The position numbers and the translations under genes are program-made. Shown here piece after piece: positions 1-64,000 of a DNA stretch of 64,000 bases. The DNA is taken from NCBI GenBank assembly GCA_023395595.1, contig JAEWYO010000070.1, positions 36,093 through 100,092 of the forward strand. The letters run 5' to 3'. Under the pieces are notes generated by a model. The model had not been told where the DNA came from and ran no database searches. It was given only the letters and a program-made list of their open reading frames with translations. Within the stretch, counting starts at the first letter, position 1. Every line of letters starts with the position of its first letter. This stretch comes from Bacillota bacterium. Lineage in GTDB: Bacteria > Bacillota > Clostridia > Christensenellales > CAG-138.

Positions 1-57
1 TCGGACTCGAGTCCAACCGGATCGGGCGCGGGTTGCCGGGGGGTATCGTCTTGCCGC

Positions 58-519
58 TCAGTCATTCCTGTCCTCCCGCCCTAGCAGCGTCAGCCCCATG
101 CTATCCAGCGCGCTTTGCGTTTCCCAGACGCTGCGTTTCTCATGCAGGCAGCGCAGCAGCACGATATCGCGCGGAATCTTTGGATAGAGCGGGGCTTGTC
201 TTGCAATCTTTAATAATTCCTGTGCGCCTTCCACATCCAGCCCAAAGCCGAACGCGAGCTGAATCACCTTGTCGCGGGAGGGCTTGCGGATGCCGTTGAA
301 GAGCTGATAGGCATAGTTGCGGGGGATATCGGAGCGCGCAATCACAGCGGCGCGAGAGAGCGAAAGCTCCTCGCACAGTGCGCAAAGAAAACGGTGAAAC
401 GCGGGCATCTCCATCAGATCAGCATTGTCTCGCAGATAGGTGCCCACATCCGGCGCGCGAAAAAGGCGCTCCAGCAGGAGCTTTGTGATGCTTGTCTGAG
501 GCTGCGGTGTTTGCTCCAT
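58..519 (-). CDS. XRE-family helix-turn-helix transcriptional regulator
   Basis: 153-aa ORF. The segment LSLSRAAVIARSDIPRNYAYQLFNGIRKPSRDKVIQLAF fits the XRE/Cro-type HTH pattern. A GGGAGA RBS lies 5 nt upstream of the ATG at 519. Confidence 0.65.
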   Translation of the reverse strand: MEQTPQPQTSITKLLLERLFRAPDVGTYLRDNADLMEMPAFHRFLCALCEELSLSRAAVIARSDIPRNYAYQLFNGIRKPSRDKVIQLAFGFGLDVEGAQELLKIARQAPLYPKIPRDIVLLRCLHEKRSVWETQSALDSMGLTLLGREDRND

Positions 520-993
520 GTCATTCTCCCGTTTCGTTCGTGATTGCAGCAGGCGCGCCTATTGCAGCGTCGGATAAACGGCGATGGAATCGTGATTGTG
601 CGAAAGGTTTGTAACGCTGTTGCGTTCCGTACGCTGGCTGTGCTGCCGTGGAAACACTTTTTACAACGTTTTCTTGTTTCTTATTATAGTGACAAGCGCA
701 AAGAGATGCAAGAAATGCAGGCGGTTTTGTTCGAACGATCCGATCGATCGTAACTGCCGGAATGTGTGCTGTGTGCATAACAAAGGCAGATGAATATTCG
801 TTATGATGAATCAATCGGAGACATTTCTGGAATCTTGCAAGTTTGATCATTGACGGGACAGGAAAGGAGCCCCGCGCGCAGAATAGGATGCATCGTGCGG
901 TGATGTTGCATTGTAACAATGGATGACGATTCTACACTGCTTTTGCGAATGTTTGATCCATCACATGAAATATGATCATTGGAGGAAACGAAT

Positions 994-1653
994 ATGTGTG
1001 CAAAGAGCCTGTTTACGGCAAACGGAAAGTATTTTACGCAAAACGGAGCACCGGCGCTTCAATCCTGCGGGATCAGCAGCGCGGACAAGGGGGTAGCTGT
1101 CGCGCTCTCCGCACAGCCGGATACCCCGGAACGGATGAACATCTGGTACTTGCGCGCGCCGGGAGACAGTGCGATGCACTACCTCTATTTCCGCGATCTG
1201 GTGGATATTCGCGTCTGTGCGCTTCTGGATGGCGGCGCGCAGCAGGGCGTTCGCCTCACGGGGAAAAACGGGGAACTGCATGTGTTCGACATGAAATCTC
1301 CGCTGATGGCGCAAAATCTATTGCAAAAACTGCTTCCGCTTGCGAAGGGTGCGCTGGAAGAAAATCGCGCGATTGCGCAGCAGCTGAATCTGCCGCAGGA
1401 AGACGCGCCCGTTTTTCTTAGCGTAGCGGCAAAAGAAGAGCAAACACCAGAAAAAAAGGCAGCCGAACGAAAGAAAAACGGCTTACACATCCTCGGCATC
1501 GTTTTGCAAGGCATCGGATATCTGCTGCTGATCGGCATGATCGGTGCATGCATCAACGACCAAGGTGGCACAGACTGGTCGGGCGCATGGATTGGCGTTC
1601 TTGTGTTCATCGGGTTGATCATTGGCGGAACGGTGCTGGCGAAGAAAAACTGA
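994..1653 (+). CDS. hypothetical membrane-anchored protein (soluble N-domain, Lys/Glu-rich linker, two C-terminal TM helices)
   Basis: The ORF track starts at TTG 979, but GGAGGA (981-986) followed by ATG 994 is the better start. The C-terminus LHILGIVLQGIGYLLLIGMIGA ... WIGVLVFIGLIIGGTVLA is clearly hydrophobic. I recognise no family. Confidence 0.5.
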   Translation: MCAKSLFTANGKYFTQNGAPALQSCGISSADKGVAVALSAQPDTPERMNIWYLRAPGDSAMHYLYFRDLVDIRVCALLDGGAQQGVRLTGKNGELHVFDMKSPLMAQNLLQKLLPLAKGALEENRAIAQQLNLPQEDAPVFLSVAAKEEQTPEKKAAERKKNGLHILGIVLQGIGYLLLIGMIGACINDQGGTDWSGAWIGVLVFIGLIIGGTVLAKKN

Positions 1654-1744
1654 ACGGAAAGCGGCAGCGCGCTGTTGGCTGCGCAGTCGCGTAAACATAG
1701 CAAGCGAAGCGGAGGGAGTGACTGTCTTTTGCGGAAGAAAGCGG

Positions 1745-2935
1745 TTACTCCTTCGGCTTTTTCATCAATCGCGCATACGAGATGGAATCCTTGCCAAAAC
1801 GGGAGCGGATGCTGTCCATCGCGTGGTCAAGCTTGGCGCTTTTGAGCTTGTCCTCCGTTGTGTCGCCGATGAGCGTCATCTGTTCGGCGCAGCAATCGCT
1901 GAGGGTTGCCGCCGTCACGGAAAGCAGGCGCACGGGCGAGGACATCGACCAGGATTTGTCCGCGATGGCGACCGCTGCCTCATAGATTTCGCGTGTAACG
2001 TTGGTAGGTGCGGGGAGCTTCTGTTGTCGTGAGATGGTCGCAAGAAACGGGTCTTTGATTTGTATCTGAACGGTGGAACAAAACAGCGCATGCTTGCGCA
2101 GGCGCGACCCGACCTGATCGCACAATGCAAGCAGCCCCGAACAAATTTCCTGCCGCCCGACCAGATCGTGTGGAAACGTGATGCTGTTGCCGATGCTTTT
2201 GGGCGAATCGCTCTCGTCCGCGCGGCGCACGAGGCTGTGATCCTCACCCGCGGCGTATTCCCAGATTGTCTCCCCGCTGCGCCCTAGAAGAAGCCGGAGC
2301 TGATCGCGTCCGGCTTTTGCGATGTCGCCGATGGTCTCAATGCCCATTTGCGCGAGGCGCTGAGCCGTTGTGCTGCCGACAAACATCATGTCCCGCGCGG
2401 GGAGCGGCCAGAGGAGACTTGTATAGTTTTCTCGTGTGATGCAGGTTGTTGCGTCGGGCTTTTTGTAGTCGCTGCCCAGCTTCGCGAATATTTTGTTGAA
2501 TGAAACACCGACGGAGATCGTGATGCCGATCTCTTCGCAAATCCGCCTGCGCAGCTCGTTTGCAATCTGTTCTCCGCTGCCGAACTTATGCAGTGTTCCT
2601 GTAACGTCCAGCCATGATTCGTCGATGCTGAACGGTTCCACCAAGTCTGTATACTGCCCATAGATCTGGTTGATTTGGTCGCTGATTTGCTCATACAGGT
2701 CGTGATGCGGAACCACAAGGGTGAGCTCCGGGCATTTTCGCTTCGCCTGCCAGATGGTTTCGGCGGTTTGGATGCCATATCGTTTGGCCAGTTCGTTTTT
2801 TGCGAGGATGATACCGTGCCGGCTCTCCGGGTCACCGCAGACCGCCATGGGCACGCGCTTTAGCTCCGGATGAGAGATACACTCAACCGAAGCAAAATAC
2901 GAGTTGCAATCACAATGCAATATCGTGCGATCCAT
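1745..2935 (-). CDS. dinB: Y-family DNA polymerase IV
   Basis: 396 aa. The N-terminus MDRTILHCDCNSYFASVECISHPELKRVPMAVCG and the overall layout are typical of DinB/ImpB translesion polymerases. An SOS box lies upstream. Confidence 0.9.
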   Translation of the reverse strand: MDRTILHCDCNSYFASVECISHPELKRVPMAVCGDPESRHGIILAKNELAKRYGIQTAETIWQAKRKCPELTLVVPHHDLYEQISDQINQIYGQYTDLVEPFSIDESWLDVTGTLHKFGSGEQIANELRRRICEEIGITISVGVSFNKIFAKLGSDYKKPDATTCITRENYTSLLWPLPARDMMFVGSTTAQRLAQMGIETIGDIAKAGRDQLRLLLGRSGETIWEYAAGEDHSLVRRADESDSPKSIGNSITFPHDLVGRQEICSGLLALCDQVGSRLRKHALFCSTVQIQIKDPFLATISRQQKLPAPTNVTREIYEAAVAIADKSWSMSSPVRLLSVTAATLSDCCAEQMTLIGDTTEDKLKSAKLDHAMDSIRSRFGKDSISYARLMKKPKE

Positions 2936-3025
2936 GCGTGCCTTTCTGTCCTCCTAAGGGTCATTTGCGCGTATAAGTGATGATACATAAGCATATCTTC
3001 CCGCGAACGGGTTTATCCGCGCGTG

Positions 3026-3039
3026 CGAACGATAGTTCT
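3026..3039. promoter_or_regulatory. LexA (Cheo/DinR-type) SOS box upstream of dinB
   Basis: CGAACGATAGTTCT matches the Firmicutes GAAC-N4-GTTC consensus. It abuts a minus-strand TATAAT (3040-3045) about 90 nt upstream of the dinB ATG. Confidence 0.6.
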
Positions 3040-3058
3040 ATTATACCAAAGTACAGCA

Positions 3059-3093
3059 AGAAAAAAACAGCCTTCGTTTCTTGGAAGGCTGTT
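3059..3093 (-). terminator. rho-independent terminator of the MarR-family gene
   Basis: A 10-bp stem AACAGCCTTC/GAAGGCTGTT (3066-3075 / 3084-3093) is followed on the minus strand by a run of eight or more T. Confidence 0.75.
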
Positions 3094-3112
3094 TGTGCTT
3101 GACCGATATGGT

Positions 3113-3634
3113 TTATTCGGCGCTTTTTTTCACGCGCTTGACAGGAACCAGCTTTTGCGAGGTCGTGTGTTCATCGTGCAGATCCAGACAGGCGGAAGCC
3201 AGCATCGCAGTGACATGCGGCAGATATTCCTTCGGGATGGCGCTGCCCGCATCGGCGATGTGCTTGAACCATGACTCATTGATGTAAAGAGAATATTTGA
3301 TATACTGCTCTTTTCCGTATTCTGTTGCCTGAATGATGATGTCCTTGCGATTGCCACTGATGTTGAATTTTTGCAGCAGGCCTATCTCGACAAGCGAATT
3401 TGCGAGCTTGGAAAACGTACTGTAAGAAATTCCGAGCCGATAGGCAATGCGGGACATGTTTTGCATTTCGTTTTCGTTTTCAAGAATATACTCGACCACC
3501 TGAATCTGCGCAAACGAGATGGCAATATCCGTGCCCAAGAACTGCTTCTTGTGCAACACGCTGGAGTATTCGTTGCTGAAGCGAATCAGCTTCTCGATGA
3601 TATCGCGATATTCGCCCATCCATTCTAGTTTCAT
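3113..3634 (-). CDS. MarR-family transcriptional regulator
   Basis: 173 aa. A winged-helix region (FAQIQVVEYILENENEMQNMSRIAYRLGISYSTFSKLANSLVEIGLLQK) is typical of MarR-like regulators. A GGAG RBS lies upstream of the ATG at 3634. Confidence 0.7.
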   Translation of the reverse strand: MKLEWMGEYRDIIEKLIRFSNEYSSVLHKKQFLGTDIAISFAQIQVVEYILENENEMQNMSRIAYRLGISYSTFSKLANSLVEIGLLQKFNISGNRKDIIIQATEYGKEQYIKYSLYINESWFKHIADAGSAIPKEYLPHVTAMLASACLDLHDEHTTSQKLVPVKRVKKSAE

Positions 3635-3826
3635 TGGTAACTCCTATCAACAACATGCAAGCGCCCCCCGCATTGGCAGGCGAAAGCGAGCAAGAAAAAA
3701 GTGTGCATCTGATATTCCTAAACGCATATAAAATTATAGCCCTTTTTGCGTGGATTGAAAAGACAAATCCGCACAAGCGCAAGCATGCAACAAATGAAAC
3801 ACAAATATTACATGTAGAATAAATTA

Positions 3827-3855
3827 TTGACAGAGAAACAATATAGATTTAAGAT
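3827..3855 (+). promoter_or_regulatory. candidate sigma-A promoter for glpK
   Basis: TTGACA (3827-3832), a 17-nt spacer, then TAAGAT (3850-3855). This leaves a leader of about 165 nt before the glpK ATG. Confidence 0.45.
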
Positions 3856-4025
3856 AACACAAAAGACACACATATGACACATTATTGCGGCGCGAGGAAG
3901 CGTTGCCCCGTCTAGCATCATCTGTACACAGGAATTGACTCATTCTCAGGATGGAATCACCACAACCGTAAAAACCACATAAGACGAATAAAACATTCGC
4001 TTCAACGCCGACAGGGAGGATACCA

Positions 4026-5525
4026 ATGGCGCGCTATATTCTTGCGCTGGATCAGGGCACGACGAGCTCCCGCGCGATCTTGTTTGACCAGCAGATGCAT
4101 ATCATTGCACAGGCACAAAGGGAGTTTACGCAGTATTATCCCAAGCAGGGCTGGGTGGAACATGACCCAATGGAGATCTATTCCTCGCAATATGGCGTTC
4201 TGAGCGAGGCGATTGTAAAGAGCAATGTCGATCTGGGCGACATCGCCGCAATCGGAATCACCAACCAGCGCGAGACGACCATCGTTTGGGACAAGGCGAC
4301 TGGAATGCCGATCTACAACGCGATTGTTTGGCAATGCCGCCGCACATCCGAAGTCTCCGATGCGCTAAAAGAAGCGGGGCTGACGGAGGAGATCCGGCAA
4401 GCCACCGGCCTCGTGCCGGATGCATATTTTTCTGGAACAAAGATCAAATGGATACTCGATCATGTGGACGGCGCGCGTGAGCGGGCGGAACGCGGGGAGC
4501 TGTTGTTTGGCACCGTCGATACGTGGCTGACGTGGAAGCTTACCGGCGGAGAAGAGCACGTGACGGATGTGACCAACGCCTCCCGCACGATGATCTATAA
4601 CATCAAAGACCTCTGCTGGGATGAAAAACTGCTCAAAATGCTGGATATTCCGCGGCAGATACTGCCAAGGGTTTGCAGCAGCAGTGAAATCTACGGCTAC
4701 GCCACCATCTCCGGCGTGAAGATTCCGATTGCGGGCATCGCGGGGGACCAGCAGGCGGCGCTCTTCGGGCAGGCTTGCTTTAAGCGCGGCGAAGCGAAAA
4801 ACACGTATGGAACGGGTTGCTTCCTGCTCATGAACACGGCAGACCAACTAGTCTATAGCAAGAACGGCCTGCTTACAACAATTGCCATCGGCCTCGGCGG
4901 GACGGTGCAGTACGCGCTGGAAGGCAGTGTCTTCATCGGCGGGGCTGTGATTCAGTGGCTGCGGGATGAGATGCGCTTCTTCTCTGAAAGCTGCGATGCG
5001 GAGTATTTTGCCAGCAAAGTGGACGACACAAACGGCGTTTACCTCGTGCCCGCGTTTGCCGGACTTGGCGCGCCGTATTGGGATATGTATGCGCGCGGCT
5101 GCATCATCGGGCTCACGCGCGGGACGACGCGGGAGCACATCATCCGCGCTGCGCAGGAATCGATTGCTTACCAGAGCCTCGCGCTCGTGGAGGCGATGGA
5201 GAAGGACAGCGGCATCCAGATCGATGTACTCAATGTGGATGGCGGGGCAAGCCGGGATGCGTTTTTGATGCAGTTCCAGGCGGATATTCTCAACCGCCCA
5301 GTGCATCGCCCGTGTATCCGCGAAACCACGGCGCTGGGCGTTGCTTTTCTCGCGGGGCTTGCGGTTGGGGTTTGGAAAGACACAAACGAAATCAAGCAGC
5401 TCTGGAGTTGCGACGCGGCTTTCACGCCGGACATGGAAGACGGCAAGCGCAAAAAGCTTTTGCGCGGTTGGCATCGCGCGGTGCAAAGAAGTTTTCAATG
5501 GAGCGAGCCGGATGACGAAGAGTAG
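4026..5525 (+). CDS. glpK: glycerol kinase
   Basis: 499 aa. Motifs [26 protein letters not shown] and [15 protein letters not shown] are those of FGGY-family glycerol kinase. A GGGAGGA RBS lies upstream. Confidence 0.95.
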
Positions 5526-5649
5526 GACGAATCCAATTGAATGAGCAATAGAATTCCAGTCGATGGAATGATGACGGAATGGGAGGGACGTCTTTCAACC
5601 ATCGCGCTAGCTCCAATACACAAACCAAATCAGAAAGAGGAGAGAAAAC

Positions 5650-7476
5650 ATGGAACAAACCAAGAAGAGAGCAAAGGTATGGCTTTGCATCGCAATCGCC
5701 TTGATGCTGCTAAGCATGGTGGTGGTATCCACGGTGCAGACGTCGGGTGGAAAAGTAACGGTCAAAGACCTCCGCTGGGAAACGACGGTCGGTGTCCAGA
5801 TGAGTGGACTGCTGTTCGTGCCCGCGGGCGTTTCTGCGGAACATCCGGCTCCGGCAATCGTCACAAGCCATGGTATGTTTAACAACCGCGAGATGCAGGA
5901 TGCCAACTTTGTGGAACTGTCCCGCCGCGGATTTGTCGTTCTTTCGATGGATATGTTCTCGCATGGCTATTCTGAAAACGTGTCGGATGTCGGCACCGTG
6001 CTCACGGGGATGTATGAAGCGGTCAAGATGCTCTCCACCCTGAGCTATGTGGATACATCCCGCATTGGCATCACCGGGCATTCGCTCGGCGGCATGTCCA
6101 GCAACGCCGCCATCGCGCAGGACAACGCGGCAGACATACAGCTCATCTCCGCTGTCTTGCTCAACAGCGCGGATGCAACCTACAACGATGCCACCACACA
6201 GGAGTTTGTGAACATCTACGGCAGCCGCGATGCGGGCATGATCTCCTGCCAGTATGATGAATTCTTCCATTCGTTCGCGGACGCAAACGGTGTGATGTCC
6301 GCGCCCAGAGATTTCCTCAAGTCCGTATTTGCGCAGTCCTTCCTGGATTTCGGCGTTGACCCGACCGGCAAAGACGCGCGCGTTTCCGGTACTGTGTATC
6401 ACGAGACCATCGATGGCGTGGATGCCATGCGCGTGATCTACAATCCTGCCATCACGCACCCGTGGTCGCACTTCTCCAAGCAATCCACGACGGCGACGAT
6501 CAACTTCTTCAGCGAAGCATTCGGCGCGCCGAACCCGATCGATGCCAACAATCAAGTTTGGCAGTGGAAAGAGGCTTTCAATCTGATCGGCCTGATCGGC
6601 TTTGTGATGTTCATCGTCAACTTCGCGATTCTGATGGTCTTCACGCCGTTCTTCTCCGGCCTTCGCGCCAAAGCGCCCGTGGAACCCCGCTCGTTTGTCC
6701 CGCGCGGCAAGCTCTGGTTCTGGGGCAGTCTGGTTGTGAGCGCAGTGTTTGCAACGCTGGTCTATCTGCCGATCATGCTCAACGTGGGTTCTTTCACGTT
6801 TGCAAAGGGTGCGGCTGCGCAGAGTTCGCCTTGGGGCATCTCCATCTGGGCAGCTGCCTGCGGCGTGTTCGGAATCCTGATGATGGTACTTTCCTATCTG
6901 CTCAACGGAAAGAAAAACCAGATGAGCCTTGCGGACAACGGGGTGAAGATCGACCTGCAGAAGCTCGGTAAGACCGTTCTGCTAGCGGTGATCGTTGTGT
7001 CGGTCTCCTATAGCTGCGTGTTCTTTGCGGACTATTTCTTCAAGACGGACTTCCGCATCTGGTTCCTTGCCATCAAAGCGTTTGATTCGTCGAAGATTTT
7101 CATTTCGCTCTTCCCGTATATGCCGCTGTTCCTGGTGTATTATGTGGTCCAGTCCGTTGCGGCAAACTCGTTTAACTACAACACGCTGGGCAAGAAAAAA
7201 TGGATCAACACGGCCGTGCTCGCGTTCTGCAATGCGTTCCCCGCGATCATCCTTGTTGCCATCCAGTACATCAACTTCTTCGTGACAGGGCACATGATGT
7301 GGCCGAACGCAAATATGCAGGTGCTCTGGCTGATCGGCGTCATGGTGACTCTTGCGGTCACAACCGTGATCTCGCGCAAGATTTACCGCGCAACGAACAA
7401 CCCGTATCTCGCCGGCATCATCAACGCTGTCATCGTAACGCTGATGTCCTGCACCAACACCCTGACCTGGAAGTAA
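5650..7476 (+). CDS. alpha/beta-hydrolase fused to a polytopic membrane domain
   Basis: 608 aa. It has an N-terminal TM anchor (LCIAIALMLLSMVVVSTV) and a serine-hydrolase nucleophile elbow GHSLGG (GITGHSLGGMSS). The C-terminal 300 aa or so consists of repeated hydrophobic helices. Confidence 0.7.
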   Translation: MEQTKKRAKVWLCIAIALMLLSMVVVSTVQTSGGKVTVKDLRWETTVGVQMSGLLFVPAGVSAEHPAPAIVTSHGMFNNREMQDANFVELSRRGFVVLSMDMFSHGYSENVSDVGTVLTGMYEAVKMLSTLSYVDTSRIGITGHSLGGMSSNAAIAQDNAADIQLISAVLLNSADATYNDATTQEFVNIYGSRDAGMISCQYDEFFHSFADANGVMSAPRDFLKSVFAQSFLDFGVDPTGKDARVSGTVYHETIDGVDAMRVIYNPAITHPWSHFSKQSTTATINFFSEAFGAPNPIDANNQVWQWKEAFNLIGLIGFVMFIVNFAILMVFTPFFSGLRAKAPVEPRSFVPRGKLWFWGSLVVSAVFATLVYLPIMLNVGSFTFAKGAAAQSSPWGISIWAAACGVFGILMMVLSYLLNGKKNQMSLADNGVKIDLQKLGKTVLLAVIVVSVSYSCVFFADYFFKTDFRIWFLAIKAFDSSKIFISLFPYMPLFLVYYVVQSVAANSFNYNTLGKKKWINTAVLAFCNAFPAIILVAIQYINFFVTGHMMWPNANMQVLWLIGVMVTLAVTTVISRKIYRATNNPYLAGIINAVIVTLMSCTNTLTWK

Positions 7477-7550
7477 ATGCAGCGGTAATTATAGGACAAA
7501 CCAAGCAGGATAACCTCCAAAGTAGCCTCATAAAAGAACCTCCCGAAAGA

Positions 7551-7588
7551 AGAACCCGGCTGCCCTAACGGCGGCCGGGTTCTTGATT
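7551..7588 (+). terminator. stem-loop terminator after the hydrolase gene
   Basis: A 14-bp stem AGAACCCGGCTGCC/GGCGGCCGGGTTCT has a 5-nt loop. The T-tract is weak (TTCTTGATT). Confidence 0.5.
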
Positions 7589-7791
7589 GCGCGCTGCTGT
7601 GAGTAACTTTCACATGCGTTTCGCAAACAAGCCGGAGCGTGCCATAAAAAGATAGCGGCGCGTGCTGTTTTTCCACAAAATGAAGACCATTTCGAGCTTA
7701 AAAATTGCTATATTTGGAATCAATCGTAAGAAATCAAATCTCGATGAGAGAGCAAATCGGATCAATCAGTCATTTCTTTTATGGAGGGAAA

Positions 7792-10434
7792 ATGAAAAAG
7801 GTATCTCTTGTGATTCTTCTCGGCTTATGCCTGTTGCTTGCTGCCTGCGGCACGCAACCGGGCAACACCGCAGAACAGCCCGCTGCGCAAACGCAAGCAG
7901 AAGCGGAAACAGCGACCCCCGCCAAGCTTGATGGAGCGAGCGCAGAGCCGGTTGACGTGCGTCTGGTTGTCAACGGCACCGTGCACCCGCTCAACGGGTT
8001 TGCACTCGATGGCGGTTACTTTTACCAACAGAAGGATGTAAGCGTTGCGCTGAGAGACGCGCAAGTGGAAGGCGTAAAGAGCTTTTCGCGCGATGGTGTT
8101 GACTACTTCGCGCTGGAGGACATCTGCGCCGGCAACGGGTATGACTACACACACGACGAAGTGCTCAAAGCGGATTATGTTTGGACGTATCCAGACGTGG
8201 GGCAGATTACGCAGTCCGACGACGAGCTGAGCCGCGCAGTGGAAAAAGGCTTCGGCGAAGCGCAGGCGGAGGATGCCGTGGTGACCTATCAGCAATTCTT
8301 TGTGATGCTGGATCGCGTGGTGGAGCTTTCGCAGCCGGACAAACTAGCCGATTGGCAAGCGCAGTTTCCCGAAGCGCGTGCTTCCAGCGATCCGATGACG
8401 CGCTATGAGGGCGCGAACGCGATCTTCAAGTGCGCAGTCGAGTTGGGGAAAGACTATCTGGCATTCTCGACCGATTGGTGGCCGATGAACGAAAAAATCG
8501 GCGAGAAAACATGGCGCGAGATGGAAAATGTCAAAGACCCGTTCCGCTATGTACCCAACAATAACCCTTATGTTAGTGGGGGCTTTGATGGGAATGACTT
8601 CTCACAGTGGGATGATCGCGGCGTAGCATATCGCTATATCTATGCGCGGTTGTCGCTTGTGAGCGGGAAATCGATTTTCGACTATGATGAAGCACAAAAC
8701 TCCATGTTGATGGACAAGCCGTTTACCGTTAACGCGGCTATGCTGGCGGCGCTTCGGTTGTATGATTCCAAATCGACCGGGGAAGGATCGGCCTTGCTGA
8801 CTGACCCGCAGGCGATCGCGTATGATCCTGCGATCATCACGCAGGAGCTGATGGATCGCGCAAATGCGCGACCGAAGGTGACAGCAGAGAACCTGCCAAT
8901 TCTCAAAGGGCTTGTGTTTGGTTGGAGCTCGGATTTTTTGGGGCTGCCAGCGTCCGAAGCGGAACTCAAGATGGTTGCCGACTGGGGATTCAATAGCGCA
9001 AGAGTCATGATTTCATACCAGACGATGTTTGATCAGGATGTGACGCATGTCGATTTGAATATGCTCAAACAGATCGATCATCTGGTTGCCGCTGCCATGA
9101 AATACAACATTCATCTGGACATCGTGGCGACCACTATGCCGGGGCGCTGGGCAAAATTCAACCCGGAAACATTCAAAAGCGAAGGTGATTTTGACCTTTT
9201 TACCAATCCAAAGCTGCAGAAACAGGCAGTGGATATGTGGACGATGCTTGCAGCACGTTATAAAGGAGTACCCAGTGCATCCTTGTCGTTCTGCCCGCTC
9301 TTTGAGGCATCCAATGGCAATTTGAGCACGGGGCTTCCCTTCAAGCCGTATCAATTTAAGGACACCGCGCATGTGTTTGACTTGCTCATTGGGGCTATTC
9401 AAGCGCAGGATGCAGATCGGCTTGTGGTTTATGAGGCTACATCGACTGGCGGCGCAAACGAAATCATAAAAGAAGGAGAACTGATACGATCCACGCTGGA
9501 AAGCAAGTATGACAACATCATGATGATGGAAAACTTCTTTCAAGGGGCATTTATCTACGCCAATATGACGGCGCAGGAAGGCGAGAACATCGACAACAAT
9601 AATCACAGCATGTTCCTCTCCAATTACCCGACTACGATCTATGCCGCGCAGCGGGAAATTATCAAGGGCCAACCGCTCGAACTGACGGGCGAGTTGGTCA
9701 GCGGTACGACACTGGAGCTGTATCTTTCGAAGATTCACGGGTCGGGGGATCTGGAAATCGTCGCGGACGGGCAGACGATCTATAGTGAATCTCTTGCGTC
9801 AAAGAACTATGACGTGAGCTATCCGATTTCGAAATATTACCCATTTGCAAAGAGCGACAAGTTGATTTCCGTCACGCTGGACCGCGACGTGCAAACGCTC
9901 GAAATCCGTTATAGCGGAAGTTCCTTTGAATGGAGCGGCATCAATGTTATCCTGCCGGATTCTTACGCTGTGGAACGCTGGTGGTATGAAACCGAGTATG
10001 ATGCGGCGCTGGAAGGACGCGCAGCGGAGCCGCCGGCACTCAAAAAGACATCGGTCGTCATGATCTGCCCGAACAGCTATGATGTGGGACGATTGCTCGT
10101 GATCCATCCAGACGTGACCTACTCTTCCGAATCGGTTTGGGATCAGTCCAACAAGGAAACGATTACAGCATGGGCAAAGACCGTGTCCGAATTTGCGCCG
10201 CACAGCGTTGTTCGTATTGAGACCGCAAACTTCAACGCGGTTGCGTTGGATCAGGCGCTTGCGTACTATCACGACATTTTCACTGCGCTCAATCAATATG
10301 GACTGGGTTGGTACAGCAACGATTATATCAACTTCACCGATGGCGGCAGGCGATATATGGGCGTCGAACCCGTGCAATACTTTGGTATCCCTCTGTGCAA
10401 AGAGCTGCTCGAGCAGCTACAATCGTTTGAGTAA
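7792..10434 (+). CDS. large secreted lipoprotein with a GH5-like (cellulase-family) central domain
   Basis: The ORF track starts at 7705, but GGAGGG followed by ATG 7792 gives MKKVSLVILLGLCLLLAAC (lipobox LAAC). The central segment ADWGFNSARVMISYQTMF resembles the start of the GH5 TIM barrel. I recognise neither flanking domain. Confidence 0.6.
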   Translation: MKKVSLVILLGLCLLLAACGTQPGNTAEQPAAQTQAEAETATPAKLDGASAEPVDVRLVVNGTVHPLNGFALDGGYFYQQKDVSVALRDAQVEGVKSFSRDGVDYFALEDICAGNGYDYTHDEVLKADYVWTYPDVGQITQSDDELSRAVEKGFGEAQAEDAVVTYQQFFVMLDRVVELSQPDKLADWQAQFPEARASSDPMTRYEGANAIFKCAVELGKDYLAFSTDWWPMNEKIGEKTWREMENVKDPFRYVPNNNPYVSGGFDGNDFSQWDDRGVAYRYIYARLSLVSGKSIFDYDEAQNSMLMDKPFTVNAAMLAALRLYDSKSTGEGSALLTDPQAIAYDPAIITQELMDRANARPKVTAENLPILKGLVFGWSSDFLGLPASEAELKMVADWGFNSARVMISYQTMFDQDVTHVDLNMLKQIDHLVAAAMKYNIHLDIVATTMPGRWAKFNPETFKSEGDFDLFTNPKLQKQAVDMWTMLAARYKGVPSASLSFCPLFEASNGNLSTGLPFKPYQFKDTAHVFDLLIGAIQAQDADRLVVYEATSTGGANEIIKEGELIRSTLESKYDNIMMMENFFQGAFIYANMTAQEGENIDNNNHSMFLSNYPTTIYAAQREIIKGQPLELTGELVSGTTLELYLSKIHGSGDLEIVADGQTIYSESLASKNYDVSYPISKYYPFAKSDKLISVTLDRDVQTLEIRYSGSSFEWSGINVILPDSYAVERWWYETEYDAALEGRAAEPPALKKTSVVMICPNSYDVGRLLVIHPDVTYSSESVWDQSNKETITAWAKTVSEFAPHSVVRIETANFNAVALDQALAYYHDIFTALNQYGLGWYSNDYINFTDGGRRYMGVEPVQYFGIPLCKELLEQLQSFE

Positions 10435-10505
10435 ACGCAATTTGCCGAAGCAGCTTTGACAGGCAAAGCAATCAAATCCTCCCAAAGACCATCCAATCAG
10501 CAACG

Positions 10506-10554
10506 AGGCACTGGCGAATCGTTCTATGGCAGAACCATTCGACCAGTGCCTTTT
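10506..10554 (+). terminator. strong rho-independent terminator
   Basis: A long imperfect stem AGGCACTGGCGAATCGTTCT / AGAACCATTCG(A)CCAGTGCCT is followed by TTTT. Confidence 0.75.
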
Positions 10555-10635
10555 AGTAGATTGATTGCATGAAAAACAGCTAATTTTCAGATTGTATTCT
10601 GTACGGAAATGTTGTTCAGCAGGTTTTGTTGGGTT

Positions 10636-11880
10636 TCAACGCGGACGGACTTCAAGTTTGAGCGCAAGATGCTGGCTTAGTTCTGGAATGATATCACGCA
10701 CACCGCCGAGAAAGGCCGGATGACTCCAGTCGCATTGGTTCTGATCCTGCAAACACTTGAGAAGCGTATGCAGCATGCTGATTCGCTCCTTTGGAAGCGC
10801 GGCTGTCTGCGTGATGTGTTCCAGCGAGGAAACATAGCGAGCCCATATCTGCGTGGAATCGATTTCCGAGAGCACACGATCCCGGATGCGATATCGATCC
10901 GGTGTTTTCGCCAACTGCTGCATCGCGTTGTTGAATTGCTCTTGCGTGCAAACGGAAAGTCCCCTTGCAGAGAAGTTGGCTGACTTCGCTGCCTCAAACA
11001 GTTCGTAATCGACCAATCCAATGGTGCCCAAATAACCGACAAGAATGGCGGGGATATTGAGCGAAACCGCTTCCAGCAAAGCACGTCCCATGGCGACGAC
11101 ACCGGAATAGCCTTCCCGCAGAACCTCATGCAGGTTGTTCACATGCCCCTTAAACACGATGTGCACCTTGTGCCTAAGACAAAATGATACGATTTGGCGC
11201 TTGTTGCGCTCAGCTTCCTGGGTGAAATCTCCGAATAGATGGATTTCATGAACCGATGCCCGCGCGAGCTTCTCAATTGCATCCATAATGCCCGGTGTCT
11301 TCGCACGGTCAAATCGACTCACGATTGCCCAAGGCCCTTTTTCAGAAACAGTGGCCGGCTTGAACCGGTTTGTATCCACTCCGTTTGGGACAATGCTCGT
11401 GTTGGCTGTGTAGATGTGCAACAGATTGCTCAAATCGGAAGAGGTTGCGACAACTAAATCAGCATTCTGCAAGCAAAGATGATAGATCAGTGTGTGATAA
11501 TACGGATCTTTGTATGATTCCAAAACATTCGCCGCCCCATGAATGGTGATGACGACGGGTTTGCGCATCGCGTTTGCAGCCAGCACAGCAGGAAGAATGG
11601 AGTTGAAGGGATGCGCCTCCACCAAATCGATGTTATGCTCACGGATGATTGCGCAGAGCTTGTCAACAACTCGGCACATTTGATTTGCACTGCTATAGAA
11701 CGCCATTCCGATACCGTGCGTGACCTTTTGAACACCCAAATTGCGGTTAAACTCTTCATCAAAATTGTTGACGGCAAACCAGACCGAATGACCGCGTGCG
11801 GTGCAGTAGCTCGAAAAATCCTGCATCCGTGTTTCTAGTCCGCCATAGAGAAGATTTTCACTGACAATTAGAATATTCAT
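10636..11880 (-). CDS. GT4-family (group 1) glycosyltransferase
   Basis: 414 aa. The N-terminus MNILIVSENLLYGGLETR and the GT-B style C-terminal half fit GT4. A GGAGG RBS lies upstream of the ATG at 11880. Confidence 0.75.
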   Translation of the reverse strand: MNILIVSENLLYGGLETRMQDFSSYCTARGHSVWFAVNNFDEEFNRNLGVQKVTHGIGMAFYSSANQMCRVVDKLCAIIREHNIDLVEAHPFNSILPAVLAANAMRKPVVITIHGAANVLESYKDPYYHTLIYHLCLQNADLVVATSSDLSNLLHIYTANTSIVPNGVDTNRFKPATVSEKGPWAIVSRFDRAKTPGIMDAIEKLARASVHEIHLFGDFTQEAERNKRQIVSFCLRHKVHIVFKGHVNNLHEVLREGYSGVVAMGRALLEAVSLNIPAILVGYLGTIGLVDYELFEAAKSANFSARGLSVCTQEQFNNAMQQLAKTPDRYRIRDRVLSEIDSTQIWARYVSSLEHITQTAALPKERISMLHTLLKCLQDQNQCDWSHPAFLGGVRDIIPELSQHLALKLEVRPR

Positions 11881-12141
11881 GTTTGCCTCCTAGTGCCTTG
11901 GCAAGCGTTGTTTCGTCTCTCACAAGGGAACCGATCGCTGTACTCAATCGATGGAATCGAAACTGCTGATTCAAAGTACGGTTACGATGCGTGTTATGTC
12001 TGAAAGAGACAGATTTCGCACTGCGGTTATTGGATGTTGTTTCGTTTTGCTGTATGCAAGTTGGGCGTGATCGCTCAGCTTGATCACGCGCGTTGAAAAA
12101 ACAATAAGTTTTCTTGCGCCGGGCTCGATCAACTTGGGGTA

Positions 12142-14445
12142 TTAGCGTAGGGTTGAAAGAAAGTGCGCAATTTCACTCATTCCATTCAAGTGGACGCGCA
12201 AGAGCCGATCTAAGATTCGGAAATTTTCCTCAACCATCTTTTGGCGCTCCGCCTCGGAGGGCAGCTTTCCTTGAATGAGTTGCTCATAGGACACGTATTG
12301 CATCCCCAGCGCGCAGAAGTCTCCTATCGTTGGCGACTTTAGTATGGGGATTACGCCGTGCTGCAGGTACTCCATGATTTTCGTCGGGCAAGCAACGTGA
12401 TTGACCGCAATATCATCTCGCAATACGAACCCATACTGCGCGATTTTATATTCCTCTTCCATTTCTTCCGGTGGCCGGGATAACACGCTGATTTGTTGCA
12501 TTGCGGCGCGTTTTCCCCAGGACTTTACGAACAGCTTTGGATTCGGCACCAGAATTCGATACCTTAGGGTTTGCATGGTCTGTTCCATCACATCCTGCAT
12601 CAAGGCGATATTTTGCCAGGATTGTAGCCCGCCGGCATAGACAATCAGCGGCGGCGTGAATGCCTTGTGATCGGTAGAACCGCTCTTGATGCTAAGCGAC
12701 CCGGGAGAAAAAATCGGCAACACGATGATTTGCGCATGGGTTGCGCCGTGTTTTTGCCGCAAGTGCCTCGTCATGGACTCCGTAACGGTCAGTATCACAT
12801 CGACATGCGTGTATAGGAACGCTTCCACGTCATTTGCAACGCTGCAACTGGCGCGCTTACCATTCAGCAGATATTCTTCCGGCACGGCGCCGTGGACATC
12901 CCAAATTCGCTTCACACCTTCCTGCGCAAACACCTGCAGCATTCCTTCGTGAATGCGGTCGGTCATAAAGCGCAAAAGACTGTGTGTATAGATGAGCCCC
13001 GCTTCACGTGTAAGTTGAAACAACAAATTCCGGTTGGTTGGATTATGACTATTCAACCGAATGTAGAGATGCTCTGCATCGACGCGGATCACATTCCAGT
13101 CATCCAGCTGCGAGCCATCGTCATAGAGATAGATTCGTAAGTATCCGTGGAACACGGTTTCATCAATCGCCTTAACGCGCTGGATATAGCCGTCTTTGTC
13201 ATTCGAGATGTCAAAGATTGGTGCAAATATGCAGACGCAACCCCGGCCCTGACGGCTTTCTCGAATCGCCTCCATAACCTGCTCAAACTTGGCTGTGCGC
13301 AGCGCACTCTGCTTCTTGGACGGCATCATGCTGCTACGCAGTTGATCCACTGGCAACAGCTTCGATGCTTTGCGGAACGCTTTTCTTGCGACGAGCTTTA
13401 GCAGACGGCTGCCGGAAATGGAGTCCTCTGTGAAAAACTGCCTCGTGTCTTTCGCTTGCGGTGCGCCGCCGCTCTGCTTGTTTGTCCGAACATTTTCTTT
13501 TTGCAGCGACGGATCAAACGCGCTTGCCGCAACGCAGCGGTTGATTTGGGTTTGGGTCTGCGCAATGGAATCGTTGATGCGCTCGAGTGTCCAGGGATTC
13601 GTCGATTGGTTTGAACAATACAGCAGGTCTTGACGGCAGGATTGCAGTTGCATGGCGGCGCTGTTCAGAATGCCGCTGCAACCGCTCTCTCCAGGCATTG
13701 GGCGATCCTTACTGACGGCCTCTTCTTGTTGCAGAGTATCCTGCGAAGCGGGAGTGTCGGAACCGAAGTGATGCACAAAGCAGCCGCGCGCAATCAGCAC
13801 ACGATACCCTGCATTTCGGATGCGCGCCCAATCGATTCGATCCTGCGTAAGAATAGAATCAGACGTATCATCGAACAAACCGGCGGAATCGATCACTCTG
13901 CGCGAAAAAATCGTAAGGAAGCAGGAAAGAGCCGTCGTTTTTGTTTGATAGGTACCATAGGCAGCGAATCGCATCCGCGCGTGTTTGTTCGCAAGGAAAA
14001 TACTTTCGCGCTGTTTTTCTGCGGCATAGTCGATGCTGACAGCTTGCTCGTTTTGAGCGCAATTCGTGACCGGTCCGATGACATCAGGATCTCCGTGCAA
14101 AAGAATCTCCAACCATTCATCCGTAACCAGTACGTCCACATGCAGGACGCAGATGTGTGTGATGGATGGGTCCGTGAGGAATCGTTGAATGGCGGCATTA
14201 CAGCTGCTTTGAAATCCGAGATAATCCCGGGATTGGATGAAAAAATCGCTTGTCGATTGTTTTTGCTTGTGATAGGCGGCGAACAGAGCGTCTGCCGATT
14301 CTGCGTTTTTGGTAGCGGTGCAATCGTCGATGATGCCAACGGAGAAGCGGATGCTTGTTTTTGCCCGGATGATGGACTCCAGGCAAAGGCTCAAACATTC
14401 GCTTTCGTTGAAGTTTGCGATTACAATTCCGACATGCATAGGCAT
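12142..14445 (-). CDS. bifunctional glycosyltransferase (N-terminal GT2/GT-A domain plus C-terminal GT-B-like domain)
   Basis: 767 aa. GIVIANFNESECLSLCLESI...IDDCT is the GT2 signature. A low-complexity linker follows. The C-terminal 380 aa or so (IWDVHGAVPEEY ... CPTKIMEYLQHGVIPIL) resembles a GT-B transferase. Confidence 0.7.
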   Translation of the reverse strand: MPMHVGIVIANFNESECLSLCLESIIRAKTSIRFSVGIIDDCTATKNAESADALFAAYHKQKQSTSDFFIQSRDYLGFQSSCNAAIQRFLTDPSITHICVLHVDVLVTDEWLEILLHGDPDVIGPVTNCAQNEQAVSIDYAAEKQRESIFLANKHARMRFAAYGTYQTKTTALSCFLTIFSRRVIDSAGLFDDTSDSILTQDRIDWARIRNAGYRVLIARGCFVHHFGSDTPASQDTLQQEEAVSKDRPMPGESGCSGILNSAAMQLQSCRQDLLYCSNQSTNPWTLERINDSIAQTQTQINRCVAASAFDPSLQKENVRTNKQSGGAPQAKDTRQFFTEDSISGSRLLKLVARKAFRKASKLLPVDQLRSSMMPSKKQSALRTAKFEQVMEAIRESRQGRGCVCIFAPIFDISNDKDGYIQRVKAIDETVFHGYLRIYLYDDGSQLDDWNVIRVDAEHLYIRLNSHNPTNRNLLFQLTREAGLIYTHSLLRFMTDRIHEGMLQVFAQEGVKRIWDVHGAVPEEYLLNGKRASCSVANDVEAFLYTHVDVILTVTESMTRHLRQKHGATHAQIIVLPIFSPGSLSIKSGSTDHKAFTPPLIVYAGGLQSWQNIALMQDVMEQTMQTLRYRILVPNPKLFVKSWGKRAAMQQISVLSRPPEEMEEEYKIAQYGFVLRDDIAVNHVACPTKIMEYLQHGVIPILKSPTIGDFCALGMQYVSYEQLIQGKLPSEAERQKMVEENFRILDRLLRVHLNGMSEIAHFLSTLR

Positions 14446-14459
14446 TCTCCGTCGTCTAT

Positions 14460-15602
14460 TTACTCCATTGCGTGCGGGGACTCATACGCGATGCTCCAGT
14501 CGCTGACACATTCTCCGGCGAGAATATGGGCAATTCTATTGCTGGCATATCCATCCCCGTAGGGATTGGTGGCGTTCTGCATCGCGCGATATGCATCGGG
14601 GTTGGATAAGAGTATACTGGCTTGCTGAAAGATCGATGCTTCTTCCGTTCCAACAAGCCGCAGGGTGCCTGCCAGAATCCCTTCCGGCCGTTCTGTCGTA
14701 TCCCGCATGACGAGCACGGGCACATGGAGAGCGGGTGCCTCTTCTTGTATGCCGCCGCTGTCCGTCAAGATCACGTAAGAGCGTGCCATAAAATTATGAA
14801 AGTCTATCACACTGAGCGGCTCGATGATGCGAACTCGATCACATCCGTCCAGGATTTCCTTGGCTGCGGCACGGACCAGCGGATTTTTGTGGATGGGATA
14901 GATCACGTACGTATCTGGAAAGGCTTCAACAATGCGGCGGATGGCACGAAACATGCGGCTGAGTGGTTCACCGAGGCTTTCGCGGCGATGCGCAGTGAGC
15001 AGGATGATACGCCGGTTCCCGGCGCGCTCCAGTTCTGGATGCGTATAGGTGGCAGCCACGGTTGTTCGCAGGGCATCCAAGGCTGTATTTCCGGTGACGT
15101 ATATGCGGTCGGCCGCTTTTCCTTCCCGTACGAGGTTGCCTTTTGCCGTCATGGTCGGCGCAAAATGATACGCCGCCAGGGAACCGACGGCTTGCCGGTT
15201 GAATTCTTCCGGATACGGTGAGAAAACATTATAGGTTCGAAGCCCGGCTTCTACGTGACCAACCGGGATTTGCATATAGTAGGACGCGAGCGAAGAAGCA
15301 AATGCGGTTGTCGTATCACCGTGAACCAGCAATACATCGGGCTTTTCCGTCTCGAGTATTCCTTGCATGCGTGTCAGTATCGTTGTTGTGATGTCAAAAA
15401 GGGTTTGTTGCTGCTTCATGATATTGAGATCGTAATCGGGAACTACCTGAAACGCGTCCAACACTTGATCAAGCATTTCACGATGCTGACCTGTGACACA
15501 TACAACAACAGTGAATCCTGGCGTTCTTTTCAGCTCCAGATAGAGAGGGCACATCTTGATTGCTTCCGGTCTGGTACCGAATACGAGCATAATCTTCTTC
15601 AT
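14460..15602 (-). CDS. wecB: UDP-N-acetylglucosamine 2-epimerase (non-hydrolysing)
   Basis: 380 aa. Motifs MLVFGTRPEAIKMCPL, HVEAGLRT and DSGGIQEEAPALHVPVLVMRDTTERPE are typical of WecB/MnaA. Confidence 0.9.
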   Translation of the reverse strand: MKKIMLVFGTRPEAIKMCPLYLELKRTPGFTVVVCVTGQHREMLDQVLDAFQVVPDYDLNIMKQQQTLFDITTTILTRMQGILETEKPDVLLVHGDTTTAFASSLASYYMQIPVGHVEAGLRTYNVFSPYPEEFNRQAVGSLAAYHFAPTMTAKGNLVREGKAADRIYVTGNTALDALRTTVAATYTHPELERAGNRRIILLTAHRRESLGEPLSRMFRAIRRIVEAFPDTYVIYPIHKNPLVRAAAKEILDGCDRVRIIEPLSVIDFHNFMARSYVILTDSGGIQEEAPALHVPVLVMRDTTERPEGILAGTLRLVGTEEASIFQQASILLSNPDAYRAMQNATNPYGDGYASNRIAHILAGECVSDWSIAYESPHAME

Positions 15603-16007
15603 GGCGTCTCTTTCCGAAGTTGAAATTGTGTACGTTGAGTCTATCTAGCGTTTGCACTGGATTTCGCACAAGTGGGGCAAAAGAAAGGGATAATAGTTCT
15701 TACTTTCGAATGTTAAAGTTGTTTCAATATTGTAACATGTAGTTGAACTGTGTGCACACAATTCCTTGCAATGGGAATGTGAGATAAACAAAAGTGGACA
15801 GTAAAATATTCGAAATCCGCGATGGATGTGATACTCATCACGGGCACCAACAAGCTTGCCCGTCTGGATCACGCGACTCTGGTATTGGGTGTCAAACGCG
15901 CGAACCACGATTGGTTTAAAATCGATTCCGTGAGCGGCAAGCAAACGATTCGATAACCGCGATCAATACCAACCCGACTTTGTAATACAAAAAAGAAAAG
16001 GCAGTCC

Positions 16008-16017
16008 GGATCGAACC
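16008..16017. repeat. left copy of the 10-bp target-site duplication GGATCGAACC
   Basis: An identical 10-mer directly flanks both IS ends (16008-16017 and 17646-17655). Confidence 0.85.
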
Positions 16018-16050
16018 CAATGTCATTAAGTTAAGCCCTTGAGCAACAAC
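16018..16050 (+). repeat. IS left terminal inverted repeat
   Basis: CAATGTCATTAAGTTAAGCCCTTGAGCAACAAC pairs with the right end. The first 21 bp match 20/21, and an inner GCAACAA block is also shared. Confidence 0.85.
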
Positions 16051-16183
16051 ACATAAGAACCGAGTACGACGAAAAACGTACCCGGTTCTTTTTCATCGGG
16101 ATATTTTGAAGAAAAAGATTGACAAAGAGGTAAAAATTTGCGGCGAAGCCCCTTGAAAGAAAATATTTCAAGGAGGTTTAGCG

Positions 16184-17488
16184 GTGAGTTTTGCCGAGAG
16201 AGTGAAAGAAGTTTTACTGGAAAGAATACACGAGATGTCAGCCAACGCATGGTTGTTTGTGCAAAATCCAGAGAGCGATTTTACGAGAAAGAGAAAGCTG
16301 GATTTTGAAACGATGCTCCGGTGCCTGATTGCAATGGAGAGCGGAAGCCTGCAAAAAGAGCTGCTGGAGATGTTCCGATTTAACCCGGATACTGCAACGG
16401 TTTCCGCGTTTTATCAGCAGCGCAGAAAAATATTGCCGGAAGCATGGGAGTTTCTGCTTTGTGATTTTAACAAAGCCTTTGAAGTCAGCAAGACGTATCG
16501 CGGGTATCGTTTGCTCGTCTGCGATGGAACTTCCTTAAACATTGCACGAAACCCAGATGATCAAGAAAACTACTATCAGACCTCTTCCGACGCGAAGGGA
16601 TATAATCTTCTTCACCTGAATGCCATGTATGACTTGTGTGAAAGGCGATATATGGATGCCATTATCCAGCCCGGAAGAACGAATAACGAGTGCCGCGCAA
16701 TGGCGGATATGATCGACCGGAGCAATTCCGGGCACAAGACGATCTTCCTTGCGGATCGCGGGTACGAATCTTACAACATTTTTGCTCACGTCGAACAGCA
16801 CGAGATGTTTTATCTAATTCGGGTGAAGGATAGCCCCAGCAGGAGCATACTTTCCGGTCTTTCTTTGCCGCAGTCAGGGGAATTCGATACGAACGTACAT
16901 TTGACGCTGACTCGCAAGCAAACAAAACAAGCAAGAGCCTGCTCAGGGATCTATAGATTTCTCGCGAATAAAAGCACTTTTGACTATCTGAATCAAAACG
17001 AATTCTATCCGATCACCTTGCGAGTTGTGCGTTTCCGTCTGTCTGCCGACACCTATGAATGCGTGATCACTAATCTACCGAACGACGAATTCCCGCCGGA
17101 CGAACTCAAAAAGCTCTACGCAATGCGTTGGGGAATCGAGACATCTTTTCGTGAATTGAAATACGCAATCGGGTTGAGTTGCTTTCATTCAAAAAAGGTG
17201 GAGTATATCAAGCAAGAAATCTTTGCCCGGCTGGTTCTCTACAATTTCTGCGAGATCATCACAACCCATGTGGTGATTCAGCGAAAAGACTTCAAGTACG
17301 TCTACCAAATCAACTATACCATGGCGATCCATTTTTGCCGGTATTTCCTTCGTTGTACTCCTGATATATCTCCACCCAATGTTGAGTTGATGCTACACAA
17401 ACTTCTGCTTCCCGTCAGATCTGGGCGCAGCGACCCTCGAAAAGTCACGCCTAAGTCGGTTGTCAGCTTTTTGTATCGCGTAGCTTAA
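16184..17488 (+). CDS. IS4-family DDE transposase
   Basis: 434 aa, GTG start with an AAGGAGG RBS. The DDE candidates are LLVCDGTSLN, IFLADRGYESYN and YAMRWGIETSFRELK; the last shows the IS4 Y-x2-R-x3-E-x6-K signature. Confidence 0.9.
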   Translation: MSFAERVKEVLLERIHEMSANAWLFVQNPESDFTRKRKLDFETMLRCLIAMESGSLQKELLEMFRFNPDTATVSAFYQQRRKILPEAWEFLLCDFNKAFEVSKTYRGYRLLVCDGTSLNIARNPDDQENYYQTSSDAKGYNLLHLNAMYDLCERRYMDAIIQPGRTNNECRAMADMIDRSNSGHKTIFLADRGYESYNIFAHVEQHEMFYLIRVKDSPSRSILSGLSLPQSGEFDTNVHLTLTRKQTKQARACSGIYRFLANKSTFDYLNQNEFYPITLRVVRFRLSADTYECVITNLPNDEFPPDELKKLYAMRWGIETSFRELKYAIGLSCFHSKKVEYIKQEIFARLVLYNFCEIITTHVVIQRKDFKYVYQINYTMAIHFCRYFLRCTPDISPPNVELMLHKLLLPVRSGRSDPRKVTPKSVVSFLYRVA

Positions 17489-17610
17489 CCCTCTTTGAAT
17501 ATACCTTCATTGTCGGCAGATGGCAATCTGTCTGTTTGTGTCGTCTTCGTGTGCAGATAAAAGGCAGCGGACTGTTGTGTCTCAGTCTCGCTGCCTTGTC
17601 TTGGTATTGG

Positions 17611-17645
17611 ATTGTTGCTTTGAGGGGCTTATCTTAATGACATTG
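17611..17645 (-). repeat. IS right terminal inverted repeat
   Basis: The reverse complement reads CAATGTCATTAAGATAAGCCCCTCAAAGCAACAAT. Confidence 0.85.
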
Positions 17646-17655
17646 GGATCGAACC
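17646..17655. repeat. right copy of the 10-bp target-site duplication GGATCGAACC
   Basis: It is identical to 16008-16017 and immediately abuts the right IR. Confidence 0.85.
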
Positions 17656-17728
17656 GAATTGCCTTTTGCGTGAAGAATCGAGCTTGCGGCGCAGATGGGG
17701 ATGGGGGGAGACACGCGAGCAACCGCAA

Positions 17729-19228
17729 TTAACCCATCCGGACGCGAATCATATTCCAGGAGAATTTGGGCAGGGTGATTTCAAGCATGTCGCCATCGAG
17801 CCGGTATTTGGTGAGGTGAACGGGGCGAATCGGCGCGGCATCCGCTGTGTTGATGCTTTCCGGCGCAAATCCGTTGAGCGAAACAAATTCTAGAATGGAT
17901 GGAGTATCTGCTTGAGCGAACGAAATCTTGCAGTCCTGATCCTGCGATATGCTGCGGTTGACCAGGAACAGGACAACTTCGTTCTTGTCGGTGTTGTGTG
18001 TTGCCGCGCAGTCAACGGTTGGAATTGCGTCTCCTACGCTGCATGCATACGTTGGCGAATCGACCGAAACTTGCAGCGAAGTGCCGCGTCCGTGCTGCGA
18101 GGCATACAGAAACGGGTAATAGATGGTCTGCACCCATGCGCGCCCGCCCGGTTCGGTCATGATTGGCGCGATGGTGTTGACCAGCTGTGCAAGGCAGGCG
18201 ATCTTTACAACGTCCGCGCTTCGTAAGAGTGTGTTTAGCATGCAACCGACCAGCAGCGCATCCGCGCCATCATAGCGCTCCTCCTCAATGGCGCGCGGAA
18301 ATGTCCATTTCTCAGGAATAACGCCCTCTTTTTGAAAATGATACCAGACGTTCCATTCGTCAAACGAAAGAAATACATCGCGATCACTGTTCCTGCTGGC
18401 TTTTTCTGCGCGGCAAATCTCCGCAACCTCGCGAATGAACCCTTCCATCTCCACGCTTCGCGCAAGAAAAGAGGGAACATCGCCATCGTTGTTTTGATAA
18501 TACTGATGCAGGGAGAGGTAGTCGATATAGGGGAAACAGTGCTTGAGCACGGTCTGCTCCCAAACCCCGAAAGTTGGCATGCTGCGAAAGGAGCTTCCGC
18601 AGGCGACCAGCTCAATCGAAGGATCGCGCCACTTCATCATCTTTGCGGTTTCGCAGGCGGCCCTGCTGTATTCTTCCGCTGTCTTGGCGCAGATTTGCCA
18701 GGGACCATCCATCTCGTTGCCGAGGCACCAGAGATTGACGCCGTATGGTTCTGCGTGCCCGTTTGCACGTCGCAGGTCGGCATAATGGGTCGGCAGATCG
18801 CCGTTTACATAATCCAGCAGGTCGCATGCGCTCTGAGGCGTGCCGGTACCGAGATTGACGCCGAGCATGGCTTGTGTACCGAGGCGTTCGCACCACTGCA
18901 GGAATTCATCCGTGCCGACCTGATTTGGCTCCAGCGCAAACCAGGCAAGATCGGGCCGCACGGGGCGCTGCTCCTTTGGACCGATTCCGTCCTGCCAACG
19001 GTAGCCGGAGAGGAAGTTTCCACCCGGATAGCGGATGCAACTCAGTTGCAGCGGGCGCACGAGTTCCATCACGTCCTGACGGAATCCGAACGGGTCTGCG
19101 GTCGGGTGCTCGGGTTCGTAGATGCCCGTATAGACCGAGCGTCCCATATGTTCGATAAACGAGCTGTAGATGCGCGGGTCAATTTCGCTGATTTGTTTTT
19201 GCAGATCAATCGCGATGTTCGTTGTCAT
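17729..19228 (-). CDS. abfA: GH51 alpha-L-arabinofuranosidase
   Basis: The 556-aa ORF in the track is over-extended. GGAGGATGG followed by ATG 19228 gives 499 aa starting MTTNIAIDLQ. Motifs IYSSFIEHMGRSVY, RYPGGNF and LGNEMDGPWQ fit GH51. The start overlaps the upstream LacI stop (ATGA). Confidence 0.9.
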   Translation of the reverse strand: MTTNIAIDLQKQISEIDPRIYSSFIEHMGRSVYTGIYEPEHPTADPFGFRQDVMELVRPLQLSCIRYPGGNFLSGYRWQDGIGPKEQRPVRPDLAWFALEPNQVGTDEFLQWCERLGTQAMLGVNLGTGTPQSACDLLDYVNGDLPTHYADLRRANGHAEPYGVNLWCLGNEMDGPWQICAKTAEEYSRAACETAKMMKWRDPSIELVACGSSFRSMPTFGVWEQTVLKHCFPYIDYLSLHQYYQNNDGDVPSFLARSVEMEGFIREVAEICRAEKASRNSDRDVFLSFDEWNVWYHFQKEGVIPEKWTFPRAIEEERYDGADALLVGCMLNTLLRSADVVKIACLAQLVNTIAPIMTEPGGRAWVQTIYYPFLYASQHGRGTSLQVSVDSPTYACSVGDAIPTVDCAATHNTDKNEVVLFLVNRSISQDQDCKISFAQADTPSILEFVSLNGFAPESINTADAAPIRPVHLTKYRLDGDMLEITLPKFSWNMIRVRMG

Positions 19229-20268
19229 GCCATCCTCCGCGTGCCGAGCGTGGATTCGCGCTCGATGATCGAGCACTCCAGCAGGATCTCGTGTTCGGTG
19301 GGCATGCCTTTGCCGGAGAGGATGTCCAGCATGATGTGCGCGGCTTTTTGCCCGATCTCGAACAGCGGCAATGCAACGGTTGAGAGCTGTGGCCGGCACA
19401 CGGTCGAGATCTCGCGATTATCAAACCCGATCAACAAAACATCCTTGCCGACCTCGATCCCGTTTGCGTTGCAATAGTCCAGAACACCCGTCGCCATCAG
19501 GTCGTTGTGCGCAAAGATTGCCGTGGTTCCGTTTTTGATCAATTGCTCGCCGAGTGCATATCCGCAGTCGCGACTCCAGTCGCCGACCATGGTCAAGGCG
19601 GGGTTGTAAGGCACCCCGTGCGTGAAGAGTGCTTCTTGATGCCCGCGTGTGCGATTGTAGGAATGGCTGCTATCGGCTGGGCCGGAGATCATGCCGATCG
19701 TGCGCCCGCCGGCGCGAATCAACCGTTCGGTTGCCTCAAAGGCGGCCTTTTTGTCGTCGTAGATCACGGAAGGAATGGAGGTGTCCAGGCTGGTGCAGTA
19801 GGCACAGACGAACTGCGGCTCCGAATGCTCAGACAACGAGACGACAACGTGGCTGTGGCATCCAATATAGATGATGCCATCCACCTGCTTGCTGAGCATT
19901 TCATCGACAACACCGTGGACGAGCTCTGTACTCTGGGCCAAATCCTTCGGGCCGTTGCCATAGCGTTTGAAGAAACGCAGATTTCCTAATATGTAGTGAT
20001 AACCGGCTTCGTCGCATGCGGCTGCGATGCCGTCCACGATCTCCGGTGCGTTGAATACGGTCAAATCCTCTGTCACAATGCCCAGGGTTTGGCTGCGTCC
20101 GCTTTTCAGGTAACGGGCATTGAGGTTGGGGCGGTAGTTCAGCTCGCGGGCGGCATCCATCACCAACTGCCGGGTTTCGGCGTTGACGCCATACTTTCCG
20201 TTGAGCACCTTGCTGACGGTCGCAATGGATACACCGGTGCGTTCCGAAATCTCCCGAATCGTTGCCAT
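19225..20268 (-). CDS. LacI-family transcriptional repressor
   Basis: Re-called start at ATG 20268 (347 aa). The N-terminal HTH is MATIREISERTGVSIATVSKVLNG, followed by a periplasmic-binding-fold sugar domain. Confidence 0.85.
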   Translation of the reverse strand: MATIREISERTGVSIATVSKVLNGKYGVNAETRQLVMDAARELNYRPNLNARYLKSGRSQTLGIVTEDLTVFNAPEIVDGIAAACDEAGYHYILGNLRFFKRYGNGPKDLAQSTELVHGVVDEMLSKQVDGIIYIGCHSHVVVSLSEHSEPQFVCAYCTSLDTSIPSVIYDDKKAAFEATERLIRAGGRTIGMISGPADSSHSYNRTRGHQEALFTHGVPYNPALTMVGDWSRDCGYALGEQLIKNGTTAIFAHNDLMATGVLDYCNANGIEVGKDVLLIGFDNREISTVCRPQLSTVALPLFEIGQKAAHIMLDILSGKGMPTEHEILLECSIIERESTLGTRRMA

Positions 20269-20321
20269 AGTCGTTACTCTTTCTGCTTTTGTTGCGTGCG
20301 ATCTTGCTTTTCCTGTCTTTA

Positions 20322-20335
20322 TGTTAAACGTTATA
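20322..20335. promoter_or_regulatory. candidate LacI-family operator O1 (TGTTAAACGTTATA)
   Basis: It shares the CG-centred core TAAACGTT with two other sites. It overlaps a minus-strand -10-like TAACAT (20321-20326) of a TTGATT-16-TAACAT candidate promoter for the LacI gene. Confidence 0.5.
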
Positions 20336-20431
20336 TGCATAAAAATCAAGTGAAATCGCGGATTTTCTGATCCATCGCGTGTTCGATCCGCAGAATTTTT
20401 GATGGTTTTCAAAAGAATTCCTCAAAAACTC

Positions 20432-20461
20432 TTTACAAACGCATTTCTGTTGCAGTATAGT
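20432..20461 (+). promoter_or_regulatory. candidate sigma-A promoter for the GH127 gene
   Basis: TTTACA (20432-20437), an 18-nt spacer, then TATAGT (20456-20461). Confidence 0.5.
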
Positions 20462-20473
20462 AGCGATATCAAA

Positions 20474-20487
20474 GAAAACGTTTAACA
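20474..20487. promoter_or_regulatory. candidate LacI-family operator O2 (reverse complement TGTTAAACGTTTTC)
   Basis: It has the same half-site TGTTAAAC as O1. It lies just downstream of the predicted -10, around +6 to +20. Confidence 0.5.
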
Positions 20488-20535
20488 TAAAACATCGAAT
20501 TATCTACCAAAACACATCTATAATGGCTAAAACGA

Positions 20536-20549
20536 GTAAACGTTTAGCA
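20536..20549. promoter_or_regulatory. candidate LacI-family operator O3 (reverse complement TGCTAAACGTTTAC)
   Basis: It contains the perfect palindrome TAAACGTTTA (20537-20546). It sits directly upstream of the GH127 RBS AAGGAAG. Confidence 0.5.
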
Positions 20550-20568
20550 TGATAAGGAAGACTTCACA

Positions 20569-22563
20569 ATGGCAAACAAACTGCGTCCATCTTCGATCCG
20601 GCAGATTGAGATCACAGATCAACTGTTTGGGCGGTATGTCTCCATTCTGGCGGAATCGATCCTACCGTATCAGTGGAATGCACTCAACGGTGGTGTCGAT
20701 ATTTCGGACACGGATCAATGGGAGGCACTCAACGGACGGGTAACGGACGAACGGGTCTCCAGCTGCATCGATAACTTTCGCATCGCAGCCGGAGAGAAGC
20801 AGGGCAAGCACTCCGGCGCCGTGTTTCAGGATACCGATGCGTACAAGTGGCTCGAAGCCGCAGCGTACTGCATCGAGATTGGAAAAGGTGCGTCGTTGCG
20901 GGAGCGCGCAGACGAGCTGATCGAGCTGATCAGCCGCGCGCAGCAGCCCGACGGATATCTTAACACGTTCTTTACCATTGCAGACCCCGCTCACCGCTGG
21001 AAAAACCTCGCGGAAGGGCACGAGCTCTATTGCGCGGGGCATCTGATTGAAGCCGCGGTGGCATACTATCACGCAACCGGAACCGACCGGCTGTTGGAGG
21101 TTGGCAAACGATTTGCGGACTTGATCGCGACCGTGTTCGGACCGGAAGAGGGCAAGTGCAAGGGGTATCCCGGGCATCAGGAGATCGAGCTCGCACTGGT
21201 GAAGCTCTATCGCGTGACCCGCGAGAGCCGCTATCTCGAACTCGCGAAGCACTTCTTAAGCGAGCGCGGCAAGGCGCCGAACTATCTCATCGCCGAGATG
21301 GAGACGACCAAAGACTTCCGCCTGTTTCCGGAGTTTTCGCATTACGATGCGGAATATGCGCAGACGCACCTGCCGCCAATCGAGCAGACCACGGCGGAAG
21401 GGCACGCGGTTCGCGCGGTCTATATGTATTCCGCGATGGCGGATCTTGCCAAGGAATGCGACGACGAGAAAATGAAGCAGGCTTGCAAGACGCTCTGGGA
21501 AAACATCACCACCAAACGCATGTATATCACGGGCGGCATCGGCTCTTCGGGATTGCTAGAGCGCTTTACGGTGGATTATGATCTGCCCAATGATCGCATG
21601 TATTGTGAATCCTGCGCTTCGATCGGGCTGATGATGTTCGGTCAGCGCATGAACCTGCTCACGCGGGATGCTTCGTATTACGATGTTGTCGAGCGTGCGC
21701 TCTGCAATACCGTGCTCGCCGGTATTTCCGCCGCGGGGGATCGATATTTCTACGTCAATCCGTTGGAAGTTTGGCCGGATAACTGCAAGTCCTCCACGTC
21801 GATGTCGCATGTGAAGCCCGTCCGTCAGGAGTGGTTCTCCTGCGCTTGCTGCCCGCCGAATATTGCGCGGACACTTGCGTCCGTCGGGCAGTATATCTAT
21901 GCAGAGGACGAAAAATCCGTCTATATCAACCAATTTATCTCATCTAAACTGAAGACTTCGATAGCAGGGACGGATGTCTCGCTCTGCCTCGATTCCAGCT
22001 ACATGGCAGATGGTTGCATCCGTATTTCGGTTGACAGTGCTTCCGCTCATCCGTTCACAGTGCGCGTGCGCATTCCGCATTTCTTGAAGAACCCGGTGTT
22101 CCTACTGGATCAAACCGAAATTACGCCGGTGATTGAGAACGGATATGCAGTGCTGGCTGTTTCCCGCGCAGGGGAGCAGACCTTCACCCTTCGTGGCCTT
22201 GTCGAACCGGAATTCTTTGTGGCAAACGATCAGGTGCGCGCCGACATCGGCAAACTTGCGCTGATGTTCGGGCCTTATGTCTATTGCCTTGAGGAGATGG
22301 ACAACGGGAAGAACTTGGCGAACGTATTTGTGCAGCCGCGAAATGCGATTGAGAAGAAGCCTCCTGTGGAAGGAATGCCCGGCGCGCTGCCGACACTGGC
22401 ATTCACCGGAGAGCGTCTCCTGCGCACGACGGAGCAAACCGGCGCGCTCTATGCGTCACCGAGTTTTGAGAAGACGCAGGCGGCATTGACCGCAATTCCT
22501 TACTGCCTCTGGTGCAATCGCGAACCCGGAGAAATGCTGGTTTGGATGAAGGCAAGCCTCTAA
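20569..22563 (+). CDS. GH127 beta-L-arabinofuranosidase (DUF1680/HypBA1-like)
   Basis: 664 aa. The family-typical Cys cluster WFSCACCPPNIARTLASVGQY and the ELYCAGHLIEAAVAYY segment are present. Confidence 0.85.
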   Translation: MANKLRPSSIRQIEITDQLFGRYVSILAESILPYQWNALNGGVDISDTDQWEALNGRVTDERVSSCIDNFRIAAGEKQGKHSGAVFQDTDAYKWLEAAAYCIEIGKGASLRERADELIELISRAQQPDGYLNTFFTIADPAHRWKNLAEGHELYCAGHLIEAAVAYYHATGTDRLLEVGKRFADLIATVFGPEEGKCKGYPGHQEIELALVKLYRVTRESRYLELAKHFLSERGKAPNYLIAEMETTKDFRLFPEFSHYDAEYAQTHLPPIEQTTAEGHAVRAVYMYSAMADLAKECDDEKMKQACKTLWENITTKRMYITGGIGSSGLLERFTVDYDLPNDRMYCESCASIGLMMFGQRMNLLTRDASYYDVVERALCNTVLAGISAAGDRYFYVNPLEVWPDNCKSSTSMSHVKPVRQEWFSCACCPPNIARTLASVGQYIYAEDEKSVYINQFISSKLKTSIAGTDVSLCLDSSYMADGCIRISVDSASAHPFTVRVRIPHFLKNPVFLLDQTEITPVIENGYAVLAVSRAGEQTFTLRGLVEPEFFVANDQVRADIGKLALMFGPYVYCLEEMDNGKNLANVFVQPRNAIEKKPPVEGMPGALPTLAFTGERLLRTTEQTGALYASPSFEKTQAALTAIPYCLWCNREPGEMLVWMKASL

Positions 22564-22629
22564 TTCTAACAAAGAGCTGGCAAACACGTCTGAAAAAATC
22601 TAAAACTCTCTAGTATCTACTTATCATTT

Positions 22630-22896
22630 GAAAGTTGCTGTAATGATCCGATGTCTGCGGCGCAAGCCGCAGGCACACCCGAAGATTCTATCTCTCACTT
22701 TGATCAGCAGACGGAAGTTGCTGTAATGCTCCGATGTCTGCGGCGTAAGCCGCAGCCACCCCGAAGATTCTATCTCTCGCTTTGATCAGCAGACGGAAGT
22801 TGCTGTAATGCTCCGATGTCTGCGGCGTAAGCCGCAGTCTCGCCCAAAGATTCGATCTCTCTGGTTTATATCAGCAGCAGGAAGTTGCTGTATAAT
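22630..22896 (+). repeat. tandem array of 82-85 bp units (3 full copies plus 1 truncated), each with a GNRA-capped hairpin
   Basis: The units are 22630-22712, 22713-22794 and 22795-22879, with a partial unit from 22880. The hairpins CTGCGGC-G(C/T)AA-GCCGCAG lie at 22655-22672, 22738-22755 and 22820-22837. The last partial unit ends in TGTATAAT (22889-22896). Confidence 0.9.
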
Positions 22897-22923
22897 AAAT
22901 AAATACAAGGAAGGGAATTGGAA

Positions 22924-24330
22924 ATGAAAACCAAGAAGTTACTTGCTCTGCTGCTTTGTGCCATGATGGTTTCCGCCCTGTTCGCATGCGCACAACCCGC
23001 AGCACCTGCAACCGAAGAACCCGCCACCGAGGCAACCGAAGCCCCCGCGGCCGAGGCAACCGAAGCGGCACCCGCACCTGCAGAGAAGATTACACTCACC
23101 TTCTCGCTCTGGGGTGATCCTGCGGAGCAGGAAACGACGCAGAAAGCGCTCGACGTTTACAACAACTCGCAGGATAAAGTATACGTCAAAGCACTGCAAA
23201 TCGGACGCGATGAGTATAACGAAAAGCTCCAGACTATGGCGACCGCTGGCGAAATGCCGGATTGCGGCATGGTAGCGGAAGACACCGTGATCGCGTGGGC
23301 AAGAGACGGCCTGCTGTCCGATGTGGACATCTATGCCGGTCAGAAAAACCTGCCGCTGGACTACCTTGCATTCAAGTACAACGGCAAGACCGTTGCCTAT
23401 TCCTCTGCAAACGAAGTCCTCGCTCTGTGGTACAACAAAGCGATGTTCGACGCAGCAGGCATCCCCTATCCGCCGACCACGCTGGACAAGGCTTGGACGT
23501 GGGATCAGTTCGTTGAGGTTGCCAAGCAGTTGACGATTGACGCCAACGGCAAGCATCCGGGCGACGCCGGTTTCAACAAGGACAACATTGTCCAGTACGG
23601 CGCGTATGTCAACCAGTACACCTGGCAGCTCGAAGCATGGGCGCTCAGCAATGGCGGCAGCTTCTTCTCGGCGGATGGCAAATCTGTCGTGTTTGACGAC
23701 GCAGCAATCGAAGGCATCCAGAAGGTGTTCGACCTGCATCTCGTGGACAACGTCGCTCCGCTGAATGACGGCACGCAGGACAACGGTTTTGCCAGCTCTC
23801 TGGGCGCAGGCAACGTTGCCATGTGCACCGAAGGCCAGTGGGCAACCGGATTCCGTTCCGGCCTGGAAGGCATTGACTACGGCGTTGCCGTTCTGCCCTA
23901 CATGAAGGAAAAAGTGACCATCGCGACGGGCGGCCCGACGGGCGTGTTCGCAACGTCGAAATATCCGCAGGAAGCGGCCGAATTCCTCAGATGGTACAAC
24001 AGCGAAGAAAACAACATCGGCACGATCATGGCGGGCTGGTGGATGCCCACAAAGCAAAACTGGTACACCGATGAAACGCTGCTCAAGTCCTGGGTGGACG
24101 ATTGCGAACTCCGCGCAGCGCTCCCGGCAGATGCCTACAAGACCGCGATTGTTGACGTCGCACTCAACACCGAAGTCACGCATCAGACCGGCTGGTACTA
24201 TACGCCGAATACGTTTGAAGTTCTCGTGAAGACCCTGCAGCCGGCGCTCGTGGAAGCGATTAACGGCAGCAAGACGGCCAAAGAAGTCATCGATTCCGTC
24301 CGGGATGCCATGCAGGCACAACTCGGCTGA
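22924..24330 (+). CDS. CUT1-family ABC transporter sugar-binding lipoprotein
   Basis: AAGGAAGGGA RBS followed by ATG 22924. The signal peptide is MKTKKLLALLLCAMMVSALFAC (lipobox), followed by a Pro/Ala/Glu/Thr linker. The body is typical of extracellular solute-binding family 1. Confidence 0.85.
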   Translation: MKTKKLLALLLCAMMVSALFACAQPAAPATEEPATEATEAPAAEATEAAPAPAEKITLTFSLWGDPAEQETTQKALDVYNNSQDKVYVKALQIGRDEYNEKLQTMATAGEMPDCGMVAEDTVIAWARDGLLSDVDIYAGQKNLPLDYLAFKYNGKTVAYSSANEVLALWYNKAMFDAAGIPYPPTTLDKAWTWDQFVEVAKQLTIDANGKHPGDAGFNKDNIVQYGAYVNQYTWQLEAWALSNGGSFFSADGKSVVFDDAAIEGIQKVFDLHLVDNVAPLNDGTQDNGFASSLGAGNVAMCTEGQWATGFRSGLEGIDYGVAVLPYMKEKVTIATGGPTGVFATSKYPQEAAEFLRWYNSEENNIGTIMAGWWMPTKQNWYTDETLLKSWVDDCELRAALPADAYKTAIVDVALNTEVTHQTGWYYTPNTFEVLVKTLQPALVEAINGSKTAKEVIDSVRDAMQAQLG

Positions 24331-24368
24331 TCGAATCACCGAAACAGCATCGACTAGCAAATGAGCAA

Positions 24369-24420
24369 GCGGGGCGCCTGTATGGTACATGCCTATGCGG
24401 GTGCCCCGCGGTTCTTATTT
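24369..24420 (+). terminator. intercistronic stem-loop / partial terminator after the SBP gene
   Basis: The GCGGGGC ... GCCCCGC stem (24369-24375 / 24403-24409) is followed by the T-rich GGTTCTTATTT. It sits between the SBP and the first permease gene. Confidence 0.5.
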
Positions 24421-24442
24421 TCCAGGAAAGTGTGAGATCGTC

Positions 24443-25384
24443 ATGACAAACAAGAGGAAACGGGCGAAGATCGCGGTCAACGAACAACGCGCGGCATATA
24501 TTTTTCTCATTCCCGCGCTGCTCGGGTTGACATTCATTACGTATTTGCCCCTGCTGGCCGTATTCGGCATCAGTTTGACCGATTTAAACGTCGGCCATTT
24601 CATCAAGGGAGGATCGATGCCTCCGGTGAAATTTGTCGGCTTAGAAAACTTCAAAGAAATCTTTCAAAACCCGAGCATCGATTTTCTCAATTCCATCAAA
24701 GTAACCGTCGTTTTTGCTTTGCTCGCTGTGGTCAGCAGCATTGTGTATTCGCTGTTGGTTGCGATGCTGCTCAATCGCAAGATGCCCGGGCGCGGCCTCT
24801 TCCGCGCGATTTTCTATATCCCGTATATTCTGCCGGCAACGGCTGTGATGATCAGCTGGTGGTTTCTACTCAAATATGACGGAGGGTTGATCAACTACAT
24901 TTTAGTGAGCCTAGGCCTTGGGAAGTCCTATTTCCTTTCCGCGGCGAACACCGCGCTGCCGTCTCTTGCGATGATTGCGGTCTGGACGTCCGGCAACTTG
25001 ATTGTGATATTCCTTGCGGGATTGCAGAATGTGCCGCGTGTCTACCACGAGGCGGCGGAGATCGACGGAGCCAACGCTTGGCAGCGCTTTTGGAATATTA
25101 CGATTCCGAGCATGACGCCGATCATCTTCTACAATCTTTTGATGAGCCTTGTTGTCAATCTACAGGTCGTGGTTCCCGCACTGGCGGTTACAAAAGGCGG
25201 GCCGGGTAAATCTACGATGTTTATGACCTATCTGATGTATCAGACCGGCTTTCGAGGTCGGGCACTGGGACAGGCGGGCGCGATCGCGTTTGTGTTTTTC
25301 ATTGTAGCTGCGATTCTCGCGTTTGTACTGTTTGCAACGTCCAAGAGCTGGATTTACGATGAGGGGGGAGAGGACAAGAAATGA
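24443..25384 (+). CDS. ABC transporter permease (MalF/CUT1 type)
   Basis: Re-called start at ATG 24443 (MTNKRKRAKIAVNEQRAAYIFLIPALLGL). There are six hydrophobic helices, plus the EAA-like loop EAAEIDGANAWQRFWNITIP. Confidence 0.85.
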   Translation: MTNKRKRAKIAVNEQRAAYIFLIPALLGLTFITYLPLLAVFGISLTDLNVGHFIKGGSMPPVKFVGLENFKEIFQNPSIDFLNSIKVTVVFALLAVVSSIVYSLLVAMLLNRKMPGRGLFRAIFYIPYILPATAVMISWWFLLKYDGGLINYILVSLGLGKSYFLSAANTALPSLAMIAVWTSGNLIVIFLAGLQNVPRVYHEAAEIDGANAWQRFWNITIPSMTPIIFYNLLMSLVVNLQVVVPALAVTKGGPGKSTMFMTYLMYQTGFRGRALGQAGAIAFVFFIVAAILAFVLFATSKSWIYDEGGEDKK

Positions 25385-26283
25385 GCGAATCTGCCGTTCA
25401 AACTGGAGCCAAGAAGAAGTACAAGCCGATTCGCAGTTCCATCAGGAGCAAGAAGAGAAGTCAACAGATTGCGGATACGGTTTCGTTTCTGATTGTTGTG
25501 ATCCTTGCTGCCCTCGTGATGCTGCCCATCTGGTGGATGATCCGTTCCTCGTTGATGAAGAGCCTGGAGATCTTTCGGTGGCCGCCGCAATTTTTCCCGA
25601 AAGAATGGCTGTTTTCCAACTATAACATCAAGCCGACTACGTTCGACTTCTGGCGGTATCTGGGAAACACGCTTACGATCGTTGTGCCCAGCGTCGTATT
25701 CGGCACGATCACAGCGACGTTCTGCGGCTATGCATTTGCGCGCCTGCGCTTTCGCGGCAAAGCCTTTCTGTTCTCTCTTTGCGTGGGCTCGATGCTGCTG
25801 CCGACGATGGTAACACTGATTCCGCTCTACATTGCGTGGTCGAGCCTGGGGTTGACGGACACCTATTGGCCGCTGATTCTGCCGTATCTTTGCGGCGGCG
25901 GAGCGTTCAATATCTTCCTGATCAGGCAGTTTATCAAGACGCTCCCGCGTGAGCTGGATGAATCGGCCTCCATCGATGGCGCCGGATATTTTCGAACGCT
26001 GGTGAGCATCATCCTGCCCTCCATCAAGCCCGCGATCATCGTCGTTGCGCTATTGATTTTCATTACAACATGGAACGACCTGTTGCAACAAACCATCTAT
26101 ATCTCCTCCCGCGAAAAATACACCATGGCGGTTGGGTTGACCACGTTTATGGGATCGTTTAAAAACGATTATGCGGGTATGTTTGCCGCAACGTGCCTTT
26201 CGTTTATCCCCGGCGTTGTTGTGTATTTACTCGGTCAAAGACACTTTGTAGAAGGCATAGTCATGACGGGCATGAAAAACTGA
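25381..26283 (+). CDS. ABC transporter permease (MalG/CUT1 type)
   Basis: 300 aa. The start overlaps the upstream stop (ATGA). The EAA loop is ESASIDGAGYFRTLVSIILP. Confidence 0.85.
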   Translation: MSESAVQTGAKKKYKPIRSSIRSKKRSQQIADTVSFLIVVILAALVMLPIWWMIRSSLMKSLEIFRWPPQFFPKEWLFSNYNIKPTTFDFWRYLGNTLTIVVPSVVFGTITATFCGYAFARLRFRGKAFLFSLCVGSMLLPTMVTLIPLYIAWSSLGLTDTYWPLILPYLCGGGAFNIFLIRQFIKTLPRELDESASIDGAGYFRTLVSIILPSIKPAIIVVALLIFITTWNDLLQQTIYISSREKYTMAVGLTTFMGSFKNDYAGMFAATCLSFIPGVVVYLLGQRHFVEGIVMTGMKN

Positions 26284-27014
26284 TGGCCAGCCAGAGGCAG
26301 GACGGATTCTGGGAAAGACTGGGCGCGAAGCGATTTGCACCCGGCCAAGGTGTTACGCAACCGCCGCCCGCCGCGGGCTGGAGGCGGTTTTTCTTCGTGC
26401 TTGGAACACATTTCTGGAAACTGGTTTCGTTGAACCTGCTATTTGTAGTCTTCAGCATTCCGTTGGTTACAATTCCCGCCGCATTGTGCGGAATTAATCG
26501 CGTTATGATCAAGCTCTATCGGGAAGGGAACTGCTTCGTTTGGACGGAGTTTATCAAGGAATTTCGGTCAAATCTCTGGAAGGCGATGCCGTTTGGCATC
26601 CTCGGTGCGGTTTTGCTGTTTGCGTCCTACTATTTTCTTAGCATTGGCACATCCATAGCGGCAGACCGTGTCGAGCTGATTTCGGCTTCGATCGGGATTT
26701 TGCTGCTGACCTTCTCAGCGTTGTTTCTCCAATATGTCTTTGTGTTTTTACCGACGCTGGATCTGAAAAACAGACAGATCGCCCGCAACGCTTTTCTTGT
26801 GATGTGTATGGAGTGGAAGACCAATCTTGTGATTCTTGCGGCTGTGCTGCTTTCGGTTCTGCTCATGCTCTTGCTCTTCCCGTACTCCATCTTTCTTGCG
26901 GTAACTGTTTTGTTTGCCTTGCAGCAGTTTGTCATCTGCGCCGCAATCAATGAGCCGCTGCAGCGTCGCATCATCGGACCCGCGGAAGAAAGCAGCCCCG
27001 ACGCTCAAACGTAA
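26283..27014 (+). CDS. DUF624 (YesL-like) membrane protein
   Basis: Re-called start at ATG 26283, overlapping the upstream TGA. FWKLVSLNLLFVVFSIPLVTIPAALCGINRVMIKLYREG is typical of the YesL family found in sugar ABC loci. Confidence 0.65.
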   Translation: MASQRQDGFWERLGAKRFAPGQGVTQPPPAAGWRRFFFVLGTHFWKLVSLNLLFVVFSIPLVTIPAALCGINRVMIKLYREGNCFVWTEFIKEFRSNLWKAMPFGILGAVLLFASYYFLSIGTSIAADRVELISASIGILLLTFSALFLQYVFVFLPTLDLKNRQIARNAFLVMCMEWKTNLVILAAVLLSVLLMLLLFPYSIFLAVTVLFALQQFVICAAINEPLQRRIIGPAEESSPDAQT

Positions 27015-27111
27015 CGAAACGGCAGGTTGACAGAAGGCTGGCACTACAAAACTTGCTATACTTTCATGCAATAGTGCAATCCGAACAAAACCGGATGGAA
27101 TGGACGAAAGC

Positions 27112-27151
27112 AAAACCTCCAATCGCTTTTCTCGCGATTGGAGGTTTTTTC
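27112..27151 (+). terminator. rho-independent (probably bidirectional) terminator
   Basis: A perfect 14-bp stem AAACCTCCAATCGC/GCGATTGGAGGTTT is followed by TTTT and preceded by an A-rich run. Confidence 0.85.
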
Positions 27152-27315
27152 AACTCGTTTTTGAATCAGTCGGATGGTTTCAACGACAGCAATGAGAGGG
27201 AAAACTCTTGCAAAATGAACATTCGCGCAAACCGTGAAGGGGGGGCGTGGGTATCGCGTGCAGCGGATTGTTTGCATTTTCTATCATTGCTGGATTGAAC
27301 AAAGCTTGGTAAGTA

Positions 27316-28230
27316 CTATGAATCCGCTTTAATTGGACAAACGGTTTCAATCGCGTCCGCAAGATATGGCACGGTGTTTCGTGCGGCCTCCAGCGTGTCC
27401 GCATTGGTGCCGATTTCGGCAAGCAAACACAGACCCATGTGTTGGTTGAAGCGACCAACCTTCAGGCGGATCGGCTTGACCAGATCCGGTTGTTTTGCTG
27501 CGATCTCCTCCATCAGCGAGAGCGCGAAGGTATAGTTGTTTTTCCAGTCGGGCAGTGTGTCATATTCACCGTCATAGGTACCGATTCCGGTGCCAACGAC
27601 AAAAAACAGCTTCGCATAAGGCACGTTGTCGATCAGGATCGTGTTTTCTGAGCGACCTTGCTGCTTGCTGGAGTTTCGGTGGAGATCGATGTAGAGATCG
27701 ACATTGTCATATTTCTGCATGAGCGCGAGCGAGCGGGAATATGCACTGGTGATGTCCTCGCCTTCCACGTCGGTTGTGTCGTGAATGACCGTGAAACCAC
27801 GCTTTTCGAGCGCTTTTTGCAGCGCGTTTCCCACCGCAACGACGTTGTATCGCGTGTTTTCGGTGCGTCCTCGCTCGGTTTCAATGTACTCGCCCTGCGT
27901 GGTCAGAAGATACGATTCCGTCGCATGCGTGTGGTAGATTAGCACGACCGGCTTGTGGTCGAAGGCATAGCTTGCCGGGCTGAACCCTGCAGCGATGTCG
28001 CTGCGGAGTGTGATGTCGCCGTCCTCGTCGATGAGCATCTCCGGCACGGGAGTTGGTGAGGGAGACGGCGTTGGTGGCTGGGTCTCGATGACAATCGGCG
28101 TGCTTTCAGGCGCGGAGTTTGCCGCGGGTTGCGCCGCTTTCGGTGCGCCTGCGCAGCCGGAAAGCAGCACAAGCGCCAGAAAAAACATGACAGGCAGGAT
28201 TGCTTTTGACAATCGGGAACGCTGCTTCAT
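27316..28230 (-). CDS. SpoIIP-family cell-wall amidase lipoprotein
   Basis: 304 aa. It has the lipobox LLSGC. Motifs VVLIYHTHATESY and DLHRNS are typical of stage II sporulation protein P. The start overlaps the HK stop (ATGA). Confidence 0.7.
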   Translation of the reverse strand: MKQRSRLSKAILPVMFFLALVLLSGCAGAPKAAQPAANSAPESTPIVIETQPPTPSPSPTPVPEMLIDEDGDITLRSDIAAGFSPASYAFDHKPVVLIYHTHATESYLLTTQGEYIETERGRTENTRYNVVAVGNALQKALEKRGFTVIHDTTDVEGEDITSAYSRSLALMQKYDNVDLYIDLHRNSSKQQGRSENTILIDNVPYAKLFFVVGTGIGTYDGEYDTLPDWKNNYTFALSLMEEIAAKQPDLVKPIRLKVGRFNQHMGLCLLAEIGTNADTLEAARNTVPYLADAIETVCPIKADS

Positions 28231-29504
28231 TTTGCGTCCTTTCTGACTTTGTGCGTACTTGCACCACGCAGTGGAAAGGTGATTGTAAACGTTGTTCCGG
28301 TTTCGGCGGCACTCGCAACTGCGATTTTTCCGTCGTGTTCTTTCACGATGCTTTGCGCGATGGAGAGGCCAAGACCGTAACCGCCTGCACTTCTGGCGCG
28401 ATCGACACGATAGAATCGCTCGAATAGATGCGGCAGCTCCTCCTCTGGGATTGGGGTTCCGGTGTTGTGCACGCGCAGACTCGCGTTTCCGCCCTCCGTG
28501 CGTAGATCGACATCCACGGTACCATGCGCGTTGACATATTTCAGCGCGTTGTCAAGCAAAACGCCGCAAAGCCTACGGAGCTTTGGCTCGCTGCCGGTGA
28601 GTACAATGTCCGGCTGGATGGCATCCGTTAGTGTGATGCCGGACTCAAACGCCAGCGATGCAAAGGAGAGAATGCTTCCCTGCGCAACGTCGGAAAAATT
28701 GACATCCGATAGAGTTTCCTTGTTCATGGAGTCGTCCGTCTTGGCAAGAAACAGTAAATCTTCAACGAGGGACTTCATCCGCTCCCCTTCGGATTGCGTG
28801 TTCTCGATCCATTGGTGCTCCTGCGCGATGGTTTGATCCTTGTGCGACAGCAGAATTTTCTGGTTGGCGAGGATCACGGTCAGAGGTGTCTTGAGTTCGT
28901 GGCTGGCATCTGCGACGAACTGCTTCTGCCGGTTCCAGGCGGTGTCAACCGGCTTGAGCGCCAGATTCGCCAACAGCAGGCTCACAAAGAAGAACGCCAG
29001 CAGCGCAAGCGCGCCGATGACCAGTGCAGACAGGACAAGCTCCGTCATGGCGGCGATATCGCTGGTTGCGTCGATAAACGCAACGCGTGTTTCGCCCTGA
29101 CTGGATGAGACCAGATAACGCAGAGAATAGTCGCGAATCAAACCGGAGTCCTGCTTGGAATTTATGGCGATCTGCGCCAGCGTTTGTGCCGTTTCGTCGT
29201 TGATATTGACGGAGTGGACAGATTGAATACTCGCTGTTCCTTCGTTGTCAACCAATAGGACGAAACCAACAAAGAAGTCATTCTTCTTCGGCGCAAGTCC
29301 GTCCTGCCGATCCTTTGATTTGCCGATCTCAAGCTTTGGCGCATCCTCGCCGCGCCGATCGAGCAGCGCGGACAACGTTCGCATCGCGTTTTGCTGTTGT
29401 GTGTTCTCTGTATAGAGGCATAGGCCGGTGAAGACGGCCAGCAAAACCACGAGAACGAGCGACATATTAATCAAAACAAGCTTTCGCCGCAGTTGTCGAA
29501 TCAT
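28227..29504 (-). CDS. sensor histidine kinase (HisKA/HATPase_c, two TM helices)
   Basis: 425 aa. The H-box is FVADASHELKTPLTVI, and the G-boxes are HNTGTPIPEE and GGYGLGLSIAQSIV. Confidence 0.85.
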   Translation of the reverse strand: MIRQLRRKLVLINMSLVLVVLLAVFTGLCLYTENTQQQNAMRTLSALLDRRGEDAPKLEIGKSKDRQDGLAPKKNDFFVGFVLLVDNEGTASIQSVHSVNINDETAQTLAQIAINSKQDSGLIRDYSLRYLVSSSQGETRVAFIDATSDIAAMTELVLSALVIGALALLAFFFVSLLLANLALKPVDTAWNRQKQFVADASHELKTPLTVILANQKILLSHKDQTIAQEHQWIENTQSEGERMKSLVEDLLFLAKTDDSMNKETLSDVNFSDVAQGSILSFASLAFESGITLTDAIQPDIVLTGSEPKLRRLCGVLLDNALKYVNAHGTVDVDLRTEGGNASLRVHNTGTPIPEEELPHLFERFYRVDRARSAGGYGLGLSIAQSIVKEHDGKIAVASAAETGTTFTITFPLRGASTHKVRKDAK

Positions 29505-30181
29505 GCCTCTGCCTCCGTTCCCAGTCGATAGCCAAGCTTTCGTATGGTTTGAATACTCACCCTTGAGCCGATGAAAAACAATTTTTTGCGGAGGAAGGAG
29601 ATATACGCCTCCACATTATTATCCTCCGCCTCGCTTTCCGGCCCCCAGACTTTGACGATGAGTTGCTCCTTCGGCACGATGGTGCTTTGCGAGAGCATGA
29701 GTAGTTTCATCACTTCAAACTCTTTGAAGCTTAGCCGGATTCGTTTCGCTCCACAGCGCAGATCGCTGTTGGTCAACTCCAGTACGATGTCTTCAAAGCG
29801 CATCTCTTCCAGAAACACCTCGCCCTGCCGACGGGTCAGCGCGCGGATGCGCGCAGTGAGTTCTTCCGGCGCAAACGGTTTGGTCATGTAATCGTCCGCG
29901 CCGCAATCCAGACCGTTGATCTTGCTCTCCAGTTCATCGCGCGCGGTCAGCATCAGAACGGGGATTGCGACTTTATCACGCCGCAGCGCGCGGACAACAT
30001 CGTAGCCGTTTCTCTTTGGCAGCATGACGTCCAGAATCATGGCATCATAGTCGCCTGTACGCGCATACTGATAACCATCTTCTCCATCATAAACCGTGTC
30101 CACGGTATATCTCTGCTCCCGCATGATCTGTGTCAGCGCATCCGCGAGCCGCTTTTCGTCTTCTACTACCAAGATTCGCAT
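29501..30181 (-). CDS. OmpR-family response regulator
   Basis: Re-called start at ATG 30181 (MRILVVEDEKRLADAL). It has a receiver domain plus a winged-helix C-terminus (IQTIRKLGYRL). The stop overlaps the HK start. Confidence 0.9.
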   Translation of the reverse strand: MRILVVEDEKRLADALTQIMREQRYTVDTVYDGEDGYQYARTGDYDAMILDVMLPKRNGYDVVRALRRDKVAIPVLMLTARDELESKINGLDCGADDYMTKPFAPEELTARIRALTRRQGEVFLEEMRFEDIVLELTNSDLRCGAKRIRLSFKEFEVMKLLMLSQSTIVPKEQLIVKVWGPESEAEDNNVEAYISFLRKKLFFIGSRVSIQTIRKLGYRLGTEAEA

Positions 30182-30393
30182 GGAATCATTACCCCCTGAT
30201 GCAACCAAACTTACGATCAATCGATCTTTTCTGTTCCAAGTTCAGTATAAGCTGTTTGTGTGTCCGCGGGCAATGCCGCGGTCTTTTTAATCCTGCGCCA
30301 ATGATACCGCCAAAGCCTGAAAATAAGCTGAAAACCCATTTCAGCAAGTTTTCAGCATTGCGCTTTACAATTGCGGCATGAGAGGTGAATCAC

Positions 30394-31113
30394 ATGCAGG
30401 GCAACACATTTGAACGCTATGAAGAGAAGTATTTGCTCTCCGCGGCACAGTATCAGGCGATCATGACTGGACTACGAGGCAGGATGCAACCGGATCTGTT
30501 CGGCAGGAGCATGGTTTCGAGTATCTATTATGATACGCCGGACTACCGCCTGATCCGCACTTCCCTGGAGAAACCGGATTATAAAGAGAAGCTTCGGGTT
30601 CGAGCCTATGGCAATCCGTCAGCGGAAAGCAAGGCGTTTGTCGAACTGAAAAAGAAGGTGGACGGTATCGTCTACAAGCGCCGCGTGGAAATGCCGCTCT
30701 CGCAGGCAAGTCTGCTTCTATCGGGAAAGAAAACCGAACTGGACACGCAGATCACGCGGGAGATTCAATACTTCGTTCGTTTCTATCAGCCGCAGCCGAG
30801 TGTGTTCCTCTCCTATCGAAGAGTGGCATATACCGGTGCGGAGAGCGGGCTGAGGATCACGTTTGACGATGACATCCGTTTTCGCACCAGCGCTCTTCGC
30901 CTGACTGCCGGCATCTGGGGACAGGAACTGCTTGCTCCTGGCATGACGCTCATGGAAATCAAGGCACCGGGCGCGATGCCACTCTGGCTTTGTGCGCTTC
31001 TCAATTACAACCACGTGTACCCGGCCAGCTTTTCCAAATATGGCGCTTGCTATCGGGATTTTATCTATCCGCAACTGCGGCAGGAAGAGAAAGGACAAAA
31101 CGCATATGCTTGA
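30394..31113 (+). CDS. VTC-domain (polyphosphate-polymerase-like, triphosphate-tunnel) protein
   Basis: GAGAGG RBS followed by ATG 30394. FERYEEKYLL ... SIYYDTPDYRLIRTSLEKPDYKEKLRVRAYG ... VELKKKVDGIVYKRR matches the bacterial VTC-domain family pattern. Confidence 0.75.
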   Translation: MQGNTFERYEEKYLLSAAQYQAIMTGLRGRMQPDLFGRSMVSSIYYDTPDYRLIRTSLEKPDYKEKLRVRAYGNPSAESKAFVELKKKVDGIVYKRRVEMPLSQASLLLSGKKTELDTQITREIQYFVRFYQPQPSVFLSYRRVAYTGAESGLRITFDDDIRFRTSALRLTAGIWGQELLAPGMTLMEIKAPGAMPLWLCALLNYNHVYPASFSKYGACYRDFIYPQLRQEEKGQNAYA

Positions 31114-31777
31114 AAGCATTTTATCCACGAATACGGATTTGACGATTGTGCAGTTTTTGATTCTGACGGGAGTATCCCTGTTGCTGGGACTCATCAGCGC
31201 ACTGGTATACATGCACCGCAACACCTATACAAAAGGGTTTGTGCTTTCGCTCGTGCTGCTGCCAATGGTGGTGCAGACGGTGATCCTGCTGGTCTCGGGG
31301 AATCTCGGTGCCGGGGTTGCCGTCGCGGGAACGTTTTCGCTGGTCCGCTTTCGCTCGGTTCCGGGCGGGGCGCGAGAGATCGCTGCTATCTTTACGGCGA
31401 TGGCAATCGGGCTTGCGACCGGTATGGGGTACATCGCGGTGGCAGCGCTCATGACCGTTGCGGTCGGGATTGTGAGTCTCTTGATGGTGCATCTGCGATT
31501 TGGAGAGCAGGATGAAAACAACCGCAGGCTGCGCGTGACCATGCCGGAAGACCTCGACTATACAAAGGTGTTTGACGATGTATTTACGCAATACACGTCG
31601 CGCACAGAACTGAAAAAAGTAAAGACGACCAATCTTGGCAGCATGTTTGAACTGCACTATGACGTGACGCTGCGCGATCCCGATCAAGAGAAGACATTCA
31701 TCGATGCCCTGCGCACCCGCAACGGCAACCTGAACATCATGCTCTCGCGCATGCCGGCAAACAACGACGAATTATAA
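31106..31777 (+). CDS. DUF4956-family membrane protein
   Basis: Re-called start at ATG 31106, overlapping the VTC stop by 8 nt. TM helices are followed by the family-typical GTFSLVRFRSVPGGAREIAAIFTAMAIGLATGMGY. Confidence 0.7.
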   Translation: MLESILSTNTDLTIVQFLILTGVSLLLGLISALVYMHRNTYTKGFVLSLVLLPMVVQTVILLVSGNLGAGVAVAGTFSLVRFRSVPGGAREIAAIFTAMAIGLATGMGYIAVAALMTVAVGIVSLLMVHLRFGEQDENNRRLRVTMPEDLDYTKVFDDVFTQYTSRTELKKVKTTNLGSMFELHYDVTLRDPDQEKTFIDALRTRNGNLNIMLSRMPANNDEL

Positions 31778-31806
31778 GAAGCATTCACAAAACAAGGAGT
31801 AAGAAA

Positions 31807-33474
31807 ATGAGAAAATCAAAAATTCTGTTTACGATAATGACCGCAGCCGCACTCGCGTTTTCGGTAGGATGCCAGAGCGCGGAAGCGACGGCAAACGCGG
31901 CGGATTTGACGAGCGTGCAGGTGGTCACCGCGCAGGCAGCGGCAGCGGAGTCCGCCGCAGTGCAGCTCTCGGCTGAGGCGTATTCCGACCGGGATCTCGA
32001 CGCCTCCTATGACGCGAACGAAGCGATCAGCGTAGACCTTTCTGCGGTGACGGGCGATTATACCATCGCGGCCGCAGGCGTTTATGTCTTCACCGGTACG
32101 CTCTCGGACGGTTCCATTCTCGTCAACGCGGGTGAAGAGGACAAGGTGCAGATCGTGCTCTCGAATGCGTCCGTCACCAACAGCGACGGGCCTGCGATCT
32201 ACGCGGTCGCTGCGGATAAGGTCTTTGTGACCGCCGAGGCGGGGACGGTTAACACCCTCGCAGATGGATCGGCATATGCCACGGACACGTTTGGCAACAA
32301 TCCGGACGGCGCAATATTTGCCCGCTGTGATCTGACCATCAACGGGACAGGTTCGCTCGGTGTGAGTGGCAATTACAAATTCGGCATCGTCGGCAAGGAC
32401 GACGTGGTGATTGCCAATCTCGCGCTGCAAGTAAGCGCGGCATCCGACGGCATCGTCGGCAAGGAGAGCGTTTCGATCGGCAGCGGTACGATCTCGATTG
32501 TTGCCGGAGGCGACGGCATCGTCAGCGAGAACAGCGAGGACACAACCGCTGGCAGCGTATTGATCGACGGCGAAACCATTACCATAAAAACAGGCGGCTC
32601 CGGCGCGGACAGCGCAAAGGGGATCAAAGCACAGGCTACGCTGGCCATCAACGGCGGGGATATCACGATTGACGCGGAAGACGACGCGCTGCACAGCACG
32701 ACTTCGGTCACGGTCACGAACGGCACGCTCTGCTTGTCCTCCGGTGACGACGGTATCCACAGTGACGACATTGTTGCGCTCTCCGGCGGCGAAATCAGTA
32801 TCAGCCAGAGCTACGAGGGTATCGAAGGCGGCACCATCACGGTTTCCGGCGGCACCATCAACCTGACCAGCTCCGATGATGGATTCAATGCGGCTGGCGG
32901 TGCAGATAACTCCGCCAGCAACAGTCCGCGCGGAAACGATGCTTTTGCCGTGGACACCAGCAAATCCCTCGTGATCTCCGGCGGAACGATCACGGTCAAT
33001 GCAGAAGGCGATGGCCTCGATAGCAACGGAACACTGTCGATCAGCGGCGGAACCATCTGTGTATCTGGCCCAACAGCCTCCAACAATGGTGCGCTCGACA
33101 GCGGAAGTACAATGACCATCTCCGGCGGAACCATCATCGCTGCGGGCAGCGCAGGCATGGCGCAGACCTTTGATGAGGCGTCCACGCAGGCGTCGATCTC
33201 CTACACCTTTGCTTCGGTGCAGCAGGCAGGCACGGCCATTACGCTCAAGGATGCTTCCGGCAATGTGATCGCTTCTTATACGCCGGAAAAGGTCTACCAA
33301 AGTGTTGTGATCAGCGCACCGGACATGACTGCCGGGCAGAGTTACACACTCTACAGCGGCGGCACGTCGGTCGAGACCATCACGCTCTCTGGCATCGTGA
33401 CGACTGTCGGCTCCGGCAACATGGCCGGTGGATTCGGCGGCGGTCAGCGTCCCGCCGGCGGAAGGCGCGGGTGA
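31807..33474 (+). CDS. extracytoplasmic beta-helix lipoprotein (Cthe_2159-like carbohydrate-binding family)
   Basis: AAGGAG RBS and lipobox FSVGC. Periodic G-D-G-I / DDGIHS / GDGLDSNG turns throughout indicate a right-handed beta-helix. Confidence 0.6.
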   Translation: MRKSKILFTIMTAAALAFSVGCQSAEATANAADLTSVQVVTAQAAAAESAAVQLSAEAYSDRDLDASYDANEAISVDLSAVTGDYTIAAAGVYVFTGTLSDGSILVNAGEEDKVQIVLSNASVTNSDGPAIYAVAADKVFVTAEAGTVNTLADGSAYATDTFGNNPDGAIFARCDLTINGTGSLGVSGNYKFGIVGKDDVVIANLALQVSAASDGIVGKESVSIGSGTISIVAGGDGIVSENSEDTTAGSVLIDGETITIKTGGSGADSAKGIKAQATLAINGGDITIDAEDDALHSTTSVTVTNGTLCLSSGDDGIHSDDIVALSGGEISISQSYEGIEGGTITVSGGTINLTSSDDGFNAAGGADNSASNSPRGNDAFAVDTSKSLVISGGTITVNAEGDGLDSNGTLSISGGTICVSGPTASNNGALDSGSTMTISGGTIIAAGSAGMAQTFDEASTQASISYTFASVQQAGTAITLKDASGNVIASYTPEKVYQSVVISAPDMTAGQSYTLYSGGTSVETITLSGIVTTVGSGNMAGGFGGGQRPAGGRRG

Positions 33475-33481
33475 TGCTGCT

Positions 33482-34492
33482 GTGACGCGCAAAAAGAGCT
33501 TCCTTCAAAAGCACGGATATGTGCTGTTTTTCTCGCTGGCGCTGACGATATGGACCGGATTTGTATTGCTGGACACATTTGTCCTGCCGCATGCGGTGAC
33601 CACGGTTGGTACCACGGCAACGGCAAGCGTCCCGGCGACGCAAACGCAGGAGAGCCAGACGCAAACGGGCGAAAGCGCGACCGCCGCGGTGGTGAATACG
33701 GCAAGCGGTGCTGCGCAGACGCAGCAGCAGGGCGAGAGCGCGTCGAGTGAGGTCGTCGTGACGGACAGCACTTACTCCGGCAACGGAATCAGCATCGTGA
33801 TCACAACGGTGCGGACAAACAATACCAACGCATATGTTGCGGATGTGCAGCTAACGAGTGCAAGTAGTCTTAGAACCGCGTTTGCGCAGGACACCTTTGG
33901 GAACAACATTACCCAAACGACCAGCGAGATGGCACAGGCAAACAACGCAATTCTCGCGATCAATGGCGACTACTACGGCGCGAACAAACGAGGCTACGTG
34001 ATCAAAAACGGCGTGCTGTACCGCGACACTGTCCGTCAGGGCGACGATACACAGGATCTGGCAATCTACGCCGACGGCAGTTTTTCCATTATCGACGAGA
34101 CGCAGGTGTCCGCGCAGGAGCTGCTTGACAACGGAGTTGTACAGCTACTTTCCTTCGGTCCAACGCTGATTGAGAACGGGGAAATACAAGTCTCCGCCAC
34201 GGATGAGGTCTCCCGCGCGAAGACGACCAATCCGCGAACCGCAATTGGAATCATCGACGATCTGCACTACATCATCGTTGTTGCAGACGGGCGCACGGAT
34301 GAGAGTGAAGGCTTGAGCCTTCTTGAGCTCGCGAAGCTCATGGAATCCTACGGCTGTGTAACGGCATACAATCTCGACGGCGGCGGTTCCTCCACCATGG
34401 TTTTCAATGGCGCGCTTGTCAATCAGCCTACGACAAACGGAGATGAAATTTCAGAAAGGTCGGTGAGTGATATTGTTTACATCGTTGCATAA
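33482..34492 (+). CDS. phosphodiester glycosidase (NAGPA / DUF2233) family protein, membrane-anchored
   Basis: AINGDYYGANKRGYVIKNGVLY, PRTAIGIIDDLHYIIVVADGR and YNLDGGGSSTM are family motifs. The start is uncertain: GTG 33482 is preferred over the track's GTG 33428. One N-terminal TM helix is present. Confidence 0.7.
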   Translation: MTRKKSFLQKHGYVLFFSLALTIWTGFVLLDTFVLPHAVTTVGTTATASVPATQTQESQTQTGESATAAVVNTASGAAQTQQQGESASSEVVVTDSTYSGNGISIVITTVRTNNTNAYVADVQLTSASSLRTAFAQDTFGNNITQTTSEMAQANNAILAINGDYYGANKRGYVIKNGVLYRDTVRQGDDTQDLAIYADGSFSIIDETQVSAQELLDNGVVQLLSFGPTLIENGEIQVSATDEVSRAKTTNPRTAIGIIDDLHYIIVVADGRTDESEGLSLLELAKLMESYGCVTAYNLDGGGSSTMVFNGALVNQPTTNGDEISERSVSDIVYIVA

Positions 34493-34523
34493 AAAGCCGG
34501 CCGCCGCGTGGCGGAAAACGGCG

Positions 34524-34916
34524 ATGGCATACGGAATACTCGCGGTGTTCTGCGGTGTTTTCAGTATCGTCTACCTGCAGTTTAGCCACGGGGAGAGCTC
34601 TCCTTTTCTCGTTTGGCTCTTTGCGCCCGCGTTGTTGCTGGGTGTGGTTCCGGCGTTTCTGGCAGGCTGCACGAGTGTGTTCAAGCGCGCCGGTATTACC
34701 GCGCGGAGATTCTGGCACTCGGCGGTTGCCACGCTGAGCTGTGGCATGTTGGTGCGTGCGATCATCAATATCTCGGGACGGTACACGGAGTATGACGTGA
34801 TCTACTGGGTTCTCTCGGGCGTCTTGTTTCTCGCGGCGGTCTATGTGTACATCGCCAGGAACGCGCACAGGCATCCTGTTATACGACGAAACGAGAACAG
34901 AATAGAGGTTATATAA
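34524..34916 (+). CDS. small hypothetical membrane protein (four hydrophobic helices)
   Basis: Re-called start at ATG 34524 (MAYGILAVFCGVFSIVYL). The gene is tightly packed between its neighbours. I recognise no family. Confidence 0.45.
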   Translation: MAYGILAVFCGVFSIVYLQFSHGESSPFLVWLFAPALLLGVVPAFLAGCTSVFKRAGITARRFWHSAVATLSCGMLVRAIINISGRYTEYDVIYWVLSGVLFLAAVYVYIARNAHRHPVIRRNENRIEVI

Positions 34917-34920
34917 AAAG

Positions 34921-36522
34921 ATGGAACAAACGAAAGCAAAAGCGGGGGAAATGAGCCGGATGATGCTCATCCGAAGAATTGTGCAGGCGATATCGTTCGT
35001 GCTGTTTCCGGGGTTGTTCCTTTCCACATTTGCGGGAATCAAATCGATTGTGACAGCGATCATCAACGCTACGTTCTCTGTTACGCAGCAGGCGGGTGAC
35101 CTGATCCTTGTAATCTCCATGCTGCTGATCACGGCGATTATGGGGTGCTTCTTCTGTGGATTTCTCTGCTCATTTGGCTCCATCGGAGATTTGTTCTGGT
35201 TTCTGGGAACCAAACTAAAGATCCGGCGTCCGAAGATTTCGCAGCGAGCGGATCGTGTGCTCAAAAGCTTGAAATACATCCTTCTCGCCGGAATCGTCTT
35301 GTTGGGCTGGGTGCTTGGCATGTCGCTGCTCAGTGGAACGTCGAACCCCTGGACGATCTTCGGCATGTACGCGACCCTCTCCGGTTGGGCGGATCTGTCC
35401 GCATGGATCTCGGTTGGTGCGCTGCTGTTGCTGCTCATTCTCGCTGGGTCCATGTTTGTGGAACGGTTCTTTTGCCGCTATCTTTGCCCGCTGGGAGCCG
35501 TGTTTGCGGTTGTTTCCAAGTTCCGGCTGTTCAAGATCCGGAAACCCGCGCAAAATTGCGGCGGATGCCGGGCTTGCACCAAGCGGTGTTCCATGGGCAT
35601 TCCGCTGTATCGCATGAATGTTGTGAATGATGGGGAGTGCATCGATTGCATGAACTGTGTTGAGATTTGCCCGCGCAACAATGTGAAAGCAAACCCCAGG
35701 CCTGCGCTGGCTGCCGCAGTCGCGGTAGCCGCCATTAGCGGAATGTATATGGCGGGCAATCTCGCGTCCGGCGCTGCAAATGCAGAATCCAGCGTCACCG
35801 CGGCGATGACGAGCGACGCAGAAAGCACCACGCTTGGTTCCTACATCGACGGGGTCTATACCGGAAGTGGATCAGGTTTTCGCGGAACCACTCAGGTTCA
35901 GGTTACGGTATCGAACGGGTATCTGGAGGACATCACGGTGCTATCAACGGGCGACGACGCGGAGTTTTTTAACAAAGCGCAGAGCAGTGTTATTGCGCAG
36001 ATCATCTCTTCTCAGAGTGTTTCGGTTGACACTGTCTCCGGTGCGACGTTCAGCAGCGACGGCATCATCGCTGCGGTGACGGATGCACTCGCAAGTGCAC
36101 TCGGCACAGCGAACACGGCAACCACCCCGTCCACACAGCAGACGACTGATGCAACCGCGACCGAGTCGGCAAGCAATGCAAGCACGGACGCAGCGTCCGG
36201 TTTGATCGCTCTGGCCGACGGTGTTTATACCGGTTCGGGGACTGGTTTTCGCGGGGAAACAACCGTACGTGTCGTCGTTGAGAAAAGTTCTATCGTCTCG
36301 ATCGAAGTGACTTGCTACAGCGACGATCAGCGGTACTTCTCCCGCGCGGAAACGACGATCATCAATGAGATCATCGCGGGTCAAACACCGGATGTCGATG
36401 CGGTTTCGGGAGCGACCTACAGCAGCAACGGCATCATGGAAGCTGTCGCAAATGCGCTGGGAATCGAGTTTACAGCAACCACGCCCGCCTCGGGAAGTCA
36501 CGGAGGGCACGGACGGCATTGA
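34921..36522 (+). CDS. NapH/NosR-like membrane polyferredoxin with two C-terminal FMN-binding domains
   Basis: 533 aa. It contains CGFLCSFG and FFCRYLCPLGAVF membrane Cys motifs. Two 4Fe-4S motifs are present (CGGCRACTKRC and CIDCMNCVEICP). Two FMN_bind flavinylation motifs are DTVSGAT (36028-36048) and DAVSGAT (36397-36417). Confidence 0.8.
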   Translation: MEQTKAKAGEMSRMMLIRRIVQAISFVLFPGLFLSTFAGIKSIVTAIINATFSVTQQAGDLILVISMLLITAIMGCFFCGFLCSFGSIGDLFWFLGTKLKIRRPKISQRADRVLKSLKYILLAGIVLLGWVLGMSLLSGTSNPWTIFGMYATLSGWADLSAWISVGALLLLLILAGSMFVERFFCRYLCPLGAVFAVVSKFRLFKIRKPAQNCGGCRACTKRCSMGIPLYRMNVVNDGECIDCMNCVEICPRNNVKANPRPALAAAVAVAAISGMYMAGNLASGAANAESSVTAAMTSDAESTTLGSYIDGVYTGSGSGFRGTTQVQVTVSNGYLEDITVLSTGDDAEFFNKAQSSVIAQIISSQSVSVDTVSGATFSSDGIIAAVTDALASALGTANTATTPSTQQTTDATATESASNASTDAASGLIALADGVYTGSGTGFRGETTVRVVVEKSSIVSIEVTCYSDDQRYFSRAETTIINEIIAGQTPDVDAVSGATYSSNGIMEAVANALGIEFTATTPASGSHGGHGRH

Positions 36523-36536
36523 TTGAATCATATGGG

Positions 36537-36580
36537 AAACGCTCTTGCGGCGAATATGCTGCAAGAGCGTTTTCTTTTCT
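36537..36580 (+). terminator. rho-independent terminator closing the VTC-to-polyferredoxin cluster
   Basis: A stem of 12 bp or more, AAACGCTCTTGC/GCAAGAGCGTTT, is followed by TCTTTTC. Confidence 0.8.
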
Positions 36581-36780
36581 ACCGAATCGATTTTGTGTTT
36601 TCGAAGTGAATTTCGACGGACGACTCCAGCGTGTATATCACGTGACACAACGTTGCAATTTGCAGAATCGCCAGGTGAGCGCTTCGCTGGATGCGTGATG
36701 AGAATTGGCGATGATAAGCGAACTTGATAGCGAGTAACGTCGGTGGCGGGGGTTGCCGCACAGTCTGGTACAACTTGATG

Positions 36781-38025
36781 TCAACACGAGGAAGATTCGA
36801 CGTTGAGGCTCTTGACCCACTTGAAATCATCGGTGTGCAAAAAATCGTCAAATATCACAGCTGCGGCTCCGAGGGGTAGATCATCTTCCAATGAAGGTGA
36901 GAGCACTTTGATTTCGACATTGCTGAACACCATCATGCAGTTTTCGCGGATGGCTGACTCTAGATTTTGAAGGAAAAAATCACCTAGCCCGATCATATAA
37001 CCGTGCAGAAAGACGCACTGTGGATTGAGCAGGTTGACTGCGTTGGCAATTGCGAGACCGAGCAGTTGCGTAGACTCTTTTATAAAGTGGCAGCAAAGCT
37101 TGTCGCCGCTGTCCAGCGCGCGTTTGACATCCTGTACCGTCAACTCCTGCTTGCAATCGTAATAACTGTTGAGCACGGAGAATACGCCGCGTTCCAAAGC
37201 GCCTAAAATATTGGCGCGGACGGCGGGGAATGCCGCGGAAGCCTCGACGCAGCCCACCTTGCCGCAACTGCAGATGCGCTCGTTTGTGTGCACGACGGTA
37301 TCGCCGATTTGCCCCGCAACATTGTTTGCGCCACGAACGACGCTGCCGTTGACATAAAAGCTCATTCCAACGCCGTTGCACAGATCCAAACAGATGAAAT
37401 CTTTCAAACCCTTTGCTGCGCCAAACTTTTCTTCGGCGATGGAGGTAAGAATGCCGCGCGCAAAGACGGCAACAGGCAGATCAAACTGCGTTTGCAGAAT
37501 CGATTTGAGATCATGATTGACCCAATCGTTGAATGCAATCAACGTGGGGAAGAGGTTACCCGTCTCATCCCAATGCCCTGGAGCCGGGCCGGGATCGCAA
37601 ACGCCGATGCCGAGAATCTTTCGATTGGAATACTGCGCGAGTAAATCCTGAATCGTCGTAATGATCTGCTGCACGAGCTCGTCGATTGAGCCGCTGGAAT
37701 GAATCCGGTTGGAAACCGACTTTTGCACGGTGCCATCGATAGTAAGCAAGTTTGTTATGATTGTGGAAGCATTAATTGAAATGCCGATTGCACAAATGTA
37801 ATCGGAGTTCAAGCCGAGGAGCGTGCGATGGCGACCCTGGCCGCTTGCGGCAGAGCCGGTTTCGACCAGCAAATTTTCGTCCATGAGCTCATTGATGATG
37901 TCCCCGATTGCTGCGGGTCGATAATCTGTAATCTCGGCCAACTTCGTGCGACTGATCGGGCCAAGGGAATGGATAAGATTGAGAACCAGATACCGCCGGT
38001 ACTCTTTATAATTTAAGAAATTCAC
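36781..38025 (-). CDS. ROK-family transcriptional regulator (NagC/XylR-like)
   Basis: The track start at 38211 is over-extended. AGGAAA RBS followed by GTG 38025 gives 414 aa with an N-terminal winged-helix region (LNLIHSLGPISRTKLAEITDYRPAAIGDIINELM). The ROK sugar-kinase-like body has the Cys motif CSCGKVGCVE. Confidence 0.8.
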   Translation of the reverse strand: MNFLNYKEYRRYLVLNLIHSLGPISRTKLAEITDYRPAAIGDIINELMDENLLVETGSAASGQGRHRTLLGLNSDYICAIGISINASTIITNLLTIDGTVQKSVSNRIHSSGSIDELVQQIITTIQDLLAQYSNRKILGIGVCDPGPAPGHWDETGNLFPTLIAFNDWVNHDLKSILQTQFDLPVAVFARGILTSIAEEKFGAAKGLKDFICLDLCNGVGMSFYVNGSVVRGANNVAGQIGDTVVHTNERICSCGKVGCVEASAAFPAVRANILGALERGVFSVLNSYYDCKQELTVQDVKRALDSGDKLCCHFIKESTQLLGLAIANAVNLLNPQCVFLHGYMIGLGDFFLQNLESAIRENCMMVFSNVEIKVLSPSLEDDLPLGAAAVIFDDFLHTDDFKWVKSLNVESSSC

Positions 38026-38581
38026 ATACGTTTCCTGCCTTTTTATCCATTTTAACACAAGCACAAAAAACTGCAACCACTCCCGAACGGAAAACACGTC
38101 AAAATTCGAAATAAGTACAAACGCCGTCCAAATATTTGTGTTTTCGGGGAAAAGGTGTGTAAAATATTCGAAAACAGAAATAATAATAATATAAAATAGG
38201 TAAATACACATTGAATACGTGAAATAAAGTTACGAAAACAAATAAAATGGTATTGCAAACATCATTCTGCGGTGGTATTCTGAGGATACAAAATTTCGAA
38301 AAACAAATCAAAGGCGATTTCATATTAAATACGGAATCGAAATTAACACCTTATATCCAGAGCAAACACCAAACGATCGCTTCTCCAACACCCTGCGGTG
38401 AGACGCATGAGGGTCAGGTTTCGTTTACGCATCGATCAATCAACTTTAAAAGCGAACGCTCGCTTCCCAATATTGAACAATCATAGCGATTCAAATATCA
38501 AGAAGCCTTGAAGCAACATCGATTTATCGCCGCCGCGTGCGGCAGCGCATAAAGAAACAAAATGAGGAGGAAGAACACCAC

Positions 38582-40300
38582 ATGAAGAAGACCATTGCAA
38601 TGCTTCTGGTAACGATCATGGCTCTTGGCGTACTGGCAGGATGCGCGGCAACGGCGCCGGCACAACCCGCCAGCACGGAAGCCCCGGCAGAAGCGACCGC
38701 AGAAGCGACAGCCACTCCGGTTGTGGAAGATCTCAGCGAAACAGGCACACTCAAGCTCGCCTGGGTAGCCGGAATCGGCACAAACTCCATCTTTGAGTGC
38801 CCGTATACGGACATCAAGTGTCTCTACCCGAACATGCTCTTCAGCACGCTGGTCAAGGCGCAGCCCAACAGCACGTTCACGGGTGATCTCGCAACGGAAT
38901 ACACCGTTTCGGACGACGGCCTCGTCTACACCTTCAAGCTCAACCCCGCGGCGACGTTCTCGGACGGCACGGCTGTGACGGCGGACGATGTGGTGTTCTC
39001 GATCAATACCGCCATCGCGTATGAAAAATCCTGGGTCAAACAGTTCATGAAGAACATCGTCGGTGTCGCGGATGTTACCTCGGGTGCGGCAACGGAACTC
39101 GCCGGTGTGAAAGCAATCGACGCGAACACCGTTGAAATCACCGAAGGTATCGCCGACAACGCGCTGCTCTACGGCCTTGCGCTGACCTCGATTCTCCCGG
39201 CACACGCGTTTGAAGGCGTTGCGTACAATGACGTACCGACCAACGAAACCTTCTGGAGCAAACCGTATGGCTCCGGGCAATATGTGATCGATCAGGTCTC
39301 CTTCCCGAACTATTTCACGATGGTTCGCAACGAGAGCTACTTCGGTACACCCGCTGGCATCAAAAATGTTCTCTTCACCAGCTATGACGCAGGCGGCAAC
39401 GATGCCATCGTCAGCGCGGCAATCGCGGGCGACTTGGACTTTATCTTTGGCGACGCGGTTAACGACAGCAACACGATGAAGAACATCGTCGCGCAGAATG
39501 CCGACATGGTCAGCGCGGTTGTCCCGTCTTCCTATACGCGTCAGTTCCGTTTCAACCTGACGGGTTCCACGGATAACCAGTATAACTCGTTTGTGCAGGA
39601 TGTCCGCGTCCGCACCGCGTTTGAACTGCTCATGGACAAGGCGACCTGCGCCGCGTTCTATGGTGATCAGGCAAATGCCGCAATCACCATGATCAACCCG
39701 AACGACTCGCTCTTTGACACCTCGCTCACGCTCACGCCGTTCGACGTGGCCGCGGCAAAGGCACTGCTCGACGAAGCGGGCTATGACTACAGCAAGACTG
39801 TTCGTGTGCTCTACTACTATAGCGATCAGACCACGGCGGACATCATGGAAGTGCTGCGCCAGGGCTTTGAACAGGCAGGCGTGAAGTTTGAATCCTTCCT
39901 GGCTTCCGGCGATCTGGCAAGCATCATCTACACCCAGCGCAACTGGGACATGATCTACTCCGGCGGCGGCTCGGTTGCCGTTCCTGCGTATGGTTATGCG
40001 CTGCTCGTGCCGGATGGCGGCAATTGGGACTCCCTCTTTGGCAGCGTGGAAGAGCGCGCGGCGACGTATGGCGCTTCCTACAACCAGTTCCTGAGTGCGA
40101 AGGACGAAACAACGGCGAAATCCGCTGTGGTTGCTCTCCAGCAGCAGCAGGTCAAGGATAAATATGACATCGACCTCTACAACCTGAGCAAGATGGTTGC
40201 CTACAACGGCGCACACGTTGCGTTTGACACCTCGATTCTCGCAGGAGACTATCAGCAGTCCAAAGACTATAAGTTTGAAAACTGGAAGCTGATTGGTTGA
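38582..40300 (+). CDS. family-5 (Opp/Dpp-type) ABC transporter substrate-binding lipoprotein
   Basis: GAGGAGG RBS followed by ATG 38582. The signal peptide MKKTIAMLLVTIMALGVLAGC carries a lipobox. It is about 570 aa, with the size and layout of peptide/nickel/oligosaccharide binding proteins. Confidence 0.85.
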   Translation: MKKTIAMLLVTIMALGVLAGCAATAPAQPASTEAPAEATAEATATPVVEDLSETGTLKLAWVAGIGTNSIFECPYTDIKCLYPNMLFSTLVKAQPNSTFTGDLATEYTVSDDGLVYTFKLNPAATFSDGTAVTADDVVFSINTAIAYEKSWVKQFMKNIVGVADVTSGAATELAGVKAIDANTVEITEGIADNALLYGLALTSILPAHAFEGVAYNDVPTNETFWSKPYGSGQYVIDQVSFPNYFTMVRNESYFGTPAGIKNVLFTSYDAGGNDAIVSAAIAGDLDFIFGDAVNDSNTMKNIVAQNADMVSAVVPSSYTRQFRFNLTGSTDNQYNSFVQDVRVRTAFELLMDKATCAAFYGDQANAAITMINPNDSLFDTSLTLTPFDVAAAKALLDEAGYDYSKTVRVLYYYSDQTTADIMEVLRQGFEQAGVKFESFLASGDLASIIYTQRNWDMIYSGGGSVAVPAYGYALLVPDGGNWDSLFGSVEERAATYGASYNQFLSAKDETTAKSAVVALQQQQVKDKYDIDLYNLSKMVAYNGAHVAFDTSILAGDYQQSKDYKFENWKLIG

Positions 40301-40327
40301 TTTTCAAACCATAGAACACTAACATGG

Positions 40328-40366
40328 GTATGGCGGGCGCTGGTAAGTGTACCGGCCCCGCCATAC
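40328..40366 (+). other. intercistronic stem-loop after the SBP gene (possible attenuator or mRNA stabiliser)
   Basis: A 10-bp stem GTATGGCGGG/CCCGCCATAC encloses an inner 6-bp helix. No T-tract follows. Confidence 0.5.
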
Positions 40367-40393
40367 TACTGAACGAATGTTAGGAGGATGCGC

Positions 40394-41353
40394 GTGCTCA
40401 AATACTTTGGAAAACGACTGCTCTCGCTGCTGCCAAAGCTGCTGGTCATCTCCGCGATTATCTTTATCGGACTCCAGCTTTTGCCCGGTGATGCAATCAC
40501 AAGAACGGTTCCACCCGACATCTATGCGCAGATGACGACCGAACAGCTCGATGCTCTGCGCGAAAGTCTTGGGTTAAACGCGCCCCTGCCGGTTCAGTAT
40601 TTTCGCTGGCTGGGCAAGATGCTGCAAGGGGATCTTGGCTACAGCATCGTTTCCGGCAGCAATATCTCCGTCATGCTGGCGGCGCGCCTGCCTGCGACGC
40701 TGGAACTCGTTGGCCTCGGGTTGCTGGTTGCAACCGTGCTTGGTCTGATCCTCGGATACTTCTCCGCGGTCAAGCAAAACACACCGTTTGACTATCTTTG
40801 CACCACGTTTGGCATGCTCGGCGTCTCCGTGCCGGAGTTTTTTCTCGGCATGGTGGTGATCGTACTGTTTGCCATTCAGCTCAAGTGGTTCCCGACGGGC
40901 GGCCGCATGGCGCCGGGGAAAGAAGCGTTTTTTGACCGGATCGAATACCTTGTGCTGCCCGTGCTTTGCCTCGGCACCGCGTATATCGCGACCATTATGC
41001 GCTATACGAGAGGCTCCATGCTCGATGTACTCAACAAGGACTACATCACGACCGCGCGCAGCAAGGGAATCTCTGAAAACAAAGTGAATTTTCGCCACGG
41101 GTTTCGCAACGCGATTATACCTGTCATCGTCACCATCGTGTTCCGCCTGCCGATGCTGGTCGGCGGCACCGTGGTCATCGAAAGCGTGTTTAACTACCCC
41201 GGCATGGGAAACATGCTGCTTTCCGCAATCTCCGGTGGTGACATGCCTGTTGTGATGATTTCTACCTTTATTATCGCAATCGTCGTGCTGCTCTCCAGCG
41301 TATTGGCGGATTTGATTACCGCAATGCTCGATCCGCGAATCCGGCTGAACTGA
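40394..41353 (+). CDS. ABC transporter permease (DppB/OppB type)
   Basis: AGGAGG (40382-40387) followed by GTG 40394 gives (M)LKYFGKRLLSLLPKLLVIS, the canonical DppB N-terminus. ATG 40388 directly abuts the RBS. Confidence 0.85.
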   Translation: MLKYFGKRLLSLLPKLLVISAIIFIGLQLLPGDAITRTVPPDIYAQMTTEQLDALRESLGLNAPLPVQYFRWLGKMLQGDLGYSIVSGSNISVMLAARLPATLELVGLGLLVATVLGLILGYFSAVKQNTPFDYLCTTFGMLGVSVPEFFLGMVVIVLFAIQLKWFPTGGRMAPGKEAFFDRIEYLVLPVLCLGTAYIATIMRYTRGSMLDVLNKDYITTARSKGISENKVNFRHGFRNAIIPVIVTIVFRLPMLVGGTVVIESVFNYPGMGNMLLSAISGGDMPVVMISTFIIAIVVLLSSVLADLITAMLDPRIRLN

Positions 41354-41366
41354 CAGGAGGAATGGG

Positions 41367-42248
41367 ATGATGAGACAAAGCAGGCATTCAACCCGTCCGA
41401 GAGCCAGAAAGTCGAGTCTGGCAAAGCGGAATCTCTATAAGTTTTTTACGAATCGCATGGCGGTATTGGGCCTTTCAATCATACTGCTGATGATTCTTGC
41501 GGCGATTTTCGCCCCGCTGCTCTCGCCGTATTCACCGACAACGGTCGATCCGGCGAACCGGTATCTGCCGAGTTCTGCCGAGCACTGGTTGGGCACGGAT
41601 CAGCTCGGACGCGACCTGCTCACGAGGCTTTTGTACGGCGGGCGCGTCTCGATTTTCGTCGGCATGGTCGGCGCAATCTGCGCGGCGTTGGTCGGCAGCG
41701 TGCTCGGGTGCGTCGCGGGCTACTTCGGCGGCAAAGTGGATAGCGTCATCGTTTATATCTCGGAGATCTTCATGGTCTTTCCGCAGATCCTATTGGTGCT
41801 CATTCTCGTCGGCTTTGTGGGCCAGAGCCTGAAGAACCTGATCATCATCTTCACGGTCACCGGCTGGGCGAGCGTCTGCCGTATTGTGCGCAGCCGGATT
41901 CTCTCACTCAAAGAGGAGACGTTTGTGGAGAGCTGCCGCGCCAACGGCATTGGCGGGATGTCGATCATGTTTCGCCATATGCTGCCCAATACGATGGGCC
42001 CGATCGTGGTCAACATCACGCTCGCAACCGCAGGATTCCTGCTGCAAGAGTCTGCGCTTAGCTTTTTGAATATGGGCGTGCCGACCAGTATCCCGACCTG
42101 GGGTAACATCATCAACGCGGCGCGAAACATGAACGTCATTCAGAATTATCCGTTGATGTGGATTGCGCCCGGCGTGTGCATCTGCCTGTTTGTCCTTGGC
42201 GTCAACTTCTTTGGCGACGGGCTCCGGGACGTTCTGGACCCGACATAA
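41367..42248 (+). CDS. ABC transporter permease (DppC/OppC type)
   Basis: 293 aa, with an AGGAGG RBS. HWLGTDQLGRDLLTRLLYGGRVS is the typical OppC N-terminal motif. Confidence 0.85.
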   Translation: MMRQSRHSTRPRARKSSLAKRNLYKFFTNRMAVLGLSIILLMILAAIFAPLLSPYSPTTVDPANRYLPSSAEHWLGTDQLGRDLLTRLLYGGRVSIFVGMVGAICAALVGSVLGCVAGYFGGKVDSVIVYISEIFMVFPQILLVLILVGFVGQSLKNLIIIFTVTGWASVCRIVRSRILSLKEETFVESCRANGIGGMSIMFRHMLPNTMGPIVVNITLATAGFLLQESALSFLNMGVPTSIPTWGNIINAARNMNVIQNYPLMWIAPGVCICLFVLGVNFFGDGLRDVLDPT

Positions 42249-42266
42249 AAGGAGGGGGTGCGTAAG

Positions 42267-43277
42267 ATGGAACAAGATATGATTCTGCGGGTCAAGCACC
42301 TGCAAGTGAAGATTAAAGTAGGCCGGCGCATGGTTCACGCGGTCAACGACGTGAGCTTTGATCTCAAGCGCGGCAAAACGCTTGGCATCGTCGGCGAGAG
42401 TGGATGCGGCAAGAGCGTGACCGCACGCGCGATTATGCAGCTTTTGCCGAAGGCCGGCAATATTACAAAGGGCGCAATCACGTATTTCGGCAACGAAAAA
42501 CCGGTGGAGATCGCCTCCTGCAAGCGAAACAGCAAAAAGATTCGCAACATTCGCGGCGCGGATATTTCGATGATCTTCCAAGACCCGATGTCTGCGCTCA
42601 ACCCGGTCTACTCCATCGGCAGGCAGATTTCCGAGAATCTGCTGCAACACGAGCGTCTTTCCAAGAAAGAAGCGCGCGCGCGCGTGATCGAGATGCTCAA
42701 AGACCTTGGCATCCCGATTCCGGAGCAAAGATATGACGAATATCCCCATCAGTTCTCCGGTGGCATGCGTCAGCGCGTCATGATCGGCATTGCGATGATC
42801 TGCAACCCGGGCATTTTGATTGCGGACGAACCGACCACGGCGCTGGATGTCACCATTCAGGCGCAGATTCTGGAGCTGATGAAACGGGTACAGCAGCAGC
42901 ATGGTACATCCGTGATCCTCATTACGCACAACATGGGCATCGTGGCGGAAGCGTGCGACGACGTTGCGGTGATGTACATGGGGCGCGTGGTGGAATATGG
43001 CACGCTGGAGCAGGTGTTCAACCATCCGCTGCATCCGTATACCTGCGCGCTGATGCGCTCCGTTCCCGTGCTGGGCATCGGCAAGGACAAAAAGCTGGAG
43101 TCCATCAAGGGTTCCACGCCGGATGCTTCCATTGAGTTTACGCACTGCGAGTTTGCAGAGCGGTGCGATCATTGCACCCAGCGCTGCCTCGAAGGATTGC
43201 CGCAGGATCGCATCTTGCCGGATGGGCACCGCGTGCGCTGCTTCCGCTATGCCGAGGAGGGTGAGGCAAATGATTAA
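42267..43277 (+). CDS. ABC transporter ATP-binding protein (DppD/OppD type)
   Basis: Walker A is GESGCGKS and the signature is FSGGMRQR. The C-terminal oligopeptide-type extension carries Cys residues. AAGGAGGGGG RBS followed by ATG 42267. Confidence 0.9.
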   Translation: MEQDMILRVKHLQVKIKVGRRMVHAVNDVSFDLKRGKTLGIVGESGCGKSVTARAIMQLLPKAGNITKGAITYFGNEKPVEIASCKRNSKKIRNIRGADISMIFQDPMSALNPVYSIGRQISENLLQHERLSKKEARARVIEMLKDLGIPIPEQRYDEYPHQFSGGMRQRVMIGIAMICNPGILIADEPTTALDVTIQAQILELMKRVQQQHGTSVILITHNMGIVAEACDDVAVMYMGRVVEYGTLEQVFNHPLHPYTCALMRSVPVLGIGKDKKLESIKGSTPDASIEFTHCEFAERCDHCTQRCLEGLPQDRILPDGHRVRCFRYAEEGEAND

Positions 43278-44322
43278 TCAAACCAATGCAAACCCGCTCT
43301 TGAGCCTGCAGCACCTGCAAAAGTATTATCCCGTCACCGCCGGAACGTTCAAGAAGGTTGTGGGCTACGTTAAGGCGGTGGACGATGTTTCGCTCAACGT
43401 ATTCAAGGGCGAAACACTCGGCATCGTCGGCGAGTCCGGCTGCGGGAAGACGACGCTCGGCAAGTGCGTGGTGCGCCTGCATCAACCAACCGGCGGAAAG
43501 ATTTTGCTGCGTCAGGAAGACGGCGAGATGAAAGATTTGCTCGCGCTGAGCAAGGCGGAGAGCTTCTCGGCAAGAAAGCGCATCCAGATGGTGTTTCAAG
43601 ACCCCTATGCGTCGCTCAACCCCAGCATCAATATCTACAACGCGTTTGACGAGCCGATGCGCATCCACGGCCTTGGTAACAAGGCGCAGCGTCGGGAAAT
43701 TATCGCCAATATGCTTGAGACGGTGAATCTTCAGCCCGACTATATGTATCGCTTCCCGCACGAGTTCTCCGGCGGGCAGCGGCAGAGAATCTGCATCGCA
43801 AAAGCGCTTGCTATGGGACCTGAGATCATCGTTTGCGACGAACCGGTCTCCGCGCTGGATGTTTCGATTCAGGCGCAGATCATGAACCTCATGCGCGAAT
43901 TGCAAGCGCAATACAACCTGACGTACCTCTTCATTGCGCATGATCTTTCGGTGGTGCAGTATATGTCCGACCGGATCGCAGTGATGTATCTGGGCAAGGT
44001 GGTCGAGCTTGCCTCGGCGGACGAGCTTTGCGCGTGCAAGGCGCATCCATACAGCGAAGCGCTGCTCTCCGCGGTGCCGATCCCCGTGATTGGCGCGAAG
44101 AAGAACCGCATCATCCTCAAAGGCGACGTGCCGTCTCCGGTCAACCCGCCGTCGGGTTGCCGGTTTCATCCGCGCTGCCCGAAGGCAACGCCGCTGTGCG
44201 CAGAGAAGGAACCGCAGCTCCTGCCGATGCAGGGGAAAGCGGATCACCTCGTTGCGTGCCACTATGCGGGGTGTGACTGCGAAACGGAGATTCTGTGCAA
44301 CTGTGCGGATGAAAACGAATAA
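43270..44322 (+). CDS. ABC transporter ATP-binding protein (DppF/OppF type)
   Basis: Re-called start at ATG 43270 (MINQTNANPLLSLQHLQKYY), overlapping the upstream stop. Walker A is GESGCGKT and the signature is FSGGQRQR. Confidence 0.9.
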   Translation: MINQTNANPLLSLQHLQKYYPVTAGTFKKVVGYVKAVDDVSLNVFKGETLGIVGESGCGKTTLGKCVVRLHQPTGGKILLRQEDGEMKDLLALSKAESFSARKRIQMVFQDPYASLNPSINIYNAFDEPMRIHGLGNKAQRREIIANMLETVNLQPDYMYRFPHEFSGGQRQRICIAKALAMGPEIIVCDEPVSALDVSIQAQIMNLMRELQAQYNLTYLFIAHDLSVVQYMSDRIAVMYLGKVVELASADELCACKAHPYSEALLSAVPIPVIGAKKNRIILKGDVPSPVNPPSGCRFHPRCPKATPLCAEKEPQLLPMQGKADHLVACHYAGCDCETEILCNCADENE

Positions 44323-44365
44323 GCGTAGCACATACTGTGATTTCACGAGAAAAAGGAATAGGACG

Positions 44366-47113
44366 ATGGAATGGATCACTGAGGGGTTCGAAGGCTTTTC
44401 CACGGGAACCATGGAAAACGGCGGACAGAACCTCTATGTTTCAAAAAAAGGGATTTTGCAGCGTATCTTTCACTATGACGTGAACGCGGACGGGCACGCC
44501 GATCTGCTCTTTGCCTGTAGCCAGAGCATGTATGAGCGCCCGCCGCTCTATGTTTTTGAGCAACTGCCGCAGCAGAACGAACACCGCGAGCTGCCCTCCG
44601 GCGGCACGTATGACGGCGTGTTTGCAGATCTTTCCGGCAGCGGGTACGACGATCTCATCGTCGCTTGCCAGCATGACGGAACACACTCCGACGTGACCGC
44701 GTTTGTCTATTTTGGCGGCCCGGAAGGGCTCACAGAGCGCTATCGCATGGAGCTGCCCGCGCCGTCGAGCGTCGGCGTTGCGGTCGGGGACTTCAATGGC
44801 AACGGCAAAAAGGACATCGCGTTTCTTTCCAACGAGAAGCTGCGCGTGTTTGAGCAGGAGGAGCGCGGCTTTTGTCCGGCGAGTTTTACGGACTATCCAC
44901 TCAACGCAAAGGTGATCGTTGCCGCCGATCTCGACGGCGATGGTTATTGCGATCTGTATTTTAAGGACACGGAAGGCAAGACCGGCATCCTCTTTGGCAG
45001 CGCAAGCGGCTTTGAGGCATCCGGCATTGTCTGGATCAATCAGGACGCCGTACTCGTCAAAGAAGGCGAAGGAAGCACGACGGCGGGACAGATTCACGCC
45101 TATGTCCAGTGGCGTCCATGCGTCGTCACCATCGATCAAAAACAATATCTCTTCAGCCGTGAGAAAGATCAGGCCGTGTTTTATACCTGCGGACGAGACC
45201 GCAAAATACAGCGCGCCTTTGCGTTGGACTGCCCGGGCGCGGCGGCGGTTGTGTCCACCGATCTCACCAGAAACGGGTTTGACGATCTGGCGTTCGCGGT
45301 GTTTCAAGATCGCGATCAGGAACACGATTGTAAGGTCTACCTCGGCGGCAAAGAAGGCTTTTCGGAATCGCGCGTGACGCGGATTCCCGTCAAGGGCGCA
45401 ATCAATGTGACGGTTGCGGATTTGGGCACGCCGACGCTGATCATCTGCCGCAGCGGAGAGCGGATTGAGCGCGAAACGCTCTCGCCCGCGTTCCGTTTTG
45501 CGCCGGATGGAACGGCGCAGCAGGTGTTTTCGATTCCCGCCGGGGACTGTACGCGGATTCTCGCGGGCAGGCCGGGCGGCAGCGCAACGCACGACACCGT
45601 TGTTTCGCTCAACCATGAGCTCAACCGCGCGCAGGGCGGTGAGCAGGTGTTTGTCTATCTTGGCGGCGTGGACGGCTATTTGCCGGATCGCCGGCTGGAA
45701 TTCCCCGCGCATTCCGCAGTCGATGGTGCCATGTGCGATTTTTTCGACACGGGTCGGGTCGATGTGCTGGTTTGCAATTGCTTTGAGGACGCGCTGCATC
45801 TTGACGACGGATGCTATCTCTATCCGCAAAGTGAAACCGGCTTTTCCGGGCAGAAGAAGGTCGTGTTTCCGACGCTGCACTGCTCCGGCTCTGCGATTGG
45901 AGACTTTCGCAAATCCGGCTTTCTGGATATCGCGTTTGGTGGTTTTTGCAACCGCGAAATCCTGATTTTCCACGGTAGCGAGACGGGATATTCCGCCGAG
46001 AACTTCTCCCGCGTGGTATTGGGGCCGGACGACGGCACCTATCACCCGGACAAGTATGGCGAAGGGCAGGACGTTTACATGAGCGTCCCGCCGGATGAGC
46101 GCGCGGTGACCACGGAGTTTGGCCAGGTGCGCTGGATGCTCTCGGCAGACTTCAACTGCGACGGCTGGCCGGATCTGTTTATCTCGGAGATCACTGGCCC
46201 GCGCTGCTTCATCCTCTGGGGCGGGCCGGAAGGCTTTTCCACCAAGCGGATGACAACGCTGCTCACCGATGGGGTCGCATCTGCAAACGTGGCAGATCTC
46301 AACGGCAACGGTTGGCCGGATCTGATCCTAGCAAGCCACCAGTCCACGAAGAAGAATGTAAAGTATGAATCGTATGTGACCGTCTATTGGGGTGGGCCGG
46401 ACGGCTATCAGGAGAACCGCAGAATGCAACTGCCCGTCTCCTGCGCAAACGCCGTCACCGTTGGCGACTACAACGGAAACGGCAGCCTCGACATCTACGC
46501 GACTTCCTACAACAACGGCAGAACGAGGGATTTGCTCTCATACCTCTACAAAGGCGACCACGGTAACTATAGCATCAGGAATGTGCAGTATCTATTCAAT
46601 CACTCCGGCTCCGGCTGCGTCTCCGGCGATTTCAACGGGGACGGATACACCGACCTTGCCGTCGCCTGCCACAAGGAATACGGCAACCACTGCTCGCATT
46701 CCTTCATCTACTGGGGTGGACCAGACGGGCTATCGGAAGATCGAAAGACGATCTTGCCGACGGTTGGCCCGCACGGGATGTCCTCGGTCGATCCGGGCAA
46801 TATCCTCGATCGCGGAGACCGGGAGCGCTACACGTCCGAAGTCAAGCACCTACCGGAAGGCAGTGTGCTGTGCGCGATTGCCTGGGAAGGGGTTTGCACC
46901 TCGACCAGCTGGGTGGAACTTTCGGTACGCGCGGCGGACAGCGAAGAAGCGATTCTTGCAAGCGACTGGCAGCGCGTGGAGAACGGAGAAGACCTGACGC
47001 AGCGCAACCTGGGCGGCGTCGTGCAATATCAAATCGCGCTGTGCGCAAAATGCGCCTGCGGAACGCCGCGGATCGAGCGGGTTCGAGTCACGTATGAACG
47101 GAGGAATATTTAA
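44366..47113 (+). CDS. 915-aa cytoplasmic FG-GAP/VCBS-repeat (beta-propeller) protein of unknown function
   Basis: Re-called start at ATG 44366 (MEWITEGFEGF); there is no signal peptide. About 10-14 repeats carry Ca-binding-like DxNGDGxxD loops, for example DFNGNGKKDIAF, DLDGDGYCDLYF, DLNGNGWPDLIL, DYNGNGSLDIYA and DFNGDGYTDLAV. Recurring GGPEG(F/L)/GGPDG(Y/L) turns are also present. Confidence 0.7.
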   Translation: MEWITEGFEGFSTGTMENGGQNLYVSKKGILQRIFHYDVNADGHADLLFACSQSMYERPPLYVFEQLPQQNEHRELPSGGTYDGVFADLSGSGYDDLIVACQHDGTHSDVTAFVYFGGPEGLTERYRMELPAPSSVGVAVGDFNGNGKKDIAFLSNEKLRVFEQEERGFCPASFTDYPLNAKVIVAADLDGDGYCDLYFKDTEGKTGILFGSASGFEASGIVWINQDAVLVKEGEGSTTAGQIHAYVQWRPCVVTIDQKQYLFSREKDQAVFYTCGRDRKIQRAFALDCPGAAAVVSTDLTRNGFDDLAFAVFQDRDQEHDCKVYLGGKEGFSESRVTRIPVKGAINVTVADLGTPTLIICRSGERIERETLSPAFRFAPDGTAQQVFSIPAGDCTRILAGRPGGSATHDTVVSLNHELNRAQGGEQVFVYLGGVDGYLPDRRLEFPAHSAVDGAMCDFFDTGRVDVLVCNCFEDALHLDDGCYLYPQSETGFSGQKKVVFPTLHCSGSAIGDFRKSGFLDIAFGGFCNREILIFHGSETGYSAENFSRVVLGPDDGTYHPDKYGEGQDVYMSVPPDERAVTTEFGQVRWMLSADFNCDGWPDLFISEITGPRCFILWGGPEGFSTKRMTTLLTDGVASANVADLNGNGWPDLILASHQSTKKNVKYESYVTVYWGGPDGYQENRRMQLPVSCANAVTVGDYNGNGSLDIYATSYNNGRTRDLLSYLYKGDHGNYSIRNVQYLFNHSGSGCVSGDFNGDGYTDLAVACHKEYGNHCSHSFIYWGGPDGLSEDRKTILPTVGPHGMSSVDPGNILDRGDRERYTSEVKHLPEGSVLCAIAWEGVCTSTSWVELSVRAADSEEAILASDWQRVENGEDLTQRNLGGVVQYQIALCAKCACGTPRIERVRVTYERRNI

Positions 47114-47114
47114 T

Positions 47115-47993
47115 ATGAAACTCGGTTTTTTTCCGGCGCTGGGTACGCCGCTGGACACAGACGGTAATTTACTCAAACAGAGCTTTACGAAGCAAATTGA
47201 GCACCAGATGCTAGCCGGGGCTTCCGGCCTTCTGGTGATGGGTTCGATGGGCATCGAGCCGTATATTCGCAACAGCGTCTACCCGAGCGTCGCGCGCTGC
47301 GGCGTGGAGGCGGCAAAAGGGCAAGCGCCCGTGCTGGTCGGCGTGATGGACACCTGCATCAGCCGCGTACTGGATCGCGTGGATGCGCTCAAGGATCTAC
47401 CCATCGACGGCGTGGTCTCCACCGTGCCGTATTACAACGCGATGAACCAAGCGCAAGTAATCAAGTTTTATACCGCGCTGGCGGACAGCAGTAAGTTCCC
47501 GGTCTATCTGTACGACCTCGCGGTGGTGACCAAGACGCGCACCATGCCGGAGACGGTGATGAAGCTCTGGAAACACCCGAACATTCGCGGCATCAAGACG
47601 GGAAATCTCGTGACCGCGCGATTGCTGCTCAACAGCCCGGAGAAACCGGAAGGGTTTGACGTGGTCTATAGCGATCTGGATACGTTCGACGTGGCGTATC
47701 AATACGGGATTGATAAAAACCTAGACGGCATGTTCGCCTGCACGCCAAAGACGGTGAAGAAGATGTACACAGCTCTCAGCGCACAGCGTTTTTCGGAAGC
47801 GAGCGCATGTCTGGACGCAATCGTCAATCTTCGCGACCTGTTTGTGGAGAGCGGCAGCGTGCTCGGCGCGTTTACCTACGCGATGAACGACCTTGGATAC
47901 GAAGGTTCGTTCCATATGGACTACGAAACCTTGCCTGCGGCAATCTACCACGAGAGAGTAACAGCGTTTTTGAAACAGATGGGCGAGCTGTAA
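47115..47993 (+). CDS. DapA/NanA-family class I aldolase (N-acetylneuraminate lyase-like)
   Basis: GGAGGAA RBS followed by ATG 47115, one nt after the upstream stop. SGLLVMGSMGIEPY and NIRGIKTGN (candidate Schiff-base Lys) fit the dihydrodipicolinate synthase / sialate lyase fold. Confidence 0.7.
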   Translation: MKLGFFPALGTPLDTDGNLLKQSFTKQIEHQMLAGASGLLVMGSMGIEPYIRNSVYPSVARCGVEAAKGQAPVLVGVMDTCISRVLDRVDALKDLPIDGVVSTVPYYNAMNQAQVIKFYTALADSSKFPVYLYDLAVVTKTRTMPETVMKLWKHPNIRGIKTGNLVTARLLLNSPEKPEGFDVVYSDLDTFDVAYQYGIDKNLDGMFACTPKTVKKMYTALSAQRFSEASACLDAIVNLRDLFVESGSVLGAFTYAMNDLGYEGSFHMDYETLPAAIYHERVTAFLKQMGEL

Positions 47994-48017
47994 CCAGACC
48001 CGCTTGAAAGGATAGCT

Positions 48018-48485
48018 ATGATTCTTGACACACTCGATCACGCGGTACTGTACGCGCCGCTTTCCAACGGTCTGAAGGAAGCGTTTCTCGCGCTGGAATC
48101 CGTTCAGACGCAGCCGTATGTCACCGGCAGGCTTGACGTCGTTCCCGAAAGCCTGTTTCTGTTGAAAAACGCCTATAGCCCGAAGCCCTATGGCGCGGAA
48201 AGCCTGCTGGAAGCGCATCAGGAATACATCGACGTGATGTACATGGTGGAAGGTGAAGAGCTGATCTACGTCAAACCCACCGCGCGGCTCCGGCATGTGG
48301 AGAAACCGTATGATCCGGCGATCGATGCGCTGCTGACCCCGCCGGAAGGCGACGAGACCGCGGTGCATCTCACACAAGGACAGTTTCTCGTGCTGTTTCC
48401 GCAGGACGCGCATTGTCCGGCAAACCGCATCAGCGGATGCGACGCGGTCAAGAAAATCATTTGCAAAGTACGAGTGGCGTGGTAA
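48018..48485 (+). CDS. YhcH/YjgK/YiaL (DUF386) family protein
   Basis: 155 aa. EAHQEYIDVMYMVEGEELIYV and VLFPQDAHCP are typical of this cupin-like family, which is commonly linked to sialic-acid loci. Confidence 0.75.
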   Translation: MILDTLDHAVLYAPLSNGLKEAFLALESVQTQPYVTGRLDVVPESLFLLKNAYSPKPYGAESLLEAHQEYIDVMYMVEGEELIYVKPTARLRHVEKPYDPAIDALLTPPEGDETAVHLTQGQFLVLFPQDAHCPANRISGCDAVKKIICKVRVAW

Positions 48486-48528
48486 AAGACACCGCGCAAT
48501 CGCGACTGACACGAGAGAGGGATTATTG

Positions 48529-49461
48529 ATGATATCCTGCACAGAGTTTATTCCGGCCTATAGCGCGCTCTTCACGTTTCTGGAAAACAGCTATGGCGTA
48601 CAAGAGGTGCATCGCTTCTGGGAAGACCTGTTCGACCCGAAGAAAAACGGGCCCACCCACTTGCTGGAGGAAGAACTCAGCAAGAACGGCATCACCGGCT
48701 GCTGGAACTACTGGACGCACACGCTCAACGAAGAGGCGGCGGATTTTGACCTGTATCTCGACGAGGAGAACGGCTGGTATCTTTGCCGGATGCGCCATTG
48801 CCCGTCCAAAGGGCGGCTGCTTGCGATACCACATATCACGCCATATCACGACTATTGCAGCCATTGCGACCTCTATCGCCGGACAGTGGAGCAATACGGA
48901 CTCGAATACGTATACAACTTTACGGGGTGCAGCGAAGCTTCCTGCGAACTGCTGATCTATGACCCCAAGAAGTTTCAGGGCACGCTCAAGGTTTCGCCAA
49001 AGACGCGCGTGATGAAACGCAATGCGAGCGACAACCGCTATTTTCACAAGGACTTTCATCTTTCGTTAAACGCTGGCGTAGAGTATCTGGGCACGCGTTT
49101 TGGCACAGAGGCGGTTGAGCGTTTTTTGCAAGAGTATGCGTTTGCCTACTATGCGCCTTTGATCAAACGGATCAAGAGCGATGGTATCGCGCCGCTGGAA
49201 GAATACCTGATCTCCACTTATGCGGCGGAAGAAGCGGTAGACGAGATCACCGTCATTCGCGAGGGCGAAGGTTTGCGCGCGCTCGTACGCGAATGCCCCG
49301 CTGTGCGGCATATCCGCACAAGCGGTAGAGACGTATCCCGCTGGTATCGCCTTACGACTCAAACCGTCATGGGAACGATTGCGTTGGCGTCCGGATTTCA
49401 ATTTACGATGCTGGCGTATGATGAACAAACTGGTCGCGCGGAATACACTTTTTCAAAATAG
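48529..49461 (+). CDS. hypothetical protein with an internally duplicated domain of about 150 aa; N-terminal copy Cys-rich
   Basis: GAGAGAGGGA RBS followed by ATG 48529. The N-half carries CRMRHCPSKG, YCSHCDLY and GCSEASCELL. The C-half keeps only RECPAVRHI. I recognise no family with confidence. Confidence 0.5.
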   Translation: MISCTEFIPAYSALFTFLENSYGVQEVHRFWEDLFDPKKNGPTHLLEEELSKNGITGCWNYWTHTLNEEAADFDLYLDEENGWYLCRMRHCPSKGRLLAIPHITPYHDYCSHCDLYRRTVEQYGLEYVYNFTGCSEASCELLIYDPKKFQGTLKVSPKTRVMKRNASDNRYFHKDFHLSLNAGVEYLGTRFGTEAVERFLQEYAFAYYAPLIKRIKSDGIAPLEEYLISTYAAEEAVDEITVIREGEGLRALVRECPAVRHIRTSGRDVSRWYRLTTQTVMGTIALASGFQFTMLAYDEQTGRAEYTFSK

Positions 49462-49509
49462 GGAAAGACAATCTGCGGGCAGCAACGCCCGCAAATGAGG
49501 GCGGATACA

Positions 49510-50973
49510 ATGGCGTATTTTCTGGCGATTGATTTGGGCACAACCGGCTGCCGTAGCATGGTGTTTGACGATGCGCTGCGCCTTTTTGGCTCGGACTATA
49601 TCGAATACGGCCTGATCACGCCGAAACCAAACTGGTATGAACAGGACGCCAACCTTTGGTGGAACATCGCCTGCCAAACGATGAAAGCCGCGATCGCCGC
49701 ATCCGGCATATCCGGCAACGAGATCGCCTCGCTGAGCGTGAGTTCACAGGGCATCAGCATCGTTCCCGTGGATCGCGCTTGGCAGCCACTTCGAAATGCG
49801 CTGAGCTGGATGGACACCCGTGCGGAGGAAGAGGAACAGCGTCTGATCGCCGAGTTAGGTCAGGAGGAGACGTTTTCACGCACCGGAAAGCGCATCGCCG
49901 CAACCTACACGCTGCCAAAGCTGCTTTGGTTGCAGCAAAACGAACCGGATGTGTTTGCAAAAGCGGATTATTTTCTGATGCCACTGGATTTTTTAACGGC
50001 GAAGTTGACAGGACGCGCTGTAACGGACCCTTCTATGGCATCCGGCACGCTGTTTTACGATATGCGAGCAGGTTGTTGGCACAGACCGACGCTGGCGCGA
50101 TATGGAATCAACGAAAGCAAACTCGCGCGTATTTTGCCAAGCGGGAGCGTCGCGGGAACGGTCTTGCCGGAGGTTGCCGCGCTATTGGGGCTATTGAGCG
50201 ATTGCCTTGTCTGCGTCGGCGCGCAGGATCAGCGCTGCGCTTCGCTCGGCGCGGGACTTTCGCCCGGGGTGGTGACGGTTTCATTGGGCACGGCGGCGGC
50301 GGTCTGCAAGCTCTGTGCGCGCTTTGCGCCGGAGGACGGCATGCATGTCGGCTGGTCGCCGTACGTGTTCGCCGGAGAATGGGTGAGCGAGAGCGTGGCA
50401 GGTGCGGCGGGCGCAAGCTTGCGCTGGCTGCGAGATAGCATCTATCAAGAAATGACCTATGACACGATCAATTGCGAGGCAGAGATTGCGCGTGAAAGAG
50501 GCAGCGAAGTTGCGTTTTTACCGTATCTTTGCGGGCCGGGGTTTCCGCGCTTTGATCCTGCATCGACAGGGTGTTTCCACAAAATAACGATGGCGACACA
50601 GCGCGGAGACCTTGCACTTGCTGTCATGCGCGGAGTCGTTTTCCAGATCCGTGAAATATTAGAATCGATGGACGCAAATGCCGAGACGAAACGATTGGTA
50701 CTCTTCGGCGGCGGAGTGAAGAGCACGCTTTGGCGGCAATTATTTGCGGACGGTCTTAACATGCCGGTCTACATTCCGAGCGAAGCAGAAACCGCAGGAA
50801 TCGGAGCTGCCATTCTGGCTGGATTGGGTGCTGGTCGGTTCCAAAAGGAAAATCTACCTCAGATTCGCTTTTCAGGCGTGAGCATGCCGTCGGAAAAAGC
50901 CAAGGAAGAAAACGAACACTACATGAAGTTTCGCGCACTGGAGCAAGTTCTGCAATCCGGCTACGATTCATAA
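49510..50973 (+). CDS. FGGY-family carbohydrate kinase (xylulokinase-like)
   Basis: GAGGG RBS followed by ATG 49510 (MAYFLAIDLGTTGCRS). The C-terminal motif is FGGGVKSTLWRQLFADGLNMPV. Confidence 0.85.
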   Translation: MAYFLAIDLGTTGCRSMVFDDALRLFGSDYIEYGLITPKPNWYEQDANLWWNIACQTMKAAIAASGISGNEIASLSVSSQGISIVPVDRAWQPLRNALSWMDTRAEEEEQRLIAELGQEETFSRTGKRIAATYTLPKLLWLQQNEPDVFAKADYFLMPLDFLTAKLTGRAVTDPSMASGTLFYDMRAGCWHRPTLARYGINESKLARILPSGSVAGTVLPEVAALLGLLSDCLVCVGAQDQRCASLGAGLSPGVVTVSLGTAAAVCKLCARFAPEDGMHVGWSPYVFAGEWVSESVAGAAGASLRWLRDSIYQEMTYDTINCEAEIARERGSEVAFLPYLCGPGFPRFDPASTGCFHKITMATQRGDLALAVMRGVVFQIREILESMDANAETKRLVLFGGGVKSTLWRQLFADGLNMPVYIPSEAETAGIGAAILAGLGAGRFQKENLPQIRFSGVSMPSEKAKEENEHYMKFRALEQVLQSGYDS

Positions 50974-51031
50974 AGCCATAGACAGATTCAATCTGCGCAA
51001 GAGTAGATCAAACAGCATATGAGGTAGGCAC

Positions 51032-52195
51032 ATGAACGCCATCATCCACGCAAATCTGGTTCTGGAAGACGAAATTCTGTTCGACGGAGCAATCCTGTTT
51101 GACAACGGGAGCATCGTCTCATTTGGCGCGACGGAAACGCTGGAGATTCCCGGCGGCATCGAGAAGATGGATGCCTGCGGGAAATACGTCGGCCCGGGGT
51201 TTGTAGACATCCACTGCCACGGCGGCAACGGATTCCTGTTTGACAACGACCCGGAGCAGGCGGCGGCGCATTTTCTCTCGCACGGGGAAACCACGGTGCT
51301 TGCGACGCTCTATTACAACCTTTCCTATGATGAAATGCTGGCGGCAATCCGGCGCGTGCAAGAGGCGATGCAAAAACCGGGAGCAGCGCGCGCCATCGGC
51401 GGCATCTATATGGAAGGCCCCTATATGAACCCGAAATACGGCGCGTCGCCGGAGAAGAACCGGTGGCGCGGGCCGATCGATTTCGCCCAAGCGGATGCGT
51501 TAATACAGTCAGCGGGAGAGGACGTATTGGTCTGGGCGATTGCACCGGAGAGGGATGGCGTGTCTTCGTTTGTGGCCGCCGCGAAAGCCGCAAATAAAAG
51601 CGTGCGGTTTGCTGTTGGTCACAGCGAGGCTACGCCGGCACAGATCGCGGCGCTCAAGCAATACGACTTGATCATTCAAACACACTGCACCAACGCAACG
51701 GGTGCACCTTGCGCGGTCGGCGGTACACGTGCCTGCGGGCCGGATGAAGCGTGCTTTTATGACCCGGATATATATGCGGAGGTCATCTGTGATTCCTGCG
51801 GGATTCATGTGCATCCCGATATGCTGCGCTTGATTCACCGGATCAAAGGCGATGACCGGGTGGTGTTAATTACCGATAGTTTCGTCTCCAGCGAACAACC
51901 ACCGGAGAACCTGAAGCACATTACGGATCTACATTTTGACGCAAGCGGCGGGCTCTGCGGCAGTAAACTCACGCTGGACGTCGCCTGCCGCAACATGATG
52001 CGGCATACGGGAATCGGCATTTGTCAGGCGTTCCGGTTTGCGAGCCTGAACCCCGCGCGTGCGGTTGGGCTGGACGCAGACGTTGGCAGCATCGTCATCG
52101 GCAAAAAAGCCAATCTTGTGCTTGTGGACGACGACATGCGCCTGCACGGCGTATGGATGGAAGGGAAATGGATGGGCGCACGGCAGACAGAGTAA
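51032..52195 (+). CDS. nagA: N-acetylglucosamine-6-phosphate deacetylase-like amidohydrolase
   Basis: 387 aa. PGFVDIHCHGG, YMEGPYMNP, VGHSEAT and the QTHCTNA motifs correspond to the NagA metal and substrate motifs. Confidence 0.75.
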   Translation: MNAIIHANLVLEDEILFDGAILFDNGSIVSFGATETLEIPGGIEKMDACGKYVGPGFVDIHCHGGNGFLFDNDPEQAAAHFLSHGETTVLATLYYNLSYDEMLAAIRRVQEAMQKPGAARAIGGIYMEGPYMNPKYGASPEKNRWRGPIDFAQADALIQSAGEDVLVWAIAPERDGVSSFVAAAKAANKSVRFAVGHSEATPAQIAALKQYDLIIQTHCTNATGAPCAVGGTRACGPDEACFYDPDIYAEVICDSCGIHVHPDMLRLIHRIKGDDRVVLITDSFVSSEQPPENLKHITDLHFDASGGLCGSKLTLDVACRNMMRHTGIGICQAFRFASLNPARAVGLDADVGSIVIGKKANLVLVDDDMRLHGVWMEGKWMGARQTE

Positions 52196-52229
52196 AACCC
52201 GTGCGTTTGGAAAGGGATAAAGGAAGATC

Positions 52230-53567
52230 ATGTTAAAAGCTGGCGTGGCGCAGATTGACATCTCGCCCGAAAAAGGTTTGGAACTGGCGGGGTATCCGCA
52301 TTATCCGCGCAACAACACAGGTGTGCACGATCCGTTGTTTGCCGCGTGCCTGTATGTATCCGATGGCAGCACAGAACTTGCCATGGTGACGCTGGATCTG
52401 CTGTTTTTCTCCAAGCGGCACGTTGCGGAGGTGCGCCGGCGTTTACAAGCGGTCTGCGGGATTCCGGGCGATCACCTGATGATCTCGTGCTCGCATACGC
52501 ATTCCGGCCCGTGGGCGGCGGGCAGGCTGGACGTTGAGAGCCTTGAGGCGGGAAAGGAACAGCCGCACGCTTATGTGGAATCGCTCATTGAACGCATCAC
52601 CCGTATCGTGGCGCAGGCAAAGAGCACTTGTTTTGACGCAACGCTTGCCTATGGCTGCGAACTCTGCGGCGCAGAGCAGGGCGTTGGCGGGAACCGAACC
52701 CTGCGCGGCGGCCCGCATGACCCGCTGGTCAGCGTGATCGCCGTCAAGGACAAGAGCGGCTGTGCACGCGGCGTTTTCGCGAACTATACGCTGCACCCGA
52801 CGTTCATCCACGAATGGAGCGATGTGGTCACGGCGGACTATCCGGCTTATGTCCGGCAGGAGATTGCAAAGCAAGCGCCCGATGCCGTGTTTGGCTTTGC
52901 GCAGGGCGCGTCCGGCAATCAATCCAGCCGGTATTACCGCACGGGAGAGTCGTTTGACGAGGCAGAGCGTGTTGGACGGTTGCTGGGCAGCGCCGCCATG
53001 CGGGTGGTCACGCAGGGTGCGTATCAAAGCGAGATCCGCCTGTCTGCGGCAACGAGCACCGTCGAACCGATCATTCGTGCCTTTGGTGAGGAAGCGGAGC
53101 TGGAGCAGCGCGTGGCAAGCGATCGCGCGGTCTATGAAGACCTTTATGCGCGTTATGGCACATCCGCCAACCGGGACGAATACTATCTTTGGCAAAACGC
53201 GAATCTGAAGTTGCTGGGTTCCGAGGATCAGCTAGGCTATGTGCGGATGCAAAACCGCGGCGTGTCGATTGAACTGCTCCGAGACGAGCGTCCGGCCGAG
53301 ATTCAGGTGTTCGTGCTGGGTTCCTGCTGCATCATCGGGCTGCCGGGCGAAGCGTTTGTGGAGTATGCGCTCTATCTAAAGGCGATGGCGGGCTATCCGA
53401 TGGTGGTGGTCAATACGCTGGCAAACGGTTGCCTGCCGGGCTATCTCATCACGCCGCAGGGCATGAGCGAAGGCGGATACGAGGCGGACACCTCTATGCT
53501 GGATGTCGCCTTCGGACGGGTGTTGATCGATTGCGCGCTGGATACCATCGCGAACTGCGCCAAATAG
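52230..53567 (+). CDS. neutral/alkaline-ceramidase-like N-terminal-domain hydrolase (cytoplasmic)
   Basis: 445 aa, with no signal peptide. MLKAGVAQIDISPEKGLELAGYP...GVHDPLFAACLYV and SCSHTHSGP resemble the bacterial ceramidase-like family. Confidence 0.55.
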   Translation: MLKAGVAQIDISPEKGLELAGYPHYPRNNTGVHDPLFAACLYVSDGSTELAMVTLDLLFFSKRHVAEVRRRLQAVCGIPGDHLMISCSHTHSGPWAAGRLDVESLEAGKEQPHAYVESLIERITRIVAQAKSTCFDATLAYGCELCGAEQGVGGNRTLRGGPHDPLVSVIAVKDKSGCARGVFANYTLHPTFIHEWSDVVTADYPAYVRQEIAKQAPDAVFGFAQGASGNQSSRYYRTGESFDEAERVGRLLGSAAMRVVTQGAYQSEIRLSAATSTVEPIIRAFGEEAELEQRVASDRAVYEDLYARYGTSANRDEYYLWQNANLKLLGSEDQLGYVRMQNRGVSIELLRDERPAEIQVFVLGSCCIIGLPGEAFVEYALYLKAMAGYPMVVVNTLANGCLPGYLITPQGMSEGGYEADTSMLDVAFGRVLIDCALDTIANCAK

Positions 53568-53649
53568 ACAAAGTTCAGCGGAATGTCACGCTTGCGGGGG
53601 AAATATTTCCGCCGGGCGATGAAATATTGGAAAAAGAAGAGAAGAGAAA

Positions 53650-54618
53650 GTGAGAATCAGTACCATGGGAACGTTCCATCAAAGACCCGCCGCGTGGGTG
53701 CCGTATCGCAACGAAGCGGAGCTCGATCGCGTCCGCGCGATCACGCGCGAAGATATAGCAGCGATGAACCATGTTCATCCCAGAAACCCGAATGTGCATT
53801 TGGACGTCATCCGCAACGAAGAGTTTGAGATGATCATGCTCACCGATATGTTCAACCGCATTCTGGACTCGGATCGTTATGATAAAAAGGTCGTGCTGGT
53901 GATGCCGAATCCCTGCACCACCTATCGCAAGCTTGCCTACATGCTCAACAAATGTAAGGTCAACTGCCGCAACGTGAAGTTTTATATGATGGACGAATGG
54001 GCAGATGCGGACGGCAACATTGCGCCGCTGAGCTATGAGTCCGGCTTTGGCAACGCATTTATGCGCTTTTGCATCTCTCAGCTCGATCCCTCGCTGGGTT
54101 TTCAGATGGAGAACTTCGTCTATTTCTCCAATGAGACGGTGGATAGCTATTCCAAGCGGCTAGAGGACGACGGTGAAGCGGACGCGATCTATTCCGGCCC
54201 GGGTTGGCCGGGGCACCTTGCGTTCATCGATCCCGTGGAAGACTGGTATTGCGACACGCTGGAAGAATACATGCGTCAACCCGCGAAGGTTGCCAAGCTG
54301 CATCCCATGACGATGCTGCAAAACTCGCTCCACGGCACGTTTGGCTACAGCGGGGACGTGGCGAAGGTTCCCGCGATGGGCGCGATGATGGGCCCGCGCG
54401 ACGCAATGCAGGCAAAGAACGTCTTTGACCTGCACGGCATCACGACGGACGGCACAAAGGTCACTTGGCAGAGGATGATCTCGCGGCTCTGTATCTTTGC
54501 CGAACCGTGCCAGGAGCTGCCCGCGTCTATTTTGCAACTGCGCGACAAGCCGACCTTCATCTATATGTCAGAAAACTCCGCCTCCACGATCAAAGCGGAC
54601 GATTATTTCCAGTATTGA
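53650..54618 (+). CDS. glucosamine-6-phosphate deaminase/isomerase (NagB-superfamily)-like protein with an N-terminal extension
   Basis: 322 aa. VVLVMPNPCTTYRKLA ... FYMMDEWAD ... GPGWPGHLAFIDP resembles the NagB/6-phosphogluconolactonase fold. The start is uncertain (GTG 53650 or ATG 53665). Confidence 0.6.
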   Translation: MRISTMGTFHQRPAAWVPYRNEAELDRVRAITREDIAAMNHVHPRNPNVHLDVIRNEEFEMIMLTDMFNRILDSDRYDKKVVLVMPNPCTTYRKLAYMLNKCKVNCRNVKFYMMDEWADADGNIAPLSYESGFGNAFMRFCISQLDPSLGFQMENFVYFSNETVDSYSKRLEDDGEADAIYSGPGWPGHLAFIDPVEDWYCDTLEEYMRQPAKVAKLHPMTMLQNSLHGTFGYSGDVAKVPAMGAMMGPRDAMQAKNVFDLHGITTDGTKVTWQRMISRLCIFAEPCQELPASILQLRDKPTFIYMSENSASTIKADDYFQY

Positions 54619-54641
54619 TCCTTTCACACAAGCACACACAG

Positions 54642-54671
54642 GGTGGCCGGAAAAAACCCGGCCGCCTTTTT
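54642..54671 (+). terminator. rho-independent terminator ending the 14-gene operon
   Basis: A 9-bp GC-rich stem GGTGGCCGG/CCGGCCGCC has a 7-nt loop and is followed by TTTTT. Confidence 0.75.
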
Positions 54672-54729
54672 GAATACTTGCGTTTGTGTATTTCACTGGA
54701 ACGACGGGATCAAACAGACGAGAGGGAGC

Positions 54730-56019
54730 ATGCGCATAAACAAAGAGAAAAACAGTCTACGCGCGGATTTGCCGGAAAACGCGTGGAGAGTTCAACGCAG
54801 CAACAGCATTTATTATGCCGTTCGCGAAGGAAGCTTTGCGGCGGCGGCATTGCTCATCAGCGGCACGTTTGTGCAGCTTTATCTTTCGCAACAGGGCGTT
54901 TCAACCATTCAGATTGGCACGTTCAACACGATTCTGGGCGTGGTGAGCCTTGTTTCGACCATGCTGTTCTCCGATTTGGCGGAACGCCGGGCGAACGCGC
55001 TTCGCCAGAGCGACGGTATCCTGCTGAGCGTTGCGCTGCTCTTTTTGTGCTATGCGCCGGTGTTTGTCGCGCTGCCTCGCATTTCTACAATCTGGCTGCT
55101 TGTGACGGGGGTCGCGTCGGCACAGATCATCCTCGCCGCCTGCAAGAGCGTACTAGATTATAAAATGCTCTATCAAATCATCGATATCGAGCGCTACGGC
55201 GCGGTTGCGTCGATGACTGGCGTTTCGATCGGTTTGTTCGGCATGGCATATAGTTGGTTCTTTGCACGAATGCTGGCGTTGCTTTCGCTCCAAACCGCCT
55301 TCCTGATCGGGTTTGCTTCCGCACTGGCTCTCGTGCTGCTTGCCTATTTTTGCAACCGTAAGATGCGGGTGATTCGCGACCCGTTCGTGCCCGCGGCGCA
55401 GGCAAAGCCCGGCGTGCAAGCGAAGCTGGGGCTAATCTTCGACGTCCTGCGCCAGCCGGAGTTTCGGGCGTTCATCGTGCCCAATACGCTGCGCGGCGTG
55501 ACGATTGGCATCCTCAACTCCCTCGTCTTGGTTGCGCTGGCGCTTGGCGTCTCCGCAAAAACCGCCGCAAACCTTGCGATGGCGGGTTCGGTGGGCTATT
55601 TGCTGGGCAGTCTTGCTTATAATGCGCTCTCTCGCGCCGTTTTGCCCAAGTACCTTGGGCTTGTGGGTGGGGGATTGCTCTGCGCGATTGTGCTCTTGCC
55701 GTTTTGCGGCACTGGTAAGTTGTTTTTGTTCGTCGCGATGCTGGGTTACATGGGGCGCACGTTGGTGGACTATGCGGTGCCGTCGATGGTGTTTCAACTC
55801 ATCGACCCCGCTATCTCCGGCGTTTACAACGCTTGGCGCACGGTGCTCTTTAGCGTCGCCGCAGCGGGGATGTCCTATCTGGTCGGTGCGCTGCTGGGTA
55901 AGATTCCGACGGTTCTGCTGCTGATTTTGTGCGCGGGCGCGTACCTGATTTGCGCAATTTGGTATTTTCTTGCGACACGCCGGTTTACAAAAAATCCCGC
56001 TTCAAACGAAGCGGGATAA
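54730..56019 (+). CDS. MFS-type transporter
   Basis: GAGAGGGAG RBS followed by ATG 54730. It is about 430 aa, with roughly 12 hydrophobic helices in a 6+6 arrangement around a central loop. Confidence 0.6.
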   Translation: MRINKEKNSLRADLPENAWRVQRSNSIYYAVREGSFAAAALLISGTFVQLYLSQQGVSTIQIGTFNTILGVVSLVSTMLFSDLAERRANALRQSDGILLSVALLFLCYAPVFVALPRISTIWLLVTGVASAQIILAACKSVLDYKMLYQIIDIERYGAVASMTGVSIGLFGMAYSWFFARMLALLSLQTAFLIGFASALALVLLAYFCNRKMRVIRDPFVPAAQAKPGVQAKLGLIFDVLRQPEFRAFIVPNTLRGVTIGILNSLVLVALALGVSAKTAANLAMAGSVGYLLGSLAYNALSRAVLPKYLGLVGGGLLCAIVLLPFCGTGKLFLFVAMLGYMGRTLVDYAVPSMVFQLIDPAISGVYNAWRTVLFSVAAAGMSYLVGALLGKIPTVLLLILCAGAYLICAIWYFLATRRFTKNPASNEAG

Positions 56020-56040
56020 CGAATTTCGACTCTGATTATG

Positions 56041-56814
56041 TTATAGGATTCTCAGGTCCACACCCTCGGCGCGAATTTTGGAAGCAATGTCGGGGTTTGC
56101 GTTCTGGTCGGTGATCAAAATCGTCTGTGCGGTGAGAGCGCTGATGCGCGAGAAACTTTCTCTACCGAGTTTCGTGCTGTCGGCAACGATGATCGGCGTT
56201 TGCGCGCGCTCCATCATGATCCGATCGATCACGCTCTCTTCCGCATGATAGGTGGTGATGCCCGCGCCGGGCTGGATGCCGTCCACGGAGAGAATCGCCC
56301 AGTTTGCGCGATAGCGCGAGATCTGTTCCTTCACGTCCTCGCCATAGGTAAACGAGTATTGCGCGCTGATGTCCCCGCCGAGCAGAATCACGCGAAACGT
56401 CGGCAGACCGCCGAGCTCCACCGCAACGGAGATGGAGTTGGTGACGATATTGAGGTTTTTGCGCTGTTTGAGCTCCACGGCGGTAAAGTACGTCGTTGTA
56501 CCGGAATTGATAAAGAGCGTGTCTCCGTCTCGCACAAGGCCGGCCGCAGCAGCGGCGATGGCCTTTTTGTTTTCCATGTGCTCCTGTTTGCGGCGCTGAA
56601 ACTCTAAATTATAGTAATTTTTCATGGTCTGGATTGCGCCGCCTTGCGTGCGCTCCAGATAGCCGTCCTGCTCCAGTGCGTCCAGATCGCTGCGGATGGT
56701 AACGACGGTTGCGCCAAGCGTCTCGCTCAGGTGCGCAACGCGAACCTGACCATCCCGGCGGAGAATCTCTAGAATCTTCTTTCTGCGAACGTCGATTTTC
56801 AATTCTCCAGCCAT
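56041..56814 (-). CDS. DeoR-family transcriptional regulator
   Basis: 257 aa. The N-terminal HTH is KILEILRRDGQVRVAHLSETLGATVVTIRSDLDALEQDGYLERTQGGA, followed by a DeoR C-terminal sensor domain. Confidence 0.85.
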   Translation of the reverse strand: MAGELKIDVRRKKILEILRRDGQVRVAHLSETLGATVVTIRSDLDALEQDGYLERTQGGAIQTMKNYYNLEFQRRKQEHMENKKAIAAAAAGLVRDGDTLFINSGTTTYFTAVELKQRKNLNIVTNSISVAVELGGLPTFRVILLGGDISAQYSFTYGEDVKEQISRYRANWAILSVDGIQPGAGITTYHAEESVIDRIMMERAQTPIIVADSTKLGRESFSRISALTAQTILITDQNANPDIASKIRAEGVDLRIL

Positions 56815-56856
56815 GCAGTTTGGTCTCCTTTGGGCGATGAAGGTTCGTTGCTGTTA

Positions 56857-57504
56857 TTATACCACGTCGGATGGATTTGACGAAACGGCGGAAACTGCGC
56901 TTTGTTTGCCCTGGTTGAGCCGCTCGCCTACCGCGCCGCCGGGGTGGATCAGCGCGAACTGCTCGTTGATGAAACCGGTCTCCTCGATCAAGGCGGCTTG
57001 AAGTGCGTCAAACAAAACCGAAAGAACAGTGAAACTGGTTGTCCCCTGCGCGTTGTAGCGATCCACTTCCTTTGTCACCCGCGTTTGCAGGACGATAGTT
57101 GCGCCCTTTGCCAGCGGAGAGTCGAGATTCTCGGTCGCGGCGATTACGCAGACGCCTTTCTTCCGGCAGATGTCGAGGATCGGTAGCAGCTCCGCCGTCT
57201 TTCCGCCGCGGGAAGCCAACAGCATCACGTCGCCCGCCTGCAAGAAACCGCTCGCGCCATGCACCGCCTCGGCAGGGGAGATAAATCGCGCAGGACGCTC
57301 GATGCAGCACATCAAATGCGTGAAATGCTGACAGCAGATGCCAGAGTGCCCGCATCCGCTTGCCGCTATGCGCGGCGCTTTTGCAAGCGCGTCTACCGCG
57401 CGGAGAAAGTCCTCGCGATTGATGCCGCCAAGCGCGTGTGTAATCGCTTCTGCCTCGATTTGGTATGTGCGCTCAAGCGCGGCAAGAGATTGTTCCGCTG
57501 CCAT
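56857..57504 (-). CDS. SIS-domain sugar-phosphate isomerase/binding protein
   Basis: Re-called start at ATG 57504 with a GGAGG RBS. IAASGCGHSG and LLASRGGKTAELL are SIS signatures. Confidence 0.75.
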   Translation of the reverse strand: MAAEQSLAALERTYQIEAEAITHALGGINREDFLRAVDALAKAPRIAASGCGHSGICCQHFTHLMCCIERPARFISPAEAVHGASGFLQAGDVMLLASRGGKTAELLPILDICRKKGVCVIAATENLDSPLAKGATIVLQTRVTKEVDRYNAQGTTSFTVLSVLFDALQAALIEETGFINEQFALIHPGGAVGERLNQGKQSAVSAVSSNPSDVV

Positions 57505-57616
57505 AACAATGCCTCCAAAAAACGATATGCTTTTCTCGCTGGAAAACAATATTTTCTAGATACAGTATAAAAACAATCTAATAAGAAATCAACAGACAAT
57601 AATATAGTAAATAATA

Positions 57617-57645
57617 TTGACTATAAAGAAAATGTAGAGTAAACT
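57617..57645 (+). promoter_or_regulatory. candidate sigma-A promoter for the TIM-like/YjbQ pair
   Basis: TTGACT (57617-57622), a 17-nt spacer, then TAAACT (57640-57645), in an AT-rich divergent intergenic region. Confidence 0.35.
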
Positions 57646-57731
57646 GAGCTCGTTTCCAACCAATGCGTTTGGCGCACAAGAATGAGAAGCCTTGCGGAAA
57701 AAGTTTCGTATGGTAGAAGGAGAAAACGGGT

Positions 57732-58442
57732 TTGTTGAACGGATTTGTACTCAAGCCGCCATTTTTTGAAATCGGGCCAAAGTCCTATCTTTTTGGAGAT
57801 GATGTGTTGCAGCTTGCGCTTGCGGCGGATGCCGCGGCAAAAAAGTATGACGTGGACATCATCTTCACAACGCCTTTGGTCGAGCTGCGTCGCGTTGCGG
57901 AAGCGACGAGCCGCATCTTCGTCTTTGCGCCGCATATGGACCCGATCTTGCCCGGGCGCGGACTGGCGGATACGCTGCCGGAGTCTCTCGTTGCCGCGGG
58001 GGCAAAGGGTGTGATGCTCAACCATTGCGAAAAACCGGTTTCGCTCTCCACACTAACGCAGACCATCCGGCGCGCGGACGAGGTTGGGCTTGCGACCATC
58101 ATTTGCACCGACACCGCGGCGGAGTCTGCGGCGGTTGCAAAGCTGCGCCCGAATATCATCGTTGCCGAGCCAACCGGACAGATTGGCACGGGAGTCGCCA
58201 GCGATATGGACTATGTTGCGGCGGCGATTCGCGCGGTGAAGGACGTTGATCCGGACATCTTTGTGTTGCAGGGCGCGGGAATTAGTAACGGAGAGGATGT
58301 TTTCCGTGTGATTCGCGCGGGCGCAGAGGCGACCGGTTCTTCCAGCGGCGTGGTGAAGGCAAAGGACAGAGCCGCGATGGTAGACGAGATGATTTCTGCC
58401 GTCCGCCGCGCATGGGACGAGAGAATCGCGCAGGACAAATAG
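57732..58442 (+). CDS. triose-phosphate-isomerase-family (archaeal-type TIM-like) protein
   Basis: 236 aa, TTG start 9 nt after GAAGGAG. LNHCEKP (compare NHSE(R/K)) and VAEPTGQIGTG (compare the catalytic-Glu EPxxxIGTG) resemble TIM active-site motifs. Confidence 0.6.
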   Translation: MLNGFVLKPPFFEIGPKSYLFGDDVLQLALAADAAAKKYDVDIIFTTPLVELRRVAEATSRIFVFAPHMDPILPGRGLADTLPESLVAAGAKGVMLNHCEKPVSLSTLTQTIRRADEVGLATIICTDTAAESAAVAKLRPNIIVAEPTGQIGTGVASDMDYVAAAIRAVKDVDPDIFVLQGAGISNGEDVFRVIRAGAEATGSSSGVVKAKDRAAMVDEMISAVRRAWDERIAQDK

Positions 58443-58483
58443 CGTAAATATAAAAATAGAAATACAACTTGGAGGAGAGAACA

Positions 58484-59104
58484 ATGGAATTCAAAGTGTT
58501 TCAAAAAGAGATCGAGTTACAGTCCCGTGGATGGATTCCCACGTTTCATGACATCTCGAAAGAAGTGATGGAGATCGTCGCAGCTTCCGGCGTCAAGAAC
58601 GGAACGTGTGCTATCGTTTCGCATCATACGACTTGCTCGGTGATGATTCAGGAATGTTCGCACGATTTGGATTCGTTTGACATCGAGTATTTGCAGCACG
58701 ACCTGCTCGACATCATGCGCAAGATGGTTCCGGACTTTGCCGAGGAAAATCAATATCGCCACCCCGGCCCGATCCACGCGCAGTTTGGTCGCGCGTGCGA
58801 CGAACCCGGTAATTACACCAGCATGAATACCGACGGGCACCTGCGCAGCGTGTTTTTCGGGCGCAGTGAGAGCGTCACCATCAAGGATGGCATGCTCGAT
58901 GCAGGAGAATTTGCGCATATCTACTTTATCGACTGGGATCACGTGCGCGCCCGTCATCGTCAGGTGAATGTGACCATCATGGGCACCACGGAGGACGTTG
59001 GCAGCCGCAAATGGAACGGCGGGGATACCATCAACACCCTTCGAAAATTTACGGACGAAGAAAAAGCGAATATGCGGGAGTTCACACTGCAACAGGAGCG
59101 CTAA
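58484..59104 (+). CDS. YjbQ/UPF0047-family protein
   Basis: GGAGGAG RBS followed by ATG 58484. CAIVSHHTTCSVMIQE is the family core motif. Confidence 0.75.
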   Translation: MEFKVFQKEIELQSRGWIPTFHDISKEVMEIVAASGVKNGTCAIVSHHTTCSVMIQECSHDLDSFDIEYLQHDLLDIMRKMVPDFAEENQYRHPGPIHAQFGRACDEPGNYTSMNTDGHLRSVFFGRSESVTIKDGMLDAGEFAHIYFIDWDHVRARHRQVNVTIMGTTEDVGSRKWNGGDTINTLRKFTDEEKANMREFTLQQER

Positions 59105-59339
59105 GGCGTTTTTTCCGAGTAGAGGCTAGAGTTTTCAGACTTTCGTTATGCTTGCATATGCTGGTAAGCATGCCACGGTGGACGGTGAAAATGTCACGAT
59201 GCTCGCGTCGCTTGCTCGCTTCTGCACTACCTGAGTCGGTATACGCCTCTGTGGGGAGTAGCGGATCTGTCTTTTGAGATTTTTTAACGTCAGTCCAGCA
59301 AAAAGCGCTGCGGGTACAACCCAATCATATGAAGAACGA

Positions 59340-59379
59340 CATAGACGAAGGCCATCCAAACGGATGGCCTTCGTCTATG
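59340..59379. repeat. perfect 18-bp inverted repeat with a 4-nt spacer
   Basis: The sequence is CATAGACGAAGGCCATCC-AAAC-GGATGGCCTTCGTCTATG. There is no adjacent T-tract on either strand. Confidence 0.9.
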
Positions 59380-59423
59380 AGATTGCGGAGGATGGACTTA
59401 TAACAACGACCTCTGGATCGTGA

Positions 59424-60032
<609 letters not shown>

Positions 60033-60250
60033 ACGCTTTCTTGTAACTTCAATTTAGAAATAGCGCTCTCGTGTGTTGGTTTTTTCCGCAAGTCGAGAGA
60101 AGATTCATTCGGCTTGTACGCGCCGCATTATGAAATACACTTTGATACAGATAGAGAGGATACGATCCATAATTAGCAGGACTTATCCGCACAGAGGCCT
60201 GTAGCGGAAGGATCGGGGATCGATCGGAGACGAGAAAACAATCCGTTTAA

Positions 60251-61069
60251 TCAATTTGGCTGCATGTATTCCGCCGTCTTTTGCAGGCGGTATTCGTTTG
60301 GCGTCGTGCCAAAATACTTCTTGAACACTCCGATGAAGTGCTTGTCAGACGTATACCCGGTTTGCTCTGCAACCTGCTGGATCGTAAGAGCGGCGTTGCT
60401 TTTGAGCAGCAGCGCTGCCTGCATCATGCGAAGCCGCGTTAAAAACTTGGTGTACGATTCGCCTTTTTCCTCGTGAAACACACTGCTGAGATAGGCTGGG
60501 GTCACGCCGAGCGCTTCCGCGACATCCGTCTGCGTGATAGGCTCGGTGAAGTGCGTGGTGATATAGCCCGCGGCTCGCTCGGCGAGCATCTTGTGCTCAC
60601 GGTCGGTTTCCGTAAAGCAGGTTGCGACAAACTTCGCGATGTTCTTCGGTGTGAGTTCTTCGGGCAGCTGCATAGCACTGCGATGCTGACGAATGATGTG
60701 TTCGATTCGCTCAAGCGTTTCGCGCAGCGCGTCGTCGTTGAGCGGCTTGAGCAGATATTCCACCACGCCGAAGTGCAGCGCGGTTCGGGCGTACTCAAAT
60801 TCGTCGTAACCGGTGAGGATGACGATTGGCAGCGTCTTGCCGAGGGTGCGAATGCGCTCGATCAACTGGAGCCCGTCCATGCCGGGCATCCGCAGGTCGG
60901 TGATTACAAGGTCGTACCGGTTCTGCTCAAACAGAGTAAGCGCGGCAACGCCGTCGTGCGCGGCGTCTACGCCAGCAAAGCACGGGTGCAAAAGCGGGAT
61001 GGTACCGATCAGGTAGTCCCGCATCAGAGGTTCGTCTTCCACGACCAAAACACGATAGGAATTCGACAT
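60251..61069 (-). CDS. response regulator with AraC-type HTH output (YesN-like)
   Basis: 272 aa. The receiver is VLVVEDEPLMRDYL...DLVITDLRMPGMDG, and the C-terminus has an AraC double HTH (IQQVAEQTGYTSDKHFIGVFKKYFGTTPNEY). Confidence 0.85.
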   Translation of the reverse strand: MSNSYRVLVVEDEPLMRDYLIGTIPLLHPCFAGVDAAHDGVAALTLFEQNRYDLVITDLRMPGMDGLQLIERIRTLGKTLPIVILTGYDEFEYARTALHFGVVEYLLKPLNDDALRETLERIEHIIRQHRSAMQLPEELTPKNIAKFVATCFTETDREHKMLAERAAGYITTHFTEPITQTDVAEALGVTPAYLSSVFHEEKGESYTKFLTRLRMMQAALLLKSNAALTIQQVAEQTGYTSDKHFIGVFKKYFGTTPNEYRLQKTAEYMQPN

Positions 61070-61090
61070 AGGCTGTTCCTTTCGGGGTGC

Positions 61091-62914
61091 TTATTGCAGG
61101 GCTGCGCGAGGGATGCCGGCTGCGCTCTCTTCGTACGCTCGGGGAATGCGGATGGTGACGATGGTGCCAACATCCCGCGTGGAAGAGATTGCGATCTGCG
61201 TTCTTGTGCCGAATTTCAACTTCAGCCGCTGGGCGATGTTGACGAGACCGACGCTGCGCGTCTCCGCGCGCAGAGGTGACTGTGCTCGATCAAGAATCGC
61301 CTGATTCAGCGCGTCCAACTGTGCCTGCTCCATGCCGATGCCATTGTCCGAAACGCTGATGACCGCGTCATCGCCTTCCGCCTGCACCGAGATGCAGATG
61401 CGGGAGCTGCCGATGCGCGGTTCGCAGCCGTGGATCAGCGCGTTTTCCACGATCGGCTGAACACTTAGCGCTGGAATCCGGCAGTCGGCAAGCGCGGGAT
61501 CGAGTTCAATTTGGTAGGTCAGCTCGTCGTGCCGCCGCTCCTGCAGGCTCAGGTAGCATTCCGCAATCTTGAGCTCGGCGGTGATGGTGATATCCCGATC
61601 GGTGTTTACCATGCCGCGCAGAAGGATCGAGAGTTCGTCGATGCTGGCGATCGCATCCGGATAGCGGCCGCTCTTGACGAGCAGGCTCACGGTGCTGAGT
61701 GTGTTGAAGAGGAAATGCGGGCGGATCTGGTTATACAGCGCGTCATACTGCGCAATCTTTTGCAAATACTCTGCTTCGTATTTTTCCCGTGTCAACTCCG
61801 CGTCGCGCTCAATCATTTCCGAAATGCGGAGCAACAGTTCGTTGAACGAGCGGTTGAGGTAGTCGATCTCCTCTGCGCGGTGCTCGCTTGCGCGCACACT
61901 CAAATCCCCGTCCTGCGCGGTTCGCATGACGGCGACCGTGTTGTTGATTGGCTTGATGAACGAGCGCACGAACAGAATCGTGACAAGAAGACCCACCAGC
62001 GCGCAGACAAACGCGAGCAAAATCGTAAACTGGCGCGCGGAGGCGACATCTTTCATCAGGCTCGATTGGGCGTTGACCGCGATGATCGTCCAATCGGTGT
62101 CCTTAACGGGCTGGGAATTGATGATGTAGGTCTCTCCTTCAAGGTGCAGGCGGGTCGGGCTTTCGCCGGCTTTCGCGGAGAGGAACACGTCGGTGAGCGA
62201 GAGTCCGCCGGGAAGCGTGCTGTGTTGATAGATGACACTGTTTGCGCTGTCGATGATGAACAGCCCGCTTTTTTCGAGCAACTGCACGTCGTCGAGCACA
62301 TCCCGGATGCCGCTATAGTTTGCGTCCACGCGGATTACGCCGAGAGTTTTGGAGGAATCCGAAAGGCTTCTGAGTCGCTGTACCATGGAAAACACGGTCA
62401 GTGTGTAGCCGTTGTTGACCTCCACATGTGCGGGCAAAAACACGGTGCTTGCGGTATCAAGTGCGGACCGATACCAGCTTTCTTTCTGATAATCCGATGA
62501 AAGATCGATCGGATGCGCCGTTCGCGTACTATAATAGATCTCGTCGGTGAGGATATACACGCGCAGAATGTCCTTGCGCGGGATGGTCATCACTTCGCGC
62601 AGATAGTTTTCAATGGTGCGCCGTTTGTCGAGCGTTTCCGCCGGGTCGGTAGGCGAGGACGCAAGCAGACCCATAATGCGCTCGCTGTAATACGGGGACA
62701 AGCAAAGCCGCGAAAGATCGTTGATGTAGTTGCCGGTGTTGAGCGCGATTTGCTCGATCAGCTGCTGGGTCTGCGTCGCGGTCTGGCGCAGCAGGTCGTC
62801 GCTGTAGCGCACGAAACCAACCGTGGACACCAGCACAACTGATCCGAAGATCAGCAGTGAGATGACCGCAAGCAGGCGGTTCTTGAGATGATAACGTTTT
62901 TTTATGGTAGACAT
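61091..62914 (-). CDS. sensor histidine kinase (YesM-like; two TM helices, HAMP, His_kinase/HATPase)
   Basis: Re-called start at ATG 62914 (MSTIKKRYHLKNRLLAVISLLIFGSVVLV). QIRPHFLFNTLSTV is the LytS/YesM-type H-box. A GIGM G-box is present. Confidence 0.85.
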   Translation of the reverse strand: MSTIKKRYHLKNRLLAVISLLIFGSVVLVSTVGFVRYSDDLLRQTATQTQQLIEQIALNTGNYINDLSRLCLSPYYSERIMGLLASSPTDPAETLDKRRTIENYLREVMTIPRKDILRVYILTDEIYYSTRTAHPIDLSSDYQKESWYRSALDTASTVFLPAHVEVNNGYTLTVFSMVQRLRSLSDSSKTLGVIRVDANYSGIRDVLDDVQLLEKSGLFIIDSANSVIYQHSTLPGGLSLTDVFLSAKAGESPTRLHLEGETYIINSQPVKDTDWTIIAVNAQSSLMKDVASARQFTILLAFVCALVGLLVTILFVRSFIKPINNTVAVMRTAQDGDLSVRASEHRAEEIDYLNRSFNELLLRISEMIERDAELTREKYEAEYLQKIAQYDALYNQIRPHFLFNTLSTVSLLVKSGRYPDAIASIDELSILLRGMVNTDRDITITAELKIAECYLSLQERRHDELTYQIELDPALADCRIPALSVQPIVENALIHGCEPRIGSSRICISVQAEGDDAVISVSDNGIGMEQAQLDALNQAILDRAQSPLRAETRSVGLVNIAQRLKLKFGTRTQIAISSTRDVGTIVTIRIPRAYEESAAGIPRAALQ

Positions 62915-63107
62915 AGAAGGGATTCGCACCTTTCCATGAAAAGTATAGCATATTTCCGTTCCAGGAATTTGAAATCGAAAAAAGTAGCACCGGAATCCGA
63001 AAAATACGGAATATCCAATCGCGGACCGGGATGACATAATGACAGCGAGGGGTGCAAAGACACCTAACTTCTACAAAGCACATCTAAAATATCGAGGAGG
63101 AACAGTC

Positions 63108-64000
63108 ATGAAAAAGTGGACAGCCATGCTGCTGATGCTGGTGATGCTGGCAAGCACGCTCGTAGGATGCGCGCCTGCTGCAACAACACCCGCAGCCGAA
63201 GACACAGCAGCGCCCGCAGCCGCGGCAACCGAAGCCCCGGCAACGGAAGCTCCGGCAAAAGACGTCAATCTCTCTTTCTTCACCGGAAAAGTGGAGACGA
63301 TCGATCTTCTGGATCAGATCATCGCCGATTACAACGCGCAGTCCAACGGTATCATCGCCGAGCAGGAATACCAGCAGGACGCGAGCAACATCATCAAGAT
63401 CAAGTTCGCTTCCGACGCTGTGCCGGACGTCATGACCACCTATGAGCAGGAGTTTGTTGACCAGGGCAAGTATCTGGCGCTGAACGACATGAGTCAGTGG
63501 TGGGATCGCCTGATTCCGTCCATGAAGGAAAGCTGCACGGATCTTGCCAGCGGCAACCAGTACCGTGTCTGCACCAACATGACCATGGCGGGCTTCTTCT
63601 ATAACAAGCAGATGTTCGCGGATCTCGGCCTGACCCCCGCGACCACGTGGGAAGGGTTTGTAGCAAACCTTGAAGCCATCAAGGCGGCTTATCCCGACGT
63701 TGACCCGTGGTTCATCTTCGGCGAAGCGTGGCACCTCGGCCACCTCATCGAGTTCTTCCCGCAGGGCTACATCAAGGCCAAGTACGGCGCAACCGCTGCA
63801 AAGCAGGCCTTCCTGAAGAACGACTCCTCGATCCTCCAGTGGGGCAATCCGGACGGCGCGATGGCGACGTTTGCAAAAGATCTCGTCGATCTACAGCAAA
63901 AAGGCCTCATCAATGCGGACGTGCTGACCGCGACCAGCGACAACTGCATCGACGCGTTTGTCACCGGCAAGGCTGCGATGTTCTCCAACGGCATGTGGTG
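63108..64000 (+). CDS. ABC transporter sugar-binding lipoprotein (5' part; runs off the window)
   Basis: This gene is absent from the ORF track because no stop is reached. GAGGAGG RBS followed by ATG 63108. The signal peptide is MKKWTAMLLMLVMLASTLVGC (lipobox), followed by an Ala/Pro/Thr linker. The frame stays open to position 64000, with a family-1 SBP-like sequence. Confidence 0.8.
   Translation, partial: MKKWTAMLLMLVMLASTLVGCAPAATTPAAEDTAAPAAAATEAPATEAPAKDVNLSFFTGKVETIDLLDQIIADYNAQSNGIIAEQEYQQDASNIIKIKFASDAVPDVMTTYEQEFVDQGKYLALNDMSQWWDRLIPSMKESCTDLASGNQYRVCTNMTMAGFFYNKQMFADLGLTPATTWEGFVANLEAIKAAYPDVDPWFIFGEAWHLGHLIEFFPQGYIKAKYGATAAKQAFLKNDSSILQWGNPDGAMATFAKDLVDLQQKGLINADVLTATSDNCIDAFVTGKAAMFSNGMW

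Follow-up and report, generated by a model that had tools for sequence, protein, structure and literature searches.

The intergenic region between a GH127 gene and the gene for the solute-binding protein (SBP) of an ABC importer, within the 64-kb stretch of DNA that we analysed (the window), contains a tandem array of short units, each folding into two hairpins. The explanation we favor, to which we give about an even chance, is that the array is a locus-specific tandem amplification of a two-hairpin, cis-acting mRNA module in the GH127-to-SBP leader or spacer. [quoted passage not shown]

According to Tandem Repeats Finder, 22632-22892 forms a single array (period 82, 3.1 copies, 91% matches, score 406) and is by a wide margin the strongest repeat of the window. 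Reading and copy alignment bore out the first-pass annotation, which had described three full head-to-tail units and the start of a fourth (Table 1), the fourth amounting to 13 nt (22880-22892). The truncated copy ends, as described there, in TGTATAAT at 22889-22896, 27 nt from the ATG at 22924. Alignment also confirmed that copies 2 and 3 are identical over their first 43 nt and that copy 1 differs from copy 2 at few positions (92% identity). The degenerate partial copy that had been noticed upstream is real but weak, matching the unit model with 57.6 bits over 22616-22683, and corresponds, in degraded form, to the box that relatives have ahead of their first unit; unit 2 matches with 69.9 bits (22699-22766) and unit 3 with 68.6 bits (22781-22848). 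A 20-nt hairpin core is confined to the array in the window, with 5 matches vs 0.01 expected by chance. The flanking genes are those given at first pass: GH127 upstream and, downstream, the SBP gene, two permease genes and a DUF624 gene.

Table 1. Features of the array and its surroundings (positions in the window)
Feature	Position	Strand	Remarks
LacI-family gene	19225-20412		divergent from GH127
Promoter-like site before GH127, TTTACA-18-TATAGT	20432-20461	+	consensus scan, 10/12 matches
Two LacI-type operators	20475-20546	.	AAAACGTTTAA at 20475-20485, TAAACGTTTA at 20537-20546; read from sequence
GH127 beta-L-arabinofuranosidase gene	20569-22563	+	upstream cistron; Pfam PF07944, E = 5.6e-106
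Non-repeated spacer	22564-22629	+	ends in degraded box copy; CTACTTATCATTTGAAAGTTGCTG continues into unit 1
Unit 1	22630-22712	+	83 nt; hairpin B stem 22652-22661 with 22666-22675, loop GCAA
Unit 2	22713-22794	+	82 nt; hairpin B core stem 22738-22744 with 22749-22755, loop GTAA
Unit 3	22795-22879	+	85 nt; hairpin B core stem 22820-22826 with 22831-22837, loop GTAA
Terminal box (hairpin 1), TTTATATCAGCAGC-AGGAA-GTTGCTGTATAAT	22865-22896	+	minimum-free-energy fold: 12-bp hairpin, one bulge
Shine-Dalgarno region AAGGAAGGG	22907-22915	+	
SBP start codon ATG	22924-22926	+	
Solute-binding protein (SBP) gene, lipoprotein	22924-24330	+	Pfam PF01547 (SBP_bac_1), E = 3.6e-26
GC-rich stem-loop, 17 pairs, weak T-tract	24369-24409	+	gap between SBP and first permease genes; terminator-like scan

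Each unit is made up of hairpin 1′, which reproduces ~27 nt from the left side of a box, the GC-rich hairpin B of 7-12 bp, and a variable linker. The complete box is the terminal one, which forms hairpin 1 about 10 nt 5′ of the SBP ribosome-binding site and can also be read as a promoter-like TTTATA-N20-TATAAT. Its conserved left part, TTTATATCAGCrGCAGGAAGTTGCTGT, is copied at the end of every unit, and unit 3 has the whole left arm of this terminal box as its 3′ end. It is within the SBP-proximal box that the repeat boundary lies, with TATAAT reached by the last copy only, and in relatives n hairpin-B modules are accompanied by n+1 boxes. Of the three options first offered for the array, a duplicated promoter/leader module comes closest, in that what the unit carries is the left part of the SBP-leader box. 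Whether or not they have an array, all close relatives carry a nearly identical terminal box (A/G at one position), a variant shorter by 2 nt occurring at L004, L005 and L157 (loci are denoted by L numbers). Unit lengths range from 78 to 85 nt across lineages and are mostly not multiples of 3. Coding potential was rejected for the units: the ATG is missing from 4/21 of them, and the short frames that it opens show no conservation at the peptide level.

Within the window, the 7-bp stem CTGCGGC/GCCGCAG is found in each full copy and variation starts directly 3′ of the hairpin stem, both as annotated. The absence of U-tracts was confirmed by a terminator scan of 22564-22923, which found none on either strand; the sequence 3′ of the array stems is C/A-rich, and an intrinsic (Rho-independent) terminator was ruled out, there being no T-tract directly after any array hairpin. 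Two other claims about these hairpins hold in the window but not beyond it. The loops there are of the GNRA class, but those of relatives, 3-6 nt long, come in more than 10 sequences (TTAC, CTGC, TTC, CTAT, ATGC, ATCGA, CTAA, TAAC, CAAC and GCA among them). Similarly, GCAGAC and GTCTGC are complementary and could pair alternatively, but GCAGAC is specific to this lineage and others have GCAGCA or GCGGCA.

Differences in copy number among close relatives, which the first-pass annotation had listed as a point that would tell against a function if they were free and had no phenotype, are indeed observed: at orthologous loci in Christensenellaceae there are 0, 1, 2 or 3 units, and nine lineages have none. 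Every unit found lies upstream of the SBP gene, in the window as in relatives. Run with filters off, the unit model matched the array only in the 64-kb window and, over 100 related loci (584 kb), SBP-upstream arrays only. There were no matches in an exact 39-mer scan of species-representative genomes or in a blastn search of plasmids and phages; a degenerate 29-mer scan of the JGI metagenome collection also gave none, a weak result since newer array-bearing samples (L144-146) evidently lie outside that collection. With no unit copy found at any other position in the window, the related loci or the collections, the "REP-like" label proposed at first is not supported.

That the arrays are real and passed on by descent is seen from their presence in the complete-chromosome assemblies OY762962.1 and OW818651.1, and from the L002 and L008 arrays, which are orthologous unit by unit, unit 2 being 95% identical to unit 2. 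A literature search found nothing specific on this array. As a separate observation, short-read assemblies are broken or gapped by the array at L001, L002, L066, L143 and L150.

Conservation of hairpin B was assessed in 17 units from 7 lineages, which are related by descent, so that unit counts are not counts of independent events. In this sample 94.1% of the hairpin B cells are paired, vs at most 59% in whole-structure slid-register controls, while the loop of this hairpin is free to vary and the linker differs by lineage. Only three stem positions are variable. All are in the 3′ arm, where A and G alternate opposite U, a change that preserves a pair on the + strand and yields C·A on the - strand. 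When the - strand is read instead, the paired share of hairpin B drops to 79.1%, and that of hairpin 1 to 71.1% (86.1% on the + strand). Folding is also more favorable on the + strand for 15 of the 17 units (mean -29.7 vs -22.6 kcal/mol, p = 6e-4). Together with stem changes that are confined to U-A to U·G, this strand preference favors an RNA structure in the sense strand. No pair of hairpin B has changed on both sides; its support comes from one-sided wobble changes and from conservation.

Hairpin 1 can be followed further. Among 15 distinct box types, its inner arms contain 45 Watson-Crick pairs, 9 G·U pairs, 0 A·C and 6 other mismatches, and compensatory changes among these types include CAAC/GTTG to CGG/CCG and to CAC/GTG. 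In more distant orthologues this position is again occupied by a hairpin, with stems of quite another sequence (CAACGCAT/ATGCGTTG, AAAACGCC/GGCGTTTT, TTAAACAC/GTGTTTAA and TTAAGCTC/GAGCTTAA). Leader regions are more stable on the + strand in 35 of 47 cases and on the - strand in 10 (p = 2.7e-5). As judged from its spread over these orthologues, hairpin 1 is an old feature of the SBP gene leader. At two of these orthologues, L085 and L100, the hairpin is preceded by a clear consensus promoter (TTGACA-17-TATAAT at L100) and a LacI-type operator, which puts it in the 5′ UTR and implies that it is transcribed. The "intercistronic RNA element" of the first-pass annotation, stripped of its REP-like part, thus survives as a mode of action, given the + strand substitution pattern and the positional hairpin in distant orthologues. 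The sequence features of SRPS-type elements are also present, namely a stable sense-strand stem-loop, co-oriented cistrons and conserved structure.

How might such a module work? The units would be transcribed on the + strand, with transcription beginning either at the LacI-controlled promoter of GH127 or within the spacer. The promoter-like site before GH127 is the likely start of the array-carrying transcript, although transcription across the array, like an effect on stability or processing, is something that we infer. Both LacI-type operators in front of GH127 lie directly downstream of a -10-like hexamer. Once transcribed, the units would act in cis as structure, serving neither as coding sequence nor as promoter. 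In combination with hairpin 1 at the array's end and the strong stem-loop 3′ of the SBP gene, they would bracket the SBP message and so may set its stability or processing relative to the adjacent cistrons, as SRPS stem-loops do in Clostridia, with copy number (0-3 among relatives) tuning the strength of the barrier. That a stem-loop also follows the SBP gene is as in ABC operons of Clostridia (PMC9045158) and in SRPS operons (PMC4423207). Several points speak against an RNA module of this kind. The 5′ ~32 nt of the unit are more constant than a purely structural barrier needs, half of the close relatives lack units altogether, and the units of the window are the weakest folders (-21 to -24.5 kcal/mol), with no strand preference. 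The invariant TTTATA and TATAAT of the box would also suit a promoter; were transcription to start there, the array would remain untranscribed unless there were read-through from GH127.

It is also possible, though unlikely in our view, that the array operates as DNA, the unit boxes binding RNA polymerase or a transcription factor and serving as activator or decoy sites 5′ of one complete promoter (TATAAT at 22891-22896). The outer hexamers TTTATA and TATAAT are invariant, without covariation; in more distant orthologues their spacing has a mode of 16-17, and the distance between box and start codon is a typical one. The sequence from box to ATG is almost invariant among lineages with SBP genes 12-20% apart in DNA, and with units of 81-85 bp the boxes stay about in helical phase. 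At L004, another SBP gene has a box and leader paralogous to these in front of it, suggesting a shared cis-regulatory element. However, the perfect TATAAT of the terminal box is 20 bp from its TTTATA in the window's clade (14-20 overall), a promoter consensus scan of 22300-23100 passed no site, and the internal boxes read TGTAAT, TGTGAT, TGGGAC or alike, never TATAAT, lacking the key A at position 2. Changes in the palindrome arms are restricted to G·U-compatible transitions (the 9 G·U vs 0 A·C above) and loop length varies from 5 to 14 nt, as expected of RNA and not of the site of a dimeric DNA-binding protein. A DNA platform would also leave the conservation of hairpin B, its free loops and the + strand bias unexplained.

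That the array is a binding platform for the adjacent LacI protein is unlikely. LacI is the only nearby regulator and uses a different operator, TAAACGTTTA, located upstream of GH127 and never inside a unit; in the window and relatives, the operator motif AAACGTTT is absent within units and present only outside them. Such a motif lies directly 5′ of the first unit in L008, L011, L144 and L149, and 5′ of the box in L064.

An unlikely account, although one that several observations suit, is that the array is a neutral minisatellite, a functionless product of slippage or unequal crossing-over whose persistence and changes in copy number reflect repeat instability alone. Copy number is patchy on the SBP tree, with 0, 1, 2 or 3 units and the nine lineages that have none. 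The SBP gene of L002 is 99.5% identical to that of the window, but the arrays are merely ~73% identical, pointing to fast turnover or recombination. In addition, the units of the window show partial decay, their hairpin 1′ being weaker and their stems shorter. Other observations speak against a functionless repeat. Arrays are retained in lineages with SBP genes 12-17% apart in DNA, and units inside one array have diverged by up to 21% with their stems intact. All loop and linker columns vary, whereas the variable stem positions are wobble-neutral. Even the diverged unit type at L151 has kept hairpin B.

If the units are RNA, they could be more than structural barriers. We hold it quite unlikely that the array is a copy-number-variable RNA "rheostat", in which an RNA-binding regulator or ribosomes would dock specifically on each unit, composed of a GGA hairpin, an SD-AUG and a clamp hairpin, and in which unequal crossing-over would allow lineages to step the expression of an arabino-oligosaccharide importer. 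An 82-nt minisatellite would then serve as a heritable device for post-transcriptional tuning.

A sequence-specific regulatory leader is also very doubtful. Here, the units would be sites for an RNA-binding factor, as in a CsrA-type two-site leader or sponge, or upstream ORFs that melt hairpin B when translated. Such a leader would fit the constancy of the unit's 5′ ~32 nt, which vary little and contain invariant blocks of 11 nt and 10 nt (GGAAGTTGCTG and TGTCTGCGGC), more than structure alone demands. AGGAAG-N8-ATG occurs in 17/21 units, including the diverged L151 type, with AGGAAG in or beside the loop of hairpin 1′; the SBP ribosome-binding region has three GGA motifs, and AGGAA occupies the loop of hairpin 1. 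A helix that would hide GGA, CAGGA/UCCUG, is paired in 87.7% of cells, but its covariation comes wholly from the window's lineage, as a single A-U to C-G double change, and it was rejected as an alternative to hairpin 1′. Against upstream ORFs, the ATG is lost in units a and c of L011 (ACG) and in both L005 units (ATC), and codons 2-3 after it vary (LL, IR, LR, PG, PV). Since these codons are not conserved and the frame past the loop depends on unit and loop length, there is no conserved peptide. The loop GGA is limited to the close clade, and the loops of more distant orthologues are unrelated to it. A search for csrA found no match in the sequence covered, which is less than a whole genome and makes this result uninformative.

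Finally, a dispersed REP/MITE-like repeat, to which intergenic GC-rich palindromic hairpins would be suited, or a twister-type self-cleaving ribozyme is extremely improbable, the former because no off-locus copy was found in the window, the 584 kb of related loci, the genome and metagenome scans, plasmids or phages, and the latter because relatives do not conserve the nucleotides that define it. A MITE in particular was rejected: the units run head to tail without terminal inverted repeats, and the end they share consists of 27 nt from the resident box, which is what a tandem duplication would leave. The one indication of a ribozyme was a weak match of units 2 and 3 to Rfam Twister-P5 (RF02684; 17.2 bits, E = 0.55), below the gathering score of 37.6. 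In most relatives UGAUGC stands in place of UAAUGC, without the cleavage-site A, and the free AAGCC loop that a twister needs is buried in the window in the perfect 7-bp stem, relatives having unrelated loops. Permissive Rfam scans found no Twister-P5 in the L029 or L149 arrays, and at gathering thresholds Rfam had no match in the whole window. Matches to cow-rumen-4 (17-18 bits, E = 2-3) were treated as noise.

If the mRNA-module reading is true, the array would be a natural tandem amplification of a structured leader or intercistronic module, present in 0-3 copies in close relatives. Isogenic-like comparisons among these gut and digester Christensenellaceae could then gauge the effect of each module on message stability and polysaccharide-uptake output. 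If the array is neutral, it is merely a minisatellite.

Several known elements invite comparison. Enterobacterial REP/BIME elements, such as the malE-malF REPs, protect the message 5′ of them from 3′ exonucleases; REPs share a family consensus and are scattered over a genome in hundreds of copies. Like them, the array consists of intergenic palindromic units, which in BIMEs too can be in tandem, but its unit is found at one locus and has no sequence relation to REPs. The aprE and ermC leaders of Bacillus subtilis carry single 5′-proximal stabilizing stem-loops at a mapped 5′ end. Hairpin 1 likewise lies close 5′ of the ribosome-binding site and could block 5′-to-3′ decay by RNase J, although the module here is reiterated.

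Closer in setting are the ABC-importer operons of Clostridia, in which internal stem-loop terminators lie downstream of SBP genes (Wu et al., 2022; PMC9045158). The operon is of the same type, the stem-loop at 24369-24409 is just such a long GC-rich, U-poor structure, and hairpin B is GC-rich and U-poor as well. In contrast to these terminators, the array lies 5′ of the SBP gene and its hairpins are shorter (7-12 bp), with no U-rich tail. The nearest counterparts are the SRPS operons of Clostridia, where intercistronic stem-loops set the relative abundance of neighboring messages (Xu et al., 2015; PMC4423207; PMC8219983). Shared with these are stable stem-loops between cistrons of a polysaccharide-utilization operon in Clostridia, no need for a U-tract, and conservation of structure and not of sequence. 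The array differs in being a tandem module of up to 3 units and 7 hairpins with a copy number that varies among close relatives, and in lying 5′ of the highly expressed gene (SBP), whereas SRPS stem-loops are at the 3′ end. The array opens no new class of mechanism and is a modest variation on a known type of element.

The array between the GH127 gene and the gene for the solute-binding lipoprotein (SBP) of an ABC sugar transporter was detected as a single strong tandem repeat at positions 22632–22892 (period 82, 3.1 copies, 91% matches, score 406; Tandem Repeats Finder). Sequence reading and copy alignment reproduced the anatomy given in the first-pass annotation, including the unit coordinates and gene setting (see table), the 43 nt without a difference between copies 2 and 3, the perfect 7-bp stem CTGCGGC/GCCGCAG of each unit (loops GCAA, GTAA and GTAA), the onset of inter-copy variation directly 3′ of the stem, and TGTATAAT at 22889–22896 with the SBP ATG (22924) 27 nt further on. 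No T-tract follows any hairpin of the array in a scan, also as annotated. Copies 1 and 2 are 92% identical, and within the window the hairpin core is confined to the array (5 matches versus 0.01 expected). Judging from a nearby SpoIIP gene and the relatives found, the window belongs to the Christensenellaceae (Clostridia).

Features of the array and its surroundings (window positions)
Feature	Position	Strand	Remarks
DDE-family transposase gene (PF01609)	16184–17488		between UDP-GlcNAc 2-epimerase and alpha-L-arabinofuranosidase genes; edge of arabinan-utilization cluster
LacI-family gene	19225–20412	−	adjoins GH127 gene
LacI-type palindromic operators (two)	20475–20485 (AAAACGTTTAA); 20537–20546 (TAAACGTTTA)		upstream of GH127, adjoining divergent LacI gene
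GH127 gene	20569–22563	+	
Units 1, 2 and 3	22630–22712; 22713–22794; 22795–22879		
Start of fourth unit (13 nt)	from 22880		
Unit ATGs	22643–22645; 22726–22728; 22808–22810		SD-like AGGAAG 8 nt before each
SBP gene	22924–24330	+	3′ of array
In-frame tandem repeat, 24 nt × 2.5	23008–23066		Pro/Ala/Glu/Thr-rich linker after SBP lipoprotein signal peptide
GC-rich stem-loop, 17 pairs (11 G-C), weak T-tract	24369–24409		between SBP stop codon and first permease gene
Two permease genes, then DUF624 gene		+	downstream of SBP gene
In-frame tandem repeat, 15 nt × 3	63214–63258		inside coding-size ORF 63084–63743 (− strand)

With the SBP protein for a query, orthologous loci (numbered L001 onward) were collected from species-representative genomes, metagenomes and exact-protein look-ups. 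Without exception, close relatives (SBP identity of 86% or more) have, array or no array, a near-invariant box, TTTATATCAGCrGCAGGAAGTTGCTGTATAAT, immediately 5′ of the SBP ribosome-binding site. The repeat unit has the left ~27 nt of this box as its 3′ end, as fits the leader module proposed in the first-pass annotation, and the unit boundary falls inside the box: after GTTGCTGT, ATAAT follows in the last copy only, and internal copies continue with GATGCTCC or AATGCTCC and then a GC-rich hairpin (hairpin B). Since only the last copy completes the box, the array consists of n modules (box-left, hairpin B, linker) plus one complete box. It is a one-locus tandem amplification of a two-hairpin piece of the sequence that separates the SBP ribosome-binding site from the GH127 stop codon.

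Among 17 units, which are non-independent samples, 10 of the 11 pairs of hairpin B are kept in at least 88% of units and six are invariant; its pairing is 94.1%, whereas slid registers, scored on the whole two-hairpin structure, reach no more than 59%. As the loop has more than 10 different sequences of 3–6 nt among these units, the GNRA loop seen in the window is not a conserved feature, contrary to what had been supposed. Only three stem positions vary, all in the 3′ arm, each with A or G opposite U. Both variants pair on the + strand (U-A or U·G), whereas a G would leave C·A on the − strand. Reading that strand lowers pairing to 79.1% (from 94.1%) in hairpin B and to 71.1% (from 86.1%) in hairpin 1, the folded form of the box. 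The + strand folds better in 15 of 17 units (mean −29.7 versus −22.6 kcal/mol, p = 6e-4), the two exceptions being window units that are also the weakest folders. Because no pair has changed on both sides in the 17 units, support for hairpin B consists of conservation and one-sided wobble changes. Maintenance of the stems fits a sense-strand RNA, and the stem substitutions and folding thus uphold the RNA element of the earlier interpretation.

Hairpin 1 has the form UUAUAuCAGCAGC-AGGAA-GUUGCUGUAUAA. Fifteen distinct box types (TTTATAC...GTATAAT) come from more distant orthologues; their inner arms make 45 Watson-Crick and 9 G·U pairs against 6 mismatches, none of them A·C. Among the compensatory changes are those of CAAC/GTTG to CGG/CCG and CAC/GTG, and loops measure 5 to 14 nt. 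In orthologues even further removed, the stems at this site, 10–25 nt 5′ of the ribosome-binding site, are quite different, and an A-rich stretch usually comes next after the hairpin. Of 47 distinct upstream regions, 35 fold more stably on the + strand and 10 less stably (p = 2.7e-5); mean z-scores versus shuffles are −1.6 (+ strand) and −0.9 (− strand). Two orthologous loci (L085 and L100) have a consensus promoter upstream of the hairpin, along with a LacI-type operator, so that in them the hairpin is part of the transcribed 5′ UTR. The terminal box and leader at L029 3915–3963 and L149 573–621 weakly match the Rfam cow-rumen-4 RNA (17–18 bits against a gathering score of 48.5, E = 2–3); this sub-threshold match is probably noise.

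If the boxes acted as DNA, in a row of incomplete promoters or operators, this would account for the invariance of the TTTATA and TATAAT hexamers, for the spacing of 17 that is modal among more distant orthologues and for a box and leader that hardly vary. However, the hexamers are 20 bp apart in the window's clade, internal boxes have no usable −10, arm changes are wobble-only, loop length varies and hairpin B is left unexplained; we consider this reading unlikely. Nor was a platform for the adjacent LacI protein, with which the first-pass annotation had proposed gel shifts, borne out. The two window operators, each immediately 3′ of a −10-like hexamer, lie upstream of GH127, and in L008, L011, L144 and L149 operators of this type (GAAAACGTTTC and its variants) sit just upstream of the first unit.

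We favor, at roughly even confidence, a cis-acting hairpin array in a LacI-controlled GH127-to-SBP message. The region would be transcribed within that message, and the hairpins would act in cis as structural elements, shaping its processing and decay. The SBP cistron would be bracketed by the array and hairpin 1 upstream and by the 17-pair stem-loop downstream, which resembles the 'internal terminators' reported for the 3′ side of SBP genes in cellulolytic Clostridia; copy number would tune the strength of the barrier. Such a layout has been described for operons of Clostridia whose stem-loops determine how abundant neighboring messages are relative to one another (PMC4423207) and for ABC importers in which the SBP gene is followed by U-poor, GC-rich stem-loops (PMC9045158).

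Copy number differs between close relatives (free variation between close strains, if without any phenotype, had been named in the first-pass annotation as counter-evidence to its interpretation) and is patchy across the SBP gene tree: 0 units (L003, L004, L006, L010, L063, L064/65, L157/158, L161, L162), 1 (L144–146), 2 (L005, L008, L151–153), at least 2 (L002, where the contig ends within the array) or 3 (window/L001, L011/L147/148, L029, L149). The SBP gene of L002 is 99.5% identical in DNA to that of the window, but the units (L002 1–215 against window 22630–22923) are only ~73% identical and of the L008 type. By this comparison, turnover of the array is fast, and the mismatch suggests that a recombination breakpoint lies at the terminal box or close to it. 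A neutral minisatellite would also vary in copy number and be missing from many lineages, but stems have stayed intact while loops and linkers drift, across lineages with 12–17% SBP gene difference, and we regard neutrality as quite improbable. Short-read contigs of L002, L066, L143, L150 and L155 stop within the array, and that of L001 is gapped there by Ns (~2763–2870); since such assemblies break or gap there, public MAGs may under-report array presence and copy number. In the GH127-SBP spacer of L005 (~3620–3770), a different GC-rich palindrome occurs twice (GCGGGCGGATAATATCCGCCC / GGGGCGGATATTATCCGCCCGC); it may be a separate REP-like element of that genome.

The units might instead form a sequence-specific leader, either upstream reading frames or a CsrA-type multi-site leader, given that each has AGGAAG with an ATG 8 nt on and that the real ribosome-binding region contains three GGA motifs. 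The ATGs open short frames (MIRCLRRK..., MLRCLRRK...); where units are 83 nt long, the stop codon overlaps the ATG of the next unit (TAATG or TGATG), and where they are 81 nt long, the frame continues through successive units. However, 4 of 21 units (in L011 and L005) have lost the ATG, the encoded peptides show no conservation and the loop motif is limited to the close clade, making such a leader very doubtful.

A covariance model made from the 17 units matched only the array in the 64-kb window (filters off) and, in 100 related loci (584 kb total), only SBP-upstream arrays, a result that speaks against the REP likeness suggested in the first-pass annotation. An exact 39-mer scan of representative genomes, a degenerate 29-mer scan of a metagenome collection and blastn against plasmids and phages gave no match. 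We thus find no evidence for a dispersed repeat within the window, the 584 kb of related loci or the collections scanned, and a REP/MITE repeat is essentially excluded; so, from the Rfam comparison, is a twister ribozyme. L004 (1–58) has a paralogous box and leader (TTTTATCAGCGGCAGGAAGCAGCTGGTATAGAAAATAAGAACAAGGAGAGAAGAAATG; ~75% identity over 55 nt) 5′ of a different SBP gene (24% protein identity), which heads a second ABC operon, inserted immediately 5′ of the orthologous SBP gene in the place that GH127 has in other loci; the leader type is therefore common to at least two ABC operons.

The earlier interpretation is therefore partly supported: leader module and RNA element stand, and REP likeness, conserved GNRA loop and LacI platform do not. 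The array is not a member of REP/BIME, MITE, twister, intrinsic terminator or any other Rfam family. It probably works most like the intercistronic stem-loops of operons whose RNA is selectively processed and stabilized (SRPS), together with 5′-proximal stabilizing hairpins; what is unusual is that a leader module is amplified in tandem and that it varies from 0 to 3 copies among close relatives.

Follow-up and report, generated by a model that had tools for sequence, protein, structure and literature searches.

The 64-kb stretch of DNA analyzed here (64,000 nucleotides; the window) carries a gene cluster that we interpret, with an even chance of being right, as a NanE- and NanK-independent catabolic pathway for a sialic-acid-like, acidic N-acylated amino sugar. 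The system is built similarly to the combined nan and nag pathways but lacks NanK and NanE. A resemblance to nan and nag had been proposed in the earlier note, and it is supported by a paired DHDPS-superfamily lyase and DUF386 protein, by a 60%-identical lyase in a NanE-containing cluster, and by sialic-type accessory genes. The operon enzymes all score under the curated cut-offs for NanA, DapA, NanQ, XylB, NagA, and NagB. Because they fall below these equivalog thresholds, the suggestion in the same note of a non-canonical route or a different or modified substrate fits, but the same low scores count against any firm assignment of a substrate. We found no paper that describes this pathway.

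The operon is real. Thirteen co-directional genes occupy the + strand from 38582 to 54618; gene calling upheld these limits, and a recount reduced the previous total of 14 genes to 13, matching the earlier note's own list. Its domain assignments for these genes were each matched by Pfam and NCBIfam. Inspection of start codons and ribosome-binding sites (RBSs) gave intergenic gaps, from 5' to 3', of 87, 13, 18, -8 (an overlap), 43, 1, 24, 43, 33, 58, 34, and 82-97 nt. The gap upstream of the OppD-type ATPase gene is 9 instead of 18 nt if translation starts at the GTG at 42258, and the maximum, formerly given as 93 nt, can reach 97 nt depending on the start of the NagB-like gene. Folding energy and reading of the sequence place an intrinsic terminator at 54640..54672 (+ strand), where the earlier note had marked a single terminator at 54642-54671. 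Its strong hairpin (54640-54668; 11-bp stem, then UUUUU) has an energy of -21.2 kcal/mol (z = -4.69), and none of 200 shuffled sequences folded as well. This terminator was not picked up by a simple consensus scan. Promoter-like hexamers occur within the array, and promoter and terminator matches inside it show no excess over shuffle expectation. The terminator closes the operon but not, as had been supposed, the functional unit. The system reaches about 59.1 kb, because genes for SIS, TIM-like, and UPF0047 proteins, which accompany operon genes in related loci, adjoin the operon downstream.

About 80 related loci resolve into two modules. The upper module comprises the acid importer, the DHDPS lyase, and the DUF386 protein; the lower module comprises FGGY, NagA-like, ceramidase-like, and NagB-like genes, in most cases together with a DeoR-family regulator. 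Gene linkage is kept across Clostridia at 40-70% identity, and the four-gene lower block is syntenic in at least 35 of the loci. Module statistics were taken from 45 full-length related loci, in which genes for monosaccharide-type CUT2 solute-binding proteins (SBPs) occur with DHDPS in none of nine cases and with the lower module in four of nine. NanE was found neither in the 64-kb window nor in any related locus with UNK311, the Cys/His-rich protein described below (about 80 loci of up to 21 kb), which agrees with the lack of NanE noted earlier; a gene for NanE or NanK may lie in the genome outside the window. Accessory genes of sialic type are also found in relatives: GDSL esterases (nine loci), a BNR propeller (six loci; inside the operon in L019), and an AGE epimerase adjoining DHDPS or UNK311 (three loci). 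Tandem paralogues of UNK311, NagB-like, and DHDPS genes are present in some genomes. Relatives combine DHDPS, DUF386, and UNK311 with UxaC and an SDR; others add a KduD/gluconate-5-dehydrogenase-like SDR plus an AKR, or a glycerate kinase. UxaC, glycerate kinase, and creatininase were each seen in one locus, and no SDR or AKR gene is present in the window.

The first five operon genes code for an Opp-type importer. The family-5 SBP (38582..40300; PF00496, 184 bits) is a lipoprotein whose signal peptide ends in LAGC, and its ATG is preceded by the RBS AGGAGG. It is followed by OppB/DppB-type (40388..41353; PF00528 and PF19300) and OppC/DppC-type (41367..42248; PF00528 and OppC_N) permeases and by OppD-type (42267..43277) and OppF-type (43270..44322) ATPases, both with ABC_tran and oligo_HPY domains; the start of the latter overlaps the former gene by 8 nt. 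The coupling of this importer to the enzymes, proposed from the window, recurs in other genomes: SBP5/OppBCDF genes lie upstream of DHDPS in separate lineages from several families at 39-70% identity, and SBP5 accompanies DHDPS in six of six occurrences in the full-length loci. In NCBIfam, the SBP best matches oligopeptide and nickel SBPs, and its nearest solved structures are peptide-binding, NikA, and unnamed SBPs. The SatA entries 5ZA4, 5Z99, and 5YYB were not among its structure matches at E<=1e-6, so no close relationship to the sialic-acid SBP SatA was detected. Its identity to the SBP in the NanE/NanK-type cluster is only 28%. Judged by sequence, this distance from both proteins would count against a sialic-type substrate. 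The next gene encodes a cytoplasmic FG-GAP protein (44366..47113; FG-GAP_3, 130 bits) with two beta-propellers and a C-terminal beta-sandwich. Its AF2 model (pLDDT 91.5) gave only generic multi-propeller matches in Foldseek (TM about 0.2). The FG-GAP gene occurs in only six loci, including the window and L087, always together with Opp genes. It is an accessory gene, and its product possibly acts on an imported conjugate.

The upper-module lyase (47115..47993; PF00701, 99 bits) is a class I pyruvate lyase of the DHDPS/NAL superfamily with a candidate NanA-like role. It scores below the cut-offs for dapA (99 vs 206) and nanA (42-49 vs 281-382), and its second-best specific model is archaeal KDG aldolase. 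The active-site check proposed in the earlier note showed that the catalytic Lys168 and Tyr140 are invariant in this clade, which shares the motifs GSMG, YDL, and DGMFACTP, whereas Arg138 of DapA has no equivalent. A 60%-identical DHDPS with identical motifs lies in a Lachnospiraceae cluster encoding Opp, DHDPS, NanE (PF04131), and a ROK kinase. Another, 56% identical, sits with UxaC and an SDR; because of this hexuronate-like context, the clade may cleave different 2-keto-3-deoxy acids, and the same context counts against a sialic-type reading. The adjacent DUF386/YhcH-family protein (48018..48485; PF04074, 102 bits) has a predicted NanQ-like role as a ring-opening anomerase. Among specific models, it matches the NanQ anomerase best (63.8, under the cut-off of 160), and it occurs with DHDPS in 12 of 14 cases among the full-length loci. 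YhcH/NanQ proteins function as anomerases, and DUF386 genes are typical nan passengers (PMC10017367). The DHDPS-DUF386 pair thus parallels the NanA-NanQ pair of nan systems.

The proteins of unknown function that the earlier note found embedded in the operon belong to real families. UNK311 (48529..49461) contains two V4R/Bet3-like domains (AF2 model, pLDDT 93), and it matched nothing in any library searched, Pfam and NCBIfam included. Foldseek returned weak matches to PoxR/MopR V4R sensor domains, TRAPP Bet3, and H-NOX. Its 496 homologues have a mean column identity of 67% and share seven invariant Cys and three invariant His residues. Relatives are found in 476 species-level genomes; among the 80 loci listed, all are from Clostridia and most are from gut MAGs. 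The closest are Christensenellaceae MAGs. In L087, UNK311 is split into two genes.

The lower module begins with an XylB-like FGGY-family kinase (49495..50973; FGGY_N/C; TIGR01312, 344.7 bits, under 380.25), whose gene, in related loci, almost always lies immediately 5' of the NagA-like one. The kinase is indeed FGGY and not ROK, as had been noted, and the sole ROK protein is a regulator. We know of no FGGY kinase that phosphorylates aldohexosamines, which counts against the pathway proposed here. The NagA-like N-acetyl-amino-sugar deacetylase (51032..52195; Amidohydro_1; TIGR00221, 178.6, under 225.65) retains invariant metal and catalytic residues (HxH, Glu, His, His, Asp). Its invariant Arg233 aligns with Arg227 of E. 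coli NagA, which we take to be the phosphate-binding residue, and the substrate is probably phosphorylated. The third enzyme (52230..53567; Ceramidase_alk, PF04734, 35.8 bits) is a predicted ceramidase-fold Zn amidase that consists of the catalytic domain only and would act as a second N-deacylase. The profile of its family matches neutral ceramidase 2ZWS (E 7e-22), and the invariant H89/H91, H189, E374, and Y405 align with HTHSGP, His204, Glu411, and Tyr448 of that enzyme. In L087, a creatininase-family amidase takes its place. A second amidase is constant across related loci, which argues against plain Neu5Ac, a sugar with one amide, as the substrate. The last gene encodes a highly divergent NagB-superfamily deaminase/isomerase (53650..54618; TIGR00502, 35 bits, under 236.9) with no Pfam match. 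Its 753 homologues (78% mean column identity) retain the Asp of MDEW, His189, and Asp194. The protein lacks the TGG of the NagB PTGGTP loop and has Leu in place of NagB Arg172. At 63-71% identity among related loci, it is one of the most conserved genes.

Downstream of the terminator lies a weakly matched MFS-type transporter gene (54730..56019, + strand; PF07690, 31.8 bits, E 9e-8) with its own RBS, placed there by the earlier note as well. An MFS gene likewise follows the NagB-like gene in L001, and the copies in L006 and L007 are 70% identical. The four genes at 56041-59104 belong to families that recur beside operon genes in other genomes. An AgaR-like DeoR-family regulator (56041..56814, - strand; HTH_DeoR and DeoRC; AgaR 193, under 260) occurs with the lower module in 12 of 14 cases in the full-length loci and probably regulates it. 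A KpsF/GutQ-like isomerase with a single SIS domain (56857..57549, - strand; PF01380; TIGR00393, 108 bits, under 203.7; no CBS domains) does so in nine of ten. The archaeal-type triose-phosphate-isomerase-like protein (57732..58442, + strand; PRK04302, 180.5 bits, above the cut-off of 132) is found in 15 related loci, often in one operon in the order TIM, UPF0047, DHDPS, and the UPF0047/YjbQ-family protein (58469..59104, + strand; PF01894, 91.7 bits) in 11. In the full-length loci, the SIS, TIM-like, and UPF0047 genes associate with both modules. The ROK-family protein reported divergently upstream (36781..38025, - strand; PF00480, 122.8 bits; probable start GTG at 38025) is NagC/Mlc-like with an N-terminal HTH, and we therefore regard it as a regulator; its MarR HTH match is weak, and it scores 158 bits against the NagC equivalog cut-off of 650. 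A repeat search and reading of the sequence revealed a putative promoter/operator region (38133..38322, unstranded) containing four CGAAAACA-type boxes, three of them in direct orientation at a spacing of 64-65 nt and the fourth inverted. These boxes may serve as operators, and the ROK and DeoR proteins are probable regulators of the system.

We propose a two-tier breakdown of a 2-keto-3-deoxy ulosonic acid of the sialic-acid type. The conserved SBP5-DHDPS linkage suggests that the lipoprotein SBP and OppBCDF import this acid, either as such or in the form of a small glycoside or conjugate. The FG-GAP double-propeller protein, confined to Opp-type versions, might free the monomer. The DUF386 protein would open the sugar ring, and the lyase, through its Schiff-base Lys168, would yield pyruvate and an N-acyl amino sugar. 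The lower module would then degrade this sugar: the FGGY kinase would phosphorylate it, the NagA-like enzyme with its retained phosphate-binding Arg would deacetylate the phosphate ester, the ceramidase-fold amidase would remove a second or alternative amide, and the NagB homologue would deaminate and isomerize the product to a keto sugar. UNK311 would work where the two modules meet, perhaps as an epimerase or isomerase or in handling a ligand. Conversion of the product to central intermediates could fall to the SIS, TIM-like, and UPF0047 proteins.

Several other explanations were weighed against this pathway. It is quite unlikely that the locus serves ordinary Neu5Ac or Neu5Gc catabolism, with the lyase producing ManNAc, NanK and NanE or AGE encoded elsewhere, the NagA-like and NagB-like proteins acting as divergent GlcNAc-6-P deacetylase and GlcN-6-P deaminase, and the extra genes being passengers. 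The 60%-identical DHDPS in a canonical Opp-NanE-ROK cluster, the AGE genes adjoining DHDPS/UNK311 in three loci, and the nan-passenger status of DUF386 (PMC10017367) favor it. However, NanE is missing from the window and the UNK311-carrying loci while the lower block is syntenic in at least 35; the NagB homologue has diverged extremely far (35 bits vs 237) and has an altered phosphate loop; and the supposed passengers rank with the best-conserved genes (NagB-like, 63-71% identity). A doubly N-acylated microbial nonulosonic acid of the pseudaminic/legionaminic type, or its 2,4-diacetamido-2,4,6-trideoxyhexose, would explain two amidases by two N-acyl groups; because such a sugar has no 6-OH, a ketose-type FGGY kinase would replace NanK and NanE would not be needed. 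This substrate is unlikely, in our judgment. The constant pair of amidases, with non-orthologous replacement of the second, the FGGY kinase, and a NagB homologue without the canonical phosphate loop and Arg172 are consistent with it, as are the GDSL esterase and SDR/AKR genes of related loci; tandem UNK311, NagB-like, and DHDPS paralogues would suit chemically diverse substrates. Yet it has no direct evidence, the locus lacks a class II aldolase for a ketose-1-phosphate, relatives in AGE and NanE/ROK settings suggest ManNAc-type products, and the NagA-like enzyme retains the Arg that NagA uses for the 6-phosphate.

We assign a similarly low probability to another acidic amino sugar with an amidated carboxyl group, for which the DHDPS protein would serve as a KDG-type aldolase at a late step of a non-phosphorylative route. 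Candidates include an N-acetylhexosaminuronic acid-amino acid/peptide fragment from bacterial polysaccharide or archaeal pseudomurein and an LPS inner-core Kdo-GlcN fragment. The peptide-type importer, with its SBP nearest peptide- and nickel-type (NikA) proteins, the archaeal KDG aldolase match, and the UxaC, SDR, AKR, and glycerate kinase genes of relatives agree with this, and the altered NagB loop would make sense if a carboxylate took the place of the phosphate. The closest relatives are from Christensenellaceae, which co-occur with Methanobrevibacter. Against it, UxaC, glycerate kinase, and creatininase occur in one locus each, SDR and AKR are absent from the window, and the DUF386-DHDPS adjacency and the NanE/ROK, AGE, and BNR contexts favor a sialic-type acid. 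Sugar-amino-acid conjugates (Amadori/Heyns or opine-like), with the NagB homologue as a deglycase and the amidases acting on Asn/Gln-type amides, as for fructose-asparagine, are very improbable. The fra/frl pathways follow a similar kinase, amidase, and deaminase logic, and the family-5 branch of the SBP is nearest to peptide- and nickel-binding proteins, but known deglycases have the SIS fold and their kinases are PfkB-type. Such conjugates would also account neither for the pairing of DHDPS with DUF386 and the NanE/ROK cluster around the closest DHDPS nor for the CUT2 monosaccharide importers found with the lower module. Finally, there is scarcely any chance that the array is not one system and that a peptide importer lies upstream of unrelated sugar genes by coincidence. 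The oligopeptide and nickel matches of the SBP and the promoter-like hexamers would allow it, but the Opp-then-DHDPS order recurs in several families at 39-70% identity, SBP5 accompanies DHDPS in six of six cases, the gaps are at most 97 nt with one strong terminator, and internal promoter and terminator matches stay within shuffle expectation. We conclude that the locus represents a widely conserved and so far uncharacterized gene cluster of gut Clostridia.

The locus is an array of 13 co-directional genes on the + strand (38582-54618), as judged by ORF listing, inspection of start codons and ribosome-binding sites, and domain scans. Intergenic gaps within it range from -8 to 97 nt. The array opens with genes for a lipoprotein family-5 solute-binding protein (SBP, 38582-40300), an OppB-type permease (40388-41353), an OppC-type permease (41367-42248), and two ATPases with ABC_tran and oligo_HPY domains (42267-43277 and 43270-44322). 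These are followed by genes for a 915-aa FG-GAP protein (44366-47113), a DHDPS-family protein (47115-47993), a DUF386/YhcH protein (48018-48485), and UNK311, a Cys-rich protein with no family match (48529-49461). The last four genes code for an FGGY kinase (49495-50973), a NagA-like amidohydrolase (51032-52195), a Ceramidase_alk-like protein (52230-53567), and a distant NagB relative (53650-54618). The earlier note spoke of 14 genes, but its own list has 13 entries, so the higher number is a miscount. Its account of the flanks agrees with ours: a terminator closes the operon (an 11-bp stem, then a U-tract; -21.2 kcal/mol, z = -4.7), a NagC/Mlc-like ROK regulator lies divergently upstream, and an MFS transporter gene, recognized by a weak match, follows the terminator.

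A consensus scan for promoters and terminators gave counts no higher than expected from shuffled sequence and missed the real operon terminator. Four copies of a box containing CGAAAACA lie at 38133-38322, between the ROK regulator and SBP genes. Three are direct copies spaced 64-65 nt apart, and one is inverted, 22 nt from the first. These boxes are candidate operator sites. The long annotated ROK ORF overlaps them; its true start is probably at 38025. Antisense ORFs of 572, 441, 424, and 534 aa on the - strand (38498-46045) overlap the SBP, ATPase, and FG-GAP genes. Because their counterparts elsewhere cluster only as shadows of sense genes, we regard them as artefacts of G+C-rich coding sequence and not as genes.

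The system extends further downstream than the earlier note had drawn it. Directly after the MFS gene are genes for DeoR (56041-56814, - strand), SIS (56857-57549, - strand), TIM-like (57732-58442, + strand, archaeal type), and UPF0047/YjbQ (58469-59104, + strand) proteins. These four families form one operon with the DHDPS gene and the FGGY block in other Clostridia (e.g., the related loci L019, L042, and L070). The TIM-like protein scores above the cut-off of the NCBI archaeal TPI subfamily (180 vs 132 bits). A hairpin on the - strand (55994-56017; 10-bp stem plus T-tract) between the convergent MFS and DeoR genes is likely the DeoR terminator and possibly acts in both directions. Beyond UPF0047, an isolated 126-aa ORF (59424-59804) covers just positions 261-384 of the GH1 model (453 positions) and is probably a gene fragment or pseudogene. 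At 60251-64000 lie genes for a response regulator of the AraC type, a histidine kinase with Cache/HAMP domains, and the first part of a family-1 SBP; such a two-component unit is typical of sugar sensing and belongs to a neighboring, separate uptake locus.

A second, different FGGY-family kinase is encoded at 4026-5525 (FGGY_N, 275 bits), 45 kb upstream of the operon. GT4 and GT2/GT4 glycosyltransferases and a UDP-GlcNAc 2-epimerase (PF02350, 391 bits) on the - strand at 10636-15602 probably synthesize a ManNAc-containing cell-wall polymer; a DDE transposase gene (16184-17488) adjoins this block. A plant-arabinan-type locus (17729-22563) codes for a GH51-like alpha-L-arabinofuranosidase, a LacI regulator, and a GH127 beta-L-arabinofuranosidase, and CUT1 permease genes lie at 24389-26283. 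Directly upstream of the ROK gene (30385-36522) are genes for VTC-domain, DUF4956, NAGPA phosphodiester glycosidase-like, and FMN_bind/4Fe-4S membrane proteins, for which we found no link to the operon.

We compared the operon with related loci by tblastn of the window proteins against about 80 loci, clustering the neighboring ORFs and annotating representatives. UNK311 relatives occur in 476 species-representative genomes. The 80 loci listed are all from Clostridia, mostly gut MAGs, and the closest relatives among the matches listed are from Christensenellaceae MAGs (81%). Carriers of the cluster belong to the Christensenellaceae, Oscillospiraceae/Faecousia, Acutalibacteraceae, and Lachnospiraceae, mostly uncultured gut Clostridia of humans, ruminants, horses, and poultry. 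The recurrent gene set has DeoR and SIS reading in one direction and TIM-like, UPF0047, DHDPS, and DUF386 in the other, continuing with FGGY, NagA-like, ceramidase-like, NagB-like, UNK311, SDR, and AKR genes. A search of the window for SDR, AKR, Amidohydro_2, BNR, GDSL, AGE, and CUT2 SBP genes found none.

Module counts were taken from the 45 loci with full flanks. The DHDPS gene occurs with the complete four-gene block (FGGY, NagA-like, ceramidase-like, NagB-like) in 11/45 loci, without it in 7, and the block occurs without DHDPS in 6. The Opp-type SBP accompanies DHDPS in 6/6 occurrences. An RbsB-like CUT2 monosaccharide SBP does so in 0/9 and is found with the lower block in 4/9. DeoR occurs with the lower block in 12 of 14 cases. 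Genes that track DHDPS are DUF386 (12/14), SDR (17/19), AKR (11/13), BNR (3/3), GDSL (5/6), and FG-GAP (3/3). These counts indicate that an upper nan-like module for import and cleavage of an acid feeds a lower nag-like module, and that the lower module can stand alone with its own monosaccharide importer. A "FucI-like" gene near the stand-alone lower module has marginal Pfam support (29.0 vs 29.3 bits, and no match for the copy in locus L034), so we did not rely on it.

The importer belongs to the Opp/Dpp (PepT) class, with a family-5 SBP, two BPD_transp_1 permeases (one with OppC_N), and two ATPases with the oligo_HPY C-terminal region. Systems with a family-5 SBP are recognized as one class of sialic acid importers (ST3/SatABCD), known mainly from Actinobacteria and Pasteurellaceae (PMC8461474). 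SatABCD of Haemophilus ducreyi and Actinobacteria likewise pairs a peptide-type SBP with an Opp/Dpp-like ABC transporter to take up a sugar acid and not a peptide, but SatC is a fused permease-ATPase, whereas the window operon has two permeases and two separate ATPases. We also considered a SatA-type SBP. SatA entries were not among the PDB matches at E<=1e-6, and we detected no close similarity of the window SBP to SatA structures, with their His-Ser carboxylate pair.

All specific NCBIfam models of the operon enzymes scored below their curated cut-offs, and the catalytic machinery was nonetheless intact. The DHDPS protein scored 42.5 on the nanA model TIGR00683 (cut-off 382), 49.2 on PRK04147 (cut-off 281), and 99.3 on the dapA model TIGR00674 (cut-off 206.15). 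The Schiff-base Lys168 and Tyr140 are kept across 41 orthologues, which share the motifs GSMG (vs GSTG/GTTG), YDL (vs YNI/YNV), and DGMFACTP. The position of DapA Arg138, the residue for aspartate semialdehyde, is Val, Ile, or Thr in 39/41. E. coli reference sequences, DapA among them, and the ceramidase ligands served for the residue mapping; the HMMER alignments to PDB chains do not depend on either. The sub-cut-off TIGR00674 score, a GSMG in place of the GTTGE motif, and the missing Arg138 equivalent reject a true DapA. In another locus, a 56%-identical DHDPS gene lies with UxaC, SDR, DUF386, and UNK311 genes, so the lyase clade may act on several 2-keto-3-deoxy acids. A hexuronate reading of UxaC, SDR, and DHDPS was set aside, since UxaC is present in only one locus, and is kept only within a rival explanation. 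The DUF386 protein scored 102 bits with Pfam; its best specific model, the NanQ equivalog NF040884, gave 63.8 (cut-off 160). The NanQ anomerase provides open-chain Neu5Ac to NanA (PMC10017367).

The FGGY kinase scored 345 on the XylB model (cut-off 380), and the NagA-like protein scored 178.6 on TIGR00221 (cut-off 225.65). The metal and catalytic residues are all present in the NagA-like protein, and one Arg aligns with the phosphate-binding Arg227 of E. coli NagA. With the model below cut-off and these residues kept, the protein is a NagA-like enzyme of uncertain specificity. The ceramidase-like family profile matches the P. aeruginosa neutral ceramidase 2ZWS (E 7e-22). Its invariant H89/H91, H189, E374, and Y405 align with the HTHSGP motif, His204, Glu411, and Tyr448 of 2ZWS, which provide the Zn ligands. 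This homology and the conserved ligands place the protein in the PF04734 catalytic-domain family. It shares the catalytic-domain fold and the Zn-binding His/His/Glu/Tyr set with neutral ceramidases (P. aeruginosa 2ZWS, human 4WGK), but it is a cytoplasmic protein of 445 aa that lacks the C-terminal domain. Because its gene is embedded in an amino-sugar operon, ceramide is very unlikely to be its substrate. A second amidase is a constant feature; in L087, a 70%-related operon, a creatininase-family enzyme replaces the ceramidase-like one.

The NagB-like protein scored 35.1 on TIGR00502 (cut-off 236.9) and has no Pfam match. Its family (753 homologues, 78% mean column identity) shares with NagB and AgaI the fold family, the catalytic Asp of the MDE(Y/W) motif, and the GHxAF His, and it has an acidic residue at the Glu148 position. 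In contrast to NagB and AgaI, it carries about 60 extra residues, with Leu in place of Arg172 and Pro in place of Asp141. The PTGGTP phosphate loop is cut to PNPxxTY by loss of three residues (TGG), and the anion site is altered.

A total of 496 homologues of UNK311, about 310 aa long and without a Pfam domain, could be detected. The family has 67 invariant columns; seven Cys and three His are among them, as is the N-terminus MISCTEFIP. Its confident AF2 model (pLDDT 93) comprises two similar alpha/beta domains. The sole Foldseek neighbors, all weak, were V4R-type phenol-sensor domains (PoxR/MopR), TRAPP Bet3, and H-NOX (best E-values 0.02-0.04, probability 0.98-1.0, target-normalised TM 0.40-0.55), and there is no Pfam V4R match. 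This modeled likeness weakly supports a fold class and does not speak to function. In L087 (11343-12259), the halves of UNK311 are encoded by separate, adjacent genes, with the C-terminal half preceding the N-terminal one, and that operon also holds an inserted glycerate kinase gene. Tandem paralogues, in sets of 2-3 copies, occur for UNK311 (L013, L039, L047, L052, L058, L080, L081), NagB-like (L045, L065, L070, L073), and DHDPS (L076, L081), which suggests diversification to several related substrates. The FG-GAP protein had no match in a PDB sequence search. Its confident AF2 model shows two beta-propellers and a beta-sandwich, and Foldseek returned only generic multi-propeller scaffolds (DDB1, CPSF160; TM ~0.2), from which no function can be derived.

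The reading we favor, with about even confidence, is a pathway for a sialic-acid-like acidic N-acyl amino sugar. Gene content, linkage, active-site conservation, and the absence of NanE from the window and the UNK311-bearing loci are observed directly; the substrate, the step order, and the roles of UNK311, FG-GAP, SIS, TIM-like, and UPF0047 are what we infer. The Opp-type system would import the sugar or a small conjugate, with optional processing by the FG-GAP protein. DUF386 would open the ring, and the DHDPS lyase would cleave the acid to pyruvate and an N-acyl amino sugar, which the FGGY kinase would phosphorylate. The NagA-like enzyme would deacylate the phosphate ester, and the ceramidase-fold amidase would carry out another deacylation. 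The NagB homologue would carry out deamination and isomerisation, the SIS, TIM-like, and UPF0047 proteins may perform finishing isomerisations, and UNK311 may act where the upper and lower modules join.

A tie to sialic-type acids comes from known pathways and from related loci, besides the NanQ match of DUF386 and the importer class noted above. The E. coli nanATEK-yhcH and nagAB genes, like the window, place the lyase beside YhcH/DUF386, continue with a kinase, an N-deacetylase, and a deaminase, and include a dedicated importer and a sugar-responsive repressor. A Lachnospiraceae cluster (L085/L086) whose gene content is canonical nan (family-5 SBP, OppBCDF, DHDPS, NanE [PF04131], a 317-aa ROK kinase, a GFO_IDH_MocA protein, and SDRs) has a lyase of the window's clade (60% identity, identical GSMG/YDL/DGMFACTP motifs) and permeases and ATPases 48-54% identical to the window's. 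However, its SBP is only 28% identical, genes of the DUF386, NagA-like, ceramidase-like, and NagB-like types are missing from it, and a search there for FGGY gave no match. BNR/Asp-box propeller genes occur in 6 related loci (within the operon in L019), GDSL esterase genes in 9, and GH29 fucosidase genes in 3. We do not take the BNR protein for a genuine GH33 sialidase, as its similarity to sialidases is only at the Asp-box level (E ~0.002); it is a suggestive pointer to sialic acid at most. Neither E. coli NanE nor the clostridial NanE from L085 matched the 64-kb window by tblastn, which bears out the note's claim that the locus has no NanE. Tested with the same two queries, NanE is missing from every UNK311-bearing locus. 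The kinase is FGGY rather than ROK, as the note had it: the sole ROK protein has an HTH and scores 52-60 bits on NanK models with cut-offs of 283-450. The Bacteroides nanLET route (NanL, AGE-type NanE-II, RokA) also bypasses NanE, but the window has no ROK kinase and differs in its downstream enzymes, and no AGE match for a NanE-II was found in its 64 kb; an AGE-family epimerase adjoins DHDPS/UNK311 in 3 related loci. Compared with E. coli, the lyase, DUF386, NagA-like, and NagB-like proteins fall below equivalog cut-offs, and the window adds the ceramidase-fold amidase, UNK311, FG-GAP, SIS, TIM-like, and UPF0047. The lack of NanE, the FGGY kinase, the constant second amidase, and the altered NagB anion site make the locus non-canonical.

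Other readings were considered as well. Ordinary Neu5Ac catabolism, with NanE and NanK encoded elsewhere, we consider quite unlikely. Di-N-acyl microbial nonulosonic acids are an unlikely choice, and we give the same standing to acidic amino sugars of other kinds whose carboxyl group bears an amide, pseudomurein or LPS-core fragments among them. Amadori/Heyns or opine-like conjugates are very improbable. That the array is not a single unit seems extremely improbable. It is a fairly unlikely prospect that the locus encodes a breakdown pathway, not described before, for a microbial acidic amino sugar with two amide bonds, using three new enzyme types. Bacterial or archaeal surface glycans could supply the substrate as a di-N-acyl nonulosonic acid of the pseudaminic/legionaminic type; the other candidate is a peptide-linked N-acetylhexosaminuronic acid fragment, for instance from Methanobrevibacter pseudomurein. 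Of the new enzymes, one would be a sugar N-deacylase with a ceramidase fold, another a NagB homologue working without the canonical 6-phosphate site, and the third UNK311, as a catalytic metalloprotein with tandem V4R-like domains.

A full-text literature search covering the component families, Pse/Leg catabolism, and Christensenellaceae with sialic acid found no description of the cluster. The cluster points, with good support, to new enzymology and to a nutrient niche. It occurs in several modular forms in hundreds of species-level Clostridia genomes. At least two of its protein families (UNK311 and NagB-like) are highly conserved and have no Pfam model, and a ceramidase fold is put to a different use within a sugar pathway. 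Identifying the substrate would assign a function to these families, define a NanE/NanK-independent use of sialic-acid-like sugars, and reveal the glycan, whether of host, dietary, or microbial origin, on which these abundant, little-understood gut bacteria feed.

Follow-up and report, generated by a model that had tools for sequence, protein, structure and literature searches.

A predicted cytoplasmic FG-GAP/VCBS propeller protein in a clostridial sugar operon, a candidate carbohydrate-active enzyme

Proteins built of FG-GAP/VCBS beta-propellers are near-reflexively taken to be extracellular binding modules. What, then, is a protein of this kind with no recognisable leader doing inside a bacterial sugar operon? 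The question is raised by a 64,000-nucleotide stretch of a Clostridia genome (Bacillota bacterium, Christensenellales; assembly GCA_023395595.1, contig JAEWYO010000070.1, positions 36,093 to 100,092; hereafter the window), in which a 915-aa FG-GAP protein is encoded between an ABC importer and an aldolase. The protein is a member of a large, widespread family and not a peculiarity of the window genome, and the occurrence of such a leaderless family in sugar loci runs counter to the usual view of these propellers. The best explanation, and on balance a probable one, is that it is an uncharacterised cytoplasmic carbohydrate-active enzyme that takes the first intracellular step on an imported substrate; we infer both its enzymatic activity and the nature of that substrate. 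If it is an enzyme, it would represent a new catalytic family in the carbohydrate-active repertoire, help to account for a number of catabolic clusters from gut and soil that are still unassigned, and offer a handle on the acidic and amino-sugar glycans eaten by Christensenellaceae and their relatives.

The FG-GAP gene and its operon

The gene begins at ATG 44366 and ends with the TAA at 47111-47113 on the plus strand, encoding 915 aa plus stop with the N-terminus MEWITEGFEGFSTG (ORF reading and translation). The genes and signals around it are as follows.

36781..38211, minus strand: divergent ROK-family (NagC/Mlc-like) regulator gene (Pfam ROK; NagC/Mlc models match below their cut-offs)
38537..44322, plus strand: Opp/Dpp-type ABC importer, whole (domain and synteny analysis)
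38537-40300, plus strand: SBP_bac_5 lipoprotein of the importer
40388-41353 and 41367-42248, plus strand: the two importer permeases
42258-43277 and about 43264-44322, plus strand: the two importer ATPases
44353..44363, plus strand: Shine-Dalgarno-like purine-rich stretch AAGGAATAGGA, with AAGGA 9-13 nt 5' of ATG 44366 (direct sequence reading)
44366-47113, plus strand: the FG-GAP gene
47115..47993, plus strand: DHDPS/NanA-family class I aldolase or dehydratase (Pfam DHDPS; below the dapA and nanA equivalog cut-offs)
48018..48485, plus strand: YhcH/YjgK/YiaL (DUF386) protein of an anomerase-like family (Pfam DUF386; TIGR00022 passed)
48526..56019, plus strand: remaining catabolic gene string, whole
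48526-49461, plus strand: 311-aa protein without known domain
49495-50973, plus strand: FGGY kinase
51032-52195, plus strand: NagA-like amidohydrolase
52230-53567, plus strand: neutral-ceramidase-N-like protein
53650-54618, plus strand: divergent NagB-like protein
54643-56019, plus strand: MFS transporter

A longer ORF can be read from TTG 44090, overlapping the ATPase gene that ends at 44322, but its 92-codon extension is Arg-rich and non-hydrophobic (maximum Kyte-Doolittle value of 0.33 over 12 residues). There is no in-frame start further upstream that would add a signal peptide. In L006 and L007, two Christensenellaceae loci with the same synteny, in-frame stops lie 5 and 19 codons, respectively, 5' of the same ATG, and no alternative start was found between stop and ATG in either locus. 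The ATPase stop and the FG-GAP ATG are separated by 43 nt, and the FG-GAP stop lies 1 nt before ATG 47115, which is the true aldolase start by alignment with four homologues. The ribosome-binding site of the aldolase gene (GGAGGA at 47100-47105) falls within the 3' end of the FG-GAP gene, to which the aldolase gene is translationally coupled. The original prediction that the FG-GAP gene is an operon member is borne out by the two short gaps and by conserved linkage in other genomes. A promoter/terminator scan, weak evidence either way, found no convincing plus-strand intrinsic terminator between the genes of the string. The ROK regulator gene is syntenic in L006 and L007, and the gene set at 48526..56019 recurs in L006, L007, L080, L085 and L087. 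The aldolase carries the conserved GIK lysine (alignment), and among the called genes of the operon there is no other glycosidase or lyase candidate.

The gene content recalls the nan cluster (SatABCD, NanA, YhcH/NanQ, NagA, NagB) in its SBP_bac_5 importer, DHDPS-family aldolase, YhcH "openase", and NagA-like and NagB-like proteins; SatABCD (ST3) is an SBP_bac_5-type ABC importer for Neu5Ac (PMC8461474). A canonical sialic-acid cluster was rejected on model scores of 42 versus a cut-off of 382 for nanA, 64 versus 160 for N-acetylneuraminate anomerase (63.8 for the DUF386 gene before rounding) and 35 versus 237 for nagB, and on a binding protein that is not SatA-like. NanE and NanK were not identified among the operon's annotated genes. 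We know of no described nan cluster with an FG-GAP protein.

Repeat architecture, fold and a candidate site

The 915-aa protein belongs to the FG-GAP/VCBS beta-propeller superfamily, matching Pfam FG-GAP_3 (PF13517) over 7 stretches (E 5e-38, 129.9 bits, gathering cut-off 26.9) and Pfam FG-GAP (PF01839) over 4 (E 7e-22, 77.3 bits, gathering cut-off 22.1). By eye we counted twelve DxNxDGxxD-type loops, 8 of them canonical and 4 degenerate, together with about 8 GG(P)xG turns; an automated motif pattern missed every loop and caught just 4 turns (5 matches when overlaps are counted). The full-length AlphaFold2 model is all-beta (pLDDT 88.5, pTM 0.84), and its secondary structure contains about 14-15 four-strand blades, then a 97-aa beta-sandwich. 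We read it as two propellers followed by a C-terminal beta-sandwich, the blade count likewise coming from the secondary-structure string; this agrees with the earlier claims of repeats "enough for two propellers" and of a C-terminal segment of about 90 aa. The regions of the protein, all on the plus strand, are listed here.

44366..44464, plus strand: N-terminal segment, aa 1-33 (GFEGFSxGxxxNGGQNLYVS...QR), among the family's most conserved parts and standing where a leader would be
44456..45706, plus strand: N-terminal propeller region, about aa 31-447, with 7-8 blades (secondary structure, pLDDT)
45707..46810, plus strand: C-terminal propeller region, about aa 448-815, with six canonical FG-GAP blades (full model, and a separate model of aa 436-915 with pLDDT 86)
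46508..46774, plus strand: candidate active or ligand site, aa 715-803, with Y715, R721, D722, S747, H769, K770, H775, S779 and H803 (conservation, loop-class analysis)
46820..47110, plus strand: C-terminal beta-sandwich, aa 819-915, with conserved E820, Y822, S824, R855, W868, Y888 and R902 (model and conservation)

Conservation is unevenly spread over these regions. Residues F11, G14, G20, N22, Y24, S26, G29, Q32 and R33 of the N-terminal segment are at least 97% identical across 78 sequences, and tblastn matches to the family begin at query residue 1-8, mostly 1-3. The N-terminal propeller is the less conserved half (mean column identity 0.36-0.47 for aa 211-420) and contains a loop of low model confidence at aa 220-250 (pLDDT). 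The C-terminal propeller, whose seventh blade is probably completed by other strands in the model, is the conserved core of the family (mean identity 0.6-0.71 for aa 600-810), and for most of the distant members the representative search scored highest over positions 590-914.

The original prediction had proposed to look for conserved acidic or Arg clusters at the propeller face, and a conserved polar cluster is present on one face of the second propeller. Among 41 representatives with 23-40% identity, R721, H769 and H775 never vary, and Y715 and H803 are kept in at least 90%. By loop-class analysis the candidate-site residues belong to the last two blades of this propeller and lie in the loops that join strands 2-3 and 4-1; what is conserved in the 1-2 and 3-4 loops is almost entirely structural Gly, Asp or Pro. 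In VCBS propellers the DxDxDG motif sits in loop AB (PMC8023676), and by this strand/loop motif register the conserved polar residues would form the ligand (top) face. H769, H775 and H803 are a possible metal site, and the N-terminal peptide and C-terminal sandwich may lie near the candidate site. No known catalytic motif was found in the protein.

Searching the full-length model against the PDB with Foldseek was uninformative, retrieving only the multi-propeller scaffolds DDB1 and CPSF160 at TM about 0.2, and aa 436-915 were therefore modelled and searched separately. The best match of this half is the aldos-2-ulose dehydratase 4a7y (E 4.6e-10, TMq 0.47), only marginally above integrins (TMq 0.40-0.47); given this marginal lead and the modest TM-scores, the match means "VCBS propeller" and not "dehydratase". 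Integrins and the BBSome and KICSTOR scaffolds make up most of the structural neighbours. No sequence similarity to any characterised enzyme was detected: PDB searches with the single sequence and with family profiles matched integrin FG-GAP repeats, CRTAC1 and a "secreted esterase", and nothing else.

The protein could also be a propeller without catalytic activity, serving inside the cell as a lectin, scaffold, chaperone or sensor. It would then bind the imported sugar or organise the enzymes of the pathway; integrins, PVL lectins and tachylectins use the same fold for binding. In favour of this, most of the FG-GAP/VCBS propellers that have been characterised are binding modules, the structural neighbours are for the most part integrins and scaffolds, and a known catalytic motif is not found. 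We nevertheless consider this unlikely: the cluster of His, Arg, Tyr and Lys is kept down to 23% identity, the gene has long been retained in catabolic operons, with translational coupling, its paralogue expansions are CAZyme-like, and no role in the sugar catabolism of bacteria is known for a cytoplasmic lectin of 915 aa.

Integrin alpha shares the repeat family (Pfam FG-GAP and FG-GAP_3) and the DxNxDGxxD calcium-type loops, and the family profile matches an integrin propeller with E about 1e-5. Integrins, however, are heterodimeric receptors for adhesion that are anchored in the membrane, face the outside of the cell and combine a single propeller with thigh and calf domains, whereas the window protein is bacterial, leaderless and part of a catabolic operon, and has about twice as many blades. 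The signal peptide, single seven-bladed propeller with thigh/calf and C-terminal transmembrane helix of integrin alpha are not present in it.

The original prediction also drew an analogy with sialidases and other known GH and PL propellers, for which no support emerged: no BNR/Asp-box and no sequence match to a solved GH or PL propeller were found. Neither BNR nor BNR_2, as in GH33/GH181, matches the protein at E up to 1 (Pfam). GH181 (Amuc_1547) was considered because of what we took to be its "propeller plus beta-sandwich" architecture. It was rejected, being a six-fold BNR-type propeller related to GH33 (PMC10067855).

Cellular location, family and gene neighbourhoods

No signal peptide, membrane segment or anchor domain was found in the 915-aa protein by hydropathy and domain reading. 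The maximum Kyte-Doolittle value is 1.15 over 19 residues in the whole protein and 0.38 over 10 residues in its first 45, upholding the earlier statement that it has no hydrophobic leader; the operon's binding protein, in contrast, has a lipoprotein leader (...LAGC). The protein contains 27 Cys, and none of the Sec, Tat or lipoprotein signals or cell-wall anchors of a secreted or surface FG-GAP adhesin. It is thus predicted to be cytoplasmic. The gene makes a leader impossible in about 75 of the 84 family members examined, so that the family is leaderless by default, and leader-like extensions occur in four or five of the 84, all from the PVC group (Planctomycetes, Lentisphaerae, Kiritimatiellae; L044, L054, L071 and L078 among them). 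FG-GAP proteins are usually extracellular, and these few PVC-group relatives could be taken to suggest that the window protein is exported by a non-classical route or an unrecognised signal, to serve as an adhesin at the cell surface or as an extracellular lyase, as would be typical of FG-GAP proteins. This is very improbable given the lack of a hydrophobic N-terminus, membrane segment or anchor domain, the number of Cys, conserved N-terminal 33 residues that start at Met1 in nearly all members with stops just upstream, and the absence of leaders from all Firmicutes members. As a separate observation, the leaders of the few PVC-group members are reminiscent of enzymes acting after outer-membrane import.

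The family comprises proteins of about 900-970 aa from more than ten phyla, forming more than 100 clusters at 50% identity and annotated only as "VCBS/FG-GAP repeat protein" or "VCBS repeat-containing protein". It is concentrated in polysaccharide-degrading phyla and includes tandem paralogues, four of them in one Monoglobaceae genome, a CAZyme-like distribution. Longer relatives carry no catalytic partner domain, their extras being only PD40, HEAT, DUF4215, TSP3 or MopE-type repeats. In the literature on FG-GAP/VCBS proteins, carbohydrate enzymes and nonulosonic acid catabolism, we found no description of this family.

Recurrent neighbours are sugar ABC importers, DHDPS, YhcH/DUF386, 2-hydroxyacid and GFO/IDH/MocA dehydrogenases, sulfatases and deacylases. 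Across 79 loci, counts are 16 for CUT1 permeases, 10 each for DHDPS, 2-hydroxyacid dehydrogenase (often adjacent) and GFO/IDH/MocA, 7 for sulfatase, and 6 each for DUF386 and DegT. At 88% identity the whole operon is conserved (L006, L007). At 50-61% identity the FG-GAP gene occurs with an SBP5 ABC importer, DHDPS and DUF386 in other gene orders (L001, L008, L009, L029, L088), or with the ABC importer only in L010, a locus cut at its end. DUF386 directly follows the FG-GAP gene at 43-44% identity (L018, L023), and at 41% identity, in Paenibacillus agaridevorans (L074), the neighbours are DUF386, DHDPS, an AstE-type deacylase, a PLP enzyme and GFO/IDH/MocA. Linkage of homologues to sugar genes thus extends into Paenibacillus and down to 34% identity, where L080 has its FG-GAP gene inside the same set of kinase, NagA-like, aldolase, DUF386, ceramidase-like and NagB-like genes. 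In Paenibacillus relatives, a gene for a giant surface-anchored BNR_2 protein precedes the FG-GAP gene. In L086 and L087, the catabolic module has no FG-GAP gene within 10 kb, which fits the FG-GAP protein as a substrate-specific feeder step.

Proposed function and enzymatic precedents

Most likely, the members of the family are sugar-processing enzymes of a new, intracellular kind. In the pathway we propose, the Opp-type ABC importer would deliver the substrate, and the FG-GAP protein would act on it as the first intracellular step, with the ligand face of the second propeller (H769, H775 and H803 with R721, Y715 and K770) as its working site. Its reaction would be a cleavage or elimination at a glycosidic or C-O bond, either hydrolytic or a metal-assisted beta-elimination, and its product a cyclic 2-keto-3-deoxy sugar acid of the ulosonic type, probably an N-acylated amino sugar acid. 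The YhcH-like protein would open or anomerise this product, the DHDPS-type aldolase would split it into pyruvate and an amino sugar, and the FGGY kinase, the NagA-like and ceramidase-like amidases and the NagB-like deaminase would complete the route. Since the contexts of many members contain neither aldolase nor DUF386, the ulosonic-acid reading may fit only one subfamily.

The closest structural precedent is aldos-2-ulose dehydratase (AUDH; EC 4.2.1.110, Phanerochaete chrysosporium, 4a7k/4a7y/4a7z), which likewise has a VCBS/FG-GAP-type seven-bladed propeller, followed in its chain by two cupin domains and a lectin domain. It is reportedly intracellular and about 900 aa long, with a sugar substrate and a zinc site in the propeller (Claesson et al. 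2012). The window protein instead reads as two propellers and a small beta-sandwich, with no cupin or lectin domain (Pfam) and a cupin-like partner only as the separate DUF386 gene, and belongs to a bacterial catabolic operon where AUDH belongs to fungal secondary metabolism. The family profile does not match 4a7k, 4a7y or 4a7z at E up to 10, and the similarity is of fold only.

A rather unlikely but appreciable alternative is that the protein is an AUDH-like metal-dependent dehydratase, hydratase or isomerase that acts on a monosaccharide and not on a glycosidic bond, converting a sugar or aldonate brought in by the importer, or else a derivative of anhydro or unsaturated type, to a 2-keto-3-deoxy acid for the aldolase; the separate cupin-like YhcH, directly adjoining the FG-GAP gene in L018, L023 and L088, would then correspond to AUDH's fused cupin isomerase. 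Beside the top Foldseek rank of AUDH, the recurrent SDR, aldo-keto reductase and Amidohydro_2 genes of L001, L085, L086 and L088 resemble a route that leads from a sugar by way of its lactone to the aldonate. A dehydratase is required for such a route, and none of the enolase or IlvD type is present among the called neighbours in these four loci; SBP_bac_5 systems can also carry monosaccharide acids, as SatABCD does Neu5Ac (PMC8461474). Against this, up to four tandem paralogues and the links to sulfatases and large extracellular BNR_2 or beta-helix enzymes are more typical of linkage-specific glycan cleavers, a core dehydratase would be expected to stay in the modules of L086 and L087, and sequence similarity to AUDH is not found.

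Returning to a glycan-processing enzyme, the fullest version of this reading, which we advance tentatively and hold to be possible, not probable, makes the protein the founding member of a new CAZyme family. Such an enzyme would be a double FG-GAP propeller working in the cytoplasm, probably in a metal-dependent way, and would cleave glycosides of N-acyl-amino ulosonic or keto-deoxy sugar acids or generate such acids. With it would begin an undescribed catabolic route (YhcH-like, DHDPS-like, FGGY, NagA-like, ceramidase-like and NagB-like proteins and the 311-aa protein) acting on bacterial or host acidic glycans in gut Clostridia, Paenibacillus and many polysaccharide-degrading phyla.

Two lyase families offer further comparison. 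PL22 Ogl is a cytoplasmic seven-bladed propeller lyase of non-FG-GAP type with a His-coordinated metal, acting on oligosaccharides from an ABC importer and feeding a keto-deoxy sugar-acid pathway; its downstream enzymes differ from those of the window, and the likeness is a functional analogy only. PL11 lyases are secreted, eight-bladed, single-propeller proteins. PL11 and PL22 chains are absent from the PDB sequence matches of the single sequence and family profile and from the best 50 Foldseek matches. In cluster analysis, the propeller of PL11 rhamnogalacturonan lyases (YesW/YesX) connects directly to the VCBS core, and AUDH is counted among VCBS members (PMC8023676). The PL11 lyases show the superfamily to be capable of beta-elimination on sugars. 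The original description of a cytoplasmic FG-GAP propeller in a catabolic operon as "atypical" has to be softened, as the VCBS/FG-GAP supercluster already includes AUDH, with PL11 lyases connected to its core.

The FG-GAP gene and its operon

The FG-GAP gene runs on the forward strand from ATG 44366 to a TAA at 47111-47113 and encodes 915 residues (N-terminus MEWITEGFEGFSTG), with AAGGA 9-13 nt 5' of the ATG. A mechanical ORF list holds a longer reading frame from TTG 44090, which overlaps the ATPase gene before it at its 3' end (stop 44322); the extension is arginine-rich and lacks a hydrophobic stretch. In the syntenic Christensenellaceae loci L006 and L007 (88% identity), in-frame stops lie 5 and 19 codons before the same ATG. 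Kyte-Doolittle hydropathy over 19 residues reaches at most 1.15 anywhere in the protein, which contains 27 cysteines; in contrast, the solute-binding protein of the operon carries an obvious lipoprotein leader. The low hydrophobicity, together with the nature of the TTG 44090 extension, bears out the original prediction that there is no signal peptide. The gene was also predicted to be an operon member, and the spacing agrees: it follows the ATPase gene by 43 nt, and its stop codon lies 1 nt ahead of ATG 47115, the true aldolase start by alignment of four homologues, which is preceded by GGAGGA at 47100-47105.

Genes of the operon, in order of position
1: ROK regulator, divergent
2: SBP_bac_5 binding protein
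3: two Opp-type permeases
4: 42258-44322, forward strand, two ATPases
5: FG-GAP gene
6: DHDPS-family aldolase
7: YhcH/DUF386 protein
8: 48526-49461, forward strand, 311-aa protein, no known domain
9: FGGY kinase
10: NagA-like amidohydrolase
11: 52230-53567, forward strand, neutral-ceramidase-N-like protein, 445 aa
12: 53650-54618, forward strand, divergent NagB-like protein, 322 aa
13: MFS transporter

Because all enzymes of the operon score under their NCBIfam equivalog cut-offs, a canonical nan, nag or xyl cluster can be ruled out. Neither Pfam nor NCBIfam gives a match for the Cys/His-rich 311-aa protein, of which 496 homologues exist; in all contexts examined it lies in the same catabolic clusters, with DHDPS, FGGY, NagA-like, ceramidase-like, NagB-like, SDR, aldo-keto reductase and Amidohydro_2 neighbours, making it a second uncharacterised family in the pathway. 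For the 445-aa protein, the match to the neutral ceramidase model is limited to the N-terminal part of that model, and the 322-aa protein has a weak likeness to NagB (35 bits versus a cut-off of 237). Both are kept with the cluster in five other loci (L006, L007, L080, L085 and L087), and their roles may be those of a second amidase and of a deaminase or isomerase that handle an unusual amino sugar. Given a start at ~43264 (picked by eye), the second ABC ATPase gene would share about 14 nt with the first; the longest ORF call for it, from 43123, is probably too long.

Predicted architecture and conserved residues

Pfam identifies FG-GAP_3 (E 5e-38) and FG-GAP (E 7e-22) in the protein and nothing else notable, and NCBIfam returns only a short domain-level match. 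Reading the sequence by eye gives twelve DxNxDGxxD-type loops and about eight GG(P)xG turns (a motif regex matched four turns and zero loops), in keeping with the many loops and GGP turns noted originally. From an alignment of 25 family sequences, AlphaFold2 gives a confident, all-beta model (pLDDT 88.5, pTM 0.84), and a separate model of residues 436-915 is likewise confident (pLDDT 86). As read from the secondary-structure string of the model, two propellers are followed by a beta-sandwich, which fits the propellers and C-terminal segment proposed before.

Predicted domains
Residues about 31-447: first propeller region, 7-8 four-strand blades, several of them with degenerate calcium loops
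Residues about 448-815: second propeller region, six canonical FG-GAP blades
Residues 819-915: C-terminal beta-sandwich

The first region includes a low-confidence excursion at residues 220-250, and in the model the six blades of the second are probably closed by other strands.

PDB sequence searches with the protein and family profiles give hits to integrin alpha repeats (E about 1e-5), to CRTAC1 and to a “secreted esterase”, and to nothing else. Full-length Foldseek searching gives only generic multi-propeller scaffolds; with the C-terminal half, aldos-2-ulose dehydratase (AUDH, 4a7y) ranks first (E 4.6e-10, TMq 0.47), with integrins, BBSome, KICSTOR, Bap1 and LGI1 close behind. AUDH is an intracellular sugar-transforming enzyme of the same superfamily, and the match is a precedent for such an enzyme among VCBS propellers. 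VCBS propellers include AUDH, TcB and PVL lectins, with PL11 lyases next to the core (PMC8023676). The Foldseek result is best read as “VCBS propeller”; it is no proof of a closer kinship with AUDH than shared membership of the superfamily. The sialidases of GH33 and GH181 are ruled out, since no BNR repeats are found in the FG-GAP protein.

Among 78 family sequences from a genome scan, conservation peaks in residues 1-60 and 600-810 and is lowest at 211-420. Once the Gly, Asp and Pro that serve the repeat structure are left out, the invariant positions comprise N22, Y24, S26, Q32 and R33 in an N-terminal peptide, Y715, R721, H769, H775, S779 and H803 in the last two blades, and E820, Y822, S824, R855, W868 and Y888 in the C-terminal domain. 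Under a stricter comparison, of 41 representatives that share only 23-40% identity, R721, H769, H775, S824 and Y888 are still invariant, and N416, Y715, H803, R816, R855, W868 and Q887 are kept at 90% or more.

In integrin-type propellers, the ligand-binding face is made by the 2-3 and 4-1 loops. In the second propeller, the repeat register places conserved polar residues in these loops, while what is conserved in the 1-2 and 3-4 loops is almost entirely structural; the register is anchored on the calcium loop, which in VCBS repeats is loop AB (PMC8023676). Three His cluster with an Arg, a Tyr and a Lys in a pair of neighbouring blades, which is more suggestive of a catalytic or metal site than of a packing surface. 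It seems unlikely that the protein is a non-catalytic binding or scaffold protein.

Family distribution and localisation

A word-indexed search finds 455 relatives, of which the best 120 are nearly all full-length and mostly 900-940 aa. An exhaustive profile search finds 2311 representatives at E 1e-30 or better, with a shared core at positions 590-914, and more than 100 clusters at 50% identity have the same 900-970 aa layout. The genome scan contains 334 encoded relatives, from Christensenellaceae, other Clostridia, Monoglobaceae and Paenibacillus as well as Armatimonadota, Caldilineaceae, Dehalococcoidia, Planctomycetes/Phycisphaerae, Latescibacterota, Lentisphaerae/Victivallales, Kiritimatiellae, Verrucomicrobiota, Gemmatimonadota and Spirochaetia. 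What was originally seen is real, holds in all its details and is wider than one genome: the protein is not an oddity of its host, and its exact sequence is already in a public collection. Database names for the family are only “VCBS repeat-containing”, “FG-GAP repeat domain-containing” or “hypothetical”; we found no description of it in the literature searched and no functional name in the databases consulted.

In about 75 of the 84 family genes examined, a stop codon sits just a few codons ahead of the conserved start, making a leader impossible there. That the FG-GAP protein of the operon reaches the surface by unconventional export is highly improbable. Signal-peptide or lipobox-like extensions precede the conserved start in four or five members from the PVC group (Planctomycetes, Kiritimatiellae and Lentisphaeria; L044, L054, L071, L078 and perhaps L052), of which the first four would be periplasmic versions in diderms. 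A protein that is cytoplasmic in monoderms and sometimes periplasmic in diderms is the pattern expected for enzymes acting on already imported oligosaccharides.

Genomic neighbourhoods and proposed role

The link to sugar genes is conserved and outlasts gene rearrangement; the co-occurrence with aldolase and YhcH genes raised in the original prediction is seen at 50-61%, 41% and 34% identity. At 50-61% identity, one order is FG-GAP, SBP5, ABC importer, DHDPS, DUF386, and another is SBP5, ABC importer, DHDPS, 311-aa protein, Amidohydro_2, FG-GAP, DUF386, GH36. At 43-44% (L018 and L023), DUF386 directly follows FG-GAP. In Paenibacillus agaridevorans (41%), the gene lies amid DUF386, DHDPS, AstE-type deacylase, PLP enzyme, GFO/IDH/MocA, aldo-keto reductase, GDSL esterase and CUT1 ABC genes, and at 34% (L080) a paralogue lies within the same kinase, NagA-like, aldolase, DUF386, ceramidase-like and NagB-like set.

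Commonest neighbours of FG-GAP genes in all 79 loci
CUT1 sugar permeases: 16
DHDPS: 10
D-2-hydroxyacid dehydrogenase, often adjacent: 10
GFO/IDH/MocA: 10
Sulfatase: 7
Opp-type ABC: 7
DUF386: 6
DegT aminotransferase: 6

YhcH is described in PMC8461474, citing Kentache 2021, as a cytoplasmic metalloprotein that hands open-form N-acetylneuraminate to the aldolase. The pairing of YhcH with DHDPS implies a cyclic 2-keto-3-deoxy sugar acid as intermediate. Acylated amino groups on it are implied by the amidases and the deaminase-like enzyme, as well as by the PLP, DegT and deacylase genes present at other loci. Between the importer and the YhcH/DHDPS pair, no large protein but the FG-GAP protein lacks an assignment, and the window operon encodes neither another glycosidase nor another lyase. 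We therefore lean, from context and conservation, towards the FG-GAP protein being the enzyme that would liberate or generate this intermediate from the imported substrate, by glycoside hydrolysis or metal-assisted beta-elimination at the conserved His, Arg, Tyr site. A dehydratase or hydratase of the AUDH kind, with a monosaccharide or aldonate as its substrate, is possible, if doubtful; in its favour, SDR, aldo-keto reductase and lactonase-like genes recur without a recognisable dehydratase seen beside them. The fold is known and catalytic VCBS propellers are already known, so the protein is not categorically new; the proteins make a good candidate for a new family of intracellular carbohydrate-active enzymes.

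Reverse searching from the 311-aa protein finds the catabolic module with the ABC importer in L085, and without an FG-GAP gene within 10 kb in L086 and L087; FG-GAP thus behaves like an accessory feeder step, not a core pathway enzyme. A Monoglobaceae MAG (L028, 75-12787) carries four tandem paralogues, the last two of them separated by a D-2-hydroxyacid dehydrogenase, an array resembling an expansion of linkage-specific enzymes. Two Paenibacillus species encode a giant SLH-anchored BNR_2 (sialidase-like) protein of 1600-1800 aa directly upstream of the FG-GAP gene (Paenibacillus sp. MBLB4367, L004/L016, 5051-9934; P. contaminans, L089, 4410-9932), and one of the two species has another FG-GAP paralogue nearby, along with a GDSL esterase and a sulfatase. 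The P. contaminans orthologue of the FG-GAP protein, from a cultured strain, is WP_113032512.1. The Caldilineaceae genes (L033, L034, L036, L043 and L046) lie in a different conserved neighbourhood of 2-hydroxyacid dehydrogenase, SBP_bac_1/CUT1 ABC, M81 MlrC-like peptidase, DegT aminotransferase and transketolase-like genes, which hints at a glycopeptide or amino-sugar substrate. In three gut metagenome contigs (L001-L003, 1-3100), tyrosine integrase, NikA-like, TnpV and ParM-like genes lie a few kb upstream of the cluster of FG-GAP, ABC importer, DHDPS and DUF386 genes, a cluster that may be carried on a mobile element.
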